Positions 1 to 64,000 of a DNA stretch of 64,000 bases are shown here, one piece after another. How positions within the stretch are numbered: position 1 is the first letter of the stretch; each line of letters starts with the position of its first letter. The notes under the pieces were generated by a model, which saw only the letters and a program-made list of their open reading frames with translations, did no database searches and had not been told where the DNA came from. The DNA is from a virus: the IMG/VR virus record IMGVR_UViG_3300021963_007714, positions 1 through 64,000 of that record, one strand, 5' to 3'. The position numbers and the translations under genes are program-made.

Positions 1-5
1 ATACT

Positions 6-126
6 CCCACAATGTTCCCACAATGTTCCCACAATGTTCCCACAATGTTCCCACAATGTTCCCACGGTATTCCCTCGATGTTTCCAAGGTATTCACACTA
101 TGTTCCCACGGTATTCCCCAGGTGTC
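6..126. repeat. 11-bp tandem array (CCCACAATGTT x5 perfect, then ~6 degenerate units), possibly cut by the window edge
   Basis: Perfect units at 6-60; variants CCCACGGTATT, CCCTCGATGTT, TCCAAGGTATT, CACACTATGTT, CCCACGGTATT, CCCCAGGTGTC continue in register to 126. Confidence 0.95.
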
Positions 127-285
127 TCAGCGTGATCTCCACCAGCGATCAGTCTCTGTAAAGGTTGGCCCGCAGTCTCTACAACTGTAGTAGCCCGGAT
201 GTGGGTCGTCAGTAAGTTCTTCGATTCCGTAGCCTAGAATAGCCCCAAGGAACAAGCAAAGTAGAATGCCAGGAATTACGTTCAT
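127..285 (-). CDS. Small membrane protein with CxxC (52 aa; not in the ORF track)
   Basis: Hand translation MNVIPGILLCLFLGAILGYGIEELTDDPHPGYYSCRDCGPTFTETDRWWRSR; follows the minus-strand TAAATA at 329-334. Confidence 0.5.
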   Translation of the reverse strand: MNVIPGILLCLFLGAILGYGIEELTDDPHPGYYSCRDCGPTFTETDRWWRSR

Positions 286-294
286 AAATCTCTA

Positions 295-333
295 TAGCGG
301 GGTATTTGCTATATATGCTCTAGCGGGGTATTT
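295..333. repeat. 13-bp direct repeat TAGCGGGGTATTT x2
   Basis: Copies at 295-307 and 321-333; the second overlaps a minus-strand TAAATA. Confidence 0.7.
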
Positions 334-1072
334 ACCATTGACTATGATCCAGTCTAACCTGGATTCTAGTGATCTTTGGTGATATTCTATCTTGGCCAAT
401 CAATCTATAGCGCGATTCTATACGATTGACGCCGTCTCTCATGTTTTCCCACTGTCTATCACTAGCACTGAGATTCAGTCTATGAGTATATAGTGCCTGA
501 TTGCTCACTGAGTCATTTCTCAGTTCTCCATCACTGTCGAATCCCTGACTGGGATGATCTAGTGCTAGGAACACACCTGGTCTTTGAGCCAAAGTCAGTC
601 CCTGATCTTGTAGTCTCAGTCCCAGATCTGTGTCTTCCCATCCCCAGTTTGGGTAGTGATTACTATAGCCGTTCACAGAGAGGAATTGTTGTCTAGGCAT
701 CATCAGTACACTGCCCCAGAAGTTGTCCAGATCGTTGTGATATTCTCTCAAACCTTGTGTGATCAGTCTAGTTGGTTGTGCGCAGGGTGAGTAATCTGCG
801 GAGATAGGCACATAGTCGCAGTCGTGAAAGCAGATCTGATCGCCTGTGGTCAGTGCTGCGCCTATATTGCGAATCAGTCCTCTATTAAATTCATAGTCAC
901 CCATGATAGGCACACGTTCTACAATGGTTATATCATAGTCTAGTTCAGAGTGGTTACTGTCCAGGTATGCGGTCAGTTCACGTAGCAGCACATGTAGTTG
1001 TTGTTGTCTATCCGAGTAGATATCTGTTCGTTGGGGGTCTTGTTCTCCGTAGGGAATAATTATGTCTAGCAT
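332..1072 (-). CDS. Glycosyltransferase family 7 (beta-1,4-galactosyltransferase-like)
   Basis: IIPY, FNRGLIRNIG, FHDCD (DxD) and NGYSNHYPNWGWEDTDL match GT7 motifs. Confidence 0.85.
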   Translation of the reverse strand: MLDIIIPYGEQDPQRTDIYSDRQQQLHVLLRELTAYLDSNHSELDYDITIVERVPIMGDYEFNRGLIRNIGAALTTGDQICFHDCDYVPISADYSPCAQPTRLITQGLREYHNDLDNFWGSVLMMPRQQFLSVNGYSNHYPNWGWEDTDLGLRLQDQGLTLAQRPGVFLALDHPSQGFDSDGELRNDSVSNQALYTHRLNLSASDRQWENMRDGVNRIESRYRLIGQDRISPKITRIQVRLDHSQW

Positions 1073-1079
1073 ACAGTAT

Positions 1080-1589
1080 TTATTCTGGGTCTATGCTGAG
1101 ATTTGCCAGGATCACTGTTTTACTGTCAGCAGATACCAATGCTGTGCTACGATGACTCAGTGTGCTCATCATTATGACCACATCGCCTTCACTAGCTGGT
1201 ATTGATCTGGGGGTAGTGTCAAAAGGTCTACGATATTCTGTTCTAGGAGCTGTAGGGGGTAGATCTAGGTAGTAGATCAGGTTATAGTTATATTCTCCCC
1301 TATGGTCGTGCCAATCGTGGAAGTTATTGGTTTCATATTGTTGATACCATATGGCTATAATATCTATCACGTGCCGGTCAAAATTAAGATTGAGAAAGCG
1401 CATGATTTCTCTATGGAACAGGTCTTTATAGGCAGAATCTAGGCTGTATCTGGGCCAATCTGTGCGATTGATATCATTGTCTCTTGATCTGTAGTCAGTG
1501 GCGTGATCCTCACTGATCATGGTCAGCAGGCGGGGTTTGAGCAGATCATGCTGCGGCCAAGGCTTCAGCCAATACCACGGGTCTGTCAC
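1080..1589 (-). CDS. 2OG-Fe(II) oxygenase-like protein
   Basis: HDWHDH, xIYYL strand, EGDVVI..S.L.H and distal K.V..AN pattern of phage 2OG-Fe(II) DSBH proteins. Confidence 0.65.
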   Translation of the reverse strand: MTDPWYWLKPWPQHDLLKPRLLTMISEDHATDYRSRDNDINRTDWPRYSLDSAYKDLFHREIMRFLNLNFDRHVIDIIAIWYQQYETNNFHDWHDHRGEYNYNLIYYLDLPPTAPRTEYRRPFDTTPRSIPASEGDVVIMMSTLSHRSTALVSADSKTVILANLSIDPE

Positions 1590-2356
1590 TGGTTGACCCG
1601 GATGGTTTTATGCTGGGGATTCAGCTGTAGATTTTCCAGCCAGTGCCAGTGTTCTCCCAATACGGGAGTAAGACCTATGTGACTGCGGGGGATAAAATAC
1701 CTGCTGTCTGCGTCCAATAATCTCATTTGATCTATCACATTGCTGAACACGCTGTCCACACAGATCACACAATGAGCCTGTTCTATGGCTCCAAGCCAAT
1801 CAAACACCGAGTGAGTCAGAGCTGTGATTTCAATCACTGGTATGTCTGGGGGCAGTATGCCAGTGTCAAATTCAGCACGATGATCTGATCCGTCTAGATG
1901 TACCAAGATATAGGGTTGATCCTCATGGTCTAGGTTCTGTCTGATGAGGTCTAAGAGAGGTTGTTCACGATCTGGTCTACGTGTGATACAGGCCGCCAGC
2001 TGCCATTTATGGGCGAAGGGCACGCCAGCTTGTATGTACTTGTATTGATCAAATCCAGTGTGCTGAAACCACACTCGCTCGTGAAAACTCTGACCAGTCA
2101 GGGCCTGATAAAGGCACAGTTCTTGGTCTATACCCAGTTGTTGATAGATTGCTCGGGGCTGTTCCAAGAAGAACGAACCCTGATCTGTGCGCAGTGCATG
2201 CCAAGTGATCCAAGGCACATAGGGTTCAACATGTGGGATAAATTCACTACAGATTGCCCAGTGTATGTCATGCCCTTGTTCTTGATAGAATCGAGCTATG
2301 GGCAGGGCTATGACGATGTCACCCAAGCCTCGACTTTGTATGATGCCTATTTTCAT
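1586..2356 (-). CDS. GT-B glycosyltransferase, GT9 (heptosyltransferase)-like
   Basis: N-terminal RGLGDIVIALP; C-terminal ICVDSVFSN. Confidence 0.7.
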   Translation of the reverse strand: MKIGIIQSRGLGDIVIALPIARFYQEQGHDIHWAICSEFIPHVEPYVPWITWHALRTDQGSFFLEQPRAIYQQLGIDQELCLYQALTGQSFHERVWFQHTGFDQYKYIQAGVPFAHKWQLAACITRRPDREQPLLDLIRQNLDHEDQPYILVHLDGSDHRAEFDTGILPPDIPVIEITALTHSVFDWLGAIEQAHCVICVDSVFSNVIDQMRLLDADSRYFIPRSHIGLTPVLGEHWHWLENLQLNPQHKTIRVNQ

Positions 2357-2419
2357 GATGATCTCAAAGTAATTTAAGCATATTTAAAGACTTTGCCTAG
2401 TCAGGGTCTCAATCATGAA

Positions 2420-2425
2420 TAAATA
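2420..2425 (+). promoter_or_regulatory. Late promoter TAAATA, 7 nt before ATG
   Basis: TAAATA-gctgatc-ATG(2433); same motif recurs across the window. Confidence 0.7.
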
Positions 2426-2432
2426 GCTGATC

Positions 2433-3800
2433 ATGCCAATAACCATTTCATCTGGCACAGTGATCTTGGCCACTGTGACCACAGCCATTGCCTCGACTGC
2501 CACAGACATCATAGGACTAGGCTCAGACGGTTATGGATTAACCACATATACATCGTTTCCCACTCGTGCGGGCAACAGAATCAGTCAAAATCAACTACAG
2601 GGTATATTTCGTGATCTCAACACTATCACACAGCATGTCAGTGGGCAGTTTACTACCACCATAGTGATCACCACTGGTTCACTGATCACTACCAGTACAT
2701 TCAGTGATCTTTGGCGACTCAAAGAGTATGTGAGCATGGCCAGATACACACTACATCCCAGTCAGCGCAGCACCTATACTGGTACTAGTGGCAGTGTGGA
2801 AGACATTTGGCTACAGAATAGCACCAGCACACGCAGTCAACTGTGGCCCACTACGCCTGTGGCCTGGACCACCAGTACGATCACGCACAGAACCAGAGTT
2901 CAATGGGTAACTACCAGTCTGGCTCAGTATTTTTTCAACTCAGGCGGTGATCTAGTGTTCAAGCCCTACTGGACCACAGGTACTGGGGCCATGAGTACCA
3001 GTTCTAGCACATTCAAATTGATTGACAATGCCTGGGCTAGGTTTGTGAATACAGGACAAAGTTTTGTCACAGATTGGACCTATCGTAGGTCTGACTACGT
3101 TAATTATGTTACTACAAGTCGTAGTTGGGGGTCAGCTAGTACACTCAGCGTCACAGTCACAGCAGTTAAGGTAGATGGACGGACTATAGACTTTGCCGTA
3201 GACTATAGTACCTACGTCAGTGGTGGCATATGGTATGATGATGCTGTCACAGTGATCAGCCAGCCCCCTGTGGTCATTGACAACGTGACCAATAGCTTTG
3301 ACAGCAGTGGTGATCCTAACCCCAGTATAGATCTACAAGGGGGTGATGGTATAGGTGATGGTATAGGTGATGGTGCTGGAGGGGGTGGTGGAGCCAAGGT
3401 GATCTGTACTGAATTATACCACCAGGGATTATTGGATAGAGACATATACCTATTGGATCAACAATTTGGTCGTTGGTTGTTGATCAATGATCCTCAAACA
3501 TATTGGGGCTATAGAGCATGGGCAGATATATTGGTTAGGTACATGCGGGGTCAAGGTAGGCCCATCATACCCAAGCTGCTGTTTTGGCAAAGTGAACAGC
3601 AGCAACAGATCCTTAGCCAGCGCCTAGCTCAATGGATAGCCCGAAAGCTGGCTGAGCCCTTTGCCTATGAATTGGCACGTAGGGTAGATGGTCAAACTAG
3701 ACCATTTAGGCTCAGTGGTTATCTAGTGGTCAGCGTGGGCCTACCCATTTGTAGATTGATAGGTCGTTTTGGCCTAAAAGGAAAAAGTCATGTTGTTTAA
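2433..3800 (+). CDS. Thr/Ser-rich putative virion protein with C-terminal poly-Gly-KVICTELY domain
   Basis: Thr-rich beta-type N-terminus, GDGI/Gly linker, then a distinct basic/aromatic helical domain; late promoter. Confidence 0.6.
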   Translation: MPITISSGTVILATVTTAIASTATDIIGLGSDGYGLTTYTSFPTRAGNRISQNQLQGIFRDLNTITQHVSGQFTTTIVITTGSLITTSTFSDLWRLKEYVSMARYTLHPSQRSTYTGTSGSVEDIWLQNSTSTRSQLWPTTPVAWTTSTITHRTRVQWVTTSLAQYFFNSGGDLVFKPYWTTGTGAMSTSSSTFKLIDNAWARFVNTGQSFVTDWTYRRSDYVNYVTTSRSWGSASTLSVTVTAVKVDGRTIDFAVDYSTYVSGGIWYDDAVTVISQPPVVIDNVTNSFDSSGDPNPSIDLQGGDGIGDGIGDGAGGGGGAKVICTELYHQGLLDRDIYLLDQQFGRWLLINDPQTYWGYRAWADILVRYMRGQGRPIIPKLLFWQSEQQQQILSQRLAQWIARKLAEPFAYELARRVDGQTRPFRLSGYLVVSVGLPICRLIGRFGLKGKSHVV

Positions 3801-3963
3801 CACTACACAAGCTGAATTTTATCAAAGGCTAGACAGCCTCACAGAAGAACAAAGAATGACCCTATTCATGGGTATCACCAAAGAAGCAGCAGAAATCATG
3901 GCCTTACTGTTACCCGATGAGCCCATGGTAGCAGAATTGCTAGCATTTAAGCGTATGACCTAA
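3790..3963 (+). CDS. Small hypothetical protein (57 aa; not in the ORF track)
   Basis: MLFNTTQAEFYQRLDSLTEEQRMTLFMGITKEAAEIMALLLPDEPMVAELLAFKRMT; its stop overlaps the next ATG (TAATG); AAGGA upstream. Confidence 0.7.
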   Translation: MLFNTTQAEFYQRLDSLTEEQRMTLFMGITKEAAEIMALLLPDEPMVAELLAFKRMT

Positions 3964-5453
3964 TGACCATACAGTACATAACAACCAGCAGCCTAACCAA
4001 TTATGTCAGCAGCCTAACCATTGGCAGCAGCATAGGCTATAGGATCAGTGGTGGGGGTATATTGGGCCCTAAACCCTATATGCAGACTACATCAACCTTG
4101 GATGGTACCCTAATTAGTTTTTCAACCGTGAATACAGAAACTAGGATATTGGTAGTAACAGAAGCAGATCCACAGGGTCGTTTTGAAGCCTACACAGGAG
4201 TAGAGGGTACACGCAAGGCTATCACTTTGACCAATATAGGTAATAGCACCATGCTGGTAGAAGCGCCTGTGTTCAGCAATCGTTTGACTCAGGCTCACCC
4301 TCGTTATCTACGCCTGATGAGGCCGCCTTGGAACATAGCCTCTGGAACTAGTAGAACTTTTCTATTGAGCTATAGTGGACTAGAAGAGGGCACCTTCAGT
4401 GAAAGCATATTTTTCCCTACTCCTACAGCTACCCTACCTTATTATAGAATGGACACCGAAGTGGTCAGCAGATCGGGCTATACCTATTCCGTTGAGCCAT
4501 ATGGTTGGAATACTACCACATTTAGAATAGGTGAAAACTCACTAGTTGACTATACGATAACACCTAGATATTTTGGAGTAGAGGCTGAAGGTTATGAAGT
4601 CCCTATTAGCACAACACTAGTTGGAGATCCTGCTTGGAGTTATGACTACATAGGATCTAATCGTGTTACAGTGAGATTTAGCAGCAGAGGGTTGACCAAT
4701 AATACAACGACCTATGTCAGCACCTTAACCATAGTTACACCTAATGAAACCTTTACCAGAGTCAATACGGCCACTCATAGTGTCAACCTTGCCCTAAACT
4801 ATAATACCAGCACATGGATCAGTGCTCTGTGTTTACCTGATGTCATTGTAGGAATGCGTATAGATCAAGTACAGACATCATCTACAACCACAGCTACAAC
4901 AAGGTTGTTGACCATAGGAGTAGGCAGCGGAGCTGATGGAGCTCCTACCTATGCCCAAGGTGGTAGTCTATATTTCGATCCTGCTAACCTACAGCCAATG
5001 GAAGGCTCTGCCAAGTTACCATTTGCCTATTGGCAGACAGTGTACCAAATACCATTGGTTGGTACTGCTAGTTTAAAAACCTATCTCAGCGGTGATTATA
5101 AGGTAAAAACACAAGAACCTCAGGCCAGGGATTATGATTACTATTTTGGAGTAGACAGTGATCAGGGCAGCATGTTTACCATACGAGAAGACAGTGAGGG
5201 TTATGTTTCTGTGATCATTAATCAGTTGCGAGAAACCAGTGGTGATGCTACACGAGATCTAACATTAACTAGACTGAGCAAGGTATTCTACTATGCTGTG
5301 CCCAGTTTATATTCATATTATCCCAATGGTTGGTTAGGACAAACCATAGACGAATTTGGACAGCCAGACCCCAATGGAACCAATTGTTGGCTATTTGTGG
5401 GATTTGATAATCGCGGTCAAGTACAGCTCAATTTAGTGCCATTACCTAACTGA
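3963..5453 (+). CDS. Putative virion structural protein with Ig-like (ASH/PapD-type) module
   Basis: ITLTNIGNST...IASGTSRTFLLSY pattern; Thr/Ser-rich. Confidence 0.5.
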   Translation: MTIQYITTSSLTNYVSSLTIGSSIGYRISGGGILGPKPYMQTTSTLDGTLISFSTVNTETRILVVTEADPQGRFEAYTGVEGTRKAITLTNIGNSTMLVEAPVFSNRLTQAHPRYLRLMRPPWNIASGTSRTFLLSYSGLEEGTFSESIFFPTPTATLPYYRMDTEVVSRSGYTYSVEPYGWNTTTFRIGENSLVDYTITPRYFGVEAEGYEVPISTTLVGDPAWSYDYIGSNRVTVRFSSRGLTNNTTTYVSTLTIVTPNETFTRVNTATHSVNLALNYNTSTWISALCLPDVIVGMRIDQVQTSSTTTATTRLLTIGVGSGADGAPTYAQGGSLYFDPANLQPMEGSAKLPFAYWQTVYQIPLVGTASLKTYLSGDYKVKTQEPQARDYDYYFGVDSDQGSMFTIREDSEGYVSVIINQLRETSGDATRDLTLTRLSKVFYYAVPSLYSYYPNGWLGQTIDEFGQPDPNGTNCWLFVGFDNRGQVQLNLVPLPN

Positions 5454-5472
5454 TTTTTGATAATTAGTTGTC

Positions 5473-7260
5473 ATGCTGATAGATAGTATTCCTCAAATTA
5501 CCTATGAACAAGTCGCCAGTATAGAATATCAAGGTGACCATTTACAGTACGACTCTGCTCTAGCTGAACTTGTCACTGAACATGATTATGCTATAGTTAA
5601 AAATCCCAACCTTGCCAATCCAAATTTGGTTTATTTTATAGACAGTATCCCTGATAATCAAAGACAGTGTATAGTATATTATTATAAAGATGAATGGTTA
5701 GCCAAGATCTTCTATCGTGGTTGGACTGCTGATAAAGGTTACAAATCTATTAACATACGAAGTCCACAAGTCGTATGGAGAAAAAACCCAGACCTAGATA
5801 ACTCAATGACATTTATTGACACACCATTTGGCCAATGGGAACCAGAACCATGGGATGTTGAATATACTATGACATGGTATATGGATCCACAGTTTAATCC
5901 CACCTCAGACCGTGTTTGGGTTATGACCTGTGAAGTAATAGGTACTAGCATCAAAGGCATCAAAGATATGGGTTACCTTAGTCCTGAGGTTAACATTGAA
6001 TACAATCCTATGATACCTGCCTTGCTTATTGATCTGGATGGTGCTTTACCTGCCTATTGGGATTTGTCTTATACCTGCGCATACTACCTAGATCCTAGTC
6101 ATTGTGATGCTGATAATGAAAAAGTATGGTTAGTTAAGATTGAGCCTAGTTATAGAAAAACTAAAGATTGGAAATGGTTGGGGATGATCACACCTAGTCC
6201 GGACATTATATATAATCCTACACTTGGCATAGTAAATTATGATATAGACATCGGTCAAACTCATTTTAGCGACTTTGCTTATGAAAATCAATACCTATTA
6301 GACAGAAAGCATCTAGACAACGACCATGATGACATTTGGGCATTTAAAGTATTGTGGTATAGAGAAACACAAGGTCTTAAAGTTATGGGCTATGCCAGCC
6401 CCTTGGTTAATACAGAGGTCAATAGAGATTTGGGCGTTGATCTAGACCTAGATTATGTAATACAGAAAAAAGAATTTGATCGTACATTGGTTTGGTATAT
6501 TGACCCTAAACTGTCTAATATGAATAAAATTTGGGCCCTAAAGAAATGGATAGGGTCAGCAGGACCTGAGCTAGACCAAGGTCTTGTTGATCTAGACATT
6601 GAACAAGAATTTGACGTGGTCTTTATAGACTATGACGAGCCTAATGCTGAAACTAATTGGCAAAGATTACAATCTATAGCGCCTAAGGCATTGAGAGTAA
6701 CTGGCATCAAAGGTATTCTAGAGGCTCACAAGGCAGCAGCTAGAAAATCAACTACAGAAATGTTCTGGGTAGTTGATGCTGATTGTTATCTACAAGATGA
6801 CTGGTCGTTTGATTATATTCCCAGTGTATTTGATAGGGATTGTGTATTTGTTTGGCATAGTCTTAACCCTGTTACCGATCTTCAGTATGGCCATGGCGGT
6901 ATCAAACTCTTACCGAGACAACTGCTAATAGACTTGACAGATTGGGGTACTGATCTCACTCAGAGTATAAGCAAAAAGATAAAAGTTATAGATCGCATCA
7001 GTAATGTTACAGCATTCAATACATCTGAATTTGCCACATGGCGCAGTGCTTTCCGCGAAGTGGCCAAACTCAGTCAAATGAATTCGGCAACAGCACACGA
7101 AAGAATTCAAAGATGGTTGTCACCTAGATCAGATGCTAGGTTTGCTATATGGGCAGAAAAAGGTGCTAGAGATGCATTGAAATGGGTTAAATCAAATCCT
7201 ATTAATCTTATCAACAATTATGATTATCTAGCAGAACATTTTAAGAAAAACTATGAATGA
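5473..7260 (+). CDS. Repeat-containing protein with C-terminal GT-A glycosyltransferase-like domain
   Basis: 4-5 N-terminal ~68-aa repeats; C-terminal DVVFIDYDEP...HKAAA...FWVVDAD (DxD)...YGHGGIKL. Confidence 0.7.
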   Translation: MLIDSIPQITYEQVASIEYQGDHLQYDSALAELVTEHDYAIVKNPNLANPNLVYFIDSIPDNQRQCIVYYYKDEWLAKIFYRGWTADKGYKSINIRSPQVVWRKNPDLDNSMTFIDTPFGQWEPEPWDVEYTMTWYMDPQFNPTSDRVWVMTCEVIGTSIKGIKDMGYLSPEVNIEYNPMIPALLIDLDGALPAYWDLSYTCAYYLDPSHCDADNEKVWLVKIEPSYRKTKDWKWLGMITPSPDIIYNPTLGIVNYDIDIGQTHFSDFAYENQYLLDRKHLDNDHDDIWAFKVLWYRETQGLKVMGYASPLVNTEVNRDLGVDLDLDYVIQKKEFDRTLVWYIDPKLSNMNKIWALKKWIGSAGPELDQGLVDLDIEQEFDVVFIDYDEPNAETNWQRLQSIAPKALRVTGIKGILEAHKAAARKSTTEMFWVVDADCYLQDDWSFDYIPSVFDRDCVFVWHSLNPVTDLQYGHGGIKLLPRQLLIDLTDWGTDLTQSISKKIKVIDRISNVTAFNTSEFATWRSAFREVAKLSQMNSATAHERIQRWLSPRSDARFAIWAEKGARDALKWVKSNPINLINNYDYLAEHFKKNYE

Positions 7261-8572
7261 TCTAGATCAATATAAGAATAATAATAGTTTTTGTGCTGTT
7301 CCCTTTGTCAGCATGATGGTCAATACTGACACCACTATAAGATATTGTTGTATGGTGAAGGGCACAGCCAATAAGATTAGAAAGACAGATGGTACGTTTT
7401 ATCATTGCCAAGACAATTTTATCAAGGACGCATGGAACAGTTCTGATATGAAGACCATTAGACTGAACATGATTCAGGGTAATAAGATTGAAGGTTGTTC
7501 AGTATGCTACCTACAAGAAGAAAGCGGAAGAGTCAGCAACAGACAACATGCCAACAGAGAATGGAGCTACAGATTAGGTGCTGATAAATTAGTTGATCTT
7601 ATTCAGCAAGCAGAGAATAATCAAGGACAATTAGCGGATGATATAGTTTATCTAGACCTACGACTTGGAAATCTTTGTAATCTCAAATGCAGGATGTGTA
7701 ATCCTTGGAACAGCAGTCAAATAGCCAAAGAACATATGGTGTTGAACAATACTGATTCTGCCTACGCTGAAGTTTGGAAAAAGACATTTGGTAAATTTCC
7801 TATATCAGTTTTAGAAAATCAAAGTTGGTTTGAAAGTGATATACTATGGGATCAGGTCATAGCTCTTATACCATCTCTTAAAAAAGTTTATATGACTGGT
7901 GGTGAACCTACATTGATTGAGCATAATCAAACATTCATGCAAAGTTGTATAGATCAAGGTCGAACAGATATTGAACTGTTCTTTAACACTAATTGTACCA
8001 ACATCAATAAAAGATTTTTAGAATTGATCAAGCAATTTAGCACAGTGTCTATAAATGCCAGCGTTGATGGTGTAGGCATTGTAAATGAATATATTAGACC
8101 ACCTAGTAGATGGAGTCAGTTGTCCTCGAATATTGAAAAACTAGCACAAATGCCCAATGTTAAACTGGGTCTTACACCAACTGTACAAGTTTATAACATA
8201 CTCAACCTTGTTGATGTTTTAAGATATGTTGATCAACTCAATGACAAATACCGCAATAATATCTTTGTGGATTTTTTAATAAATGTACATCCATATCATC
8301 TCAGTGCCACAATACTACCTGATCATATTAAATTGCGAGCAAGGCAACAATTAGAAAACTATGTTGATCTGGAGATGTCAAGTCAAACACATGAGTTGAC
8401 AAAAAATAGTATTAGAGGCATCGTCGGTCTTCTTCAAAAGACAGCTCCGGAGGACTGTGAGGAGCAGGTTAGAAGGTTAAGAATTTACACAGAGAGTCTA
8501 GACAGGGAAAGGGCACAGAGTTCTAATGATCTAGGGCCCGAACTAAGAGAATTTTTACATGGAAAAATCTAA
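7253..8572 (+). CDS. Radical SAM protein with N-terminal Twitch/SPASM-like domain
   Basis: FCAVPF...YCC...CSVC; CNLKCRMC; GGEP. Confidence 0.9.
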   Translation: MNDLDQYKNNNSFCAVPFVSMMVNTDTTIRYCCMVKGTANKIRKTDGTFYHCQDNFIKDAWNSSDMKTIRLNMIQGNKIEGCSVCYLQEESGRVSNRQHANREWSYRLGADKLVDLIQQAENNQGQLADDIVYLDLRLGNLCNLKCRMCNPWNSSQIAKEHMVLNNTDSAYAEVWKKTFGKFPISVLENQSWFESDILWDQVIALIPSLKKVYMTGGEPTLIEHNQTFMQSCIDQGRTDIELFFNTNCTNINKRFLELIKQFSTVSINASVDGVGIVNEYIRPPSRWSQLSSNIEKLAQMPNVKLGLTPTVQVYNILNLVDVLRYVDQLNDKYRNNIFVDFLINVHPYHLSATILPDHIKLRARQQLENYVDLEMSSQTHELTKNSIRGIVGLLQKTAPEDCEEQVRRLRIYTESLDRERAQSSNDLGPELREFLHGKI

Positions 8573-9830
8573 GACCTTTTGCATCCTACCGTGGATTCAT
8601 GCTGCGACCTATACAGATGGCAGTGTATTATTGTGTTGCGTAGCCAAAAATTCAGGATCAATCAATCTCAATCATCAGAATTGGCAGCAGGCATGGAACA
8701 GTGATCATTTCAAACAGGCCAGGCTGGCCATGTTAGAAGGGCGTGCGTTTAATGCCTGTGATCATTGTTATAAAGAAGAAGCGGCAGGAATTCGTAGCCA
8801 TAGACAAAATGAAAATAACCTATGGTATAGAGAGTTAGGTAGTGAGTATCTGGACAATCTAGTTCAAGCAACTCGTGCTGATGGTCATGTTGACAATGAT
8901 ATTATTACAATTGATCTCAGATTGGGCAATACCTGTAATCTACAATGTGTTATGTGTAGACCTGTAGATAGCAGTAAATGGGTACGAGATGCTAACATAT
9001 TAGCGAATGAACTTCAAACCGATGCCAAATATGATTGGAAATATAAACTAGAAAATTTTGCCATAGATAATTTTGATTGGTATAAAGACCCAGAGTTTTG
9101 GAATAGCTTTTTTGAATCTGCCAAGGATATTAGGCACATCATTTTAGCAGGTGGCGAACCTCTTTATATTAAAGAGCATAAAGAAATACTTACTCAACTG
9201 GTTAACAAGGGATTCAGTAAAAACATTGAATTAAGATATCATACCAATGGTACAATTTACAATCAGTCCATAGTTGATCTTTGGCAAGAATTTCGCAGAG
9301 TTGAAGTTATGATCAGCTTGGATGGTCATGGAGAAGTTAATTCTTATATTAGATATCCAGCAGATTGGCATCTACTAGAAAAAAATTTAGAACTTTATGA
9401 TTGTACTCCTGATGTTGTAGATCCTAAAATATTGTGTACAGTACAGGCACTAAACATTTATTGGCTTCCAGAATTCGCCGATTGGTTGATAAGCAAGAAT
9501 TTTAAAAAGATAAGCAAGAAACATCACAAAGGATTATTTCATCCAGGCATTCTTCATTGGCCGCAATACCTTAGCATAAAAGTATTTCCGATAGAGATTA
9601 AAAAACAAATCTCACACAAGTTAACTCAGTATTGCCAACAATATCCTAATAACCATCAGATTCAAAAATTTTTAGGTCTTGTTGATTTTATGAATAGTGA
9701 AGATCATAGTCATAAATTTTCAGAAATGATAGAGTATTTAGAAAAATTAGATGATCTACATAATACAGATTATCATACAATTTTAGATTGGATTTCCTAT
9801 GGCATTGATGACAATAAACTTTTTAGATGA
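8559..9830 (+). CDS. Radical SAM protein with N-terminal Twitch/SPASM-like domain (paralog of the previous gene)
   Basis: FCILPW...LCC...CDHC; CNLQCVMC; GGEP. Confidence 0.9.
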   Translation: MEKSKTFCILPWIHAATYTDGSVLLCCVAKNSGSINLNHQNWQQAWNSDHFKQARLAMLEGRAFNACDHCYKEEAAGIRSHRQNENNLWYRELGSEYLDNLVQATRADGHVDNDIITIDLRLGNTCNLQCVMCRPVDSSKWVRDANILANELQTDAKYDWKYKLENFAIDNFDWYKDPEFWNSFFESAKDIRHIILAGGEPLYIKEHKEILTQLVNKGFSKNIELRYHTNGTIYNQSIVDLWQEFRRVEVMISLDGHGEVNSYIRYPADWHLLEKNLELYDCTPDVVDPKILCTVQALNIYWLPEFADWLISKNFKKISKKHHKGLFHPGILHWPQYLSIKVFPIEIKKQISHKLTQYCQQYPNNHQIQKFLGLVDFMNSEDHSHKFSEMIEYLEKLDDLHNTDYHTILDWISYGIDDNKLFR

Positions 9831-10743
9831 TAACAATGAAACTCATAAAATTAGGTTTTACATTTATAAATCTAATCTTGCTCACAGATGGAGAAAAATG
9901 GTTATGGCAAACCAAGAGCAGGAAAAAGAATTAAATTATAAATTTACAAATAGGACCTACGATCAAATTAGTAAAGTAAGACAAGACCTTAATCTCGTTG
10001 TTCAAAATATAAATTTAACGTATGATAAAAAATTACCTATTTTTGACGATGTTGAAGTTCTCAACACAGACATTTTAAATTATCTTCATGAAGAATTTGA
10101 AGAATATGGAGATAGAATACCAGAGTTAACTAATCCAGTAACCTGGTGGACTAAAGAACTACATGATTATTTCTTAAAGTTAAACGAGTTGATTCATTTA
10201 CACGAGGATGTTTTGAAAAGTAAAGATGCTGCCTTTGCCAACATGGCATTATTATTTGATTATTATCCTCAAGAAATATTCAGCCCTATATTGGAAAGAG
10301 ACAAGTTATTTTTAAAGGCAGATTTACATTGGGGCAAAGTATATCTAGGATACAACACCTTAGGTAAAGATTGGTTAAAAGTTCATTTAGACAATGATAT
10401 AGAAGTCCTAAAGAGAGGACAGGTTAGACCCCAAAAGAGGTTCGCTGCAGAAACGTGGATCAATTTTGGCCCGGACGGGTCTCCTTATTATCAATATCAA
10501 TCTTTTGAACAATGGTACATGAGTCTTGATAGCGAACTTCAAAAGTTAGTCCCTATAGATAATCTTAATGAACTATGTTTAGGTAGATTTATAATTGGTG
10601 AGGTCATAATAGATAATTACTTTTTAGCATTTGATCCTATCAAAGAAAATTGGCTGATACCAAGCAGTAGTACAAAAAAACGATGGAACCAACAAGTTTT
10701 TTCTAAGTTTCGAAAAATTAAAGAAATCTACATCAATGAATAG
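9799..10743 (+). CDS. Hypothetical protein in the modification operon (start may be 9808)
   Basis: Long ORF overlapping both neighbours; LNYLHEEFE...LNELIHLHE...YLGYNTLGKD. Confidence 0.6.
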   Translation: MALMTINFLDDNNETHKIRFYIYKSNLAHRWRKMVMANQEQEKELNYKFTNRTYDQISKVRQDLNLVVQNINLTYDKKLPIFDDVEVLNTDILNYLHEEFEEYGDRIPELTNPVTWWTKELHDYFLKLNELIHLHEDVLKSKDAAFANMALLFDYYPQEIFSPILERDKLFLKADLHWGKVYLGYNTLGKDWLKVHLDNDIEVLKRGQVRPQKRFAAETWINFGPDGSPYYQYQSFEQWYMSLDSELQKLVPIDNLNELCLGRFIIGEVIIDNYFLAFDPIKENWLIPSSSTKKRWNQQVFSKFRKIKEIYINE

Positions 10744-11821
10744 AAAATTAATACAAATTCGTCAGGCTGAAAATGTTTTACAATTGACCTGGATATTAAA
10801 CAATATCTGTACTAATCATTGCGACTATTGCCCTCCCACTTTACACTCTGGTACCAATCACCATTATGATTGGAAATACGCAAAAAGTTTTGTAGAAAGA
10901 TTATTGAAAAGATATTCTAAAATACATTGTAGTATCAGTGGTGGGGAACCTACTCTAAGCCCGTTTTTTCCTGAATTAGTTAAAATGTTTCATTCTTCAG
11001 GTCATACTGTAGGTATCACAACGAATGGTGCTAGAAGTGTTAGATACATTGAAGAAGTTGCTCCATTTTTAAGTTATATTTGTTTCAGTTATCATCCTCA
11101 ATATGATGATCCTAAGTTAATTGACAAAGTTTTAGCGGCTAGTAATCATACTCATGTCTCTGTTCGAGTGATGATGGACGACAGATATTGGGACAGATCT
11201 AAGGCAATGTTTGAAAGACTGTTACAATACCAAGAGATAAGAGTAGAAAGTGTTAAGATATTAGCAGAAATGGCAGATAGACACATAGGAGATAGCTATA
11301 CAGATGAACAATTGAAATGGTTAGCAGAAAATAATGGACGTCATGCAACTGTTCATCCGTATCTTTTCAAAAATCCTAATTGGAGGAAGTCGCAAACAGG
11401 CACAGTATTTTACTATGACAACGGGGATATCGATATCTCAGGAGACACAAATTATCTAATCAATACGGGACAAAATGATTTTAGAGGATGGAGTTGTAAT
11501 ATCGGATTAGAAAGTCTGTTTGTACATTTTAATGGTTATGTCAAAAAAGGAAATTGTTTTCAAGGTGGGGATTTATTTCATATAGACAATCATGAGAGGT
11601 TCGAACTACCTACTAAGGCAGAAGTCTGCCTCCAGCATATTTGCCATTGTGGTACTGATGTTATGATAAGTAAAGTTCCAGTGTTTGATAAAGATAGTGC
11701 ATGGATTAGAGATAATCTTAATCTAAGAACTCCTAAATCAGAGAAAGAATATCAAGATACCTATAATGAAATATCAAAAAAGAGAAAACCGGTCATCAAA
11801 ATTGTTCCAGAAAATCTATGA
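10736..11821 (+). CDS. Radical SAM protein with C-terminal auxiliary-cluster cysteines
   Basis: CTNHCDYC; SGGEPT; TTNG; C-terminal CNIG...GNC...C.QHICHC. Confidence 0.9.
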   Translation: MNRKLIQIRQAENVLQLTWILNNICTNHCDYCPPTLHSGTNHHYDWKYAKSFVERLLKRYSKIHCSISGGEPTLSPFFPELVKMFHSSGHTVGITTNGARSVRYIEEVAPFLSYICFSYHPQYDDPKLIDKVLAASNHTHVSVRVMMDDRYWDRSKAMFERLLQYQEIRVESVKILAEMADRHIGDSYTDEQLKWLAENNGRHATVHPYLFKNPNWRKSQTGTVFYYDNGDIDISGDTNYLINTGQNDFRGWSCNIGLESLFVHFNGYVKKGNCFQGGDLFHIDNHERFELPTKAEVCLQHICHCGTDVMISKVPVFDKDSAWIRDNLNLRTPKSEKEYQDTYNEISKKRKPVIKIVPENL

Positions 11822-12498
11822 ATACTGAATTACTATCCTTTATTGAAATCAACAAAAAATTTAATTGGCGCCCGGAAAAAATCTTACCTCAGAATCTATG
11901 GTCATCTGATTGGCCGTGGGTGCCCGTGTTTCCTTCAAAGTTTGATTATCAATCTATTATGTTAGAAATGGATGAGATAGATTACCTTTTTGTTCCGCAT
12001 AGGGATAAGGACAAGATTAATAGTTATGGACATGAGGGGTGGTATTCTATTACACTTCATGGAATATCACATGATAAGACTGAAAATTTTGATAGATATG
12101 GATTCAGCAGTCAAGAAGAAGCTGGATATGATTGGACAGAGGTATGTAACCTTATACCTAAAACCATAGAGTTAGTTAAAAACTTTCCTTTTAGGAACTA
12201 TGGTAGAATACGGATAATGAGGTTATCTCCTGGGGGGTATATAATGCCGCATACAGATGGCCCTTCAAGAATGTTTGGACCTTTTAATTTTGCGCTGTCA
12301 AACCCTGAAGGTTGTGAATTTATATTTGAAAATTTCGGATTGGTTCCATTTCGAACAGGTAGAGGATTTATGTTAGATATAGGAAACAGGCACTGTGTGT
12401 TTAATCAATCAAATCAATATAGATATCATGTTATTATTCATGGTGAACCTATGCCACAAATTAATGAACATATCTTAAAGTCTATGGCGTTATTATGA
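11818..12498 (+). CDS. Aspartyl/asparaginyl beta-hydroxylase-like 2OG-Fe(II) oxygenase
   Basis: RIRIMRLSPGGYIMPHTD (HxD)...H.VFN.S...R.HVII. Confidence 0.8.
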   Translation: MNTELLSFIEINKKFNWRPEKILPQNLWSSDWPWVPVFPSKFDYQSIMLEMDEIDYLFVPHRDKDKINSYGHEGWYSITLHGISHDKTENFDRYGFSSQEEAGYDWTEVCNLIPKTIELVKNFPFRNYGRIRIMRLSPGGYIMPHTDGPSRMFGPFNFALSNPEGCEFIFENFGLVPFRTGRGFMLDIGNRHCVFNQSNQYRYHVIIHGEPMPQINEHILKSMALL

Positions 12499-13880
12499 AC
12501 ATTATTACAGAACCATTTGTTAATGATATTGGACTGTCTATCTGTATATTTCCTGCAGATACCCTACATAATCAAGAATTAATTGATAGAATGACCGAAT
12601 ATACGACTTTCTACGCATTAAGATTTGCCCAGTTATCAAATGACAGAAATCCTCCAGTAGAAGTTTTCCACGCTATGAATATAGAGTCTGGTCTACATGA
12701 TCTATCTGATCAATTTGAGCATATTTTGTTTATGGCCGCAGGGGTAAGAATATATGATATGAGTATTATTTTCGATATAAAAAATATTATTCAACAAAAT
12801 CATAATTATTTGGCTGCTGCTCATATTTTAGAATGGCAAGAAAGGTGGTATGAACTACATCATCAATTTATATTGATTAATACTAAAAAATGGATTGCCG
12901 CAGGAAGCCCAGATTTTGGAGGATGGGAGGAACGAGTTGATAGTCTGCCTATTATTGAGCGAAGCATAGAAAATTTTCATGATCATTATACACCATTATG
13001 GATAAGATTTACGGGTGAATATAAAGAACAAAAACATCAAAAGCAGGGATGGAATTTTATCAACCAAGCAGCAAGAAACGGATTTGATATTATAAATTGG
13101 GATAATAATGTTAGATCAAAACGAACATATTATTATCCAGAAGATAATAGCGAACGATTTTTACATAGTCTAAAGACTTTAGAAATTGATCCTAAGGCTA
13201 ATGCTAACCAACGAAATCTTATTAATCAATTGAAAATAGTCAGTAGTCAAATATGGCTTTTAAATTCTGAAAATATGGATTTGGAGTTGAACGGTGAGAA
13301 ATTCGATACGATTGCTTTACCTGCTGCAGGATTTAAGTTTTTACATTGTTTGCTAACGCAATCACTGTCACAAGGAGGTAAGCTATTAATTTACGATTAT
13401 AACCCCTTGAGTATATCCTGGATTGAATTTATATATAATTCTAAAGATAGAAAAATTGATGATTTGATAAAATCATTTGAATATAAGCATTTTTTTAAGT
13501 TTTTTAAGAATAATGTTTTTGGTAAAGAAGGTTTATATACTAAAGAATTTAATGATAGCCTTAAAATTACCAAGGAGTTTTTCGGCGGGGCAGACGAATT
13601 TGAAAAACTTCTTAATATTTTTAGAACTACAGATGTTGAATTTATTACTTTAGACTTGTTATCAGATCCACAATTATTAACAGATAAATTTCTTGGAAAA
13701 ACGGTAGTAAATATTTCTAATATTTTTTGTACTGATTTTAGTAATGCTTACTTAGGTATGAAATTGACCACGGAAAAGTTACGAAATTTTTTAGGCTCTA
13801 TTAAAACAGAAACATTAGTTTTAGGACAAGACTCTTATTGCAGGCCAATTAAAAAGCGTATTAAATATGCTCAAGTATAA
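12495..13880 (+). CDS. Hypothetical protein in the modification operon
   Basis: 461-aa ORF coupled to the upstream gene (ATGA overlap); no family recognised with confidence. Confidence 0.6.
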   Translation: MNIITEPFVNDIGLSICIFPADTLHNQELIDRMTEYTTFYALRFAQLSNDRNPPVEVFHAMNIESGLHDLSDQFEHILFMAAGVRIYDMSIIFDIKNIIQQNHNYLAAAHILEWQERWYELHHQFILINTKKWIAAGSPDFGGWEERVDSLPIIERSIENFHDHYTPLWIRFTGEYKEQKHQKQGWNFINQAARNGFDIINWDNNVRSKRTYYYPEDNSERFLHSLKTLEIDPKANANQRNLINQLKIVSSQIWLLNSENMDLELNGEKFDTIALPAAGFKFLHCLLTQSLSQGGKLLIYDYNPLSISWIEFIYNSKDRKIDDLIKSFEYKHFFKFFKNNVFGKEGLYTKEFNDSLKITKEFFGGADEFEKLLNIFRTTDVEFITLDLLSDPQLLTDKFLGKTVVNISNIFCTDFSNAYLGMKLTTEKLRNFLGSIKTETLVLGQDSYCRPIKKRIKYAQV

Positions 13881-15861
13881 AAATTCGTTTTGTTTTTCCT
13901 TTTTCTATCTTTTTGTCTAAGGAAGAAGTAATGATGTCTTTTTCTGAACAATAGTCTGCCCATGCCTGTTCTTTGATAACATTAATGTAGGTTTGTTTTT
14001 CATCCCAGTGCCCATTACCCTCCCATTCGAAATGAAAACTTTTACTTCCGTCTAGCCACCATTCTCCTTCATGATGAAATTTAGACTTGTGCCTAACTGT
14101 AAAATTACCCTGTGTATCTATTTTAATATAGTGATATCCTTCATAATTATCAGATAGATAATCACCAAATTCGTTGGCATCTCTAACTTTGTCAAAAGTT
14201 ATCTCAAATTCGAAACCACCCTTAACTCTCCATAACATTCTTATAAATCCCCAAATTTCATTTACAATGGTGTCAGCAAATGGACCGAGATTTGGTTTAA
14301 AAATATTATGATCAAACTCCTCATATTGAATTTCATCTAAAAATAAGTCATTGTCAAACTTTAATGAAAAATGATTAATTATATCAGGTCGTTCTTGATT
14401 ATTATCAATTATCCCATATTGTTTACATACTCTTAACCAAATATTAAAATATTTTAATCTAATGAAACGATGTAATTTTGTGTTGGTCCAGTCTAACGAC
14501 CACCACTTATGTAAAAATGTTTTTTCCCAAGGACTCATATTATAACGATCTCTATTAAATTCATAATCAGTTTGCATACTGTCACCTAATGTAACTCCTG
14601 GACTAATACCTCCTATCCTATTCCTATGATTCCATATTAAATTTAGGCTATGAGCCATTGCTTGAATATCCTCAGCAGGTGCCCCTACAATCCAATTAGC
14701 ATGACTAAAAATTCCTACCTTAGATGCGTTTATAAGGTTTTCATTAATGTCCTTAATTTTTACATTTTTCCTCATAAGATCTAAAACTTTTTGACTACCG
14801 CTTTCGATCCCGTAACTTAAATTAGCACATCCGCTGGCTTTCAGGTCTTTATAATAATCTAGGTCCATTCTTCCGTCACATCTTGCATACCCCATCCATT
14901 GAATTTTCAGTCCTCGTTCTACCACACCTTTGGAAAATTCACGTAATTCTTTCAAATTACCATTTGTAAGACTATCTATGAACCAAACAAAGTTAATTCC
15001 ATAGGTCTTACTCTGATACTCTAGTTCGTCTAGAATATTATCAGCTTTTCTATCTCTGTATTTCCAAAACCATGTCTCTCTACAAAAACTACATTTTGCT
15101 ACACATCCTCTACTTAACTCCGCACTTATTCCATAGCTACTTGTATATTTTGAGAAATCATAATCGCTGTAATCTGGTATAGGTAGACTATCTAGATCTA
15201 TTCTTGTCTCTCCAAAAGTTTTTCCTAATTTTCGCTCAGTGACTAGTTTGTTGTTTTCAACATTTTGTAAGTAGTCAATTAATACTTGCTCGCCTTCACC
15301 TGCAACCCAATGGTCTACTGAAGGACATGGTATATAATCAGGCATATGACATTGAGGTCCTCCGCAGATTATTTTTAAATCTGGTCTAACTTTTTTTAAT
15401 TCAGTTGCCAGCCATTCTGTGGGCTCTCTGTTAGTATCATATACACTAAACCCTATTACATCCGGATTTTCTAATAAAATTTTTTCTAAATATTGTCTAA
15501 GTATAGGTTCTAGGGTAGGGTGTATTCGTTTCTGATATTCTCCGTTGAACCACCAATAATGGTTATTAGCATCCCACGCTGCATCAAGTCCTGAAGGCTT
15601 TAGATCATAATAACTTTCTATGTTAAGATCAAACACCTTAGTGTAGTATCCTGCATCTCTAGTCAAAGCAGATAGTCTTGCTAGGTTATAGGGAGGAAAG
15701 TAAACTCCCCAACATCCTAATATACATAATACCAGTTTAGTCTTTCTAGTGACATTATGATACGTTATTGCTGATAGATTTTGTCTTCTAGGCTTATAGT
15801 TTTGCTTAGGCAATACCGTTTCCGCTAACCAAACATGTTTATCTTTAACTTCTGTAGTCAT
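13861..15861 (-). CDS. Cobalamin-binding radical SAM protein (class B methyltransferase-like)
   Basis: PPYNLARL...PDVIGFSVY...ICGGP...GEGE B12-binding domain; SRGCVAKCSFC; GIESGSQKVL. Confidence 0.9.
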   Translation of the reverse strand: MTTEVKDKHVWLAETVLPKQNYKPRRQNLSAITYHNVTRKTKLVLCILGCWGVYFPPYNLARLSALTRDAGYYTKVFDLNIESYYDLKPSGLDAAWDANNHYWWFNGEYQKRIHPTLEPILRQYLEKILLENPDVIGFSVYDTNREPTEWLATELKKVRPDLKIICGGPQCHMPDYIPCPSVDHWVAGEGEQVLIDYLQNVENNKLVTERKLGKTFGETRIDLDSLPIPDYSDYDFSKYTSSYGISAELSRGCVAKCSFCRETWFWKYRDRKADNILDELEYQSKTYGINFVWFIDSLTNGNLKELREFSKGVVERGLKIQWMGYARCDGRMDLDYYKDLKASGCANLSYGIESGSQKVLDLMRKNVKIKDINENLINASKVGIFSHANWIVGAPAEDIQAMAHSLNLIWNHRNRIGGISPGVTLGDSMQTDYEFNRDRYNMSPWEKTFLHKWWSLDWTNTKLHRFIRLKYFNIWLRVCKQYGIIDNNQERPDIINHFSLKFDNDLFLDEIQYEEFDHNIFKPNLGPFADTIVNEIWGFIRMLWRVKGGFEFEITFDKVRDANEFGDYLSDNYEGYHYIKIDTQGNFTVRHKSKFHHEGEWWLDGSKSFHFEWEGNGHWDEKQTYINVIKEQAWADYCSEKDIITSSLDKKIEKGKTKRIFILEHI

Positions 15862-15888
15862 ATAAATATTTTCGCTTTGGAGTATTTA
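15861..15888. promoter_or_regulatory. Overlapping face-to-face late promoters between divergent genes
   Basis: Plus-strand TATAAATA at 15861-15868 and minus-strand TAAATA at 15888-15883. Confidence 0.55.
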
Positions 15889-16758
15889 ATGAAGAAATAC
15901 AATCATATCGCAGTAATGATTAGAGGGCTACCTAGAACATGGAATTACGCTAAACACTCTATCTTTTATACTTATAGCAAAATTGCCTATAATATAGATT
16001 ACTATTTTTCAACTTGGGATTTGGATTATATAGATGAAAATGTTATCAGATATGATTTTAAAGGTAAAAACCTTGTTGCCCTTGTTAAATGCCCTATAAT
16101 AGAAGAGTATAGAGATGTTTTTAGAAGTCCCGGATGGTTCTCCTATAATCTTCTACCAGCTATGCGTTTAAGAGATCAGGAAATTCAATATGAGGCAATT
16201 TTTGATCAAAGGACAGATTGTATCAATTATATATTTGGGGATCATTTCGATATAACCCCAAATACCTACCATACCGAATGGGTATGCCCGGAACAACGAT
16301 CTATACGGCATGTCTGTGATTGTAATTTTGCATGTGATTCTAACACTTATGAAAAATTAGCACTACGATTTTTAAAAACTGAAATGGAGTTAGGGCAAGT
16401 GAATTGGCGAGATCTTGATTTTAATTGGAGTAATGCTATAAGGTCAAACAATCCTATACTACTACCTGGGAAAACTATTATATTGAACACAGAAGCAGTG
16501 ATGTTTAACTTTATAAGGCAGGCTAGGATAGAAATTAAGGTTAACAGATTAATAAATTCCATCTTATGTAGGCCATCTATGATAGAGAAATGCCCAGATC
16601 CTTTACAAATTTGTTTTTTACCAAGACCTTGGGAATGGTATAGATTTTTTAGCAATGGTATTGTTAATGAATGGGATACTATGAATAATGAAGATAAAGT
16701 TAATTTGTGTCTCAAGCATAACATCAATCCTAGCGAATATTTTCTTAGTCAACCTTAA
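15889..16758 (+). CDS. Hypothetical, glycosyltransferase-like protein (start revised from 15835)
   Basis: GGAG RBS before ATG 15889; IAVMIRGLPR...YFSTW...RTD resembles phage GT-like families. Confidence 0.5.
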   Translation: MKKYNHIAVMIRGLPRTWNYAKHSIFYTYSKIAYNIDYYFSTWDLDYIDENVIRYDFKGKNLVALVKCPIIEEYRDVFRSPGWFSYNLLPAMRLRDQEIQYEAIFDQRTDCINYIFGDHFDITPNTYHTEWVCPEQRSIRHVCDCNFACDSNTYEKLALRFLKTEMELGQVNWRDLDFNWSNAIRSNNPILLPGKTIILNTEAVMFNFIRQARIEIKVNRLINSILCRPSMIEKCPDPLQICFLPRPWEWYRFFSNGIVNEWDTMNNEDKVNLCLKHNINPSEYFLSQP

Positions 16759-16765
16759 ATAACTC

Positions 16766-16882
16766 ATGTTTACACATATCTTAGAAGCTATAAAAAAATT
16801 GATTTTCAAAATTAAAATTAGAAATCAATATAGAAAAAGAAAAAAAGAATTACAAAAAAAAGATCCTTACCTTTATAAATGA
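16766..16882 (+). CDS. Small basic protein (38 aa; not in the ORF track)
   Basis: MFTHILEAIKKLIFKIKIRNQYRKRKKELQKKDPYLYK; TAAATA 4 nt upstream; stop overlaps next ATG. Confidence 0.7.
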   Translation: MFTHILEAIKKLIFKIKIRNQYRKRKKELQKKDPYLYK

Positions 16883-17568
16883 ATGATGACCTTATAAAAA
16901 CCTTTTATGATACTATTAGATTTCCTGGACCTTATTCTTTTGAATCTTTCGAAGTATACAGAGAAGAAATTATTAATCCTTATATTAATCTAATAGACAT
17001 ATATACATCTAAAATTTCCAACTTGTTAGATGTAGGCTGCGGAACTGGTTTTATTACTAATTTTTTGGCACAGAGGTATCAGAATTTAGAAATACAAGGT
17101 TTAGATTTTTCTGAAAGTATTGCCTATGCTGCACATTTTGCTAAAGAACATAATTTACAATCTCAATTTATTAGGCAAAATTTTTTAGAGTTTGATTCTG
17201 ATAAAAAATATCAATTAGTCCTATGTCAAGGAGTTTTACATCATATTCCAGAATTCAACAAAGCATTAGACAAATTGAAATATATCACCGAACCTAACGG
17301 ATATTTAATTTTAGGACTGTATCATCCGTTTGGTAAGTTACTTAAAAAATTCTTTAATCTAAAATATAAAAATAATATTTTGGAAAAAGATCAAGAAGAA
17401 AATGTCTATGAAAGAAGTTACTTTAAAAACAGTATTGTTAATGCTGTCGGACCTAATTTTAAACTTATAGATCAGACACCAAATAATATAATTAAAAATT
17501 TTATAATTAATCCGATCAATTTTAGCATTAGCGGCGGACTGGTTACCTATGTTTTTCAAAAGGCATGA
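16879..17568 (+). CDS. Class I SAM-dependent methyltransferase
   Basis: LLDVGCGTG, GLDFS, GVLHH, PNG.LILGLY. Confidence 0.9.
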   Translation: MNDDLIKTFYDTIRFPGPYSFESFEVYREEIINPYINLIDIYTSKISNLLDVGCGTGFITNFLAQRYQNLEIQGLDFSESIAYAAHFAKEHNLQSQFIRQNFLEFDSDKKYQLVLCQGVLHHIPEFNKALDKLKYITEPNGYLILGLYHPFGKLLKKFFNLKYKNNILEKDQEENVYERSYFKNSIVNAVGPNFKLIDQTPNNIIKNFIINPINFSISGGLVTYVFQKA

Positions 17569-18395
17569 GATATATTATGAATAAAAATACGATTTTCATT
17601 TATGGAGACAGTGCTAGTGCTTCTGAATTAGATCACATCGCACCCGGTTGGGCAAAAATGCTGTCAGACAGGTTAGATTTTGAATTATTGAACAGGGCAG
17701 TTTCTGGTGGAAGCACAGAAAATGCCTTCAATAATTTTACAGGTGATTACCTGTCATCCCTATTTAAAGATGGAGATTTGATAGTTTTTCAATTTAGTAC
17801 AGTAGGACGTTTGTTCTTAAATCATCAAACAGAATTTCCTAGAACCGCCTCATTATATTTAAATCCTCCTAAATTTTTAGATAAAAAAGAACATCGTTGG
17901 TATTTTGAAAATAAAGAATATTTGGAATGGTACGTTGTTAACCATAATCTAAGAATCAATGATATCAGTCAAGCTGCATATAAACATGTACTTAAAAATT
18001 TAGCCGAATCAAACCCCGGAGTCACCATTGTAATATTAGAACTTGACAAAAAACAGATTGATTTTCCGTTAGGTAACATACCAACTAATTTTTTTGCCCC
18101 AAATTTCGAACTTCATAAAGTGTTTAGCAACGAAATAAAATCTAGATTACAATATTTTGATTGGGTAAAATATACAGGATGGGATCCTAGAATTAATCAC
18201 ATGTCAATTCCAAATTTGATCAAAGTTGCGAATTTGATTTATGATCTCTATACCCGAAGAATTGATATTGAAGACTATAACGGATATTTCATTGAAGATT
18301 GTTTTGAGCAGATCAAAAATAAAGAAGATTATAAGAGTTATGCCAGGCATGGTCTTTTATATGATTATGAATTTGAAGGCTTCAAATTTGCTTAG
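17565..18395 (+). CDS. SGNH/GDSL-like hydrolase-fold protein
   Basis: IYGDS, NRAVSGGS, distal NH. Confidence 0.55.
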   Translation: MRYIMNKNTIFIYGDSASASELDHIAPGWAKMLSDRLDFELLNRAVSGGSTENAFNNFTGDYLSSLFKDGDLIVFQFSTVGRLFLNHQTEFPRTASLYLNPPKFLDKKEHRWYFENKEYLEWYVVNHNLRINDISQAAYKHVLKNLAESNPGVTIVILELDKKQIDFPLGNIPTNFFAPNFELHKVFSNEIKSRLQYFDWVKYTGWDPRINHMSIPNLIKVANLIYDLYTRRIDIEDYNGYFIEDCFEQIKNKEDYKSYARHGLLYDYEFEGFKFA

Positions 18396-18400
18396 ATTTT

Positions 18401-18955
18401 ATGATTATAAATCTTAACGATGCTTTTAGTAGCGGCCAAATAGGTAGTAAATTATGGTTATGTGAAGAATCTGAAAAATGTTTTGAAACCATAGACACAA
18501 TCTGGATATATGGTGGGTGGTATGGACTAACTGCTTTTCTATTAAAATCTAGAAATAAAATTAACATAGGAAAAATTAGAAGTTTTGATATAGATCCTAG
18601 CTGTGAATCTACAGCAGATTTGATAAACGAAAATTGGGTTTACTCTGATTGGCAATTTAAGGCAACTACCAAAGATTGTTGTGAATTATTTCCTAATTTG
18701 AACGAAACTGATTGTATTATCAACACCAGCACAGAACACTTTCAGAACCTTAGTTGGTTTAACAATTTGCCCAAAGGCATGACAGTAATTTTACAAGGTG
18801 CTGATATGGAACATATTGATCATGTTTTTAGATTCAATGACTTATCACAATTTATCGAAACTTTTAGTCTCACTAAAACTTACTATGTAGGTGAAAAACT
18901 ATTTAATTATCCAGAATGGAGTTTTAAACGTTTCATGCTCATTGGTGTAAAATAA
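18401..18955 (+). CDS. Methyltransferase-like protein
   Basis: IYGGWYG, SFDIDP, IINTSTEH Rossmann-type motifs. Confidence 0.6.
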   Translation: MIINLNDAFSSGQIGSKLWLCEESEKCFETIDTIWIYGGWYGLTAFLLKSRNKINIGKIRSFDIDPSCESTADLINENWVYSDWQFKATTKDCCELFPNLNETDCIINTSTEHFQNLSWFNNLPKGMTVILQGADMEHIDHVFRFNDLSQFIETFSLTKTYYVGEKLFNYPEWSFKRFMLIGVK

Positions 18956-18966
18956 ACCTAAACTGC

Positions 18967-19011
18967 TTGTTTTAAAGCCTTTTTGACATTATAATGTCAA
19001 ATTGATATAAA
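18967..19011 (+). promoter_or_regulatory. Tandem sigma70-like promoters overlapping a perfect 20-bp palindrome
   Basis: TTGTTT-17-TATAAT (18967-18995) and TTGACA-17-TATAAA (18983-19011); palindrome TTTGACATTATAATGTCAAA at 18982-19001. Confidence 0.65.
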
Positions 19012-19043
19012 TTATCTTACCCTTACAAGAAAAGGAGGTCTTT

Positions 19044-19619
19044 ATGACTGAAATTACTATTGATGGAGTAAAGGATAAGACTACAATTAGGTTATCCATT
19101 TGTATTGGCATCCTTTTGATGTTAATTGGGATATTCATGGTCTTTAAATTGACGACTTGGGCAATCAACCTAAGATTATCTTCTGTTGAAATTGTTGAAC
19201 CTAATCAGATCACAGCAGAAGTGAGAGAAAGACAATTAGCCTGCCTTGCTAAAAATATCTACCATGAAGCTGGTGCAGAGCCCTTTGAAGGTAAAGTAGC
19301 TATAGCACAGGTAACGTTGAATAGAGCAAACAGTGATGGAAAATTTCCAGGTGATATCTGTCGTGTTGTCTACCAGAAGAACATGTTCTATGACAAGGTA
19401 TTGTGTCAGTTTAGTTGGGTCTGCGATAGACAGGCAAATTTCAAACCAAAGTATCCTGATGTATATGAACAAAGTATGGAAGTGGCTAAAAAAGTCTTAC
19501 TAGAAGGATTTAGATTACCGAGCCTTACAGAAGCATTATATTTTCATGCTGATTATATTAACCCAGGATGGAAACATCAACGTGTGGCCAAAATTGGTCG
19601 TCATATTTTTTACAAATAA
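19044..19619 (+). CDS. SleB-like cell wall hydrolase (Hydrolase_2) with N-terminal TM anchor
   Basis: CLAKNIYHEAGAEP.EGKVAIAQVTLNR, CQFSW, ALYFHADY, IGRHIFY; AAGGAGG RBS. Confidence 0.9.
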   Translation: MTEITIDGVKDKTTIRLSICIGILLMLIGIFMVFKLTTWAINLRLSSVEIVEPNQITAEVRERQLACLAKNIYHEAGAEPFEGKVAIAQVTLNRANSDGKFPGDICRVVYQKNMFYDKVLCQFSWVCDRQANFKPKYPDVYEQSMEVAKKVLLEGFRLPSLTEALYFHADYINPGWKHQRVAKIGRHIFYK

Positions 19620-19628
19620 GGAATAAAA

Positions 19629-19961
19629 ATGAATCACCTAGAACAACTTTTGGCATTTCTAAAAAGTCTACCTGTTTTAATCTATAATTGGTTAAAAGAA
19701 CATCTAGGACATATTAGTGCTAGGACCTTGGGTTGGTTGACTATTATTCTACTACATCTTGCTAGTATACCCACCCTGCTATCAGTTTTGATGGCACAAA
19801 ATGACAAGTTACCTCCTGTTGACCTAATGATTTTTGTTTGGAGCGGATTGATTACTTTGTTCTTTAAAAGTCTTATTGAGCGTAACTTTCTCTACATAGC
19901 CACAATCTGTATGGGGTTTTGTGCCCAGACAGTAATCATGTCATTGATTCTTTTCAAATAA
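19629..19961 (+). CDS. Multi-pass membrane protein
   Basis: Three hydrophobic segments; directly after the hydrolase. Confidence 0.7.
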   Translation: MNHLEQLLAFLKSLPVLIYNWLKEHLGHISARTLGWLTIILLHLASIPTLLSVLMAQNDKLPPVDLMIFVWSGLITLFFKSLIERNFLYIATICMGFCAQTVIMSLILFK

Positions 19962-19969
19962 ATAGTTTG

Positions 19970-20215
19970 ATGCGTATAGAAGAATTATTAGAAAAGATTG
20001 CCGCACCTACAGCCAGTCAATGTTCTGTAGGAAAAAGCCGCCTAAGCAATGTAAGGTATAGCCAGTGTGTGAGTAGAGGTCTACTCAAGCATGATAGTGA
20101 TCATACAGCCGGCACAGGCAAACAAGGCAAAAAAGGCAGTGGAGTAAGACTTAAAGGCAAGAAGATGAAGAGTGAGATACACGGTGGTCCTGTAAAGGAC
20201 TATGACAGTAAGTAA
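19970..20215 (+). CDS. Small basic late protein (start revised from 19919)
   Basis: TAAATA 5 nt before ATG 19970; begins MRIEELLE. Confidence 0.65.
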   Translation: MRIEELLEKIAAPTASQCSVGKSRLSNVRYSQCVSRGLLKHDSDHTAGTGKQGKKGSGVRLKGKKMKSEIHGGPVKDYDSK

Positions 20216-20556
20216 CCGCCCCAATCTTGGCTTTTTTCTATAAGCATTCGTAGAATTTCTTCATGATCTAGATTTTGAAATTCTGGACATACATTGTAGG
20301 TTTTATCTATATTAGAATCTTCTAGATCAGTTAACCCTACAATTTCTACTATTTCTTGAAAAGTGATATATTCGTTTCGCATACTGCTGACCCAAATACA
20401 ACTTATTAGACAGCACATCAATACTTTTTTGTTTTCCCAAATTCCATTGTTTTCACACCATTCTACAGTTCTTCGCAGATAATAATTTAGATCTTCTAAT
20501 CTACTTTCGACTAGGTGTATGTATTCTCTTGTATTATCTCTAGACCAATAAGTCAT
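20200..20556 (-). CDS. Hypothetical protein
   Basis: 118-aa ORF immediately downstream of erpA. Confidence 0.65.
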   Translation of the reverse strand: MTYWSRDNTREYIHLVESRLEDLNYYLRRTVEWCENNGIWENKKVLMCCLISCIWVSSMRNEYITFQEIVEIVGLTDLEDSNIDKTYNVCPEFQNLDHEEILRMLIEKSQDWGGYLLS

Positions 20557-20558
20557 GG

Positions 20559-20882
20559 CTATATACTGAAACTAGCACCACATCCACATGTGGAAACGGC
20601 ATTTGGATTGCGGATGACAAATTGACTGCCATTTAGATCATCTTTATAATCTATTTCAGCGTCGTGTAGATAGGTCATACTCATTGAATCTACAACTATT
20701 TTATAATGACCTAGCGGAAATTCCCAATCATCATCAGCCTGATCTTCGTCGAAGGTAAATCCATATTGAAAACCTGAACATCCACCACCTTGTACAAAGG
20801 TTCTTAACTTAAGATTGGGATTACCTTCTTCATCTAGTAATTCGGTTATCCTAACTCTTGCTGAATCACTGATTGTTAGCAT
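20559..20882 (-). CDS. erpA: Fe-S cluster insertion protein ErpA
   Basis: [21 protein letters not shown]...VDSMS...[14 protein letters not shown]. Confidence 0.9.
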
Positions 20883-20887
20883 ATAAT

Positions 20888-20906
20888 TATTTATAGCCTA
20901 TAAATA
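20888..20906. promoter_or_regulatory. Back-to-back TATAAATA late promoters forming a palindrome
   Basis: TATTTATAG-C-CTATAAATA between divergent erpA and the iscU-iscA unit. Confidence 0.7.
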
Positions 20907-20931
20907 TTCTTATAGACAAACGGAGGCGGTA

Positions 20932-21066
20932 ATGTTTGATATTGCTGTTGGTATACTTATTGGTGCATTTATAGGATGGCACGTTCCAGAACCATTTTGG
21001 GCTAAGGTAATAAAACAGAAAATAAAAGATTGGCTAGACCGCCAAGACAGTAAACCAGTTGTTTAG
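20932..21066 (+). CDS. Small membrane protein (44 aa; not in the ORF track)
   Basis: GGAGG RBS; MFDIAVGILIGAFIGWHVPEPFWAKVIKQKIKDWLDRQDSKPVV. Confidence 0.75.
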   Translation: MFDIAVGILIGAFIGWHVPEPFWAKVIKQKIKDWLDRQDSKPVV

Positions 21067-21096
21067 TGAGGCGTTATATATAAAAAGGATACTGAT

Positions 21097-21402
21097 ATGA
21101 AAACATTTATCGCAGCCTTAGCTTTATCAGTCAGCAGTGTTGTTATGGCTGGCCCGCATCATCATGCGCACAGACATTATGTACATAGACATTGGCAGAG
21201 TCCTCCAATACACCATTGGGTCGTACCTGCTCTAATTGGAGGTGCTGTGGTCTATGCTGCCACTCGTCCTGATCCTGTGATTGTTCAGCAGCAGCCTACA
21301 CTGGTTCTCCAACCTAATCAGGTTGTTATAGATGGTATAATCTATACCAAACAGATTATGATTGTTAATGGTGTTCAACAAGAAGTTCTCGTGAGGCAGT
21401 AA
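21097..21402 (+). CDS. Signal-peptide, His/Pro-rich protein
   Basis: MKTFIAALALSVSSVVMA|GPHHHAHRHYVHRH; stop overlaps the iscU ATG. Confidence 0.7.
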   Translation: MKTFIAALALSVSSVVMAGPHHHAHRHYVHRHWQSPPIHHWVVPALIGGAVVYAATRPDPVIVQQQPTLVLQPNQVVIDGIIYTKQIMIVNGVQQEVLVRQ

Positions 21403-21788
21403 TGTCATATTCAGAAAAAGTTTTAGACCATTACGAAAATCCACGCAATGTTGGTAGCTTTGCCAAGAATGATACCAATATAGGCACAGGTATGGTGGGA
21501 GCTCCGGCATGCGGGGATGTAATGAAGTTACAAATCAAAGTAGACAGTAAAACAGGCATTATTACGGATGCTAAGTTTAAAACCTATGGTTGTGGTTCGG
21601 CAATCGCTTCAAGTTCACTGGTCACCGAATGGGTAAAGGGTAAATCTCTAGAAGCAGCAGGTGAGATTAAAAACACACAGATCGCACAAGAACTGGCTCT
21701 TCCCCCTGTGAAGATTCACTGTTCGATATTAGCGGAAGATGCTATCAAAGCAGCAATAAAGGATTATAAAGATAAACATGTTGGTTAG
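21402..21788 (+). CDS. iscU: Fe-S cluster scaffold IscU
   Basis: YSEKVLDHYENPRNVG, GAPACGD, YGCGSAIASSS, LPPVKIHCS. Confidence 0.97.
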   Translation: MSYSEKVLDHYENPRNVGSFAKNDTNIGTGMVGAPACGDVMKLQIKVDSKTGIITDAKFKTYGCGSAIASSSLVTEWVKGKSLEAAGEIKNTQIAQELALPPVKIHCSILAEDAIKAAIKDYKDKHVG

Positions 21789-22095
21789 TGAAATTGCTGC
21801 TCAAAAAATAAAAGAAAATATTCATAAACGGGGCAAAGGGTTAGGAATAAAAATTGGTGTAAAGACCACAGGCTGTAGTGGGTTAGCTTATGTGCTAGAA
21901 TATGTAGATAGCATAGATGCTACTTTGGCAGTATTTCAGGACAAAGGGGTGATGATCTTTATTGATCCAAAACATCAACCCTATCTCACAGGTACATTGA
22001 TTGATTATCAACGCAAGGGATTAAATGAAGGATTTGAATTTGTCAATCCAAATGAAAAAGATAGATGTGGCTGTGGCGAAAGTTTCACAATCTAA
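21778..22095 (+). CDS. iscA: Fe-S assembly A-type carrier IscA
   Basis: GVKTTGCSGLAYVLEYVD, GLNEGFEF.NPNEKDRCGCGESF. Confidence 0.93.
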   Translation: MLVSEIAAQKIKENIHKRGKGLGIKIGVKTTGCSGLAYVLEYVDSIDATLAVFQDKGVMIFIDPKHQPYLTGTLIDYQRKGLNEGFEFVNPNEKDRCGCGESFTI

Positions 22096-22102
22096 TAAAT
22101 GA

Positions 22103-22131
22103 TTGACATAGATCAAAACCTATCATATAAT
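22103..22131 (+). promoter_or_regulatory. Consensus sigma70 (early) promoter for DNA ligase
   Basis: TTGACA-17 nt-TATAAT exact consensus. Confidence 0.85.
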
Positions 22132-22164
22132 ATTGATATCATAAACAACACGATATTAACGCCA

Positions 22165-23466
22165 ATGAAAGATCCCTGTCAAAGTGTTATTAGTGCCCTA
22201 GAAACTCATCCAAGTCGCCTTAATAAAGAAGCTATCTTAGAGCATCAAGCAGAACAAGACAATCAAGAATTGTTTGAGGGTTTAAGATATGCTCTTAGTC
22301 CTTTTATCACCTTTGGAGTAAAGAAGGTTCCTTCGCATGGTGGTCCAGATGGACAAGGATTACCTTGGGATGCCTTTAAACAATTGTTAGATCTGCTTAG
22401 AACTCGTCAGTTAACCGGTGACGCAGCACGAGAAGCTATTGAGCTAGCCCTGTCAGCTAGCACTCAAAGTCAATGGAATGGTTGGTATCGTCGTATCCTT
22501 ATTAAAGATCTACGTTGTGGTGTTAGCGAAAAGACCATCAATAAAGTTAAAAAGAATGCTGTACCTGTGTTTGAGTGTATGTTAGCTCATGACGGTGCCA
22601 ATCACGAAAAGAAAATCGCAGGCAAAAAACTGCTAGAACCCAAACTAGATGGTGTTCGTGTTATCACCATTGTTGATCCACCCAACCGAACTGTTACACA
22701 GTATAGTCGCAATGGCAAAGTTTTGGAAAACTTTACTCACATCACTGATAGCATCTTGGCCAATATTGATCTCATCGAGCGACCTATGGTCTTTGATGGT
22801 GAGATTGTGAGTTCCAGTTTTCAAGCATTGATGAAGCAGGTCCACCGTAAGGACAATGTCCAAGCCAGTGATGCCCGTCTGATGTTGTTCGACATTCTAC
22901 CTCTCAGTGAGTTTGAAGTAGGAGTTAGTGTGTTAGGCCAGCGTCGCAGAACCAATCTTCTCAAGTCAATGAAAAAGATCTTTGACAAGATTGGTAGCAT
23001 TGACATTATTCCACAGGAAGAAATTGATTTAGATACCTACGTAGGTGAACTACAATTTAAGGAATTCAACAAAACAGCCATCGAACAGGGTTTCGAGGGC
23101 ATTATGATCAAGGACCCGGATGCCAAATATGAATGTAAGAGATCAACTTCGTGGCTTAAACAGAAACCTTTCATCGAAGTATCACTTCAAGTCGTTGAAG
23201 TTGAAGAGGGCACGGGAAGGAACGTGGGCAAACTTGGTGCATTGGTCTTGGAAGGTGTGGATGATGACAAGGCAATCCGAGTTAACTGCGGTTCGGGTTT
23301 TAGTGACGCTGACCGTGATACATTTTGGACAGGGCGTGATACGCTACCTGGTCAAGTAGTAGAGGTTAGAGCAGATGCTATTACTCAAAATCAAGATGGT
23401 TCTTACTCGCTTAGGTTTCCACGTTTCCTACGGTTCCGCGGATTTACAGCAGGGGAGAAACTGTAG
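22165..23466 (+). CDS. ATP-dependent DNA ligase (start revised from 22099)
   Basis: EPKLDGVR, FDGEI, EGIMIKD, WLKQK, SLRFPRF; the 22099 start lies upstream of the promoter. Confidence 0.95.
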   Translation: MKDPCQSVISALETHPSRLNKEAILEHQAEQDNQELFEGLRYALSPFITFGVKKVPSHGGPDGQGLPWDAFKQLLDLLRTRQLTGDAAREAIELALSASTQSQWNGWYRRILIKDLRCGVSEKTINKVKKNAVPVFECMLAHDGANHEKKIAGKKLLEPKLDGVRVITIVDPPNRTVTQYSRNGKVLENFTHITDSILANIDLIERPMVFDGEIVSSSFQALMKQVHRKDNVQASDARLMLFDILPLSEFEVGVSVLGQRRRTNLLKSMKKIFDKIGSIDIIPQEEIDLDTYVGELQFKEFNKTAIEQGFEGIMIKDPDAKYECKRSTSWLKQKPFIEVSLQVVEVEEGTGRNVGKLGALVLEGVDDDKAIRVNCGSGFSDADRDTFWTGRDTLPGQVVEVRADAITQNQDGSYSLRFPRFLRFRGFTAGEKL

Positions 23467-23467
23467 T

Positions 23468-23710
23468 TTGGATAAAGCAGCATTGAAGAATATTCTATAC
23501 GGCAGTCTAGCAGAACTGGCTAAGGACCGTAGATATTATCATTACAGCGAATTTGGCGAAAAGTTTTGTCATTTTACTGATGAAGGTAATCAAGTTGTAT
23601 TAGAAATTCTACAGACCTGGACTGCTAAGTTGATGGAAGAAGAAAAGAGATCGTTAGATAAACGAGCCAAAGAACTAGTATTAAAAGGTTTAAAAGGAGA
23701 AGAAACTTAA
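23468..23710 (+). CDS. Hypothetical protein (probable TTG start)
   Basis: GGGGAG upstream of TTG 23468; fills the gap between ligase and infA. Confidence 0.6.
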   Translation: MDKAALKNILYGSLAELAKDRRYYHYSEFGEKFCHFTDEGNQVVLEILQTWTAKLMEEEKRSLDKRAKELVLKGLKGEET

Positions 23711-23929
23711 GTGCCTAAAGATGATGTAATCAGTATGGACGGAGAGGTCCAGGAAGTGTTGCCCAACGCAATGTTTAGGGTAAAATTACAGCAGGGACCA
23801 GTTGTCCTTGGACATATTAGCGGCAAGATGCGCCAAAATAAAATTCAAATTCTTACCGGTGATAGAGTGAAAATAGAGATGAGTCCATACGATCTAACTC
23901 GTGGGCGCATAGTTTATAGAGACAAATAA
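23711..23929 (+). CDS. infA: Translation initiation factor IF-1
   Basis: [22 protein letters not shown]...[29 protein letters not shown]. Confidence 0.97.
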
Positions 23930-23951
23930 AAAAGAGCCCTAAGGCCCTTTT
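23928..23951 (-). terminator. Intrinsic terminator between convergent infA and HNH genes
   Basis: Minus strand AAAGGGCC-TTAG-GGCTCTTT-TTT. Confidence 0.6.
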
Positions 23952-24459
23952 ATCCTATATAGTCCTTCCAACTATGGTGTAGATAATCCCATTGTAATTT
24001 TCTACGCTTTTCTGCTAGCTCAAAATAACTAGGCTTATGCGGTTTCATTTTGGGTTTTATCTTGTGATTGTTACCCTTACGGCTATTACACACAGAGCAG
24101 CTACAACAGGTATTTTCCCACTGGGTTTTACCTCCGTGGCTAATTGGTAGAATATGATCTAGAGTTGCTGTCTTTTTGTTGACATCTACTCCACAGTATT
24201 GACAGCGATATTGATCACGTAAGAATACATTTTGCTTACTGTAGCGAACACTGGTTTTCTTTTTTTGATATTCTTTAAGAATCATAACCGCGGGAACCTG
24301 CGTACTCCAAGTTGGGCTACGGACAATCCAATGTTCATACCACTCTAGCACAGTGGCCTTGTCAGAAACCATGTATTTGATAGCTTCTTCCCAACTGATT
24401 GTGCTTAAGGGAACTAGGCTGATTGGAGCAGCGTCTGCGTTTAAGATTAGACAAGTCAT
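23950..24459 (-). CDS. HNH endonuclease (McrA-like)
   Basis: RDQYRCQYCG, TLDHILP..HGG, WEN...SC..CN..K. Confidence 0.9.
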   Translation of the reverse strand: MTCLILNADAAPISLVPLSTISWEEAIKYMVSDKATVLEWYEHWIVRSPTWSTQVPAVMILKEYQKKKTSVRYSKQNVFLRDQYRCQYCGVDVNKKTATLDHILPISHGGKTQWENTCCSCSVCNSRKGNNHKIKPKMKPHKPSYFELAEKRRKLQWDYLHHSWKDYIG

Positions 24460-24556
24460 TTTACATATTTATCTAGGGGTTTAACTCATTGTAGTGTAAC
24501 ATCAATATAGTCAAAGAGCAACTAAATAAGAAAAATACCAAGACTTTGGAATCAAT

Positions 24557-26761
24557 ATGACCATTTTATACGTTAATACAGGTTCTACTGCCAATGCAGG
24601 CGATGGAGATAGCATTCGTGCAGCATTCACTAAAATAAATGAAAATTTTAGATTTATCAGCACGATTACTGTGAATAGTAATACACAGTATCAAAACATT
24701 ATCCCGTTAACTAGCTCTACATACATTATAGGTGGAACCTACACAACTTTTAAAAGCGTATATCTCAATGACAGCATATCATTAAAAGGTCAATTAATTT
24801 CTGTTAATACAGCAGGATCACTTACGTATAAAGGTATTCCTATAGGTATTACATCCACAGCCCCCACTCCTCCTGTAGATGCTAGTACTGGCACAACTTG
24901 GTATGATCCTACTCTAGGAAAACTGTTTATATATTATGATGATTATTGGGTTGACATTGGATCAGGGACAGGAGGGGGAGGCAGTAACCTTTTAACTGTC
25001 AATTCAGATATTTTACCAATTACCGATAACATTTATGATATTGGGTCAACATCTACTAGGTTTAGATCTGCTCATTTAGGAACGGCTCTATATCTAGGCA
25101 CTGGTACAGTGACCTATAATGGAATTTTAAGAGTAAATGGTTTACCTGTTGATGGTCCATCAGGACCAACAGGCCCTTCAGGTCCACAAGGATTATTAGG
25201 TGGTTTGAACTATGTAGTAACAGCCTCTGGAGTGGCTAATTTTCTTGTAAATGGATTACCTGACCCTGCGGTAACCTTGCTTAGGGGTTTTACATATTAT
25301 TTCAATGTTAACGCACCGGCTACACCGTTTTGGATTAAAACTGTACCTTCTACAGGTACATCATTTGCCTATTCTTCGGGTGTTTCTAATAATGGTACAG
25401 ATACAGGCGTAATTCAATTTACTGTTCCTGATAATGCTCCTAGCACGCTGTATTACATCAGTCAAAATTACGGAAACATGCAGGGAGTATTCAATGTAAT
25501 TACCAGTTCGGCAGCAGGACCTACTGGTCCTTCTGGCCCACAAGGCCCTGCTCTAGGATTTGATCAAGACCTATTTACAACCAGTTCAGTTATATTTGAA
25601 AATTTGACAGTAAACGGTAGTAGTACATTTTTTGGCAAAGCCTTGTTTTTAAATACTGTAACCTATGTAGCAAGTACAAATACCTATGTTACAGATAATC
25701 TCTTTGATATACATACTCCTCCGGAAAATCTAGGACCTAGCTGGACTTTTGACGATGGTCAAGACATAGGTATCAGAATGCACTATTGGGGAGCCATTAC
25801 CAGCGCCTATACAGGTACTTTAACAGTAACTAATAGTGGTACATCTGCTTGGATCATAGATGGTGCTATCAATCCTCCGCTGGATTTGATTTCAGGATAC
25901 ACCTATACATTCAATGTTAATTCTCCGGGGCATCCTTTTTACATCAAATATACTGCCACTCCGGGATCAGCAGGCGCTTATCCAAATGTAACCAATAATG
26001 GTACAGAAACAGGTCTTGTTACCTTTGTAGCACCATATGGTATAGCACCTCTATATTATGTTTGTGGTATTCATACCAGTATGAATAACACTTTAACATT
26101 TATAGGAGATGGGAATACAGGTACGACAGCAGCACTTTATATAGATAATACCACTAAGTATTTGGAATTTAAAGAATCTGGATTTGAGACTGCGGGCGAC
26201 TTTGGTGGCGGTGAATACGGCACATTTAAGGCCAAACACGTCAAGGTTACACAAACTGTGGAATTTGGTGATACCTCAGTACAAACCACGGCATTTACTG
26301 GTAGTGCTGTCTATGCTACGTCAGCTGGGTATGCTTCTACTGCTTCTACAGCATCGGTTGCCTTAAGTGTACAGGGAGGGACTGTAGTAGGAAATGTTCC
26401 TGTAAATAACACCAATCAATTACAGGTTGGTTATCTTGCTGTCCCACAGGTGGCTACAAATACAAATTACACTCTGCAACTCACCGATCAAGGTAAGCAT
26501 GTCTATAGTACCACAGCCACAGTTGGGCAGACTGTAACCATTCCAGATAGCGTCAGTGTGCCATTTCCGTTAGGAACAGCAGTAACTATAGTTTTGAAAG
26601 GCACAGGTACTATAGCAATTTCAACAGGAACTGGTGTTAGTTTATATTTGGCAGGTAGTGAAGATGCGCCATCAAATAGATTGTTATCTGCTAATGGTAT
26701 GGCTACTATATTAAAGGTCGAGAATAATACATGGTTCATTAATGGCACTGGGTTAACATAA
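24557..26761 (+). CDS. Tail fibre / baseplate-associated structural protein
   Basis: N-terminal G..AN.GDGDSIRAAF.KINENF (T4 baseplate/fibre attachment-like); two P...L..G.TY.FNVN....PF.IK modules; short GPx runs. Confidence 0.75.
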   Translation: MTILYVNTGSTANAGDGDSIRAAFTKINENFRFISTITVNSNTQYQNIIPLTSSTYIIGGTYTTFKSVYLNDSISLKGQLISVNTAGSLTYKGIPIGITSTAPTPPVDASTGTTWYDPTLGKLFIYYDDYWVDIGSGTGGGGSNLLTVNSDILPITDNIYDIGSTSTRFRSAHLGTALYLGTGTVTYNGILRVNGLPVDGPSGPTGPSGPQGLLGGLNYVVTASGVANFLVNGLPDPAVTLLRGFTYYFNVNAPATPFWIKTVPSTGTSFAYSSGVSNNGTDTGVIQFTVPDNAPSTLYYISQNYGNMQGVFNVITSSAAGPTGPSGPQGPALGFDQDLFTTSSVIFENLTVNGSSTFFGKALFLNTVTYVASTNTYVTDNLFDIHTPPENLGPSWTFDDGQDIGIRMHYWGAITSAYTGTLTVTNSGTSAWIIDGAINPPLDLISGYTYTFNVNSPGHPFYIKYTATPGSAGAYPNVTNNGTETGLVTFVAPYGIAPLYYVCGIHTSMNNTLTFIGDGNTGTTAALYIDNTTKYLEFKESGFETAGDFGGGEYGTFKAKHVKVTQTVEFGDTSVQTTAFTGSAVYATSAGYASTASTASVALSVQGGTVVGNVPVNNTNQLQVGYLAVPQVATNTNYTLQLTDQGKHVYSTTATVGQTVTIPDSVSVPFPLGTAVTIVLKGTGTIAISTGTGVSLYLAGSEDAPSNRLLSANGMATILKVENNTWFINGTGLT

Positions 26762-28218
26762 TGACTGGTATTACACAGATGGTCCTTTCGGGGGCAGATC
26801 CAATTTATGGATTTAGAGGTTTAATATCAAATTCTAACAGTATGTTATTTGGAGAACAAGCGGGCACAACTCTCCAAGTTAACGATAATAACCTTATGTC
26901 ATCTCTAACTGTAGGAGGTCTTCCTGGGTTCGGCACAAGTGCCTTTTCAATAGAATATTGGGTATACTTTACTAATAATCAATTCAGTGAAGGCATAGTC
27001 CATCAAAATGGACAGGTCATATTAGGCAGTGCCAGTGTTACAGGAGGGTTGGCCATTGCGCACAATGCTTCTGGTATATACGTACACAATTACCTTTTAG
27101 TGAATAATGTATTGACCATTCCTGCAACCGCAGCCCCTACCCAATCATGGGAATTAGAGACCTGGTATCATGTGGCTATCAGCCGTGATTCCTCTAATCA
27201 ATTAACTATGTGGGTAAATGGTTTTAGAACGCCAAATGGAGTTCTTTCTAATTCAACAAATTATTATATTGTCCCTACAATATTAGGTTCTTGGCGTACA
27301 ACATATGGATTTGGAACAACAAATAATCTTATTGGTAGATTATACAATTTGCGCATTGTTCAAGGTGCCGCAGCATATAATCCGTCTATCAGTACCATCA
27401 CTGTGCCTTCAGCGCCTCTAGGACTTTATTCAAATACTACAAAATTATTATTGCGATCACCTACAGGAAATAACTTTCAAGATACTTCTTTAACTTCAAC
27501 AGTCACACCACGAGCTGGCACAGTTAACCAATCATTGTCTACACCTTTTAATGATAGACCTAACCTCGTAGGCGCTAAAAATAATTTAAGCAGTCCTTTT
27601 AACACTGCGCAGTCTGGTAGTATTCTGCTTAGGGGCATCAATACTTTTGCTTTTTATACAGGTGGGCAGGGTATGGCTTTTGGAACTGGAGACTTTACCA
27701 TTGAATGGTTTAGTTTCAGTTTAGATCAATATGCCTACAGTACACCTTGGTGGTATGGAACCACTGCTAGTCCTACAATAGGTATAAGTTTTGAAGTTGT
27801 TGGTGCAAATACCAACATAAAATTATATTTTGGCGTATCTAGTATAACACTGGCAACGGTGGCTAAATCAACCTATGATAAGAAATGGGTACACTGGGCT
27901 TTGGTAAGAATAAGTGGTATTTTGTATTATTATAGAGATGGTGTTTTATTGAATGTAGGTGGAACAGCCCATAATCAAAATTACACTGATGTTTCAAGTA
28001 ATTTATTTTTAGGGAAAAAAGGTTTGTCTGCGCAGGTAAATGAAGCATTTGTTGGACCACTTACTAATTTTAGGGTGTCCAAGGGTGTCGGAGTCTACAC
28101 CGGATCATTTACCAGACCTACCAGTAATCTACTGAGGATACAAACTGCTAACCCATACGGTGGATCTAACACAGTTGCTTTGCGTAGTGATCAGGTTCCT
28201 TATCTATTAGTGCCATAA
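26761..28218 (+). CDS. Virion protein with two LamG/concanavalin A-like domains
   Basis: FSIEYWVY...WYHVAISR...MWVNG and FTIEWF...WVHWALVR...YRDG. Confidence 0.8.
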   Translation: MTGITQMVLSGADPIYGFRGLISNSNSMLFGEQAGTTLQVNDNNLMSSLTVGGLPGFGTSAFSIEYWVYFTNNQFSEGIVHQNGQVILGSASVTGGLAIAHNASGIYVHNYLLVNNVLTIPATAAPTQSWELETWYHVAISRDSSNQLTMWVNGFRTPNGVLSNSTNYYIVPTILGSWRTTYGFGTTNNLIGRLYNLRIVQGAAAYNPSISTITVPSAPLGLYSNTTKLLLRSPTGNNFQDTSLTSTVTPRAGTVNQSLSTPFNDRPNLVGAKNNLSSPFNTAQSGSILLRGINTFAFYTGGQGMAFGTGDFTIEWFSFSLDQYAYSTPWWYGTTASPTIGISFEVVGANTNIKLYFGVSSITLATVAKSTYDKKWVHWALVRISGILYYYRDGVLLNVGGTAHNQNYTDVSSNLFLGKKGLSAQVNEAFVGPLTNFRVSKGVGVYTGSFTRPTSNLLRIQTANPYGGSNTVALRSDQVPYLLVP

Positions 28219-28240
28219 ATATACAAAAATAGGAAACAAT

Positions 28241-28612
28241 ATGCCATTAAATTTTCCTTCTGGAGCAACAACTGGTACAATTTATACCGGAACAAATAGT
28301 GTTGTCTATGTCTACGACGGCATAAGATGGAGAATCAATGCTACGGGAGAAGTTGATCCTATCTATAGCACAGGAACAGCCAGTGCTATTACCGCAACCA
28401 ATATATCAAATTGGAATACTTCCTATAGTTGGGGTAATCATGCTACAAGGGGATACTTAACTGCTACAAACACCGTAAATTTTTCAACGAAGCCAATAAG
28501 TTCAACTTCAACTGGTGCTGCTGGTTCCCTGGCAGTAGATGGCAGTTATCTATACATATGTACAGCTACCAATGCTTGGAAGAGAATAGGCTGGGATACA
28601 AACTCCTGGTAA
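28241..28612 (+). CDS. Small virion/fibre protein
   Basis: FPS...G..Y.....YVYDG..W start; G.AGSLAVDGSYLYICTATNAWKR end, typical of fibre modules. Confidence 0.65.
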   Translation: MPLNFPSGATTGTIYTGTNSVVYVYDGIRWRINATGEVDPIYSTGTASAITATNISNWNTSYSWGNHATRGYLTATNTVNFSTKPISSTSTGAAGSLAVDGSYLYICTATNAWKRIGWDTNSW

Positions 28613-28621
28613 ATAGCTATT

Positions 28622-28930
28622 ATGAAAGCCACAGATATAATTAGAGGTGTTTTAGATCTTATTGATGACATAGATTGTCATAACTCAGATGTAGAACCTG
28701 ATGAGATTGTCACCGGGTCTGATACAAACAGATTTAAGCATATCTTTGATTTATTAAGTAAAGAACATGAACAGATGTATAATAACAGCCCTGCTGAAAA
28801 AATTGCTAGCATTGATTCTGTAACAGTGGATGCAGGTGGTGGATGGAATGGTCCTAAAAATCCTGCCGATATGAGATCAAATAGTGTTAGTCTATTTCCG
28901 GGATATCAAGCAGAGAATAAAGGACAATAA
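28622..28930 (+). CDS. Hypothetical late protein
   Basis: TAAATA 6 nt before ATG; acidic. Confidence 0.7.
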   Translation: MKATDIIRGVLDLIDDIDCHNSDVEPDEIVTGSDTNRFKHIFDLLSKEHEQMYNNSPAEKIASIDSVTVDAGGGWNGPKNPADMRSNSVSLFPGYQAENKGQ

Positions 28931-28932
28931 AA

Positions 28933-29220
28933 ATGAGTAGATATATGACCCCTTATACCAGTGCTGGCGTACCCAAATTCGCCACGCTAGTAACAAATAC
29001 AAGCAGTGTAAACACAGCTACAACAGCTAGGAGAATCACTGTATTAGTAGGTGCGGTCCCACACTTCATGACATTTGGTACTAGCACTGTGGTAGCGACA
29101 GCAGCTGGTGTGGTTCTTCCAGCACATAGTTGTCTAGATTTTAATATGACCACAGGAACTCATATAGCTTTCTTAAGTTCAAGTGGAGCAAGCACAGTCA
29201 CAGTAATTGATGCTGACTAA
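28933..29220 (+). CDS. Small beta-rich putative virion protein
   Basis: AGGA RBS; Thr/Ala/Val-rich. Confidence 0.65.
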   Translation: MSRYMTPYTSAGVPKFATLVTNTSSVNTATTARRITVLVGAVPHFMTFGTSTVVATAAGVVLPAHSCLDFNMTTGTHIAFLSSSGASTVTVIDAD

Positions 29221-29225
29221 TAGTA

Positions 29226-30584
29226 ATGCCTGTTGATCGATATCTAAACACTGGATCAAATTACGTTCATCCGCAGGAGAGTAATCTATTAAATGTCCAT
29301 AAGGCCATGGAGTATAATGCTCTAGGACAACCTGTTCTTAGGGCGAATGTTAATTTAGTAGGTTCTGGAGAAGGGTCTGGAGTTATTTCCAGCATAGACA
29401 CCAAAGGTCGTCTCAAAGTCCAAACACAGGAGACAATATTTTTTAATACGTTCCAGTATGGCAAAGAAACAGATGTTTGGGATGAATCGGCAGTAAACGG
29501 TGCATCTGCTACCTTTGATTCAAGTTTAAGTCAAATCCGTATGGCCGTTACTAACCAAGTAGGATCTAAGGTAATACGTCAAACACGCAACGTTCAACGT
29601 TATACACCTGGCCGGCAACAGACCATTGCGTTTGCTGTAAGACTACAAACGCCGGTAACTGGTATACGCCGTAGATTTGGGATGTTTGATGGCAATGACG
29701 GATTTTTCTTTGAAGACTGCGGAACCGTGGATGCCACAACAGGACTACCGCAATATGCCTGTGTGGTTATTAACAGTGACGGCGGCACACCTACAGTAGA
29801 AAGAATATATCGAGATCAATGGAACGGTGACAAATTAGATGGCACTGGTCCCAGCGGTATAGTTGCTAATCCGCAGGCACAACAATTAGTAATGATGGAC
29901 TACGAATGGTATGGCGCTGGACATATAGTTTTCATGTTTGTCATTAATGGGCTACCAAGGGTTATACACACCGTTCAAAATGGTAACAGACTACAGAGTC
30001 CTTGGGCCAAAACACCTTTCTTGCCCATTAGATTAGAGATAGAAAATCTCACAGGAGCGGCAGGAACACACTATCTTTATCAGGGAAGTAACAGTTTATT
30101 ATCAGAGGGATCTGTAGAAAAATTAGGGATTGCAGTCAGCCTAATAACCCCTTTGGCAGGCATCAATATGCCACTAAGCAATACATTTTATCCTATAGTA
30201 AGCATAAGATTAAAGAGCACGGCACTTACAGGAATTTTACTGCCGACTTTTTTCCAGGCCAGCACAGTAGATAATACAGATATATATTTTAAACTAATTC
30301 GAAATGCCACGGTTAATGGCACCTGGGTAGATCATCCAGATACTAATTCTTTTACACAATATAACTATACAAGCACAGGTGCTATTACCGATGGGATTGA
30401 GTTAACATCTGGTATTATCACTGCGGGCAGTAGTGGAAGTGGAATTAGAGTAGATGCAGATACAGTTTATCAAGTGGGCAGAGGCAGTCTTGGCACTGTG
30501 AGCGATACATTGACTTTGGCAATCGCCGCAAAAAATGCTAACAAAAATGCCGTTGCTTCAATGACCTGGATTGAACAGAGATAA
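29226..30584 (+). CDS. Virion structural protein (paralog of 53976-57095)
   Basis: Shared RQTR..RY..G, GMFD...GFFFE, WN.DK.DGTG.SG and DY.WYGAG motifs. Confidence 0.7.
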   Translation: MPVDRYLNTGSNYVHPQESNLLNVHKAMEYNALGQPVLRANVNLVGSGEGSGVISSIDTKGRLKVQTQETIFFNTFQYGKETDVWDESAVNGASATFDSSLSQIRMAVTNQVGSKVIRQTRNVQRYTPGRQQTIAFAVRLQTPVTGIRRRFGMFDGNDGFFFEDCGTVDATTGLPQYACVVINSDGGTPTVERIYRDQWNGDKLDGTGPSGIVANPQAQQLVMMDYEWYGAGHIVFMFVINGLPRVIHTVQNGNRLQSPWAKTPFLPIRLEIENLTGAAGTHYLYQGSNSLLSEGSVEKLGIAVSLITPLAGINMPLSNTFYPIVSIRLKSTALTGILLPTFFQASTVDNTDIYFKLIRNATVNGTWVDHPDTNSFTQYNYTSTGAITDGIELTSGIITAGSSGSGIRVDADTVYQVGRGSLGTVSDTLTLAIAAKNANKNAVASMTWIEQR

Positions 30585-30593
30585 AGGAAAAAT

Positions 30594-31028
30594 ATGAAAA
30601 AATTATTAATTATCCTTGCTATGCTACCATTGTTAGCATTTGCACAGAAAACACCACAGGGGGTAACCTATGATGCAAAAATTATCCGTGTTAATGATGG
30701 AGATACTGTGGTCATTGCAGCACCATTCTTGCCAGCACCGCTCAAACCAGAATTAGCAGTTCGCATCTACGGAGTAGACACCCCTGAAAAAGGCTTCAGA
30801 GCACAGTGCCCAAGTGAAGATCAGCGTGGACAAGCAGCCACAGCATTTACTAAAAAAGCAGTAGAATCAACTCAAAAGCATCAGGTCGTGCTCTATGGAT
30901 GGGACAAGTTTGGTGGTCGTGTGTTAGGTGACATGATTCTAAACGGTGTTAGTCTCAGAGCAGAATTGATCAAAAATGGCTATGCCCGCGAATATTTCGG
31001 TGAAGCAAAGCAGAGTTGGTGTAACTAG
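30594..31028 (+). CDS. Thermonuclease (SNase-like) with signal peptide
   Basis: DGDT, VRIYGVDTPE, DKFGGRVLG, LIKNGYA; MKKLLIILAMLPLLAFA. Confidence 0.85.
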   Translation: MKKLLIILAMLPLLAFAQKTPQGVTYDAKIIRVNDGDTVVIAAPFLPAPLKPELAVRIYGVDTPEKGFRAQCPSEDQRGQAATAFTKKAVESTQKHQVVLYGWDKFGGRVLGDMILNGVSLRAELIKNGYAREYFGEAKQSWCN

Positions 31029-31156
31029 TGCCCTGGTATATACATATATATCATTTTATATGGTTAATAATTTGTCTTGCCTTGGGCTTATATATTAGTT
31101 ATTGGATACCATTACTAATTGTGGTAGCAATAGTGTTCTACGGAATGAAGTATTAA
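31028..31156 (+). CDS. Small hydrophobic protein (42 aa; not in the ORF track)
   Basis: GTG overlaps the nuclease stop; MPWYIHIYHFIWLIICLALGLYISYWIPLLIVVAIVFYGMKY. Confidence 0.5.
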   Translation: MPWYIHIYHFIWLIICLALGLYISYWIPLLIVVAIVFYGMKY

Positions 31157-31171
31157 CATAAATACCTTATT

Positions 31172-31426
31172 ATGAGAGCCAGAGAATTTGTAATAAATGT
31201 GCCTATAACCATTAAGATTAATGGAGACGGAGATCCAGAATTAGATATGGGTCAGGGCAGCAAAGATCAACCCGCTGATCCTAGCCAACTTAAACAAGAT
31301 CCTGTAATGGTTCCTCCATTACAGCAACAGATTGAACTACAAAAAGCAGAAGCAGGTAAATTAAGCCCTGTCATAGCAGATCTAACACAAGACGAAGTAG
31401 ATCCAGACACCAAACAACTGCCTTAA
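31172..31426 (+). CDS. Hypothetical late protein
   Basis: TAAATA 7 nt before ATG; MRAREF start; MVPPLQQQIELQK. Confidence 0.7.
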   Translation: MRAREFVINVPITIKINGDGDPELDMGQGSKDQPADPSQLKQDPVMVPPLQQQIELQKAEAGKLSPVIADLTQDEVDPDTKQLP

Positions 31427-31448
31427 AGGGCCCTAAAGGACAAGCCCA

Positions 31449-34406
31449 ATGCCTATACGCAAGATAGAAGCAGGCAGGATAATAACCGTACAGTCAGACC
31501 AATGGGTAGGCCCATATGGTACCATTTGGTATGATGAAACACTGGGTGATCTACGCATAGGTGATGATGTAACTCCTGGTGGTAGGCAAATAAGTTTTGG
31601 TGGCAGTGCGACAGATCTAACCGCTGTTACCACAAACATATTACCAGCAAGCACTTATTCTGGTGTTTTAAACATAGGCAGTCCATCAAATCCGTGGAAT
31701 ACTCTTTATCTAAGCTCTAGCAGTTTTGTATTAGGTGGTAATACCGTTGCTGTGATAGGTGGCGGAATCTATGTTAACGGTAGTCTAGTAACTGGTAGCA
31801 TAGGACCTCAAGGACCTCAAGGTGTAGTTGGACCATCTGGTCCAACTGGTGTTAGCGTAACTGGCCCCCAAGGACCTACAGGAGCTACAGGACCGCAAGG
31901 CATAGTAGGACCTAGTGGACCTAGCGGAGTTACTGTAACTGGCCCTCAGGGACCTCAGGGAATTACAGGTCCAACTGGAGTCCAGGGTAATATAGGACCA
32001 TCAGGAGCAATAGGTCCTAGTGGTGTTCAGGGACCACAGGGTGCTCAAGGAGATACAGGCTCGCAAGGACCACAAGGGCCTACAGGTCTAACAGGTGCAA
32101 CAGGAGTAACAGGTCCTCAGGGCATCCAGGGCGATCAAGGCATAACAGGCCCACAAGGTGTTCAGGGAGCAACCGGTCCCCAAGGAGCGCAAGGTAATGT
32201 TGGTCCACAAGGTCCACAAGGTCTTACTGGTCCACAAGGTCTTACTGGTCCTCAAGGAGCACAAGGGCAGACAGGTCCGCAGGGTCCACAAGGTGTACCT
32301 GGACAGAGTTCTAGTATTTTTCAATTCAAGGCAAATACAACAGCAACTATAGGTGATCCTGGTTCAGGACATTTGATATGGAACAGTATTACACAAACTT
32401 CGGCGACAAGTATTACCTTAAGCCACCTTACTAGCAACAGTTTAGATATAGAATATCTTTTAGGATTCTTACAAAATAATGATACTATTAGAATCCAAGA
32501 ATCTGGTGTAAGTGAGAATTTCCAAAGTTGGCGTGTTATAGGAAATAGCACTGTTACAGTTGGTAGTTATGTAAGTGTACCAGTTTCGTTATTATCTAGC
32601 AGTTATTCATTTACTAGCGAACAAGATCTTATAGTTGTTGTAACATATCCAGGACCAACTGGCCCACAGGGTCCTACAGGATTAACAGGAGCCACGGGAG
32701 CAACAGGACCACAAGGTCCCACTGGTGCTGATGGTACTAGTGTTACTATAGTAGGTACAACTTCTACTCAATCAGGATTGCCATTCCCATATGGAGGAGC
32801 TACGGGTGATGGTTATATTACATCAGGCGATGGGCATCTTTGGATTTATGGTTCTGGAACTTGGACTGATGTAGGAACCATTGTAGGTCCAGAAGGACCT
32901 AGTGGTGTACAAGGACCTCAAGGTCCGATTGGTGTACAAGGACCACAAGGAGCCAGTGGCGTTAGTGGACCACAGGGTGTTAGAGGTCTACAAGGACCTC
33001 AAGGACCAAGCGGTGCTTCTGGAGTTCAAGGTCCTCAAGGAATAGCCGGCCCACAAGGCATAACTGGACCACAAGGAGCTAGTGGAGCTACAGGGCAGGA
33101 TGGTCCACAGGGTGTAACTGGTCCACAAGGAGCTAGTGGTGTAAGCGGGCCACAGGGACCTATAGGCGCTACGGGTGTTGCTGGACCACAAGGGGTACAA
33201 GGGCCACAAGGAGTCAGTGGACCACAAGGCATAGCAGGACCGGAAGGTATACAAGGACCGGAGGGACCACAGGGCCTAACTGGACCACAAGGCTTACAAG
33301 GACCACAAGGAGTAAGTGGACCACAAGGGGCACAGGGGAATACAGGTACTACGGCTACTATAACAATAGGTGTAGTTACTAGTGGAACAACTGCTTCTGT
33401 AACAAATACAGGTAATCAATATGAAGCTGTTCTGAATTTTGTTGTACCTGTAGGTCCTCAAGGGCCTCAAGGTCCAGCTGGGGCTACTGGGACAGAAGGT
33501 CCACAAGGGCCGAGTGGAGCAAGTGGTGTCAGTGGGCCATCTGGTCCCCAAGGTGTAAAAGGTGACACTGCTACTCTCACAGTAAGTTTAATCAGTATTG
33601 CTGGAACTTATTCAAATACTGTTACAAATGTTTCTGCTTTAAGATTTGATAGCGATAGTGGTTTTGATGTAATTGACCTTGGTTCTGGTAATGCTAAGAT
33701 ACAACTTAATTCTACATTTAAGTATTGGAATGTAGATGGAAATCCTGGATTAGTTGCCGAAGGATTAGATACTGTAAATTTCATAGCCAGTACAGGCTCA
33801 CAGATTGTTGCTCTTATATCTGGAACTAACAAGTCCATAACTTTTTCAATAAGACCGGCTACTACATCTAGTCTTGGTGGTATTAAAGTAGGTTCCGGCC
33901 TAAGCATTACACCAGACGGAACTCTCAGCGCATTTGGTGGTGATTATAATACGTTAATCAATAAACCTTTTATACCAAGCACTTTAAACGACTTAAGTGA
34001 TGTAAACACAAGCGGAGCTCTTTCTGGGCAAGTGCTAAAATATGATGGATCTAACTGGACGCCTCAGGCTGATCTAGTAGGATCCGGTGCTCTTACAACA
34101 ATAAAAACATTCAATGTGCTAGGTAGATTTAATGCGCCTGTGCTTGGAAAAGCAATATTTGTACCCCCTACAGCAGATACCATTAGATCAATAACACTCA
34201 CTAACGGAGGGGGCGTTGTAGGCAATGATCTTATGGTAGGATTATATAGAAATAACGAATTATTGAATTTCTTTACAATTCCTGCAGGATATTTTAGGCA
34301 AAATTATTCAGGATTAAATTTTTATATTAGTACTACTGATTATATCACAGTCAGTGTGGTGGCAGGACAAGGGGAAAACTTCTCGATGACCCTACTGAAC
34401 GCATGA
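31449..34406 (+). CDS. Collagen-like tail fibre protein
   Basis: Four G-X-Y tracts (~31800-32300, 32650-32735, 32885-33345, 33450-33565) separated by globular modules. Confidence 0.9.
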
Positions 34407-34467
34407 TTTTTATAAATAAATAAAATAAAAAGTACGTTGGAAAGTCCAACAATTAGGAGAAATTTAA

Positions 34468-37428
34468 ATGGCAACATTGAACGAATTAGGTAGAAATAGT
34501 GCCGCAATCACATATGGACCAAGCAGTTTAGGTGCTGATTCTTGGCCAACTCTGACACTTTGGGATCAGTGGTTGAGAAACGACACACTACAGGGCACAG
34601 CTACCGCATCATCTACCACAGTAACTGGTGTAGGTTCAGTATATTTGACACAATTGAGAGCAGGAGATGTTGTTCTCATTGCAGGTCAACAAAGAACTGT
34701 AGCATCTGTGGCCAGTGACACAAGCTTTTCTGTTACAGTAGCATTTAGTCCTGCTATTACAGTGGCAAGTGCTGTGAAATTTATTAATACAACACTTACA
34801 GGAACAGCTGGTGCAACTGTTCGTCAAAGTACCAATGGTACTGTGTCTGTGGTCAGTGGACTAACGCAGGTTGTAGGTACAGGTACTTATTTCTTAAGTG
34901 ATATGACAAGTGCTGTGACTACTGGCAGCGCAATGGCAGGAACTATCAGCATTGACGTTAGTGGTAATGTAACAGGTTCTGGTACATCATTCTTAACTGG
35001 CGCCAGTGCTAATCAATTACAGCCAGGTGACTGTCTATGGATTAACACAGCTACAACTTCATATCTAGTAGTTGCTTCTGTGGTAAGTGATACTACTGCA
35101 ACAGTTGTAACTGCACCTAGCGGAGCGATTTCAGGTGGAACATATGCTAAAGCGACCAACGGTGTAATTGGAAGATATATCAGTATCAATGGTAGATTCC
35201 GCCAGGTTACTAGCATTGAGAATAATACCAGTATGTATGTTAATGCAGCTTGGGATTTCACTGACAGCGGCATGAAAGTAAAAACTTTCCCAAGGGGTAC
35301 AGTGGCAGTAAGTGCCGGAACATCTAATGTGACAGGATCAAATACAAACTTTTTCTGGGATTTTGTTTCAGGTGACCAAGTTTGGTTTGGTGATGAATTA
35401 CGTACAATGACTTTTAGTTCCCCCACAGTAGCTACAATTACTGATTATTCAGGATATTCAGGAACTGCTATTGGTGTTCTGCGTCAAGGCTTTTCAGGAT
35501 TACCACTACACAGGGAAGATACATACATCACGGGTTCAGGAACAGCATTTTTAACAGAATTGCGAGTTGGTGATGATCTAATTATTAATGGCACTGAATG
35601 TACGGTAACACAAATTTTAAGTAATACCTTAATGAGAGTCAATATAGATTGGACGCATACTATTAGTGGACAAACTATATATAAGAAACGTAAAGTGCAT
35701 GGTTGGATATTAGAGGGTACAAGAGAGGGTTCTGGTTCTGCAGGTAAGTTTACTACAAGTGATAGCATGTTGATCACAGCAAATACCTTTGCTATAGCAG
35801 GAACAAACACAATTACATTAAATAATGCTAGTTCATTTAACCAATATGCTTTTGTTAAGATTCAAGGTGCTGGTGGACCTCCTGTTGCCCTAAGTGGACA
35901 AATTAATACTGTTAGTGGTAGCACTACTATTACAGGTGTTAATACTCTGTTTACAAGCCAATTACACGTAGGTGCTGAAATCTGTATTGCTGGTCAATAT
36001 TTTACTGTTACAGCGATTGCCAGTGATACCAGCCTTACAGTGAATGCTTCAATGAGTGTTACTGGTCCTACTCCAATATATAGGACTACACCGTTGTATA
36101 CCTATATTGCCAGTAAGGTCTCAAATACATTAACATTGGGTACCACAATCAAAAATACATTGACATCCACAGGTGCTAATCCTCCATTGGTATATACTCC
36201 TAGTGCTGCTACAGACTTTTTAGAGTATGTCTATAGTGCTCCCAATAAGACAGCAGAAGCTAGCGTTACATTGTTTAACACGAGCTTAGATCGCAAGTAT
36301 ATGGGCGTTAGATTTTATCCATTAGCTACTGGTGGCGGTTCTGGTAATACATTGGCAACTGCCGGTGCAGCATACAATACCACAGTATATGAGCGTTGGA
36401 CAGCAACTCATGCTCAAACAAATGGTGTTGGTATCAATCAAGCTGATCGTAGTGGTAATACTGATGCACTAAGTGGTGTAACTGATATTACAAGTTGCTA
36501 CCAAACAACAGGTGGATTCTTATATCTATTTGCCAAGCCTCGATATTTTATCGTACAGGGCAAGTCATTTAGTAACCTATTCCAACCATGGGTAGGATGT
36601 GTAGAATTTGAGCGTGCTCAACCAGAAGATACAGGTACAGGCTTAGGTGTAAGTACAGGTATTAGTTTTGCTACTGCTCCGACCACTACAACAGCTTTAT
36701 CAGGTACCCCTGCTATAGCTCCATGGCCTTGCTTTGCATATTTCCATAGCAATAGATTCCCATTGGGCAGCGAACAGACACCTACAGCACCTGTAAACTT
36801 TACTACTGGTCATGCTGTACACGGTGGTATATTTGCTGTTCCTAGAATTAGATCAAGCACTGGTGATTTGGTTGGATTAAATGCTCATGTTTATAGTGCA
36901 GCTACAATTACAACTGGACGTTGGGGACACTTATACGACCTACGTGCTGGCGGTTCTTACAATGATCCTACTACTGCTATTGCTGGTGGTGCAATTACAG
37001 CAACAGCCAATACTGTACCTCAACCACACCTTGGACATTTGGTGCCAGTGAACACTAACATTTACAATGCTAAACGTTTTATGTTTAGCCCAGTGGTAGT
37101 ATTAGGTCCAAGTTATGATCCAGATATCCGTGGTAGAATTTATGGATTAAAGATTATACCTGCTGGTTTAGGAACATTGATGGATACCGTTAGTGTTACA
37201 ATAGACAGTAATGATTTTTATGATTCGACACAATCAGCGCAGGATCATTGGGTGGTTACTGTTGCCAATCAATCTTCTGGATTGCCTAGCATTTTAACTT
37301 ATAGATTCTATCTAAATAGTAACCTTGCTCCACAGGCATATAGAAGTATTGAGGATGTTGGTGCGGCTACATCAGCTAACACTAAGACCACATTCGCTAA
37401 TAACTTTAGATTTGCTATACCGGCTTAA
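34468..37428 (+). CDS. Virion structural protein with ~6 'TG.GT.F...L..GD' beta repeats
   Basis: Repeats visible in the translation; TATAAATA at 34411 and AGGAG RBS. Confidence 0.75.
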   Translation: MATLNELGRNSAAITYGPSSLGADSWPTLTLWDQWLRNDTLQGTATASSTTVTGVGSVYLTQLRAGDVVLIAGQQRTVASVASDTSFSVTVAFSPAITVASAVKFINTTLTGTAGATVRQSTNGTVSVVSGLTQVVGTGTYFLSDMTSAVTTGSAMAGTISIDVSGNVTGSGTSFLTGASANQLQPGDCLWINTATTSYLVVASVVSDTTATVVTAPSGAISGGTYAKATNGVIGRYISINGRFRQVTSIENNTSMYVNAAWDFTDSGMKVKTFPRGTVAVSAGTSNVTGSNTNFFWDFVSGDQVWFGDELRTMTFSSPTVATITDYSGYSGTAIGVLRQGFSGLPLHREDTYITGSGTAFLTELRVGDDLIINGTECTVTQILSNTLMRVNIDWTHTISGQTIYKKRKVHGWILEGTREGSGSAGKFTTSDSMLITANTFAIAGTNTITLNNASSFNQYAFVKIQGAGGPPVALSGQINTVSGSTTITGVNTLFTSQLHVGAEICIAGQYFTVTAIASDTSLTVNASMSVTGPTPIYRTTPLYTYIASKVSNTLTLGTTIKNTLTSTGANPPLVYTPSAATDFLEYVYSAPNKTAEASVTLFNTSLDRKYMGVRFYPLATGGGSGNTLATAGAAYNTTVYERWTATHAQTNGVGINQADRSGNTDALSGVTDITSCYQTTGGFLYLFAKPRYFIVQGKSFSNLFQPWVGCVEFERAQPEDTGTGLGVSTGISFATAPTTTTALSGTPAIAPWPCFAYFHSNRFPLGSEQTPTAPVNFTTGHAVHGGIFAVPRIRSSTGDLVGLNAHVYSAATITTGRWGHLYDLRAGGSYNDPTTAIAGGAITATANTVPQPHLGHLVPVNTNIYNAKRFMFSPVVVLGPSYDPDIRGRIYGLKIIPAGLGTLMDTVSVTIDSNDFYDSTQSAQDHWVVTVANQSSGLPSILTYRFYLNSNLAPQAYRSIEDVGAATSANTKTTFANNFRFAIPA

Positions 37429-37445
37429 CGGCGTCTAGAGCATAG

Positions 37446-37478
37446 AAAAAGCCAGCAGAACACGCTGGCTTTTTTTTT
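37446..37478 (+). terminator. Intrinsic terminator
   Basis: GCCAGC-agaacac-GCTGGC followed by T9. Confidence 0.9.
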
Positions 37479-37493
37479 GGTAAATATGATATC

Positions 37494-40400
37494 ATGCCGA
37501 TCTTAGTGTTTCCTCCTCCCGGTTCACCCGGTTCACAAGCTTTAACTGCTACCTTCGTAGTAGTAGTACCAGAAGCTGGAACACCTAAACAAGTCCTTCA
37601 AAGTATATCAACCTCTACTGTAACTGTTTTTATACAGGAAGGTATTCCAGTCACCAGTCAACCTGCGTATTATTCAGCAGATGTAGTTAATTGGTATATA
37701 AATGATAATACATTGTTGCCATTAACACCAGTAAGTCAAAGCACTATTACTTTGACCTATAGGTCAACACCTATCTACAATCCATTAAACAAGATTAAGA
37801 TAAGATCGTCTAGTTATGAATTTCCTATAATTGTTACACCTACTACAGTAACTAGCACTTCTCTTAGTTTTACCAATCCTATTGAACTTAATTTGCCAGT
37901 AATAAGCGATGCTAGGATATATTTTGGAGAAAATACAACTGTAGAGACGCCTAGGTATTCTGGAGATAGTGTCCCTACGTACGAATTAAAATACACAGGA
38001 AGAAAATTTCCTAAGATACCTGTGTTGGAAATTCCAGAGCGTGGATACCAACTAACTACCGTTACCAACACCACAGCTACCCTTGGACCAACAGTTGGGG
38101 TTCCTATAGTAAATCAAACATATTTTGATTCATCGAATTATGTTAATTACTACCTATATGATTCAGATATCTTTACTGTAACTCATAGTGTCCCGCCAAC
38201 GATAACAGTAAATTTTGTCTACGATCAGCGTATAAAAATTACCAACCTGATTAGAGTTGCCAATCAAGAATATACGTACCCTAGAGTTTTGACCCTAACA
38301 AGTTCAACTAATTCCAGTATAACATTTAATAATCCTGGAGATTTTGGTGTTTGGTCTCAAGGGTACATTTACTTTCAAGAAATCAATTCTATTCAAATAG
38401 CTAGTTACACAGCTACCAATAACACAGTACTATTGGGCAACTTTGATCTTGTAGCAAGAAGAAAAGTTAGAATTGGAGTAGAGTTAGCAGAACTGCCAAA
38501 CTTACCAAACGCAGAAGTTGTCCAAAAAAATGATCAGCTTAGGGCAATAGGATATCAATTTGGAAAGCCAGGCCCGAGTTTTCAAAATATCACAACCTCT
38601 AGTATTGTTATATTCCCTAATCCTGGATATTCAGCATTAACACAATCGGCCTATTACAGTTCTGACATTGTACGTAATTATATCTATGATGAAGATTTAT
38701 TCCCGTTAACTGCGTCAACAGAGTCAACTGTAGTTCTAACATTTAATCCTGTAGAATATATTAATTTAGTTAACAAAGTAAGAATTAGTGGAAGTAGCTA
38801 CACCTATCCAACTATACTAAATCTTACCAGTGCAACAAACACATCAGTTTCATTTGTCAATCCTGGTGATTTCCCAATTATATCAGAACCAGTAATTTAT
38901 TTTGGTCAGGACAGCATAACAGAAAATGTAAGATATTCAAGTGATCTAGTATCTGAATTTAGTTCGGCTTTGGTTTCAAATCCAGTTTTTAGAATTGTAC
39001 AACCATTATTTGAATTACGTCCTAGAGCAGCAATTTTAGTTACAGTAACTAACTATACCAGCACAATGTTTTCTAGTATAGGTATACCTATATTAAATCA
39101 AACTGCCTATTATACTTCAAATGTTGTAGATTACTATATAAATGATAATGATCTGTTGCCTTTGACCGCAATAAGCACAGCATCAATTACAATATCTTTC
39201 TTTAATAGCATATATACCAATCAGCTTAACAGAGTAAGAATAGCTAACGAAACTTATGAATATCCTAGAGTAATTAACCTCACAACATCAAATTCTACCA
39301 GTATAACTTTTAATAACCCTGGAGATTTTGGTATCATATCTGAAGGAAAAATCTATTTTCAAGAATCTGTGACACAGGTAAATTCAGTTTATAGTGAGTC
39401 ACCTTACCAGTTTAATATCGCCTATCCTACTCTAGATGTGAAGCGACATGTAAGAATAGGAGAACAATTTGTAGATACAACTCTAAGGGTAGGTAGCCAA
39501 GAATTATCAACTGTAACATCATCAGCTACCATTGTATACCCTGGACCAGCAATACCTATACCTTATTTGGAAAGTAAGTATTTGGCAGATGTGGTGAATT
39601 ATTATATCAATGATAATGATCTATTACCATTAACCAATTTAACTACGGCTTCGATCAGACTGAACTTTGCCTATACAACATTTCAAAACCCTATCAATAA
39701 AATTAGGATCTTTGGACCGGAGTATAACTATCCTAGATTAATCACGATAACCAGTGCTACAAATACCTATGTAGAATTCGCTAACCCCGGTGATTTACCA
39801 GTTATCAGTGATCCTAAATTTCAATTTGCTGAAAACAGTCAAATAGATACAGCTATCTACATAAGCCGAGATTTTGCTAATTTTACCTATCTGCCATATA
39901 GAAAAGTTAAATTAGGTAATGAAATAAAAGCCAGTTCTACCAGTACTATAACATCGGGTGCTGTGGCTAGATATAAATTTTCCTTACCACTTACTACACA
40001 ATTTTCTAATCAACTGCCTCCAAACATAGGTGCTATTAATGTATGGACAGCATTAGATCACGATCTACCATTCTTTAATACACCTCTCGTATATAATATT
40101 GCTCAAACAATTTATACAACTGGTTTTCCTGCTCCCGGTTTTTATACCTATACATCAGTTCAACGTGGAGATGTGGCCAGAGGCCTAGCACCAATAACTA
40201 TTCCAGGTGACATTGCTAGCTATACCAATAATTATTTGGTTTTCTTAGGCAGGGCTCCTTTAAGAGAACCTGCAGCAGGTTTGGTAAAAATAGGGCAAGG
40301 AGCACTTACAAGAAGAATAGTTGAACCAATTAGATTTACTCGTCCTAATATCTACATCACTGTTACATCAGCTACATCATTTGCTAGATCAGTTAACCTT

Positions 40401-43400
40401 CAAGATATACCTGCCAAATATACTAGTGATTATGTTTCATATTATCTTTATGATAATGACATTTTTACTATAACAAATCTTAGCACTGTAACTAGTTATG
40501 TATTGCCATTTATAGACAGCAATGTCAATTTAGATTTGTATACACCAGATAGCACAATACAATTGGCAAATAGAGATTCTGGGTATATCTATCCTAGTCC
40601 TATAACATTTACAAGCTATGATACTACTAGTGTTTCTATAACATTAGCTAGTGAATTGCCTATCATAAGTGGTCCTAGACTATTGTTTATACAGCCATCT
40701 AGTGTAGATATTTTATTAACTCAATCTACAGCTAGCTTTATAACAGCTCAAGGTAGCGTAGGTTCGCTCTATACACAAAGTCTGGTTTCTTCTATTCTAC
40801 CACCTGTATCACCTAGAGAAAGATTATTTTACAGCAGACTGGCACCTGGATATGGATTAAGAGGTATACCTATCGCGGAAAGTACCAGAAGCCAAATTTA
40901 TCCTATAGCGACAGTTACCACACCAAGAGTAGGCGAACATGTAGTAATAGGTGATCCATTCGCCAGCGTAGAACCTACACTAGGGTTAGGCAATTTTACA
41001 TTAAAGCCTAGACGCTCTCTTGTAGTCGGTGATGGCATCGCCATTGCTGGAAATATATTCCAGCCTAATAGAATTGAATATAGCAGATTCCCTGGAGTAT
41101 CACCAGGTGTAGATTTTGGTGTATATATAAGAACTCTATCCACTGTCACATCTAGCGCAGCGATAGTTTACCCAGGTCCGATTATACGAGTTCCTTACTT
41201 AGATAGTAATTACACCAGTGATGTAGTTAATTGGTATATTAATGAAGAAACTCTTTTACCTTTAACAGCAGTTTCTACAAGTACAATAAGGTTAACTTTT
41301 CAAAATACCAGTTATGTCAACCCGCTGAATAAGATACGTGTCTTTAATTCAAATTACACCTATCCTAATTCTATAACGCCAGGATTAATTAATTTAACCA
41401 GTGCTACAAACAACTACATTGAGTTTGCCAATCCAGGTAATTTTCCTGTAATAAGTGAACCAAGATTCCAGTTTGCAGAAATTAGTTCTGTAGATGTTGC
41501 CTTATTCTCTACAAGTGCAACTATTGTTCGTCCAATAGCATCTATATTGACTTCCACGTTGGTTACTGCAACTGTGTTTATGTCTTCGCTAGGAGCGGTT
41601 GATCTTATTACACGCCGTGTAAAAACAAACAACTTTATCAGTACAGATATTACAATTAGTTCTGGTGCTACAACACTTGACTATAGAAGAAAAAATCTAT
41701 TAGGATCAAATATTGCAGATGTACTGAGTACAGCTACACAGCTAACAGCAGGGACACTTACAACTAGAAGAAGTCTGCGTATTGGGGCGATTCTACAAGA
41801 TACACAAATTTCTACACCTGTAATAGCTAAATTTGATTTTATTGTTGCCCGTGCTAGAAGAATTTATAGTCAATGGGAAGGTTTTTACTCTAGTGCTACA
41901 CAAACTATCACACAAATTACTACCACTGCTACAATAAGATATCCTAATGTTGGTATTCCTATTATTTCGCAGCAGGCCAAGTACTCATCAGATGCTGTCA
42001 GCTGGTATATATATGATAATAATACACTGCCTATAAATCAAATTACAACAAGTTCTATAACCTATTTCTTTGATCCTTTTGCTTACATCAACCCAGATAA
42101 TGTGTTTAAAGCAGTAAATGAGCGTACTGGAGTAACACATGCGCCCTTATATGTTACGACTAGCACAGCTGGCAGCGTGACATTTGCAAATACAAGTATA
42201 CCTGTAGTTAGTGATCTAAAGATATATTTTGGCAGTTCATCTACACAAGATATAGTAACCTACAGCAGTCCTATTTTCCTACCTCGTACAGAATCATATG
42301 CTGACCAATTTACAGCAGTCAATAGAGCTAGTGTCCCTAGTGCTTTAAGAAATTATTACATGCACAAGATAGCTCCTGGGTACAACAGCGTGCAGGCAGT
42401 TTCATTTACTCATTTAACTGTGGGAGGTAGACCTCCTAGTCAATTAGACAACTATATTGGTACTGATGTTATTACTAATGAATCTGTCAACCTAGGTGCA
42501 TTACCAAGTAATAGGTATGATGTAGTTAATCAATATATCTATGATACAAATGTTCCACAAAGAACAACAGGTTACGATAGCAATATTACATTGAATTTTG
42601 ATAATAATAATGTTCCAGGAGTAACACCACTGAGATTTAAGCTTGGTCAAACTGTTAGATTTACCCAAAGTGAAAGCACATATACCGGTACAGCTACAAT
42701 AACAATATCAAACCTACAAGGCGTAACGTTTTCAACACCATCTGGATTTCCTGTCCTTGGCGGCATTGTAGTAACCAATATTACCACAGCCAGTTACAGC
42801 GTGGATTGGGCCTTTAGAGATTTATCAGACAAAGTTACATTTAGGAATAATACAAGGGTTTTAGAAAATCTTGCGCAGGTTGGAAGAAAACCTAATCTAA
42901 GAGGAATCAGTATTTTCTTAGAAAGAGGTATAACACATCAGCATACTTTACATAAAACAACCAGTGACGGTCTAGATTTTTATCGTGATTCGAGATTAGA
43001 GGGAGATTACCCTGTACAAACTACAGGAAGGTCTGCGGCTGAACCAATATTAATACCTACACCTGATCTGCGTAATCCTTATAATATTATTAATTCCTAT
43101 ATTTTTGATGATAATATTATTACCAATAATGCCAGAGCTGATAGAATACAATACAATGCTGTACAAAATTATATCTATGACAATGAAATATTTACAAGGT
43201 CAGTGATATCAGCATTTACAGGTACTAACCTCGTTACCTATGATTTTGATAGGAGAGATTTCAATACATTCCCAGCTGGTAGTATGATAAGGTTAAAGTA
43301 TGGTCTTAACCAAATTACTACAGCAACGGTAGTGAGCAGTACCGTATATGGAGTTACAATTCAAGATATAAAACAGTTTCCCGGTGCTAACAATCTAACT

Positions 43401-46400
43401 ATTTCTAGATATCCAGCTACTCTAGCCAATCAATTTACTGATAATTTCACAATTGATAACAAGGGGTATGCCATTTACAATTATTTGCTGGCTAGAATGG
43501 CCCCTGGTATTAGAAAAGGTTATACCAGTAACATATTTTACGCCAGTGAAACAAGTAGATTAGGGCCTTTACCTAAGTTATCAAGTAGTATTGTAGTCAA
43601 ACCAGATTCATGGTATGCTAGTAGAACAGTTACATCTGTCCAAACAAGTTCTACTATTGTATATCCTAATGGCAGGATTGAAATAACAGGTCGTAGTCAA
43701 GAATATACCAATAACACAGTTAACCAATACATCTTTGATAGAGATATATTTGTTGGTTCTTATATACTGTTCAATTCAACATATCTATTAGATAGCAATC
43801 AATACGCTACACCCAATGCAGATCGAATTCAATACAACAGTGTGAATATATACACTTATGATTTAGAATTATATTCAAGAACCAATATATTCCTAGACAG
43901 ATCAGTTATAACCTTGTATTTTAATAAGAATACCATAGTAATTAATCCTAACAACATCGTTAGAGTTAGTAACCAGATTACAGGATACAGCAACACCTTT
44001 ACAATTTTTAATGTTACATCTAGATCAGTTGACCTGCTGAATCCTAATCCATATAGTACATTCCCATCTATAAGTAACCTATTTTTAGAATTTGGTGTAG
44101 TAACAACAAGCGATTCGGCAAGCTTCAGTAATTATAATCGCATACCGATTCTTACACAATCTAATCTACCTGTGAGATCTCCTAGTGTAAGAAGAATCGA
44201 AACCAGTGCTACAACAATGGTTATGAGCTTGCCTACATATAGAGATAGGCTAACCACTGCTGCGAAGGTAATTGCTCCTACACAAATTTCTACTCAGGTA
44301 GCTAAGTCTTCTATAAAGATCAGTATAGGGTCAACTGTAGTAAGTCAAAATTTCAATAGAACTCTAACAGGTATAACCACTTCTACCTCAATTGTCTATC
44401 ATAGTTCAAGAGTGGCGCAAGTTACCGCTATAGGCAATAAATTCACGAACAATATTGTAAGCCTGTACACATTTGAAAGAGATATAATTGTTACTCAAAC
44501 TATTATCAGTCCTACTATAGATGTTTACTATCAAAACATTGTTCCTACTCTTAACTATGATAAGGTAAAAATTGAGCGTGCCGATACAGGTTACTCATTT
44601 GAAAGTAACATAATCAGTTTCCATGCTGGTGTTAGCGGTCTTCCACCTTATATAAAATTACCAGTAAGTATAGGATTCCCTGAAGTCAGCGCAACTCCTA
44701 TATTTTTATCGTTTGGTATTGCTATTCAAAATAATACTCCAATTTATACTGATAGTAACCAAATTGGTTATGTACCTTTACAGAGATATATTAGACAGAA
44801 AAATCAAATATTAACCCCAGTAGTTCAGGCCATTGATGTACCAATGGATCTGCGCAAAACTTGGACTGGTTCTACTGCTAGTAGTGTTATATCATATAGC
44901 GGTAATTATGGATTATTACCTGCTCCGGCAAGTTACACAAGTGATTATGTTTCCACCTATATCAATGATAGTGATATTTTTGTAATCACTCCGTTGGCCT
45001 CTACATCAACCGTTGTTTTAAATTTCCAAACTCACTTAGATATAGTGACTAATTTGAATGAAAACAATGTGATTAGGTTAAGCAACGGAACTAACGAATG
45101 GCAAGCTATTCTTACTCCTACAAATGTGTCAACGACTGCAATCACTTTTACTTACGTTAATTTTCCAGTGATTAGTGAACCTCAGGTATCGTTCCAAAGA
45201 ACCAGTAGTATTGCTACAGCAACTTATACAATGTCAAGAAGTGGCATCTATGTGGAATCTTTGTCCAAACAGACTGTACAGGTTAAAGCAGTAGAGCGTC
45301 GTCCAGAATATGCTGTTACTCGTCAAGGCATAAAATTAATTGGAGAAATAAGTTATCCAGTTAGAACTCTAAGCACTGTAACATCTACCGCCACAATAAG
45401 TTATCCTGGACCTGGCATTGAAATCATAGCTAGAAACAATTTTGATGTCTATAACATTGTATCAGAATATACGTTTGATAGTAATATAATAAGGTCTACA
45501 TCTGTATTAGACACAGTTCAATATAATACTGTTAATCTTTATACCTTCGACAGAGATATATGGATTAGATCGGTCATACGAGAAAACATTACATTATTTT
45601 ATACATTAAACGGACCAAATCCTAGCAACATAATCAAACTATACAAGACTAATACAGGTTATGAAGCAACACCTACTGTACTAGCATTTACTAATTACGA
45701 AGATGGGAAAAAATCAGTTACCATAGCCTATGAACCTAACTTCCCATCAATAAGCAATATGTTTATTCAGTTTGGGTTCAACAGTATTTCTAGCACACCA
45801 ATTTACTTAGATAATAATAGAATACCGTTGGTTACTGGTCCTAGATTCTTAACCAAGAACTATAGGATTCTAAGTTTTGTTCCTGAAGTTAAAGAAGTAT
45901 ATAACCAAAAACAAACACTGACTACTGTAACAACTACTGCTACACAGGTTTTTCCAAATTATGGAATACATACAAGTCATATACCTGCTACCTACACCAG
46001 TGACTATGTAACTTACTATACATATGATAATGATCTGTTCCCACTGACTACAATTAGTCAACCTGGTAATATTACTCTATTCTTTACACCAACTGATTAT
46101 ATTAACAATACCAATCAAATAAGATTAGGTAATAAAGAATATACCTATCCTAGTGTAATAAATTTAACCAGTGCTACTAATACCAGTGTTAGCTTTAACA
46201 TTGTGGGATCATTCCCTATTATATCAGACCCCACAATATTTTTTGCCGAAAACTCGTATATCGACACGGCTATCTATACAGTCTCATCTAGACCTATCAC
46301 CTATGATATTATTAAGCCACAAGGTATAAAATTACAGGATCCATCCAGACCGATTATCACTAAATCAACACTAACAACATTTGTAACTCCTGTAACACAG

Positions 46401-49400
46401 AGATCCAGCATTCCAATAACAGGAATAATTCAGTCTCGAAATAATTTTATTCCTAGTATATATGTACGTGACAATGAAATCTTAAGTTTTACAACTAGCA
46501 CAGCTAATATCAGTGACTTTGTATCGGTGTATACTTTTGATAGAGATATAATAACGGTAAGCAGCTTCAATGCTATAACGCTACAATTTACCTATCCAGG
46601 ATTTAGACAAATTACCGATAAAATCGCAGTGACTAATGTTAACAGCGGATACAGAACAATTCATACTGTATTAACCAGTAGTGAACGCACAGTGACATTT
46701 GCTTCAACCAGTAATTTCCCAAGTGTTTCTGAACTGTATATTGACTTTAATTGGATTAGTTCAACAGCTACAATTTCATACAATGACAGCATCAGCAGTA
46801 TTGCTCTATATCAGCCTAGTCTAATGAGCGAAGGGCAAGTTAGACCAAATGTTATCAACGGAGCCAATGTAAGAGAAGCCTACTTTAAGAGCCTGTTACA
46901 ACCATCAAGAGCTGGTCGCAGATCATTTGTTTATACTACAGAGATCACACCTATAACATATAATCCAAGAATCGAATCTCTACGTACTGTGAATCAACTT
47001 AGAGCCGATAATAGTTATGCCACTAGACAATTAACAGGGCTGTCAACTTCTACAAATATTACCTATCCAAACGCCTCTGTTCCAGTAACTGCTAGAAGTG
47101 GTTTGTTTAATTATAATATTGTGAGAGATTACATCTTTGACAATAATATTTTACCTAGAGAGTCTAGAACAATCAGTGCCATAACATTGTTCTTTGATAA
47201 GAACACTCAATTAGTTACTAACTTGGTAAAAATACAAAGTCCAAGTTTAGGTTATAGTTTTGAAATTACAGCTCTAAGCACAAGTCAAAATAGCATTACA
47301 ATACCAGCTATTCCTTTGCCAGATATATTAGATCTAGTTGTTTATTTTGGAGTTAGTGTGAGCACTAATACACCGATTTACCTAGATTATAATAGGGTAC
47401 CTAATGTAGGTAATCCTAGAGCATTGACCAATAAAAATCAAATACTGAGCCCTGTAGTTTCTAATATAGCGGATATCTCAAACCAGTTTAAAAATTTAAA
47501 CACTGTCACTACAACAAGTACATTGGTATTTCCTAACATAGGTATTCCTATCACTAACCAGGCAGCACAGTATACCAGTGATGTAGTCTCTTACTATATC
47601 TATGATAATGATCTATTACCTATTACGCAGTTAGCATCTACTTCAACAGTTACTCTGTTCTTTAACACCACCACCTACATTAATACTGACAATAAGATTA
47701 AGATTGTTAATCCAAACTGGGAATCATCGGTATACAACCTAACATCTGCCACAAGTTCGTATATAACTTTTGAAGCTGCGAATTTTGGTATTGTAAGTGA
47801 GGGAAGAATATTATTTGCCCAGACTTCTACAATAGACACTGCTGTATACTCTGAGATTAAGATAGCTACTCCTGTGGCTAAACTTTGGACCGGCATTGTT
47901 GTTAAGGATCCTAGCACTCCTAGAATTACTGTAAGACAAACCAGTCAAACTGTGTTTACACCAATAAGGATAAGTGGTGCTATTCCTGTTACCGGAATAA
48001 GATCTAGATCAAATAATTTCGTCAATACCTATATCTATGATACTGAATTCTTAACGTTTACAACATCAAATAATATCACCATAACCTTCGATGCTGTCAG
48101 TGCTGCTCAAGTCGGAAACAGTGTAATTATACATAATGGTCTAGGTTATGTCTCATCGTTCAGTCTCACATCTGCTACCACAAGATTAGCCACTTTTGTT
48201 AATCCAGGTAATTTCCCAGAAATCACCGGAATGTATTTTTATTACTATACCACACAATCTTCTGCTGTGACAATAGGCAATTACGATATAGTTAATAACA
48301 TTACAACAACCACAAGTCAATTAAGTTACTCAAATCAAAGTCCATTCTTTTATCATAGACTTGGTGTAAAGGGAATACCATTCCAGCGTAATCAACTGGC
48401 TACCCAAAATACTCCTGTGGCAAATTATGTCAAGCAGGGGCTAAAGGTTGTTGCGGACAGTTCATATCCTGCTAGATCATTGATTTCAGTTACAACTTCT
48501 TCGGACATAGTTTACATTGGTAATCCAATTTATATCACAGCTAGAAGCACAGAATATACTAATAATGTAGTGAGCCAATATATATTCGAAACAGATAGAT
48601 TTATAGGTAATAGAATTGTTACTGCTACTATTACACTCAGCTTCTACCCGACTGTTTATATAAATCCATTGAACAAGATTAGGCTGGTAAATCCTAATAA
48701 CGGGTATAGCCAAGATATCAACATCAGTAGTTCTACAAATAGAACGATTACCTTTACTCCGCCTTTGGGTGATTTTCCTGCGATCAGTGATTTATACTTC
48801 TTATTTGGACAGACATCAATTTCTTCCACACCGATATATACTGACAACAACAAGGTTACATTAATAGCAGCAATGGCCGCTGTAAGACCAAAATCTGTTA
48901 GAGCATTAATGACTTTACCTGAAGTTGTTGATATTGATAGAGTTTTTCAAACACTGACAACAGTTACTTCGACTAGTTCTTTGGTATTCCCAGGCAGTGG
49001 CACGCCGATATTAAATCAATATCCCACAAATACAACCACAGCAGTGACATGGTACTATAATGATGAGGATATCTTATATGTAACTCAAAATACCAGCAGC
49101 ACTATACGTTTGGCTTTCGAGTCTTCGACTTACATTAATCCTGTCAATAAGATTAAGATCGCACATGATGGATATGAATATCAAAGCATTATTTCTTTGA
49201 CTAGCGCCACTGATACCTACATTGAATTCGCTGACCCAGGTAATTTCCCAGTAGTAATTAATTCTAGAATTTACTTTGCTCAAAGCACCACACAAGATAT
49301 TGCTGTGTATGGACAGGGACGAAGTCCTGTGCGTATTGAAAAATATAGAGATATTAGTATTCTAAAAGAAATTAGATCGACTATAACTTTTAGAACTACA

Positions 49401-52400
49401 AGTACAGTTTATCAAACGCCTACAGGTGCAGTATATCCATTAGCCCTAACTGGTCAGACTGATCTAGTTAATGATAATGTGGTCAATTGGTACATCTATG
49501 ATTACGATACTATAACATTTACTCCAATCACTACAAGCACCATTACCTATAGCTTTGCTACAGGTACTAATTTAATACCGTTAATAAAAAATTCTACTAT
49601 CTACATTTTTAACGAAAATACAAAAATTGGGCAAACTGCGGCAATCGTTGGATTTACTACCAGTACCTTAACTGTAACAAGACCTGGATTACTACCTGAA
49701 ATAAGCGGTACTACTATATATCTAAACTTTACAAGTACTACAGCAGTCAGCACATATTCAGATGATGTACAGAAGATTGCAGGTATTGAAACAAGTGACA
49801 GCTATAAGACTATTTTTGAACCGAGAAATCAAAAGGAAGCTCTATATTGGTCCCTGTTAGCACCTGGAAAGTATGGTCAAACTTTTCCAGCACAGGGTAA
49901 GTCATTAACCGAATTAATCGATAGAAATAAAACTGCGGCATTTTTTAACAAGCTGGTATATAGACCTATAGAAGTTAAAATAACAGACATTAATAATAGT
50001 CTGTCTAGTCCAATTACTGTAACGTCAACTGCCCTTACTTTCTTAAATCCGGGCTATGAAATTGTTGCGCAACTTCCAACGAGCCAATCGATGGACATAG
50101 TAAATTGGTACATAAACGAAAATACTTTATTGCCTATAACAGCCATTACTACCACAAGTTATCAATTAAACTTCTATGGCAACGTTTATCAAAATCCTCT
50201 AAACAAAGTTAGGATTGTAAAAGGAAATTATACAAGTGCTGTATTGACTGTGACCAATTCTATACCAAATCAAATTACAGTTAATGCACCTCTAGGACTT
50301 CCACCAGTTTCTGGAGGGTTCATCTACTTCGCAGACAACATCAGTATTGACACTGCTAGCTACACTGATGTAAAACGTGTGCCTGTCACCGGTAACTTAC
50401 TTACCCAATCAAGTATCGTAACTAATTTAGCACCTATAACACCTCAGCAACATTTATTTTGGAGCCTATTAAGTCCTAGTAGTTATGGTAGAAGTGAAAT
50501 CATAATTGGCAAGCAGACTGCTCCTATTGTTGGCGCTAGAGATATTAATCCTACTGTACAATCTGCTGTATATGGTACAAGCACGGTTATCTATATCACT
50601 AATCCAGTATCAGTTAATGGCAGATCAAATGAATTTACCAATAATGTTGTGAACGATTATATCTATGATAATGATATCAGTATCTTCGTTCCGATAACTA
50701 CCAGCACAGTGACATTATTCTACGATAATGATCAGGCCATAACTAGTAATTACATTAGGTTGGTGAAAAATTTCACAGGATATACACAAGATTTTAATGC
50801 TATAACAGTCACTAATTCACAAACTACCTTCGTAACAACAAGTAGTTTGCCTGCTATAAGTGAAATGCAAATTTACTTTGGCTATCCAACAATTACCGAT
50901 GTTATTACTTACAATGATACCGGAAGAGTGGAGAATATAGCCGCTATTTCTAGTATACCAAAACTTCAGCTCATTACATTGGGTATAAAAGGTTATAACG
51001 GTATTACACTAAATCCGTTAGATAAGGTGTTAAGAGAAAGTGATCCTTTCTATAAAATTAAAACTTTAACCTCTGTTTCATCTACTTCCACTATTGTATA
51101 TCCTAATCAAGGTTATGAACCTATCGCTGTAACAGATTCTATCAGTGATAATTTTGTAACTGTATATACCTACGATCAAGAAGTATTGTTACAGACCTAT
51201 ACCACAAGTTCGTTTATTACCTATGACTTTTATGCCACAGGATACTATATAAATCCAAATAACACTGTAAGAATAGTCAATAGCAATAATGGATTTGACA
51301 GAATTTACAGTATTGTATCTGCTACTAATTATTCTATCACAGTTTCTAATACCGGTGATCTTCCAGATGTTTCAGGAACAAGATTGTTCTTTGGCATTAA
51401 TACAACTATTGATACAGATAATTATTCATATAGTGTACAGAACTTCGATAATCTAATTGGTAATTTAACTCAAGCGTCACAAAGACTTGGAGAGGCTGTT
51501 TCTGGAATAAAATTATCTAGCTTTAGTTTACAAAATTATGATAACCCGGGATTCATATTAGATCCTTATTATGGAATTGTATCAGACTCAACCTATCAAA
51601 ATAATTCTTTAGAATATATTACCTATGATAAAGATGTTTTTGTTACAGGGATATTAAGTCGTGGAGTAACAACTACACTCTATATCAATAATCCATATAA
51701 TAAGATCTATGATCCAAAATTATTGTTTTATCCAACAAACTATGCCAAGTTAACCTTAGGTACCTTTACTAGTGTGGTTTACCTGTTGGCAACTGATTAT
51801 TATACAGTGACATTTAATACTGTAGCAGGTATGCCAGTAGAAGTTAATGGTATGACAATTGTAAATGTCAGCTATGCTTACTATCCACAAAGTGAAGCTA
51901 ATAAGATTGTATTGACCAATGGTATTTTATTCCAGCCTACTACTCCTAAGCAGGCACTAGCCAGCAGTTTGTACAATCCATTAAGGGGTATTGATTATAA
52001 CATTGATCGGGTTCTTCATCAACCTACTACAATACTGAAATACGATCCTAAACTCAGTACTTTCTATAGTAGTAGAATACCTGGAGATTTCAGTCATGTA
52101 TTGCTAGATCAAACATCAAATACTAGGGAAATATATGACATTCCTACCTGGTATGAATATGATCGTGACCTACTAACATATTCTACAGGTTCTGTATCTA
52201 CTAAGAAGCTAAGTTTCAATACTATTGTAGGTGTACCATTTCCTGCTGGTAGATCTATAAGAATTCGTAATGACAGCATTAATCTAAATTACATTACTAC
52301 AGTTACAGAAGCTGCAGTTGGATATGTTATTATAAATCAACCTACTGTGACCTTCCCAACAGCTGGTACTTTTGTAGAATTGGTTGAATCTGTGCTTTAT

Positions 52401-53672
52401 CCACAGAGTATGGTTGTAACCACTGTGTCTCCCCAATCCGCCAAAGAAAATCTGTATTACTTTGACAGAAGTCCAGGTTTAAGGGCTACTAAAGGACCAC
52501 CAGTTGCTAGTCTACAGACTTTATTAGATAGCGGCTCTGGAATAAGAAAAGACAGTACCATCATAAAGGGTGACGTTTTACGTTTTGATGTAGGAAAAAT
52601 CCTACAACCTATCAAAATCATCGCAGTAGATAATAGAGTTTCGGTGGCAAGTACTAAGATTAAATTGACTGCACGTAGTGTTCAAGATGATCGTAGAATA
52701 GTTGGCAAGCTAAGAAGTGCTATCACAGTAAGAGCTGATAGTTCAACCATTGTCTATGGTAAGTTGGCCGAAAGACGTATAGTACCTAACCTAGTGTCTG
52801 TGAGAGATAACCTGTCAGTGTCTAAACTTACCAACTATGAAAACATAGGTGAAGTTACTGGACCATATATCACTATAACTTCACATACAGATCTAGGAAG
52901 AACAGTTACAGGATATAGTCAAGAGTGGGCAGATAACTTTACCACAGTATATGCCTTTGACCAAGACATAATTACTCAAACCTATGTTAGAACTGACACT
53001 GTTCAAATATTTTATAATGCTGGTAATGATATAACACCCCTATTCCCTACAGGGTCAGAGTTTTACCTACAAGACCTTAACACCGGATATCAACGACAAT
53101 TTATAGCTTTAGAAGGCAATATTGGAAACGTAGTGATTAATAATCCAGGGTTCTTACCTGGTATCAGCAACATGCAGATAGTTTCAACTGCCTCTAGTTA
53201 TCCAATAACATTGACATTTGGTCAACAGGTACTACAGCCTTATTATGTGGGTAGTTATATCAGTGTAATTAATAGCATTGGCCAAAGTGTGAAAGTGGTT
53301 TTAACCGCAGCGACTAGAAGTAGTGTAACCTATGTTAAAAATTATTCTTACAGAGACTTTAGGTTTGCGCCAGGCAGTGTTAGTCTAGCCAGCTTGAGCG
53401 TACCAGTATACCCAAGTGCTACAGTTAGACCGACAAGCAAACCTACAAATATCAGAGAAAACTTATTCTTTGTAAGCCTGGCACCAAATTACGAGCACAG
53501 AGCAGAATTAGAATTTACCTACAGCAATTTGGTTGATGATGTCAGCGTGCTGTCCTATGATAGTGCTACCGGAATCATTAATAAATATATGGTTGGTGAT
53601 ACTGCTAAGGGCCAAACTGGAGTTACAGATCCTAGCGCCAGAAGAGTAGAACCCATACAGTTCTGGAGCTAA
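37494..53672 (+). CDS. Giant (5392 aa) repeat-built Thr/Ser-rich virion protein
   Basis: Uninterrupted 16.2 kb ORF; ~30 copies of a core like DVVNxYIxDNDLLP; TAAATA 7 nt before ATG. Confidence 0.8.
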   Translation: MPILVFPPPGSPGSQALTATFVVVVPEAGTPKQVLQSISTSTVTVFIQEGIPVTSQPAYYSADVVNWYINDNTLLPLTPVSQSTITLTYRSTPIYNPLNKIKIRSSSYEFPIIVTPTTVTSTSLSFTNPIELNLPVISDARIYFGENTTVETPRYSGDSVPTYELKYTGRKFPKIPVLEIPERGYQLTTVTNTTATLGPTVGVPIVNQTYFDSSNYVNYYLYDSDIFTVTHSVPPTITVNFVYDQRIKITNLIRVANQEYTYPRVLTLTSSTNSSITFNNPGDFGVWSQGYIYFQEINSIQIASYTATNNTVLLGNFDLVARRKVRIGVELAELPNLPNAEVVQKNDQLRAIGYQFGKPGPSFQNITTSSIVIFPNPGYSALTQSAYYSSDIVRNYIYDEDLFPLTASTESTVVLTFNPVEYINLVNKVRISGSSYTYPTILNLTSATNTSVSFVNPGDFPIISEPVIYFGQDSITENVRYSSDLVSEFSSALVSNPVFRIVQPLFELRPRAAILVTVTNYTSTMFSSIGIPILNQTAYYTSNVVDYYINDNDLLPLTAISTASITISFFNSIYTNQLNRVRIANETYEYPRVINLTTSNSTSITFNNPGDFGIISEGKIYFQESVTQVNSVYSESPYQFNIAYPTLDVKRHVRIGEQFVDTTLRVGSQELSTVTSSATIVYPGPAIPIPYLESKYLADVVNYYINDNDLLPLTNLTTASIRLNFAYTTFQNPINKIRIFGPEYNYPRLITITSATNTYVEFANPGDLPVISDPKFQFAENSQIDTAIYISRDFANFTYLPYRKVKLGNEIKASSTSTITSGAVARYKFSLPLTTQFSNQLPPNIGAINVWTALDHDLPFFNTPLVYNIAQTIYTTGFPAPGFYTYTSVQRGDVARGLAPITIPGDIASYTNNYLVFLGRAPLREPAAGLVKIGQGALTRRIVEPIRFTRPNIYITVTSATSFARSVNLQDIPAKYTSDYVSYYLYDNDIFTITNLSTVTSYVLPFIDSNVNLDLYTPDSTIQLANRDSGYIYPSPITFTSYDTTSVSITLASELPIISGPRLLFIQPSSVDILLTQSTASFITAQGSVGSLYTQSLVSSILPPVSPRERLFYSRLAPGYGLRGIPIAESTRSQIYPIATVTTPRVGEHVVIGDPFASVEPTLGLGNFTLKPRRSLVVGDGIAIAGNIFQPNRIEYSRFPGVSPGVDFGVYIRTLSTVTSSAAIVYPGPIIRVPYLDSNYTSDVVNWYINEETLLPLTAVSTSTIRLTFQNTSYVNPLNKIRVFNSNYTYPNSITPGLINLTSATNNYIEFANPGNFPVISEPRFQFAEISSVDVALFSTSATIVRPIASILTSTLVTATVFMSSLGAVDLITRRVKTNNFISTDITISSGATTLDYRRKNLLGSNIADVLSTATQLTAGTLTTRRSLRIGAILQDTQISTPVIAKFDFIVARARRIYSQWEGFYSSATQTITQITTTATIRYPNVGIPIISQQAKYSSDAVSWYIYDNNTLPINQITTSSITYFFDPFAYINPDNVFKAVNERTGVTHAPLYVTTSTAGSVTFANTSIPVVSDLKIYFGSSSTQDIVTYSSPIFLPRTESYADQFTAVNRASVPSALRNYYMHKIAPGYNSVQAVSFTHLTVGGRPPSQLDNYIGTDVITNESVNLGALPSNRYDVVNQYIYDTNVPQRTTGYDSNITLNFDNNNVPGVTPLRFKLGQTVRFTQSESTYTGTATITISNLQGVTFSTPSGFPVLGGIVVTNITTASYSVDWAFRDLSDKVTFRNNTRVLENLAQVGRKPNLRGISIFLERGITHQHTLHKTTSDGLDFYRDSRLEGDYPVQTTGRSAAEPILIPTPDLRNPYNIINSYIFDDNIITNNARADRIQYNAVQNYIYDNEIFTRSVISAFTGTNLVTYDFDRRDFNTFPAGSMIRLKYGLNQITTATVVSSTVYGVTIQDIKQFPGANNLTISRYPATLANQFTDNFTIDNKGYAIYNYLLARMAPGIRKGYTSNIFYASETSRLGPLPKLSSSIVVKPDSWYASRTVTSVQTSSTIVYPNGRIEITGRSQEYTNNTVNQYIFDRDIFVGSYILFNSTYLLDSNQYATPNADRIQYNSVNIYTYDLELYSRTNIFLDRSVITLYFNKNTIVINPNNIVRVSNQITGYSNTFTIFNVTSRSVDLLNPNPYSTFPSISNLFLEFGVVTTSDSASFSNYNRIPILTQSNLPVRSPSVRRIETSATTMVMSLPTYRDRLTTAAKVIAPTQISTQVAKSSIKISIGSTVVSQNFNRTLTGITTSTSIVYHSSRVAQVTAIGNKFTNNIVSLYTFERDIIVTQTIISPTIDVYYQNIVPTLNYDKVKIERADTGYSFESNIISFHAGVSGLPPYIKLPVSIGFPEVSATPIFLSFGIAIQNNTPIYTDSNQIGYVPLQRYIRQKNQILTPVVQAIDVPMDLRKTWTGSTASSVISYSGNYGLLPAPASYTSDYVSTYINDSDIFVITPLASTSTVVLNFQTHLDIVTNLNENNVIRLSNGTNEWQAILTPTNVSTTAITFTYVNFPVISEPQVSFQRTSSIATATYTMSRSGIYVESLSKQTVQVKAVERRPEYAVTRQGIKLIGEISYPVRTLSTVTSTATISYPGPGIEIIARNNFDVYNIVSEYTFDSNIIRSTSVLDTVQYNTVNLYTFDRDIWIRSVIRENITLFYTLNGPNPSNIIKLYKTNTGYEATPTVLAFTNYEDGKKSVTIAYEPNFPSISNMFIQFGFNSISSTPIYLDNNRIPLVTGPRFLTKNYRILSFVPEVKEVYNQKQTLTTVTTTATQVFPNYGIHTSHIPATYTSDYVTYYTYDNDLFPLTTISQPGNITLFFTPTDYINNTNQIRLGNKEYTYPSVINLTSATNTSVSFNIVGSFPIISDPTIFFAENSYIDTAIYTVSSRPITYDIIKPQGIKLQDPSRPIITKSTLTTFVTPVTQRSSIPITGIIQSRNNFIPSIYVRDNEILSFTTSTANISDFVSVYTFDRDIITVSSFNAITLQFTYPGFRQITDKIAVTNVNSGYRTIHTVLTSSERTVTFASTSNFPSVSELYIDFNWISSTATISYNDSISSIALYQPSLMSEGQVRPNVINGANVREAYFKSLLQPSRAGRRSFVYTTEITPITYNPRIESLRTVNQLRADNSYATRQLTGLSTSTNITYPNASVPVTARSGLFNYNIVRDYIFDNNILPRESRTISAITLFFDKNTQLVTNLVKIQSPSLGYSFEITALSTSQNSITIPAIPLPDILDLVVYFGVSVSTNTPIYLDYNRVPNVGNPRALTNKNQILSPVVSNIADISNQFKNLNTVTTTSTLVFPNIGIPITNQAAQYTSDVVSYYIYDNDLLPITQLASTSTVTLFFNTTTYINTDNKIKIVNPNWESSVYNLTSATSSYITFEAANFGIVSEGRILFAQTSTIDTAVYSEIKIATPVAKLWTGIVVKDPSTPRITVRQTSQTVFTPIRISGAIPVTGIRSRSNNFVNTYIYDTEFLTFTTSNNITITFDAVSAAQVGNSVIIHNGLGYVSSFSLTSATTRLATFVNPGNFPEITGMYFYYYTTQSSAVTIGNYDIVNNITTTTSQLSYSNQSPFFYHRLGVKGIPFQRNQLATQNTPVANYVKQGLKVVADSSYPARSLISVTTSSDIVYIGNPIYITARSTEYTNNVVSQYIFETDRFIGNRIVTATITLSFYPTVYINPLNKIRLVNPNNGYSQDINISSSTNRTITFTPPLGDFPAISDLYFLFGQTSISSTPIYTDNNKVTLIAAMAAVRPKSVRALMTLPEVVDIDRVFQTLTTVTSTSSLVFPGSGTPILNQYPTNTTTAVTWYYNDEDILYVTQNTSSTIRLAFESSTYINPVNKIKIAHDGYEYQSIISLTSATDTYIEFADPGNFPVVINSRIYFAQSTTQDIAVYGQGRSPVRIEKYRDISILKEIRSTITFRTTSTVYQTPTGAVYPLALTGQTDLVNDNVVNWYIYDYDTITFTPITTSTITYSFATGTNLIPLIKNSTIYIFNENTKIGQTAAIVGFTTSTLTVTRPGLLPEISGTTIYLNFTSTTAVSTYSDDVQKIAGIETSDSYKTIFEPRNQKEALYWSLLAPGKYGQTFPAQGKSLTELIDRNKTAAFFNKLVYRPIEVKITDINNSLSSPITVTSTALTFLNPGYEIVAQLPTSQSMDIVNWYINENTLLPITAITTTSYQLNFYGNVYQNPLNKVRIVKGNYTSAVLTVTNSIPNQITVNAPLGLPPVSGGFIYFADNISIDTASYTDVKRVPVTGNLLTQSSIVTNLAPITPQQHLFWSLLSPSSYGRSEIIIGKQTAPIVGARDINPTVQSAVYGTSTVIYITNPVSVNGRSNEFTNNVVNDYIYDNDISIFVPITTSTVTLFYDNDQAITSNYIRLVKNFTGYTQDFNAITVTNSQTTFVTTSSLPAISEMQIYFGYPTITDVITYNDTGRVENIAAISSIPKLQLITLGIKGYNGITLNPLDKVLRESDPFYKIKTLTSVSSTSTIVYPNQGYEPIAVTDSISDNFVTVYTYDQEVLLQTYTTSSFITYDFYATGYYINPNNTVRIVNSNNGFDRIYSIVSATNYSITVSNTGDLPDVSGTRLFFGINTTIDTDNYSYSVQNFDNLIGNLTQASQRLGEAVSGIKLSSFSLQNYDNPGFILDPYYGIVSDSTYQNNSLEYITYDKDVFVTGILSRGVTTTLYINNPYNKIYDPKLLFYPTNYAKLTLGTFTSVVYLLATDYYTVTFNTVAGMPVEVNGMTIVNVSYAYYPQSEANKIVLTNGILFQPTTPKQALASSLYNPLRGIDYNIDRVLHQPTTILKYDPKLSTFYSSRIPGDFSHVLLDQTSNTREIYDIPTWYEYDRDLLTYSTGSVSTKKLSFNTIVGVPFPAGRSIRIRNDSINLNYITTVTEAAVGYVIINQPTVTFPTAGTFVELVESVLYPQSMVVTTVSPQSAKENLYYFDRSPGLRATKGPPVASLQTLLDSGSGIRKDSTIIKGDVLRFDVGKILQPIKIIAVDNRVSVASTKIKLTARSVQDDRRIVGKLRSAITVRADSSTIVYGKLAERRIVPNLVSVRDNLSVSKLTNYENIGEVTGPYITITSHTDLGRTVTGYSQEWADNFTTVYAFDQDIITQTYVRTDTVQIFYNAGNDITPLFPTGSEFYLQDLNTGYQRQFIALEGNIGNVVINNPGFLPGISNMQIVSTASSYPITLTFGQQVLQPYYVGSYISVINSIGQSVKVVLTAATRSSVTYVKNYSYRDFRFAPGSVSLASLSVPVYPSATVRPTSKPTNIRENLFFVSLAPNYEHRAELEFTYSNLVDDVSVLSYDSATGIINKYMVGDTAKGQTGVTDPSARRVEPIQFWS

Positions 53673-53709
53673 ATAGACAGAAATGCTAAATAAATGAAAG
53701 GATCTAAGC

Positions 53710-53958
53710 ATGTTTGAAGAATTAGACAAAATGTTTCCTGGACATGGACATTTTTATGAAGTAGCAGGATTTACCGTAAATGAGGCACTAGAAAGATGTG
53801 CTAGACTTACTGTAGACGGCGACGATTATGTTACTCAGGTGAACGGAAAAATTATTTTTGTGAGTAAAACAAAATTAGATGTTAATGGAATTCCATGGCT
53901 TAATCCTGTAGCAGGGACTCCTGTAGATGTTGACGCAAGCCCAGTCAACCCAGAATAA
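53710..53958 (+). CDS. Hypothetical protein
   Basis: Two TAAATA motifs and AAGGA upstream. Confidence 0.7.
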   Translation: MFEELDKMFPGHGHFYEVAGFTVNEALERCARLTVDGDDYVTQVNGKIIFVSKTKLDVNGIPWLNPVAGTPVDVDASPVNPE

Positions 53959-53975
53959 TGAGGAATAATTAAAAA

Positions 53976-56900
53976 ATGGCCAAGCATATAATTCAAGAAA
54001 GTTATACATTTACACCAGGATCAAATACAATTGTATTACAAAATAGATTCCTGCGTCGTGAACAACTGGTTTTGATTACTAATGTTACAACTAACACGGT
54101 AATCTATAACTTCGCAGATTCGGCACTAAGAGCAACAACATTTACAACTAGTATTGTTGCCAACGTCGAAACAACTACAATCGTTCTCAACTATAACACA
54201 AGCTCAATGAGCAGCACAGACAAGCTGGCCATTTTGGTAGAAGAAACCAATGAAACATTTATGCCAGCTGAAGTGTACATTGATCCTGTTCAGAAATTAC
54301 GTGTTTCAACACCACAGAGTTTGATTGATACTGACTTCGAATATGGAGTGCAGCCAACCAAGTGGGAAACATTGAATCTAATGAATAATAGACCAAGTGG
54401 TTTTTATGACCCTACAGCACCTGTTACTATCACTTCTGTTTCAGGTAACGGTACAAGAGTAGTTACAGTGCTACTAGCAAACACTACTGGTATTATCGCG
54501 GGTAACCCAATTTATATTCAAGATACAATTGATCCTAATGCTAATGGTTACTTTATCATTGCGTCAGTTAGTACTAACGTTAACTTTACATATAACGCAG
54601 GAGCAAACGTAACCAACGGTATTATTTTCGATCAAACTAAAACATATGTATTCAATGCGATTCCATATACTGGCGCAGGGGTGGCTGTAACAACCACAGG
54701 TGGTGGTTCCTTTGTCAGATCAGCATTGAACGAAGTTACTGTAACAACTAAAGATAATCATGGATTGTCTGTAGGTGATGCGATCTTTGTCTGTAACACA
54801 ACAGCTTCTAGTAATCCACCAAATGGTGCTTGGTTTGTTCGTCGTACACCTACAACTAACACATTTATCTATGACACTATTGCAGATCCAACAGGTACTA
54901 TTACAGCCCAAGCCTCTGGTAGTGGTTTGACTGTTAATACCACAGTAGATGCTTCAGGTCGTATTATTGCTGTGGCAGTGAACGCTGCTGGTACACTATA
55001 TGCAGTGGGTGACATTGCTACAATTTCCGGTGGTGGCGGTAATGCTCGTGTTAAAGTTACAGCTATTATTCCATCAGCTACTGGTTCTTTAGTTGGTGCG
55101 GTGAACGGTGTACAGGTTAACCAACCTGGTACAGGTTATTCAGGTGCTTCAGGTGTAGCTACTACACTAAACTTCAGTGGTGGTACACTCTATGTTCGTC
55201 CATGGGGTAGTGCTATTCATAGACCATTTGACGGTGGTGTGTATTTTACTGCTGGTGTTCCTTATCACGGCAATCAGTTAATTCGTCAAACACGTCGTTA
55301 TTTCCGTTATCAATCTGGTAAAGGCATTCAGTTCTCAACTGGATCTAATATGACTTCACCGTTTATTGTTGATAACGTAACATCGTCAGGTTCTACTGTT
55401 ACTGTAACAACCAAGTTTCCACATAATTTATTTACAGGTGCTAACATTCGTGTTAGTGGCTGTAATGAATCAGCATATAACGGAACATTCAATGTTACAT
55501 TTTTAACTGCTACAACATTTAGCTACACTGCCTTATCAACACCAAGTGCTAGTCCTGCCACAGGTAGTCCGACTGTACAGCCTAATACATGGTTTGGATC
55601 ATTCATTCGTCTAGGTATGTTTGATAACCAGAATGGATTTTTCTTTGAATACGATGGTCAAGCACTATTTGCCTGCCGCCGTTCAAGTACAAATCAACTT
55701 TCTGGTTATGTAAGTGCTTTAGGTACAGGTGAACAGTCAGTAACTGGTGTTAACAGTAAATGGTCAAGTCAGTTGAGTCCTGGTGATTTTATTGTAGTAC
55801 GTGGTATGAGCTATACTGTAGTCAGTATTGAAAGTGATACAGCGATGACAATTTACCCAGATTACCGTGGTACTGCTATTGTTCCTCCGACGCAGTTAAT
55901 TATCAGTAGAACTGATACTCTACGTATGCAACAAAACACATGGAATATTGATAAGATGGATGGAACTGGAGAATCTGGTTTCAATATTGATATCAATAAG
56001 ATGCAGATGTGGTATATTGACTATACATGGTACGGTGCTGGTGCTATTCGTTGGGGATTTAGAACACAACGCGGTACAGTAGCATACGCACATAGGCTAG
56101 CACACGGTAATAACATGACAGAGGCTTACATGCGTACTGGTAACTTACCAGCTCGTTATGAAGTTTCAACAATTGCGCCCGTAACAAAATTAGCAGCCAC
56201 GTTAAGTAACTCAGAAACAGGCACAATCACAGTAGCAAGCACAACAGGTTTCCCAAATAGTGGAACATTGATCATCAACGCCAGTGGTAATACAGGCGCT
56301 GCTATCGAATATATTAGTTATACTGGAAAAACAGCTACAACATTTACTACATTGACCAGAGCATTAACAAACCTTACAGGTCCTCAAGGCCTAGCAAGTG
56401 GAGGTGGTGCTACTACAGCACAGACATTTACATTTAGTGCTACAGCACCTCACTCAGTGAGTTATTTTAGTCCACAATGTAGTAATACAATCAGTCACTG
56501 GGGTAGTTCTGTGATGATGGATGGTAGGTTTGATGATGATAAATCTATCGTGTTTATCGCAGGTATGACCACAGCCTACTCAAACATTGGCGCAAGTGTA
56601 CTCGTTCCATTATTGAGCATACGTATTAGCCCAAGTGTAGACAGTGGTTTAACTGGTGTTATTGGTGCTAGAGAACTTGTCAATAGGATGCAATTGGTTT
56701 TACGTTCAGCTGGTATCCAAACTTCTGGTACAAACTTTCTAATTACAGGACGTTTAAATGCTAGGATTACTGGTGGTACTGCTACTAGTTTTACTAGCGC
56801 TGGTGGTTCAAGCCTAGCTCAAGTGAATTACCACGCAAGTAACAATTCCGTGTCAGGTGGTGAGATTTGCTTTGGTGCTTTCACAGCACCTGGTGTTAAC

Positions 56901-57095
56901 GTACTAGACCTGTCTGTTGTACGTGACCTAGGTAATAGTATATTAGGTGGTGGTGCTGCTCTAAGTCATCCAGCTAGTGATTTAAACAAGTACCCAGATG
57001 GTCCGGACATTCTAACACTATGTGCTCAAAATACTGGTGGTGTTACAACTAACAGTATTATTGCTCGTATTGGTTGGACAGAAGCTCAAGCTTAA
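53976..57095 (+). CDS. Large virion structural protein (baseplate/tail-associated)
   Basis: LVLITNVTTNTVIYNFAD N-domain; LRVSTPQSLIDTDFEYG; paralogous core with 29226-30584 plus inserted beta modules. Confidence 0.75.
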   Translation: MAKHIIQESYTFTPGSNTIVLQNRFLRREQLVLITNVTTNTVIYNFADSALRATTFTTSIVANVETTTIVLNYNTSSMSSTDKLAILVEETNETFMPAEVYIDPVQKLRVSTPQSLIDTDFEYGVQPTKWETLNLMNNRPSGFYDPTAPVTITSVSGNGTRVVTVLLANTTGIIAGNPIYIQDTIDPNANGYFIIASVSTNVNFTYNAGANVTNGIIFDQTKTYVFNAIPYTGAGVAVTTTGGGSFVRSALNEVTVTTKDNHGLSVGDAIFVCNTTASSNPPNGAWFVRRTPTTNTFIYDTIADPTGTITAQASGSGLTVNTTVDASGRIIAVAVNAAGTLYAVGDIATISGGGGNARVKVTAIIPSATGSLVGAVNGVQVNQPGTGYSGASGVATTLNFSGGTLYVRPWGSAIHRPFDGGVYFTAGVPYHGNQLIRQTRRYFRYQSGKGIQFSTGSNMTSPFIVDNVTSSGSTVTVTTKFPHNLFTGANIRVSGCNESAYNGTFNVTFLTATTFSYTALSTPSASPATGSPTVQPNTWFGSFIRLGMFDNQNGFFFEYDGQALFACRRSSTNQLSGYVSALGTGEQSVTGVNSKWSSQLSPGDFIVVRGMSYTVVSIESDTAMTIYPDYRGTAIVPPTQLIISRTDTLRMQQNTWNIDKMDGTGESGFNIDINKMQMWYIDYTWYGAGAIRWGFRTQRGTVAYAHRLAHGNNMTEAYMRTGNLPARYEVSTIAPVTKLAATLSNSETGTITVASTTGFPNSGTLIINASGNTGAAIEYISYTGKTATTFTTLTRALTNLTGPQGLASGGGATTAQTFTFSATAPHSVSYFSPQCSNTISHWGSSVMMDGRFDDDKSIVFIAGMTTAYSNIGASVLVPLLSIRISPSVDSGLTGVIGARELVNRMQLVLRSAGIQTSGTNFLITGRLNARITGGTATSFTSAGGSSLAQVNYHASNNSVSGGEICFGAFTAPGVNVLDLSVVRDLGNSILGGGAALSHPASDLNKYPDGPDILTLCAQNTGGVTTNSIIARIGWTEAQA

Positions 57096-57109
57096 AAGCA
57101 TAAGCATAG

Positions 57110-57142
57110 AAAAGAAGGCTGCTATACGCAGCCTTTCTTTTT
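57110..57142 (+). terminator. Intrinsic terminator
   Basis: AAGGCTGC-tatac-GCAGCCTT then TCTTTTT. Confidence 0.85.
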
Positions 57143-57157
57143 AATAAATATAAGATC

Positions 57158-60100
57158 ATGCGATTAGAAGACATCAAAGAAGGCAGCAGAGTTGATCATC
57201 AACATCAATTCAAAGAGATGTTTGCTAGATTCCTACCTATTGCTATAGAAATTCTCAATCTAAAATCTCTGCCTGAATTTCACTTTGAAGCATTTTTAGA
57301 TCATCCTCAACAACCTACCTTCGGTATGTATGTCAACGGTGAAAATAAATTGTATGTAGGCCTAAGTGGTCGTCATCCTAATGACATCTTTAGAACCATA
57401 GCACATGAATTAACTCACTACAAACAAGACACTGAACACATGCTGGATGATCGCAGCGGCGAGACTGGTAGTCCTATTGAAAACCAAGCCAATGCCATGG
57501 CTGGTATCATCATGCGTCATTTTAACAAAACCTATCCTGACTATCTTCGCAGTAAACCTGTTATGGAAGATATTGATGTCACTGATGAAAGTCTCAAAGG
57601 TTTGGCTGCTGCTGGACTAATAGGTCTAGGCATGTTAGGTGGTCCCAAAGATGTAGCCAGTGGTAACCTACCACAAGACCTACAAAAGGCACAGCAGCAA
57701 CACCGTGTTCAAATGGCTAAGAAACCTATGGCCAAACCCGCAGCGACAAAACCAGCAGCAGCTAAACCTTTACCAGCTAAAGCGACCCCTTTGTTAAAAG
57801 TAGCCAAGGCTAATGGTATTAAAGGCGTAGAACTAGCACAGTTTTTGGCACAAATGGAACATGAAAGTCTTGACTTTAAGAAGATGAAGGAGTTAGGTAA
57901 ATCGACCTACTTCAACAAATATGATCCAAAACATAACCCTAAATTAGCTAATAAATTAGGAAACAAATTCAAGGGTGACGGACTACAATTTAGAGGTCGT
58001 GGCTTTATACAATTAACAGGCAGAGAAAACTATACACAGGCCAGTCGTGACATATTTGGTGATGATAGGTTAGTTAAGAAACCAGACCTAGCAGCACAGC
58101 CAGATATAGCAGCACGTATAGCAGTATGGTATTGGACTGATCGTGTGAAACCTTTGGTCAAAGACTTTTCAGATACTACTCGTGTTACAAAGATTATCAA
58201 TGGTGGACTAAACGGACTTGAAGATAGAGAAAATAATTTCAGAGACTATATGGCCAGTCTTGGCCTAATGGAAAAATGGTCAATGAAGTATAAAAAGAGT
58301 ATCAATTGCGCCAATCCCAAAGGGTTCAGTCAGCGTGCTCACTGTCAAGGTCGTAAGAAAACAGAAGATGTAGAACAAGATCCAGGAGATCCTATACCTT
58401 TTCCAGCAGGCACTACTTCGGTAGATGTTAGTGATCCCTATGATTGGTATAAACTAGGCATGGTAATAAGTGATCTAGATGATGCCAATCCTCAAGCATT
58501 TGGACGAGGTGGTCCCAGCACTGTGATTGCCTTTGGCAGTGAAGATGAAGAACATAGACTGCTGCCATACCTTAAAAGACTTGGACTTAAACTAAAAGAC
58601 ATTGACAAACCCAGTGACACTAGAAAAATTGTGCCCGCCAAGGCTGTGTTAGACAAATTGGAAGAAGGTTTTAAACTAGACGAACTTAATATTAATCAAA
58701 CGCTGGCCTTTATCAAACAGGCACATGGTGATCAACTCTATGGCAAACTGCCCTATTGGACCCATCCTCGTGCTGTAGCCATGACAGGCAAAAAGATCTT
58801 TGGCAACAAGTTTAATAGTGATGCTGTAAAGGTTGCCTTCTTACATGATGTGGTAGAAGATACTAATATAAGTATAGATGAATTAGGCAAGTTAGACTTT
58901 TCACCACAGGTCATTGAAGCAGTGAGCCTGCTGACAAAGAACAAGACATTGACCTATCGTCAAAATATAGAAAACATTATCAACAGCGGCAACCCTTTGG
59001 CCATGATGGTCAAATATGCTGACAACTATGAAAACTATTCAGGTGATAAGAGCGACTGGGATTCTGCTCGAGCAGCCAGCAGTCAAAAGAAATACTTGAT
59101 GAGCCTTAATATGTTAGGGAGTAAGTTAGGTGTAAAACATCACGAGCAAAATTTAAAAGAACTAGGAACTACACAATATAAAGTAACAGAACCTAGAGAC
59201 ATGGTCAACGTTGATTTTAGATCCAAGCAAATTACCTACAAAGTTTTTAAATTCAAAGTAGATAAGCAGGTATTTCTAATTGTGCTCACTGTAAAAGACC
59301 AGGCAATGCCGGGCTCTAAGAAAAAGGTTCCAACCCTAAATGTAGCGTTTGGTAGGCAAGATAAAAACGGTTGGGACGTTGACGATATTGACACTAACCT
59401 AACTGGTGATAATCAAAATCAATTTCAAATCTATTCCACTGTGATCAAGGCCATACAAAAGTTTATTACTCAATTGAATCCTAATGTAGCACAAATTATA
59501 ATAAAAGGAGACAATGAGAGACAACAGGTAATGTATGATAGATTTTTTAATTCACGCTACTTGGAGAAATTTTTTCCAGGTTGGCAATTAAACCCAACAA
59601 CTAAAACTCTAATAAAAAATCAAAGTCAAAATTTAAAGGAACTTTTGGACCCTAAATTAGCCATAGATCTTGATTGGGCAGAGGGTAGTGATTATATTGC
59701 TGCCAGAGGTTATGTCACAGTGACTGATCAATATGGCAACAAAGAAGATGTAGAATTAGAAGTAGAATTCGGGGAATTTCCACAAAGAAATCGTAAAGAA
59801 TACGAAGTTCAATTTAAAGTAGGCGATAGTTATGATATAACAGGTGGTGGCAACGCTAATGTGATTTTTGCCACGGTTATACAGGCCTGTAAAGATTTCG
59901 TGGAAATGTATAAACCAGATCGATTATTCTTCACAGCAAAAGAGCAGTCTAGAGCAAGAATGTATGATACACTGACTAAACGTGTGGCCAAGCAGGTAGG
60001 ATGGCACGTTATACCATTTGATGAAATACAAAAGGATCCATTGTATAGAAATAACAGTGATAATGGGTTCGTGTTTGTCATAGGGAAAGGTGCTGCACCT

Positions 60101-60547
60101 GAAAAATGGTCCAGTGCTCAACAGCCACAACACGGTAGTTTTATGCCTATTTTCTATGTATATAATGTAGATAAAGATACACCTACTGTGGCAGTTAAGG
60201 TTAGGGCCCCAAATAGGGAGACTGCTGTTCAGCACGCTATGAAAATAGAACCCAGTTTTAAAGATTTGGATTTAATGCAGATACACGCCTTGAACAGCCT
60301 ACCCAAGCGTGAAGTCACTGATGTAATAGATGGTGGCACAGCAGAAGATCCTAGAAAGGTAGGAGAAAACTTTGCTGATGGTAAGAATCCACAGGATAAA
60401 GGTGATAGTGGTAGACACGGCATAAAAAAAGGTATTACAATAGCACAACTAAAAAAGATTAGATCCAGTGACTCAGCCAGTCCAAGAAAAAAGCAGTTGG
60501 CACACTGGCAGATCAATATGAGACAGGGGCGTAGTAAAAAAGGATAA
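57158..60547 (+). CDS. Multi-domain polyprotein: zincin metallopeptidase-like + GH19 muramidase + Mesh1/SpoT-like HD hydrolase + further modules
   Basis: AHELTH (57401); AQFLAQMEHES, GRGFIQLTGRENY, INGGLNGLEDR; AH.DQ...PY.THP..VA...FLHDVVEDT...VKYADN. Confidence 0.85.
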   Translation: MRLEDIKEGSRVDHQHQFKEMFARFLPIAIEILNLKSLPEFHFEAFLDHPQQPTFGMYVNGENKLYVGLSGRHPNDIFRTIAHELTHYKQDTEHMLDDRSGETGSPIENQANAMAGIIMRHFNKTYPDYLRSKPVMEDIDVTDESLKGLAAAGLIGLGMLGGPKDVASGNLPQDLQKAQQQHRVQMAKKPMAKPAATKPAAAKPLPAKATPLLKVAKANGIKGVELAQFLAQMEHESLDFKKMKELGKSTYFNKYDPKHNPKLANKLGNKFKGDGLQFRGRGFIQLTGRENYTQASRDIFGDDRLVKKPDLAAQPDIAARIAVWYWTDRVKPLVKDFSDTTRVTKIINGGLNGLEDRENNFRDYMASLGLMEKWSMKYKKSINCANPKGFSQRAHCQGRKKTEDVEQDPGDPIPFPAGTTSVDVSDPYDWYKLGMVISDLDDANPQAFGRGGPSTVIAFGSEDEEHRLLPYLKRLGLKLKDIDKPSDTRKIVPAKAVLDKLEEGFKLDELNINQTLAFIKQAHGDQLYGKLPYWTHPRAVAMTGKKIFGNKFNSDAVKVAFLHDVVEDTNISIDELGKLDFSPQVIEAVSLLTKNKTLTYRQNIENIINSGNPLAMMVKYADNYENYSGDKSDWDSARAASSQKKYLMSLNMLGSKLGVKHHEQNLKELGTTQYKVTEPRDMVNVDFRSKQITYKVFKFKVDKQVFLIVLTVKDQAMPGSKKKVPTLNVAFGRQDKNGWDVDDIDTNLTGDNQNQFQIYSTVIKAIQKFITQLNPNVAQIIIKGDNERQQVMYDRFFNSRYLEKFFPGWQLNPTTKTLIKNQSQNLKELLDPKLAIDLDWAEGSDYIAARGYVTVTDQYGNKEDVELEVEFGEFPQRNRKEYEVQFKVGDSYDITGGGNANVIFATVIQACKDFVEMYKPDRLFFTAKEQSRARMYDTLTKRVAKQVGWHVIPFDEIQKDPLYRNNSDNGFVFVIGKGAAPEKWSSAQQPQHGSFMPIFYVYNVDKDTPTVAVKVRAPNRETAVQHAMKIEPSFKDLDLMQIHALNSLPKREVTDVIDGGTAEDPRKVGENFADGKNPQDKGDSGRHGIKKGITIAQLKKIRSSDSASPRKKQLAHWQINMRQGRSKKG

Positions 60548-60549
60548 CG

Positions 60550-60762
60550 ATGTTTCTAAATACCATAGCAGTAATTTTTATTACGTATGCCATTTTAATT
60601 TTATTTTCAACCAAAGACGGAATTAGCAAGCAGGTAAGACAAGCCCTGGGCCCAGAAGATTTGGAAAGACTTCAAACTGAGCTCGACTATCGCGAATATT
60701 GGGCTGTTTTATTATTCCTATTTGGTTTATTAATCTTACTACCTAAATTAATAATGTGGTAA
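60550..60762 (+). CDS. Small two-TM membrane protein
   Basis: Two hydrophobic segments; AAGGA upstream. Confidence 0.65.
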   Translation: MFLNTIAVIFITYAILILFSTKDGISKQVRQALGPEDLERLQTELDYREYWAVLLFLFGLLILLPKLIMW

Positions 60763-60784
60763 AAAAAGGGCCTTATGGCCCTTT
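60761..60784. terminator. Probably bidirectional intrinsic terminator
   Basis: A7-GGGCC-ttat-GGCCC-TTT between convergent genes. Confidence 0.75.
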
Positions 60785-60803
60785 AAATCTCTATGAGATA
60801 GGT

Positions 60804-61091
60804 TTATCTTCTGCCGCCTGCAGCATTAACAAATTGATACATTTTTTCAGCAGTCTCTAGAACTTTGTCTAGTCCCGGGAACTCAGGCATACCAACTGAT
60901 GTTACAATCTGACCTGTCTTTTCGTCACGTTTGACAGAGCTTTCCCAACCTTGCCATTTGTAGGTATATTCAGCTTGGACAAGATCTTTTGCCATGGCTA
61001 GGATGTCGGTGCGGATTTCATATCCGTTCTTATTGAACTTTACTTCGGGCATTTTTAATTCTGGTAAAATACGATCTGAATTAGACATCAT
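60804..61091 (-). CDS. Hypothetical protein (start revised from 61166)
   Basis: AAGGAG RBS before ATG 61091; KNGYEIRTDILAMAK...PEFPGLDKVLETAEKMY.FV. Confidence 0.75.
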   Translation of the reverse strand: MMSNSDRILPELKMPEVKFNKNGYEIRTDILAMAKDLVQAEYTYKWQGWESSVKRDEKTGQIVTSVGMPEFPGLDKVLETAEKMYQFVNAAGGRR

Positions 61092-61120
61092 TTTCTCCTT
61101 ATGTGTGTATGTCTTTATTG

Positions 61121-61411
61121 TTAGGATTTTTGTGCTGCACGACTTTGCGCAGACCAGGCATCCCAACCTGCCTTGAACCAGTCAATGCTAAAAGGATTGA
61201 CCAATTTTTCTACTTTGGTATGTAAAATTTCTCTGCCACATGTTGATATAATATTGCTTGTGGCTTCTATAGCAGAGTGCAAAAATTTAGTTTGTGCATC
61301 TATATAGATAATCATGTCTGCTTTGATATCTTGATGACGCACATATTTTTCTACAAATTGTCGCTTGGCATTCTGCATGCTGTCGATAAACAGTAAAGGT
61401 TGATTAAACAT
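61121..61411 (-). CDS. Helical hypothetical protein, possibly phasin-like (start revised from 61462)
   Basis: GGGAG RBS before ATG 61411; amphipathic FIDSMQNAKRQFV...YIDAQTKF. Confidence 0.6.
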   Translation of the reverse strand: MFNQPLLFIDSMQNAKRQFVEKYVRHQDIKADMIIYIDAQTKFLHSAIEATSNIISTCGREILHTKVEKLVNPFSIDWFKAGWDAWSAQSRAAQKS

Positions 61412-61434
61412 TGTTGTCTCCCTGTGTGTATAAT

Positions 61435-61462
61435 AGTATACGGTGTTATTTATATATGTCAA
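61435..61462 (-). promoter_or_regulatory. Sigma70-like promoter with a nested TATAAATA late promoter
   Basis: TTGACA-tatataaataacaccg-TATACT (16-nt spacer). Confidence 0.6.
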
Positions 61463-61592
61463 TAGATCTTGGCTTAAAATTTATTCTAGTAAAATCCCAT
61501 TCCTCACCTAAAACCGGTTTACGTTCTAACATTTCGTCAATAGCCACTACCATTAATAAAAAAGCAAATATCATTATTGAAGTTATAATCAT
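61446..61592 (-). CDS. Small membrane protein (48 aa; not in the ORF track)
   Basis: MIITSIMIFAFLLMVVAIDEMLERKPVLGEEWDFTRINFKPRSIDIYK; ATGA overlap with the upstream ORF. Confidence 0.55.
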   Translation of the reverse strand: MIITSIMIFAFLLMVVAIDEMLERKPVLGEEWDFTRINFKPRSIDIYK

Positions 61593-61702
61593 TTGTTCAT
61601 TAACCTCACAGCACTTTGCCACTTACCACGGCGAGTTAGGTGACTGGCCAATAGTCCAGAGCACCATACATCATAAATCAACTTTAATATTTTCATTGCC
61701 AT
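61589..61702 (-). CDS. Small protein (37 aa; not in the ORF track)
   Basis: AAGGAG RBS; MAMKILKLIYDVWCSGLLASHLTRRGKWQSAVRLMNK. Confidence 0.65.
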   Translation of the reverse strand: MAMKILKLIYDVWCSGLLASHLTRRGKWQSAVRLMNK

Positions 61703-61806
61703 GCTCCTTTATTATGGGTGGTCATATATCTACGGGCACGAGCTCGGCCGCTGGCTTCTAGGACTAGAAATATTTTGTGAAATACTGCTAAGATATAGGT
61801 AATCAT
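61693..61806 (-). CDS. Small protein (37 aa; not in the ORF track)
   Basis: TAAGGA RBS; MITYILAVFHKIFLVLEASGRARARRYMTTHNKGAWQ. Confidence 0.65.
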   Translation of the reverse strand: MITYILAVFHKIFLVLEASGRARARRYMTTHNKGAWQ

Positions 61807-61810
61807 TTTA

Positions 61811-61981
61811 TTATTCCTTATGGGATTTGTATTCATACTCTTTCATATAATTTTCAAGAGTGGCTGCATCTGTAATGCTTTTTGTGCTTAAATATTGATC
61901 CAGTCTGCTCTGGTAAGAATCAGATGGAAACATCTCAGCAAGGCGCTCAAGGATATTGAGCATTATAGTTGATATAGACAT
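61811..61981 (-). CDS. DUF3563-like small protein (56 aa; not in the ORF track)
   Basis: AGGAG RBS; LERLAEMFP..SYQSRLDQYLS...TDAATLENYMKEY resembles DUF3563 from memory. Confidence 0.65.
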   Translation of the reverse strand: MSISTIMLNILERLAEMFPSDSYQSRLDQYLSTKSITDAATLENYMKEYEYKSHKE

Positions 61982-62106
61982 TTGTTATATTTCTCCTATA
62001 TGTATATGTGTATATGATTATATTTAGCGCAGTTTTTGTTGCGATGCCACATTATAAATGTTTTTTTAATCAGTGTCTAGCGATAAATAGTTTTGGAGAA
62101 CTAAAA

Positions 62107-62364
62107 TTGAAAAAAGTTACTAAAAGCTTATTAGAAGAACTTAATAGTATATCTTCAAAGCGTGATAAAGAAGCTATAATAGAAAGTCGTGCTACCCATG
62201 TCATCAATAGTGCCATCAATCTGTTGCAGTTGATAAAAGAAAATTATAATGAAACTGACGCAGGTGAATTAGAAAGAAGATTATTAAACAGCATAAAAGG
62301 GTCGGATCCTAATAAGTTTTCTAGAGGTATTAGAAAGTTGAAAGAAACAAAAGCTAGGCAATGA
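62107..62364 (+). CDS. Hypothetical late protein (TTG start, revised from 62008)
   Basis: TAAATA near 62084 and GGAG precede TTG 62107. Confidence 0.7.
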   Translation: MKKVTKSLLEELNSISSKRDKEAIIESRATHVINSAINLLQLIKENYNETDAGELERRLLNSIKGSDPNKFSRGIRKLKETKARQ

Positions 62365-62438
62365 GTTATTTTTATTACAACTGGAATAAATAAACATATT
62401 AGCATCACGGAATGCTTGCCAATTAAGGAGAAATTAAA

Positions 62439-62846
62439 ATGGCTGAGTTAGTTAAAAAGAATGAATCTGTAGCACTTCCTTTGTTCAAGAATGGTGTTAG
62501 CCTACAGTTTTTCAAAGTTACATTTGCATCAGACGTTAGCGCAAAGCTTGCTGCTACTACTGCTGGTGTTAAGAGCCCAGTAGTACAGGCTTTAGAAGCA
62601 ATTCAAGCTCGTGTAAGCGTTGAAGTTATGGCCCCATTACAAACAGGTGGTACAGTATTACCTATCGCCGTAGCTGCGATTGGTGGTGATTACCCAAGTG
62701 ATAACTATGATGGTACAAGTGGTAACGAAACACTAGCTGCTTATCTACAGACATTAGTTCAGGCTGCTGGTACAACTACAGGTTCTTTACAAAGCGTAGC
62801 AAATACAGCAACAACTGTTCTAGCAGGTTGGCCAGCACTGGCTTAA
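62439..62846 (+). CDS. Probable abundant virion protein (capsid decoration-like)
   Basis: Own TAAATA, strong AAGGAG RBS and own terminator; Ala/Thr/Val-rich. Confidence 0.6.
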   Translation: MAELVKKNESVALPLFKNGVSLQFFKVTFASDVSAKLAATTAGVKSPVVQALEAIQARVSVEVMAPLQTGGTVLPIAVAAIGGDYPSDNYDGTSGNETLAAYLQTLVQAAGTTTGSLQSVANTATTVLAGWPALA

Positions 62847-62865
62847 TTTTGCTCATGAGCAATTC

Positions 62866-62889
62866 AAAAGCGGCTTCGGCCGCTTTTTT
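62866..62889 (+). terminator. Intrinsic terminator with cUUCGg tetraloop
   Basis: AAAAGCGGC-TTCG-GCCGCTTTTTT. Confidence 0.92.
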
Positions 62890-62922
62890 GTGCTATAAAT
62901 ATCGTAAAATAGGTATTTAATT

Positions 62923-63348
62923 ATGCACACAGTAGAAATACAAACTCTAATTGACATAACAGAAACTGGCGTAAATCGTCCTCATAGAGATCGTATGAAG
63001 GAATATGACCAGCAGAGAAATTTTATAACTTTGAAACAATGCCTAGAACTACGTTCTAATATAAGTTATACAATAGATCCTGTTATGGAAATAAAAGATG
63101 TAAAAGGCCTAGAATTTGGATCGAAATACAAGGGAAAACAGGCTATATGGACGTTTAGATTTTCAACTGATAGAAGTAATGTGTACACGGACGATTATGA
63201 TGAATTAGGATTATTAATTAATGATTTACATGGAGTTCCTATTATTCAAAATCTTACCGAATCGATAAATATTGAAAAGCCCATATTCGATTTAAAGAAT
63301 TTGGAATACAAAAATACACTCATTAAGGCACTTAAAGGCATTTTTTAG
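62923..63348 (+). CDS. Hypothetical late protein
   Basis: TATAAATA near 62894; TLIDIT.TG...QQRNF.TL.Q...LR. Confidence 0.7.
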   Translation: MHTVEIQTLIDITETGVNRPHRDRMKEYDQQRNFITLKQCLELRSNISYTIDPVMEIKDVKGLEFGSKYKGKQAIWTFRFSTDRSNVYTDDYDELGLLINDLHGVPIIQNLTESINIEKPIFDLKNLEYKNTLIKALKGIF

Positions 63349-63378
63349 GCATCGCAGTATTATATCTAGGAGAGTTAA

Positions 63379-63615
63379 GTGTCTGGACCAACAGATATTG
63401 AAAAAGAAAATCTTGAGGCACATGTAGAACTTTGTGCTGTCAGATATAAAGAAATAGAAAATAGATTAAGTGCGATTGAGGGCAGTGTTTCTAGCCTCAA
63501 AAAAACTGTAGAAGAAAGCCACATGAATACTATTAAAGTTTTAATAGGAACAGCTGGCACAGTAGTTGCCAGTGTGTTAGGTGTTTTAGTTGTCGTTCTA
63601 CAGAAAATGTCATGA
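63379..63615 (+). CDS. Coiled-coil protein with C-terminal TM
   Basis: AGGAG RBS; LEAHVELCAVRY, heptad region, hydrophobic tail. Confidence 0.7.
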   Translation: MSGPTDIEKENLEAHVELCAVRYKEIENRLSAIEGSVSSLKKTVEESHMNTIKVLIGTAGTVVASVLGVLVVVLQKMS

Positions 63616-63998
63616 AAATACAAGAGCTATTAGGCGAACAAACCATAGGAACTTCAGGCTCTACTACAGGACCGGTAGGAACTGTATCACAGGTTAGTCA
63701 AAAACCCAGTGATAAACCTATGACCGCTACTAGCACACAACAAGACTCAACTACAAAAAATCTAGACAATCTATTAAAACAAAATCAAATCAATGTGAAA
63801 AATACAGATGATTTTTTAAGAGCTTTTGACGCCATACAACAAAAGCAACCTATCAATAATCTTCCACCTGAGCAACAAAAGGCCATAGGTGACTATACCA
63901 AAGCTACTATTAATCGTCCTGGTTTACCTACACAAATGGCTTCTATAATGAAGTCTATAAAAACTGCTAATACAAACAACACAGCTAAACCTGCTTGA
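63612..63998 (+). CDS. Hypothetical protein
   Basis: ATGA overlap; MKIQELLGE start. Confidence 0.65.
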   Translation: MKIQELLGEQTIGTSGSTTGPVGTVSQVSQKPSDKPMTATSTQQDSTTKNLDNLLKQNQINVKNTDDFLRAFDAIQQKQPINNLPPEQQKAIGDYTKATINRPGLPTQMASIMKSIKTANTNNTAKPA

Positions 63999-64000
63999 TA

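Follow-up and report, generated by a model that had tools for sequence, protein, structure and literature searches.

RiPPs of the proteusin/polytheonamide type are tailored by a 2OG hydroxylase and a SAM methyltransferase along with radical SAM enzymes, among them a B12 C-methyltransferase; RRE docking domains are known from RiPP pathways. Hydroxylation followed by glycosylation of the new hydroxyl is the logic of LH3, of which mimivirus L230 is a viral analogue. LH3 (PLOD3; PDB 6fxm) carries a 2OG/Fe hydroxylase and a GT-A-fold domain in one polypeptide. Capsid glycosylation in the chlorovirus PBCV-1 relies on soluble viral GT-A enzymes that modify virion proteins in the cytoplasm during late infection. 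Among T4-like aquatic myophages, the tail fiber region of pelagimyophages and cyanomyophages holds a large, variable island with glycosyltransferases, the host recognition cluster (HRC; Zaragoza-Solas et al. 2020; PMC7029224), whose radical SAM cassettes were reported without an assigned function.

We analyzed a 64,000-nucleotide window of an uncultivated T4-like phage of water origin, in which a block of ∼18 tailoring enzymes occupies positions 332 to 18955 and adjoins lysis, baseplate, and tail fiber genes. The cluster is real and consists of tailoring enzymes. It was matched without differences by a 20.7-kb contig of one run, and its entire length was covered by zero-difference pieces from two further studies. 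The initial annotation had described a late biosynthetic-style cluster as a candidate pathway for virion decoration; the observation largely holds, and its interpretation is partly supported.

The block shares the setting of the HRC, but the HRC paper describes no conserved core, fusions, or cellular counterpart, and it favors O-antigen modification, which is disfavored here by the absence of membrane proteins. The RiPP palette recurs in the block, together with a non-catalytic domain fused to different enzyme classes; however, the block differs in having GT-A domains and sugar enzymes, and neither a gene for a precursor peptide nor, by Pfam, a PqqD-like RRE was detected. Its B12 enzyme also stays well under all RiPP equivalog cutoffs. 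Fusions of hydroxylase and GT-A-fold domains are common to LH3 and relatives of this locus, whereas the hydroxylase of the block belongs to PF05118 rather than to the lysyl hydroxylase type, the domain order differs, sequence identity is ∼8 to 10%, and there is an additional methyltransferase domain along with radical SAM partners. The system of PBCV-1, a eukaryotic virus, lacks radical SAM, hydroxylase, and adaptor components.

Promoters, composition, and solubility

Three transcription units of the block are headed by T4-type late boxes (NATAAATA), located 11 to 27 nt ahead of the starts at 1072 (−), 2433 (+), and 15889 (+). The first box (AATAAATA, 1077 to 1084, minus strand) lies 11 to 12 nt upstream of a GT7 gene, the second (AATAAATA, 2418 to 2425, plus strand) is the only box ahead of the gene train from 2433 to 13880, and the third (TATAAATA, 15861 to 15868, plus strand) heads the genes for U307, MT, the SGNH-like protein, and U184. 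The motif ATAAATA is a genuine signal in this genome: of its 29 copies in 109 kb, 23 (25 with two corrections made by hand) are found no more than 60 nt upstream of a start on the same strand, compared with 3% expected, and structural genes at 34468 and 57158 are also preceded by NATAAATA. Because late boxes head the units and are so strongly tied to gene starts, the block is predicted to be expressed late, as first proposed. The accompanying claim that TAAATA or TAATTA replaces sigma-70 promoters stands for the late boxes and for the lack of enrichment of sigma-70-like sites (87 found versus 79.6 ± 8.9 in shuffles), but TAATTA received no support as a promoter.

Most gene junctions in the block overlap, in agreement with the translational coupling noted earlier. 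The GC content is 0.434 at 332 to 7252, 0.335 at 7253 to 15861, and 0.302 at 15862 to 18955, compared with 0.389 in the rest of the contig; the AT-rich stretch, originally placed at ∼9.8 to 19 kb, extends from 7.2 to 19 kb and is the most AT-rich part of the contig. Its suggested status as an exchangeable cassette fits this dip, the differing accessories at the same position in relatives, and the switches in the radical SAM tree.

None of the 18 block proteins has a membrane-like segment, so the enzymes are taken to be soluble and therefore cytoplasmic. This weakens the alternative that a soluble tailored glycan or nucleotide-sugar feeds the envelope pathways of the host and remodels LPS, capsule, or S-layer glycan at its surface while infection proceeds, for instance as a means of blocking superinfection or of keeping progeny from adsorbing. 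Such remodeling, which we regard as unlikely, is also countered by the absence of a flippase, polymerase, or polyprenyl-phosphate transferase, by the poor fit of late promoters to superinfection exclusion, and by the finding that the enzymes share a non-catalytic fusion partner, which suggests a tethered polymeric substrate. It draws support from recurring sugar-chemistry accessories (carbamoyltransferase, NDP-sugar epimerase/dehydratase, NDP-hexose C-methyltransferase, and the SGNH protein), from GT2 genes and an MFS transporter gene flanking the radical SAM pair in Bdellovibrionota, and from the membership of the lipid A hydroxylase LpxO in PF05118. The glycosyltransferases of the pelagimyophage HRC have been read in this way (PMC7029224).

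Flanking genes of the block

The leftmost gene (332 to 1072, minus strand) encodes a 246-aa GT7/GT2-like GT-A glycosyltransferase (PF02709, E 1e-14; PF13733, E 6.5e-07) with DCD and WGWEDTD motifs. It is followed by a 169-aa 2OG-Fe(II) oxygenase (1080 to 1589, minus strand; phrog_81, E 6.5e-20) and a 256-aa protein (1586 to 2356, minus strand) that is unmatched in Pfam, PHROG, and NCBIfam and whose sequence resembles a GT4 N-terminus in the PDB only weakly (E 1.7). On the plus strand, two ST-rich proteins of 455 aa (2433 to 3800) and 496 aa (3963 to 5453), separated by a 57-aa ORF (3790 to 3963), are candidate structural proteins or acceptors. Neither has a Pfam, PHROG, or NCBIfam match, both have almost no phage homologues, and only their composition (S+T, 22 to 23%; E+K, 3 to 5%) is fiber-like. 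The former has a Gly-rich linker and a mobile C-terminal module of ∼120 aa that is also found behind unrelated N-termini; the latter has 26 metagenomic homologues and none in cultured phages.

The next gene, P595 (5473 to 7260, plus strand), combines four ∼50-aa W-Y-x-D-P repeats with a conserved C-terminal domain, P595C, in which alignment reveals an invariant D-x-D. In Ralstonia phage RsoM2USA as well as in 12 viral and 2 cellular loci, P595C has N-twitch radical SAM genes as neighbors; it is a candidate, unproven glycosyltransferase. The three or more glycosyltransferase types proposed at the outset are confirmed in part: the enzyme at 332 to 1072 and the N-terminal domain of the protein at 12495 to 13880 are supported, and the protein at 1586 to 2356 and P595C are unproven candidates.

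The right-hand unit begins with U307 (15889 to 16758, plus strand), whose probable start is the second ATG and which sits upstream of NT1 in two other loci (L001 and L046). It continues, on the same strand, with a class I SAM-dependent methyltransferase (MT, 16879 to 17568; PF13847, E 7.4e-19) and an SGNH/GDSL-like protein (17565 to 18395), an early assignment that is partly supported by the GDS...D..H pattern (G14-D15-S16 and D207/H212, conserved in nine homologues) but falls below the Pfam cutoff (PF13472, E 0.0028). The SGNH-like gene occurs in nine viral loci. The last gene encodes U184 (18401 to 18955, plus strand), a small Rossmann/methyltransferase-like protein with methyltransferase features at motif level only (conserved G39..G42 and D63/D65). 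U184 recurs as a partner of P595C and the N-twitch enzymes; it was found in 15 viral loci, in 3 cellular loci, and in RsoM2USA as gp347.

Radical SAM enzymes and the conserved core

All four radical SAM enzymes listed in the initial annotation, one of them B12-type, have an intact CX3CX2C motif. NT1 (7253 to 8572, plus strand) and its paralogue NT2 (8559 to 9830, plus strand) score 351 and 378 bits against NF033640 (N_Twi_rSAM; cutoff, 170 bits), and conserve four N-terminal Cys of a twitch-type domain as well as CX3CX2C. The family has been known by name only, whereas here it forms a conserved orthologous pair; members in other loci occur in arrays of up to ∼10 paralogues, and a literature search found no characterized member or substrate. 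In the radical SAM tree, which contains at least 19 virus/cell switches, the NT1 orthologue clade holds 36 viral and cellular rows and the NT2 clade 37; NT2 has 663 homologues at E ≤1e-10. RS3 (10736 to 11821, plus strand; PF04055, E 3.5e-11) conserves C25/C29/C32 and four C-terminal Cys (C254/C274/C298/C303). The class B, B12-binding enzyme (13861 to 15861, minus strand; PF02310 and PF04055), whose NCBIfam matches are all far under their cutoffs, is a probable C- or P-methyltransferase.

Outside the block, ErpA/IscA-like, IscU-like, and IscA-like Fe-S assembly genes (20559 to 22095), assigned by reading their Cys motifs, lie behind a divergent pair of TATAAATA boxes. A-type carriers are found within 10 kb of the core in seven other viral loci, and a NifS-like gene sits beside the N-twitch pair in 18 cellular loci. 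The phage IscU, IscA, and ErpA proteins would probably supply the many clusters of the radical SAM enzymes.

Three proteins form a conserved core that is new here. U314 (9799 to 10743, plus strand) is modeled as a cyclophilin-like barrel with a helical insert (AF2 pLDDT, 92.5); a Foldseek search with the model gave no match, and cyclophilins were retrieved VIA-wide at Z 9 to 9.8, where best Z scores of 7 to 8 are common for unmatched models. HYD (11818 to 12498, plus strand) is a 2OG/Fe oxygenase of the Asp/Asn beta-hydroxylase family (PF05118; 46 bits, cutoff 22.6), with a triad H145-x-D147...H192 conserved in 40 homologues, and its best solved relative is a free-proline hydroxylase; together with the oxygenase at 1080 to 1589 it accounts for the two such enzymes claimed. 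U461 (12495 to 13880, plus strand; AF2 pLDDT, 91.7) joins a GT-A-fold domain (residues ∼7 to 247) to a class I methyltransferase-fold domain (∼247 to 458), NNMT-like in the fold search; methyltransferases are among the confirmed components of the block. Its GT-A domain matches LARGE1, hyaluronan synthase, the LH3 glycosyltransferase domain (LH3 chains are among the best matches), and PBCV-1 A64R at Z ∼10; the value for A64R (PDB 2p72/2p73; Z 9.5 to 9.8) is no better than for many other GT-A enzymes. Column conservation revealed no conserved DxD in this domain, and sugar transfer is therefore not assured.

Sixty viral loci carry the core, as do many of 63 cellular loci, which belong mostly to Bdellovibrionota. 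Its bearers include many other aquatic phages and predatory Bdellovibrio-type bacteria. Among 62 viral loci, U461 is encoded in 61, HYD in 60, the N-twitch enzymes in 48, U314 in 47, and RS3 in 38. Fusions in other genomes join U314-HYD-U461, U314-HYD, HYD-U461, U461-B12 (L004, L005, L014, and L016), U314-RS3 (L002 and L050), and NT-NT. Among the 150 best U314 matches of 1.84 billion proteins, ten longer members were scanned; the only recognizable partner was PF05118 in two of them and a radical SAM domain in four, and the remaining four gave no Pfam match. Since fusions link the core proteins with one another and with radical SAM enzymes, these proteins are likely to work together. Two sub-modules emerge: A, with P595C, NT1/NT2, and U184, and B, with U314, RS3, HYD, U461, and the B12 enzyme. 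Accessories vary around them. Four loci (L019 to L021 and L028) share the right-hand hydrolase, IscA, and ligase genes and are devoid of RS3, B12, U307, MT, and SGNH; 18 viral loci and 7 cellular ones encode a NodU/CmcH carbamoyltransferase, and L001 carries an NDP-sugar epimerase and an NDP-hexose C-methyltransferase.

This repertoire bears on two further explanations. The infected cell, like predatory bacteria, could make a diffusible natural product, derived by heavy modification from a sugar, nucleoside, or peptide, against competitors or prey, as the secondary-metabolism palette (B12 radical SAM methylase, twitch/SPASM radical SAM enzymes, hydroxylase, carbamoyltransferase, and methyltransferases), the adjoining MFS exporter in Bdellovibrionota, and the term "antibiotic synthesis genes" for similar genes in a cyanophage paper (PMC12801897) would suggest. 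This is distinctly improbable: no scaffold-forming enzyme (NRPS, PKS, or cyclitol synthase) is present, no small precursor gene fits into the tightly overlapping core or lies beside it, the genome codes for no small protein of the HxS type, and a product made only at the end of the lytic cycle would have little time to act.

The enzymes might instead hypermodify phage DNA after replication by hydroxylation, glycosylation, and methylation, allowing escape from host nucleases. Radical SAM enzymes do occur in some thymidine and deazaguanine pathways. For base hypermodification, phages also pair 2OG oxygenases with glycosyltransferases and methyltransferases (10.1101/2023.12.21.572611). We consider this reading very improbable, given that TET/JBP, DNA methyltransferase, nucleotide kinase, and hydroxymethylase domains are absent, that PF05118 is not a nucleic acid oxygenase family, that the promoters are late and common to structural genes, and that the core also resides in cellular chromosomes among housekeeping genes. 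DNA precursor synthesis, disfavored from the beginning, is likewise unlikely, with nucleotide metabolism and TET/JBP-type domains lacking and the core present in Bdellovibrionota chromosomes, where GT2 and MFS genes adjoin it.

Proposed mechanism and candidate substrates

Our tentative preference, held at somewhat less than an even chance, is a late cytoplasmic machine of several enzymes, through which a phage structural protein or the glycan on it undergoes hydroxylation, glycosylation, methylation, and radical editing. The B proteins, because of their fusions, may act as one complex on one substrate. U314, proposed as a docking or adaptor protein by analogy with the RRE domain of RiPP pathways, could dock a polymeric substrate and present it to the radical SAM enzyme as well as to the hydroxylase. 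HYD would create a hydroxyl to which the GT-A-like domain of U461 would then add a sugar, in the order of steps known from LH3, and the methyltransferases and the B12 enzyme would methylate afterwards. NT1, NT2, and RS3 might perform radical edits (epimerization, dehydrogenation, cross-linking, or C-C chemistry) on the peptide or glycan. The likeliest substrate would be a structural or host recognition protein made at the same late time, with the two ST-rich proteins heading the same transcription unit as first candidates; in other phages these two do not accompany the core, and no acceptor protein or motif for the block was identified.

Counted in favor of this machine were the enzyme identities and intact catalytic motifs, the late box, the membrane-free proteins, core conservation, fusions, folds, the lack of room for a small precursor gene in the overlapping core, position, and the nearby Fe-S genes. 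Counted against it were the missing acceptor, the independence of the ST-rich proteins from the core, the absent DxD, the middling cyclophilin match, the presence of LpxO in PF05118 and the free-proline relative of HYD, and recurrent accessories that are classic small-molecule or sugar tailoring enzymes.

Judged from its sequence, the block consists of soluble enzymes driven by late promoters and organized as two conserved sub-modules with swappable accessories, and it probably serves the chemical decoration of a protein or sugar chain.

Gene map, contig integrity, and late-type boxes

Scans of the ORF map against Pfam, PHROG, and NCBIfam placed a GT7/GT2-like GT-A glycosyltransferase (332-1072, minus strand), a 2OG-Fe(II) oxygenase (1080-1589, minus strand), and the 256-aa orphan U256 (1586-2356, minus strand) at the left end of the block. 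These are followed by two ST-rich orphans, candidate structural proteins (2433-3800 and 3963-5453, plus strand), with a 57-aa ORF between them, the protein P595 (5473-7260, plus strand), a pair of N-terminal-twitch (N-twitch) radical SAM enzymes matching NF033640 (NT1, 7253-8572; NT2, 8559-9830), the orphan U314 (9799-10743, plus strand), a third radical SAM enzyme (RS3, 10736-11821), a PF05118 hydroxylase (HYD, 11818-12498), and the orphan U461 (12495-13880, plus strand). A B12-binding radical SAM enzyme (13861-15861, minus strand), the orphan U307 (15889-16758), a class I methyltransferase (16879-17568), a weakly matching SGNH protein (17565-18395), and the orphan U184 (18401-18955) complete the block. 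Start and stop codons overlap at most junctions of the 7253-13880 stretch and also at 1586/1589 and 17565/17568, in agreement with the coupled gene train described in the initial annotation. The AT-rich stretch reported there was recovered as well, with a GC content of 0.335 across the core and 0.302 over the right-hand tail versus 0.389 in the rest of the contig.

The whole contig, from an uncultivated phage, is a single piece of 109,028 bp (GC, 38.5%), and the window is its first 64 kb. It opens (positions 1-70) with the 11-mer CCCACAATGTT repeated five times in tandem and then in degenerate form, a repeat that may be terminal or packaging related or may simply be the contig end. Three further studies contain near-identical pieces of the contig, from marine and freshwater metagenomes; none of the matching runs listed is an RNA run. 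A 20.7-kb contig from one run shows zero differences to the block, and pieces from two other studies cover the region, again without a difference. Such agreement between independent studies indicates that the block is not an assembly artifact, and for the same reason the explanation of the GC dip as a prophage or a misassembly was dropped. Contigs of other runs gave only short-sided joints at less than 95% likeness and no evidence for within-population cassette variants.

From 24.5 kb on, the window encodes baseplate-wedge, collagen-like tail-fiber (31449-34406), and other virion proteins. The virion protein at 29226-30584 shares 47 to 51% identity with structural proteins of Synechococcus T4-like myophages and 57% with a protein of an uncultured spring-water phage. 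A single ORF of 5392 aa occupies 37494-53672, flanked by virion genes. An HNH endonuclease gene (23950-24459, minus strand) with its own GATAAATA box is found between the ligase and baseplate genes. Directly to the right of the block (19044-19961), a SleB/Hydrolase_2 cell-wall hydrolase, which has one membrane-like segment at its N terminus, precedes a 110-aa protein that has three such segments; the two look like a signal-anchored endolysin/holin lysis pair. This type of hydrolase recurs near the core genes in 16 other viral loci.

Counting both strands, the 109-kb contig has 29 copies of the motif ATAAATA, and 23 of them are situated no more than 60 nt upstream of an ATG-ORF start on the same strand (about 3% expected); two more qualify once the U307 start is reset to 15889 and a 44-aa ORF is included. 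Exact TATAAATA is not overrepresented in the window as a whole (6 found versus 10.7 expected); its placement with respect to starts, rather than the number of copies, carries the signal. The NATAAATA box is found shortly upstream of the first genes in the block and at structural genes. Late-type boxes are located at 1077-1084 (minus strand, before the GT7 gene), at 2418-2425 (plus strand, before the gene at 2433), and at 15861-15868 (plus strand, before U307), the second being the sole box ahead of the 11.4-kb gene train that ends at 13880; this box is also found ahead of the structural genes at 34468 and 57158. Sigma70-like sites are present at the level of chance. Boxes of the TATAAATA type serve as late promoters in T4-like phages. 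The presence of this box at the heads of the block's units, in common with structural genes, therefore supports the proposed late timing, and late expression of the block is a sound prediction from sequence.

Enzyme families and predicted folds

All four radical SAM enzymes anticipated in the block retain the CX3CX2C motif. NT1 and NT2 score 351.4 and 377.8 bits as whole proteins against NF033640 (N_Twi_rSAM; NCBI curated cutoff, 170), and on this score both are assigned to that family. The CX3CX2C cysteines C126/C130/C133 and the N-terminal cysteines C8/C27/C67/C70, a set of the kind that binds an auxiliary cluster, are invariant across 8 diverse N-twitch members. NT2 has 663 homologues (E value of ≤1e-10), and no characterized NF033640 member was found in the literature searched. 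RS3 carries four further conserved C-terminal cysteines. The B12 enzyme has an N-terminal PF02310 domain (40.1 bits; cutoff, 32.1) followed by PF04055 (51.4 bits; cutoff, 29.5), which is the class B architecture expected of the one B12-dependent member. It fell below the cutoffs of the named class B equivalogs ApyD (104 versus 750 bits), PhpK (95 versus 600), the RiPP C-methyltransferase TIGR03975 (87 versus 282), and BchE (90 versus 481).

Two 2OG-Fe(II) oxygenases had been proposed, and both were found: the minus-strand gene at 1080-1589 and HYD, which matches PF05118 (46 bits; cutoff, 22.6) and keeps the H-x-D...H iron triad. HYD residues H145, D147, H192, and R202 are invariant among its homologues. 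Its best relatives of solved structure, all weak (E values of 3e-5 to 7e-3), are a free-proline hydroxylase, a "beta-hydroxylase," and AspH.

The predicted model of U461 (pLDDT, 91.7) contains two domains. Residues ∼7 to 247 adopt a predicted GT-A fold that matches LARGE1, hyaluronan synthases, B4GALNT1, the glycosyltransferase domain of LH3, and PBCV-1 A64R (Z, ∼10; root mean square deviation, 2.8 to 4.4; 142 to 186 residues aligned). Residues ∼247 to 458 adopt a predicted class I methyltransferase fold (Z of ∼10 to NNMT, PNMT, and INMT), in which A277, the motif-I G279, and the acidic D301 are invariant or nearly so. The expectation of three glycosyltransferase types stood in part, with the GT7/GT2-like gene at 332-1072 and the GT-A fold of U461 in its favor, but U461 has no conserved DxD (at position 88, 12 of 27 sequences have D, 6 have N, and 2 have E, with no D-x-D). 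In place of DxD the GT-A half carries its own invariant His/Arg/Asp set, and the invariant residues of this domain comprise H122, Q124, R156, S157, H162, Y165, T166, and P167. Sugar transfer by the modeled GT-A half is plausible but, given the missing DxD, not assured.

The U314 model (pLDDT, 92.5) had no Foldseek match at an E value of ≤0.001. In the Foldseek-independent VIA-wide search, cyclophilins made up most of the top 25 rows (Z, 8.5 to 9.8; 124 to 147 residues aligned), with scores that exceed the VIA-wide background by little, and the model includes a four-helix insert at ∼50 to 145. A cyclophilin-like fold for U314 is consistent with this model but is only a middling match. In the C-terminal domain of P595 (P595C), a candidate GT-A domain, D76-x-D78 is invariant in 13 members; its profile retrieved nothing from the PDB, and hhalign comparisons with a GT2, the GT7 protein, and U461 were not significant. 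The start of P595 (5473-6600) holds four repeats of ∼50 aa (W-Y-x-D-P ... K-V-W ... K-D-M-G-Y-x-S-P), the number of which varies in the relatives at loci L017, L019, and L021. PDB sequence searches with NT2, the B12 enzyme, RS3, P595, and U256 and with the U461, U314, and P595C profiles returned nothing useful. ESM Atlas gave only viral hypothetical proteins as neighbors of U461 and no usable match for U314.

A fused core in phages and Bdellovibrionota

A search of IMG/VR with the U461 profile identified 60 loci, which together with two found earlier gave 62 viral loci. U461 is present in 61 of these, HYD in 60, N-twitch enzymes in 48, U314 in 47, and RS3 in 38; U184 (15 loci), P595C (12), SGNH (9), and the B12 enzyme (8) are rarer. 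The smallest loci consist of only U314 and a fused HYD-U461, and the largest contain at least 10 consecutive radical SAM genes. In nine viral loci whose radical SAM arrays are large (within L052-L062, e.g., L052:15141-15371), a conserved protein of 73 to 76 aa lies between two RS3-type genes; the window lacks it.

The N-twitch profile search of cellular genomes found 63 loci, nearly all in MAGs of Bdellovibrionota; the contigs reach 2.5 Mb, and the neighbors are housekeeping genes (gcvP, lon, nuo, and mfd). Many of the loci additionally encode RS3, HYD, U461, U184, or P595C. A tree of 204 N-twitch proteins contains well-supported NT1 (36 rows) and NT2 (37 rows) clades, each with viral and cellular members mixed, and at least 19 viral/cellular label changes. 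The core is common to phages and predatory bacteria, with repeated exchange between them. Among cultured phages, a DNA search with 5000-19000 gave no match, and tblastn found none for U461 or the ST-rich protein at 3963-5453 and only remote or partial matches for HYD, NT2, the B12 enzyme, and the ST-rich protein at 2433-3800; the core is absent from the cultured phages searched. The sole cultured phage found with part of the system is the Ralstonia jumbo phage RsoM2USA (MG752970.1, 12950-16689; locus L126), whose gp347 to gp350, annotated as hypothetical, match our U184, P595C, N-twitch radical SAM, and P595C profiles, respectively.

The same set of profiles detected core members fused to each other and to radical SAM enzymes. 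U314, HYD, and U461 form one chain in a Bdellovibrio MAG (1062 aa) and a WWE3 MAG (1032 aa). Shorter fusions join U314-HYD (537 aa), HYD-U461 (669 to 688 aa and 808 aa), U461-B12 radical SAM (1167 to 1171 aa), U314-RS3 (689 to 711 aa), and NT-NT (840 to 876 aa). These fusions indicate that the fused core proteins act together. An exhaustive profile search of 1.84 billion proteins recovered 1017 relatives of U314; ten longer ones among the best 150 were scanned, of which two have a C-terminal PF05118 domain, four have a C-terminal radical SAM domain, and four have no Pfam match. U314 is an N-terminal module common to two mechanistically unrelated oxidizing enzymes. Collectively, the block is a real, conserved, late-box-driven set of soluble enzymes whose core members are fused in other genomes.

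Candidate substrates and relation to known systems

We hypothesize that the core would form a complex acting on one substrate held by U314, with hydroxylation followed by glycosylation and methylation, by analogy with LH3, and with further edits added by the radical SAM enzymes. We tentatively propose that the substrate is a structural or host-recognition protein of the phage, or the glycan on it, with a confidence somewhat short of even. This choice is favored by the late timing, the cytoplasmic enzymes, the position in a fiber island, the protein-type families (PF05118, twitch radical SAM, and the candidate cyclophilin-like fold), and the lack of both a scaffold enzyme and a precursor peptide. 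None of the 18 block proteins has a membrane-like segment (no 19-residue window reaches Kyte-Doolittle 1.6), unlike Gtr-type serotype-conversion and O-antigen systems, which rely on a membrane flippase and polyprenyl-linked glycosyltransferases.

The accessory genes of the compared loci include several of sugar type. A carbamoyltransferase of the NodU/CmcH type is encoded in 18 viral and 7 cellular loci, both kinds of loci repeatedly encode a small radical SAM-SPASM protein, and a second PF05118 protein is found mainly on the viral side (9 viral loci and 1 cellular locus). One compared locus (L001) also encodes an NDP-sugar epimerase/dehydratase and an NDP-hexose C-methyltransferase. The radical SAM pair of Bdellovibrionota comes after two GT2 genes and before an MFS transporter gene, and a NifS-like aminotransferase lies beside the pair in 18 loci. 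The sugar-type accessories and the MFS neighbor keep alive the explanation that the block modifies a host-surface glycan, which we consider unlikely. They also sustain the production of a diffusible product, a reading that is less probable still, with neither a scaffold enzyme nor a precursor peptide present. Fe-S genes (ErpA/IscA-like, IscU-like, and IscA-like) are located 2 kb to the right of the block (20559-22095) with their own late boxes and flank back-to-back TATAAATA boxes (20888, minus strand; 20899, plus strand). In 7 other viral loci, A-type carrier genes are found no more than 10 kb from the core.

RiPP clusters have a precursor peptide gene in or beside them; none was found at the block, where the overlapping core genes leave no intergenic room and the only nearby small ORFs (57 and 38 aa) are not conserved with the core. 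Small proteins with HxS/CHxS repeats or RGRR ends were absent from all six frames of the whole genome. A classical RiPP cluster was considered and dropped for want of a precursor gene. The C-terminal ∼120 aa of the ST-rich protein at 2433-3800 (residues ∼323 to 445), which follow a Gly-rich linker, match the ends of proteins that are otherwise unrelated (293 to 733 aa) at 51 to 74% identity and appear to be a mobile module of the kind seen in fiber and anchor proteins. A pattern search of IMG/VR found zero relatives of either ST-rich protein. Modification of DNA is highly unlikely; phage DNA hypermodification clusters carry a TET/JBP-type oxygenase, a DNA methyltransferase, or nucleotide-modifying enzymes beside the glycosyltransferases, none of which was found in the block by Pfam and NCBIfam.

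The block is an island of the known kind that forms the host-recognition cluster of T4-like aquatic myophages. For pelagimyophages, a curli operon and a large variable fiber-region island with glycosyltransferases and "radical SAM cassettes" have been described (Zaragoza-Solas et al., PMC7029224). Such cassettes of marine myophage tail-fiber islands are mentioned in the literature without explanation, and the gene fusions now indicate which proteins work together. The literature searched contains no description of the U314/HYD/U461 core, its fusions, the two predicted folds, or the Bdellovibrionota link. New here are the small conserved core, its fusion-defined partners, the predicted folds of two orphans, and the sharing between phages and predators with repeated exchange.

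More speculatively, aquatic phages and predatory Bdellovibrionota may share a previously undescribed posttranslational machine that gives recognition fibers a chemically new and diversifiable coat, a proposal that we regard as doubtful. Here a cyclophilin-like docking protein would recruit the hydroxylase, the GT-A/methyltransferase protein, the B12 radical SAM methylase, and the N-twitch arrays to host- or prey-recognition fibers. If true, this would constitute a new class of modification of virion proteins and would give NF033640 its first function. The question is testable at the bench, since RsoM2USA is cultured and encodes some of the system. Should the product decorate host-recognition proteins, the system would be a source of new radical chemistry and would add a new layer of host range determination in very abundant aquatic phages.

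Follow-up and report, generated by a model that had tools for sequence, protein, structure and literature searches.

A modular polyprotein gene of a T4-related jumbo phage as candidate head cargo with prohead-protease-like sites between its modules

What might a phage do with a single late gene that joins at least seven unrelated modules through short linkers carrying a Glu site? Such a gene lies in the window analysed here, a stretch of 64,000 nucleotides that forms positions 1-64,000 of IMG/VR record IMGVR_UViG_3300021963_007714, a 109-kb fragment covering roughly 30% of its genome. The source is an uncultivated giant T4-related water phage, a jumbo phage with a genome of about 360 kb. We combined domain searches, structure prediction and comparison with relatives, and the answer that we favour, with moderate confidence, is that the gene encodes a head-cargo polyprotein that is loaded into the head, cut by a gp21-type protease and injected with the DNA.

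Architecture of the gene and identity of its modules

The open reading frame at 57158-60547 of the plus strand is real and encodes 1129 amino acids. An earlier note on this DNA had described it as one modular gene, and Pfam, PHROG and structure matching do find the modules, in the order leader, mini-zincin, signal-like segment with GH19 muramidase, Cys/basic unit, module D, HD hydrolase, two DUF6934 modules and basic tail. The features of the locus are as follows.

57115..57142, + strand: terminator-like hairpin (stem 57115-57122 / 57128-57135) with T run, read from the sequence; closes the upstream structural gene
57142..57150, + strand: T4-late-promoter-like box TAATAAATA, 15 nt before the ATG
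57158..57181, + strand: N-terminal leader MRLEDIKE (aa 1-8), ends I-K-E; from sequence and family comparison
57182..57568, + strand: mini-zincin (aa 9-137), HELTH at 83-87, third ligand Glu 108, ends V-M-E137
57569..57589, + strand: acidic spacer DIDVTDE (aa 138-144), second Glu site T-D-E144
57590..58273, + strand: hydrophobic segment, Ala/Lys/Pro linker and GH19, ends L-M-E372
58274..58366, + strand: basic two-Cys mini-module of 31 aa (aa 373-403), ends K-T-E403
58367..58666, + strand: module D (aa 404-503), small alpha/beta domain, ends L-E-E503
58667..58684, + strand: spacer GFKLDE, second site L-D-E509
58685..59161, + strand: HD hydrolase (aa 510-668) of RelA/SpoT-hydrolase, Mesh1 or small-alarmone-hydrolase type, ends L-K-E668
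59162..59641, + strand: DUF6934 module F (aa 669-828), ends L-K-E828
59642..60367, + strand: DUF6934 module G (aa 829-1070), GNAT-like fold, ends V-G-E1070
60368..60547, + strand: conserved 59-aa basic C-terminal tail NFADGK...HWQINM... and stop codon
60550..60762, + strand: small ORF (70 aa, two hydrophobic segments), 2 nt behind the polyprotein stop

The gene directly follows the structural gene block in this record, and a [T/A]ATAAATA box also stands 12-15 nt ahead of the ATG in eight other ORFs of the contig; Pfam searches with the upstream 5392-aa ORF and the 1039-aa structural protein found nothing. The preceding structural genes and the promoter-like box may point to a late or packaging context here, whereas in G001, a complete relative, the neighbours serve replication and nucleotide metabolism and are not structural genes.

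The zincin was earlier proposed from its HExxH motif, and both its fold and the invariance of H, E, H and the downstream Glu across an alignment of 18 homologues bear this out. AlphaFold models the module with pLDDT above 90 (H4-29, E36-40, E52-55, E60-64, H70-88 with HExxH, H102-121 with the Glu), and its top 50 structural matches all have the zincin fold, the best being Wss1 (Z 8.3, rmsd 3.4, 101 aligned), with further matches to SPRTN, minigluzincins and, at Z 5.7, ArdC. The PHROG metalloprotease match is weak, at E up to 0.1 the module has no match to any zincin or peptidase family in Pfam, and its only relatives among phage records are free-standing 130-aa genes of three cyanophages, in replication-gene context.

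The GH19 muramidase assignment (about aa 205-370) holds by Pfam (E 6.6e-8, 33.1 bits vs a cut-off of 25.5), PHROG endolysin (E 1.5e-41) and PDB (9ms7, E 4.8e-22) matches and by the model, which resembles phage endolysins with Z 21.0 (rmsd 2.2, 163 aligned). Its QMEHES...KMKE stretch resembles the catalytic-Glu motif, a likeness of sequence rather than a mapping onto a solved structure, and the Ala/Lys/Pro linker before the domain has pLDDT below 50.

Could GH19 simply be the lysis enzyme, a signal-anchored endolysin with the adjacent 70-aa protein as holin and the other modules as passengers? We consider this very improbable, even though a hydrophobic segment precedes the domain, the 109 kb contain no GH19 besides the polyprotein copy, and L005 and L006, two close relatives, keep the two-segment membrane ORF behind their polyprotein genes. 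The signal-peptide-like segment (aa 145-166) is internal, behind the zincin module, and would become N-terminal only after a cut at Glu 144, whereas a SAR endolysin has it at its own N terminus. Moreover, relatives of the G002 type carry a second, free GH19 right behind the polyprotein that contains one, the G001 polyprotein lacks GH19 altogether, and in most relatives the gene behind the polyprotein encodes something other than a membrane protein. Any link of the 70-aa ORF to the polyprotein is uncertain.

For the HD hydrolase, also claimed earlier, PHROG 990 (E 4e-29) and PDB matches to RelA/SpoT hydrolase, MESH1 and (p)ppApp hydrolase (E 5e-5 to 4e-3) agree with the motifs HP..VA, LHD..ED and K.AD readable in its sequence; against the HD family of Pfam it scores 15.8, short of the cut-off of 22, and the alarmone substrate is predicted from domain identity. 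This region of the whole-protein model has moderate confidence only, probably because the mosaic alignment is noisy. The two modules once described as paralogous, F and G, are both DUF6934 (45 bits vs a cut-off of 27) and 25% identical to each other (E 0.002), with residues 834-980 of G matching many acetyltransferases at Z 7.3-8.3. Among the smaller units, the 31-aa Cys/basic one (aa 373-403) is shuffled on its own in relatives, and module D occurs in 109 of 174 tail-bearing relatives, mostly immediately ahead of the tail.

Searches with the entire protein recovered less: Foldseek with the whole 1129-aa model returned only GH19 and weak GNAT matches, comparison of the full protein with phage records gave matches through the GH19 and HD modules only, and T4 IP or Alt families were absent among its Pfam and PHROG matches. 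Going by domain identity, the modules may form the kit that the earlier note envisaged, one that would penetrate the wall, remove alarmones and cut proteins.

The Glu motif at module junctions

The junction Glu are residues 8, 137, 144, 372, 403, 503, 509, 668, 828 and 1070 (codons at 57179, 57566, 57587, 58271, 58364, 58664, 58682, 59159, 59639 and 60365). Every motif listed earlier at a module end is indeed in place, with a hydrophobic P3 missing at KTE403 and TDE144. The protein contains 14 [LIVM]xE sites, 8 of which coincide with module borders set independently by BLAST. In total, 46% of 778 homology breakpoints lie at most 8 aa from the Glu of such a site, compared to 19 ± 8% for random positions (observed value reached in 58 of 20000 trials) and 28% for random Glu residues (713 of 20000 trials). 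The junction pattern in the polyprotein is beyond chance, and family-wide 48% of 1841 breakpoint peaks are near a [LIVM]xE site vs 23% of random positions.

The motif behaves as a unit of its own. At the site adjacent to the tail, which we compared across 122 distinct upstream contexts, P1 is E in 122/122 and P3 is V, I, L, M, F or Y in 113 (background 28.5%), while P2 is free; constancy at P3 and P1 amid drift at P2 and in the flanks speaks for a recognition site under selection. Five modules (zincin, GH19, HD, F and G) close with the same motif regardless of the module that follows, and relatives keep the tandem Glu sites that precede HD. This motif equals the specificity of the T4 prohead protease gp21, L/I-X-E (PMC9026906).

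We also considered a DNA-level origin of the junctions. A 31-nt repeat (81%) spans both QNLKEL junctions, at 59133-59163 and 59613-59643, but this single repeat is too little to account for a motif present in 122 contexts, and we rejected the idea.

Structure prediction had been proposed as a check on whether the sites fall in disordered linkers, and AlphaFold places 8 of the 10 junction Glu in low-confidence linkers compared to 5 of 6 other sites in folded parts (40, 245, 567, 575 and 587). Glu 8, 403, 503, 509, 668, 828 and 1070 are within or border segments with pLDDT<50, and Glu 144 lies in a 64-pLDDT stretch between domains; less clear-cut are Glu 137, at the zincin edge (pLDDT about 75), and Glu 372, at a predicted helix start (about 72).

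Relatives, as the earlier note had anticipated, gain and lose modules at these same Glu sites. L005 and L006 are ~90% identical or more to the polyprotein over shared modules, and each is without one or more whole modules, excised between Glu sites: L005 differs by the absence of the HD module alone, and L006 has ...KFEE fused straight onto NFADG. Where module G is N-terminal it reads MRFREIIKE/LLDPK, and where it is internal NQSQNLKE/LLDPK.

Leader, tail and protease in the family

The genomic context of tail-bearing relatives was drawn from IMG/VR loci, of which 477 bear the tail. It is C-terminal in nearly all relatives found, with exactly one tail gene per genome in the five genomes searched, and its 59 aa have a pI of 11.2 and a predicted helix-loop-helix. 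In relatives, the next gene downstream overlaps the stop codon of the tail gene and has a leader as well, which speaks for the head-cargo reading. The tail had no tblastn match in 50,697 GenBank phage records, and megablast of 53000-61000 against GenBank phages likewise found no match and no cultured relative. The ESM Atlas returned viral clusters of 58-65 aa (score 0.91), which we treat as a lead only; a full-text literature search for 'NFADG' found no paper, and the literature on T4-like CTS homologues in marine phages held nothing on the tail-bearing family. Judging by identity of DnaK (77%) and of the tail (80-90%), this fragment is probably kin to G001 and G002.

Many relatives also share a common start, with the consensus M[RK]xx[ED][FIL][IL]xE. 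The strict 9-aa leader opens 102 of 292 family proteins vs 1 of 3652 internal Met, and MRLEDIKE of the polyprotein here is one residue under the family form, a shortened variant. By sequence, these leaders are close to the T4 capsid-targeting sequence (CTS), MKTYQEFIAE (PMC8442874), a likeness that the earlier note did not have and that adds to its case. This T4-CTS-like family leader and the near-universal C-terminal tail in the relatives found, both recognized in sequence comparisons, are what is new here.

Would a protein that never enters the head look the same? It could be a cytoplasmic polyprotein or multi-domain enzyme whose linkers are remnants of gene fusion, left uncut or cut by another phage or host protease. 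In G001, where its neighbours are genes of replication and metabolism, a Lon-like ATP-dependent protease is encoded four genes ahead of it. Many modules are metabolic, those of relatives being often nucleotide-metabolism enzymes such as NT5C, dCMP deaminase and HAD phosphatases; they may work in the cytoplasm as well, and the same modules occur elsewhere as separate genes. We nevertheless find this account decidedly unlikely, as it does not fit the constancy of P3 and P1 over drifting P2 and flanks in 122 contexts or the match of the N-terminal leaders to a known head-targeting tag, and leaves the universal C-terminal tail without a role. An uncut protein would also face a conflict of topology, as its internal hydrophobic segment would leave HD, which acts in the cytoplasm, and GH19, which acts on the wall, on one side of the membrane.

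As to the protease, neither gp21 (PF03420) nor gp23 (PF07068) was found in the phage's own 109-kb record, which covers ~30% of the genome. Among tail-bearing records, the 4 with a completeness of at least 97% all encode both a gp21-type protease (Peptidase_S77) and gp23, and S77 is present in 7 of 10 tail-bearing records overall. Its gene adjoins the gp23 capsid gene in near-complete tail-bearing genomes, and in G001, whose S77 protease maps to 92846-96283, a scaffold-like gene lies between the two, giving the order gp21-gp22-gp23. The search for a gp21/S80-type protease called for earlier thus succeeded in the near-complete relatives (4/4) but not in this fragment, and the earlier prohead-cargo reading as a whole stands in part: modules, exchange at junctions and linker disorder support it, and its own fragment lacks the protease.

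The polyprotein brings a potential protease of its own, and a polyvalent protein processed by its own zincin, whether in cis or in trans and whether inside the head or once injected, would need no prohead protease. Autoprocessing by zincin-like domains is a published proposal (PMC5512222). By its fold and the invariant HExxH...E the zincin may well be an active peptidase, and it is the commonest enzyme module (78 of 174 tail-bearing relatives), with one copy, fused or free, per genome checked. However, it is present in 18 of 27 sampled members, and the other 9 keep the junction motif without it. It is itself flanked on both sides by the motif and, as a free gene in G002, ends exactly ...IFE, which makes it look like cargo; cyanophages without any tail-bearing protein have free homologues, and the motif and leaders match the T4 gp21 system, which is zincin-free. 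We judge self-processing by the zincin to be unlikely, and processing by a prohead protease to be the best, and a fairly probable, reading.

The head-cargo reading and its parallels

As the linkers match the T4 head protease site, the protein is probably loaded, cut and injected; we infer head loading, cleavage, the identity of the protease, ejection and the host role of each module along the following lines. The polyprotein would be made late in infection and enter the prohead through the T4-CTS-like leader, the 59-aa basic tail or both. A gp21-type (S77) prohead protease would then cut after Glu in the [V/I/L/M]-x-E linkers, releasing the mini-zincin, GH19 with a new signal-like N terminus, the Cys/basic peptide, D, the alarmone-type HD hydrolase and two DUF6934/GNAT-like modules, which would leave the head along with the DNA at infection.

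The closest parallel is T4 itself, whose IPI, IPII, IPIII and Alt are CTS-targeted, gp21-processed and ejected head cargo. The polyprotein shares with these a short N-terminal leader ending in hydrophobic-x-Glu, the L/I-X-E motif and, by its late-promoter-like box, late expression, and complete relatives share the T4-type gp21/gp22/gp23 head module. Whereas T4 cargo has a single function and is cut at its ends only (Alt at both), here at least seven modules are separated by internal sites, and the conserved C-terminal tail has no T4 counterpart. Short C-terminal elements that load otherwise unrelated proteins are known from encapsulin cargo peptides and from the basic, coat-binding helix-turn-helix of the P22 scaffolding protein; the basic, predicted helix-loop-helix tail is like them by description only, and its binding to a head protein is conjectural.

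Polyvalent proteins, described by Iyer, Burroughs, Anand, de Souza and Aravind in 2017 from phages and conjugative elements, are predicted to be delivered with DNA and to release their domains by proteolysis (PMC5512222). As in these, unrelated enzymatic domains share one phage polypeptide, frequently around a zincin-like metallopeptidase hub, with peptidoglycan-degrading and nucleotide-signal-degrading domains among them. At least two disparate activities are predicted from the domains (zincin, GH19, HD and two DUF6934/GNAT-like), and the zincin model has the polyvalent architecture of N-terminal helix, three strands, HExxH helix and Glu helix. What sets the protein apart is the T4 prohead-protease motif in its linkers and the shared C-terminal tail.

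The giant phages phiKZ, 201phi2-1 and SPN3US load many inner-body and ejection proteins into the head, all of them cut after Glu at a motif of three residues; the enzyme is a diverged homologue of gp21, and some sites are redundant and lie in tandem (PMC9026906). The three-residue Glu motif and tandem sites recur here, but their motif is S/A-X-E, their substrates are mostly proteins with an N-terminal propeptide and not strings of enzymes, and the near-complete relatives encode gp23 as capsid protein and a protease of the canonical Pfam S77 family.

If head cargo is the right reading, these phages would inject, before any phage gene expression, an enzyme set that can be customised (wall hydrolase, alarmone hydrolase, nucleotidases, deaminases and acetyltransferase-like modules). 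A single gene in each genome could then reveal the content of this set for hundreds of uncultivated phages, making what giant phages inject something to catalogue. The packaging logic of T4 CTS and gp21 would extend from single proteins to polyproteins, tail and linkers could serve in laboratory systems as transferable tools for getting foreign proteins into T4-type heads, and the proposal of zincin self-processing in polyvalent proteins would gain a test case, one in which a different protease is the better candidate.

A broader idea, which we find attractive but rather doubtful, is that the universal basic tail and the T4-like tag address any enzyme to the prohead, that [VILM]xE linkers let modules come and go, and that new termini steer the pieces to host compartments. 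Modules would be added or removed within the single gene per genome, and an example of a new terminus would be the Sec-signal-like N terminus on GH19, sorted after injection.

Domain composition and genomic setting of the polyprotein

The 1129-aa polyprotein (P0001) is encoded by ORF 57158-60547 (+) within a 109,028-bp IMG/VR record estimated by CheckV to be ~30% complete, of which the window covers the initial 64 kb. The gene is preceded by a structural block on the same strand, containing a collagen-like tail fibre, an ORF of 5392 aa and a virion protein of 1039 aa; the last of these shares 40–45% identity with T4-like cyanophage structural proteins. The 5392-aa product is a single ORF (window 37494-53672 (+)), neither half of which matched Pfam.

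The N-terminal module is a mini-zincin whose HExxH motif and downstream Glu are invariant across 18 homologues. With its domain model (pLDDT 87), the top 50 matches of an unbiased structural search all had a zincin fold, and matches include Wss1 (Z 8.3), SPRTN (7.8), minigluzincins (6.3–6.8) and ArdC (5.7). Between the zincin and a GH19 muramidase (Pfam E 6.6e-8; PHROG endolysin E 1.5e-41; structural Z 21.0 against a phage endolysin) come a hydrophobic segment (aa 145-166) and an Ala/Lys/Pro linker. The remaining chain comprises a 31-aa two-Cys basic unit, a ~100-aa alpha/beta module (D), an HD hydrolase of the RelA/SpoT-hydrolase/Mesh1/small-alarmone-hydrolase type, two DUF6934 modules with a mutual identity of 25%, the second with a predicted GNAT-like fold (Z 7.3–8.3, ~115 residues aligned), and a 59-aa basic tail (pI 11.2). 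In the homologues P0098, P0103 and P0099, the hydrophobic segment after the Glu site ends in L-S-A-C or A-A-A-C, which looks like a lipoprotein signal box that only cleavage would expose.

Leaders, tails and module exchange at glutamate sites

Ahead of the first module of a protein stands a 9-aa leader (for example, MRANEFITE, MKILDIISE or MRFREIIKE|LLDPK), and where the same LLDPK module is internal, the border reads ...NLKE|LLDPK instead. The strict leader closely resembles the T4 capsid-targeting sequence MKTYQEFIAE (PMC8442874) and was found in 102 of 292 family proteins compared to 1 of 3652 internal Met; P0001 carries a shortened version, MRLEDIKE. The tail is C-terminal in nearly all relatives, occurs at 477 IMG/VR loci, once per genome in each of five genomes searched, and has no match among GenBank phages.

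The earlier note described a modular ORF with Glu motifs at its junctions, where homologues should gain or lose modules; comparative data confirmed and strengthened this. Searches covering 5.8 and 1.8 billion proteins returned thousands of relatives that have single modules in common, at up to ~90% identity, in different combinations, with partners that include NT5C nucleotidase, HAD phosphatases, dCMP deaminase, cytidylyltransferase, GNAT, amidoligase, nucleotidyltransferase, ART domain and LysM. HSP ends cluster on P0001 at residues 11-20, 131-140, 361-370, 401-415, 481-510, 661-670 and 1061-1070, with a minor peak at 821-830, and 46% of 778 breakpoints lie no more than 8 aa from one of its 14 [LIVM]xE Glu, compared to 19% of random positions (58 of 20,000 random trials attained the observed 46%). 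Across the whole family, the proportion near a site is 48%, compared to 23% at random.

Irrespective of the module that follows, the zincin ends in ...KP[VI]xxE, GH19 in ...[VIM]KE and HD, which has two tandem sites in front of it, in ...HH[IL]xE. Among 122 distinct contexts preceding the tail, P1 is Glu in all, P3 is V/I/L/M/F/Y in 113 and P2 is free. Two close relatives (~90% identity or more over the modules in common) provide natural experiments: L005 misses only HD, excised between ...KLEE and NLQE|L, and L006, with an additional N-terminal NT5C module, lacks HD and both DUF6934 modules and fuses ...KFEE directly to NFADG.

Linker disorder, also predicted by the earlier note, was borne out in the structure model at most junctions. 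The full-length model (mean pLDDT 71.6) falls below 50 at residues 1-5, 154-199, 383-409, 492-538, 625-692, 822-829 and 1064-1077; junction Glu 8, 403, 503, 509, 668, 828 and 1070 lie within or abut these segments and Glu 144 is in an inter-domain stretch (pLDDT 64). Glu 137 (~75, zincin domain edge) and Glu 372 (~72, predicted helix start) are less clear. Non-junction sites 40, 245, 567, 575 and 587 are modelled in the interior of folded parts.

Candidate proteases

T4 gp21 cleaves after Glu in L/I-X-E and also trims both ends of Alt (PMC9026906). Neither S77 protease nor gp23 was found in the 109,028-bp record (~30% complete); 4/4 tail-bearing records at least 97% complete carry the two, which adjoin. 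Two relatives' genomes, G001 and G002, are ~364 kb and their DnaK-like proteins are 76–77% identical to that of this record, which fits its completeness estimate.

Contig 81746-83641 (L003 3746-5641): DnaK/Hsp70-like chaperone gene, 66–68% identity to bacterial-type DnaK in GenBank records

The S77 protease and gp23 genes of G001 have a coiled-coil scaffold-like gene between them, and in the same genome an L-S-E ~41 residues from the capsid protein start is consistent with a propeptide site. An 86-aa leader-bearing protein of relatives (L010 and L023, both 10362-10622) has TATAGATSAGN right after its Glu site, nearly identical to the capsid protein (L098 1459-2637 (-)) past the putative propeptide site (LSE|SATAGATSAGN).

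Processing by the zincin module itself, in cis or in trans, would follow the autoprocessing that Iyer et al. proposed for polyvalent proteins (PMC5512222), but is improbable: 9 of 27 sampled members without a zincin retain the junction motif, sites flank the zincin on both sides and a free zincin gene in G002 terminates in ...IFE.

L094 578-985 (-): free zincin gene of G002, 135 aa, ending exactly ...IFE
L094 3-581 (-): following gene, beginning with a perfect leader, MRAKEFLFE

Flanked by sites and free in G002, the zincin thus looks like cargo, although it may act in trans, and the same parts can be fused or encoded by separate tagged genes. Motif identity, comparative anatomy and the relatives' genomes best support a moderately likely reading in which the polyprotein would be loaded into the prohead, diced by a gp21-type protease and its pieces ejected. 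Compared to T4 internal proteins and published polyvalent proteins, what is new is a string of enzymes joined by predicted prohead-protease sites, with a common C-terminal tail and in a single copy per genome.

Neighbouring genes and transcription signals

In G001, the polyprotein gene neighbours genes for DNA polymerase, a cytidyltransferase, a Lon-like protease and a free GH19, which begins MILLEQIQE, and at many loci the following gene overlaps the polyprotein stop codon and has a leader; the gene is thus often within a cluster of leader-bearing genes, not among classical structural genes. Here, the next gene encodes a small membrane protein, also next in L005 and L006 (~96% identity).

Window 60550-60762 (+): 70-aa ORF with two hydrophobic segments, beginning 2 nt past the polyprotein stop

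This ORF could be holin-like, and its presence leaves a role of the GH19 part in lysis as a low-probability alternative.

A box resembling the T4 late promoter TATAAATA precedes the polyprotein gene and, at -12 to -15, eight further contig ORFs.

57115-57142: terminator-like hairpin closing the gene upstream of the polyprotein
15 nt upstream of the polyprotein ATG: TAATAAATA box
Window 332-1072 (-), 2433, 20559-20882 (-) and 57158: [T/A]ATAAATA 12–15 nt before ATG
Contig 75915, 84182, 86832, 93949 and 104109: [T/A]ATAAATA 12–15 nt before ATG

As the boxes lie so close to their ATGs, with no ribosome-binding site visible in between, the sequence suggests that late transcripts have leaders that are very short or absent. 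Further small ORFs with T4-like capsid-targeting starts (MKIQELLGE, MRIEELLE, MKIVELFE and MSITDVILE) lie at window 63612-63998 (+) and 19970-20215 (+) and contig 66067-66426 and 84182-84484 (L002, L003), and may be additional head-cargo or internal-protein genes.
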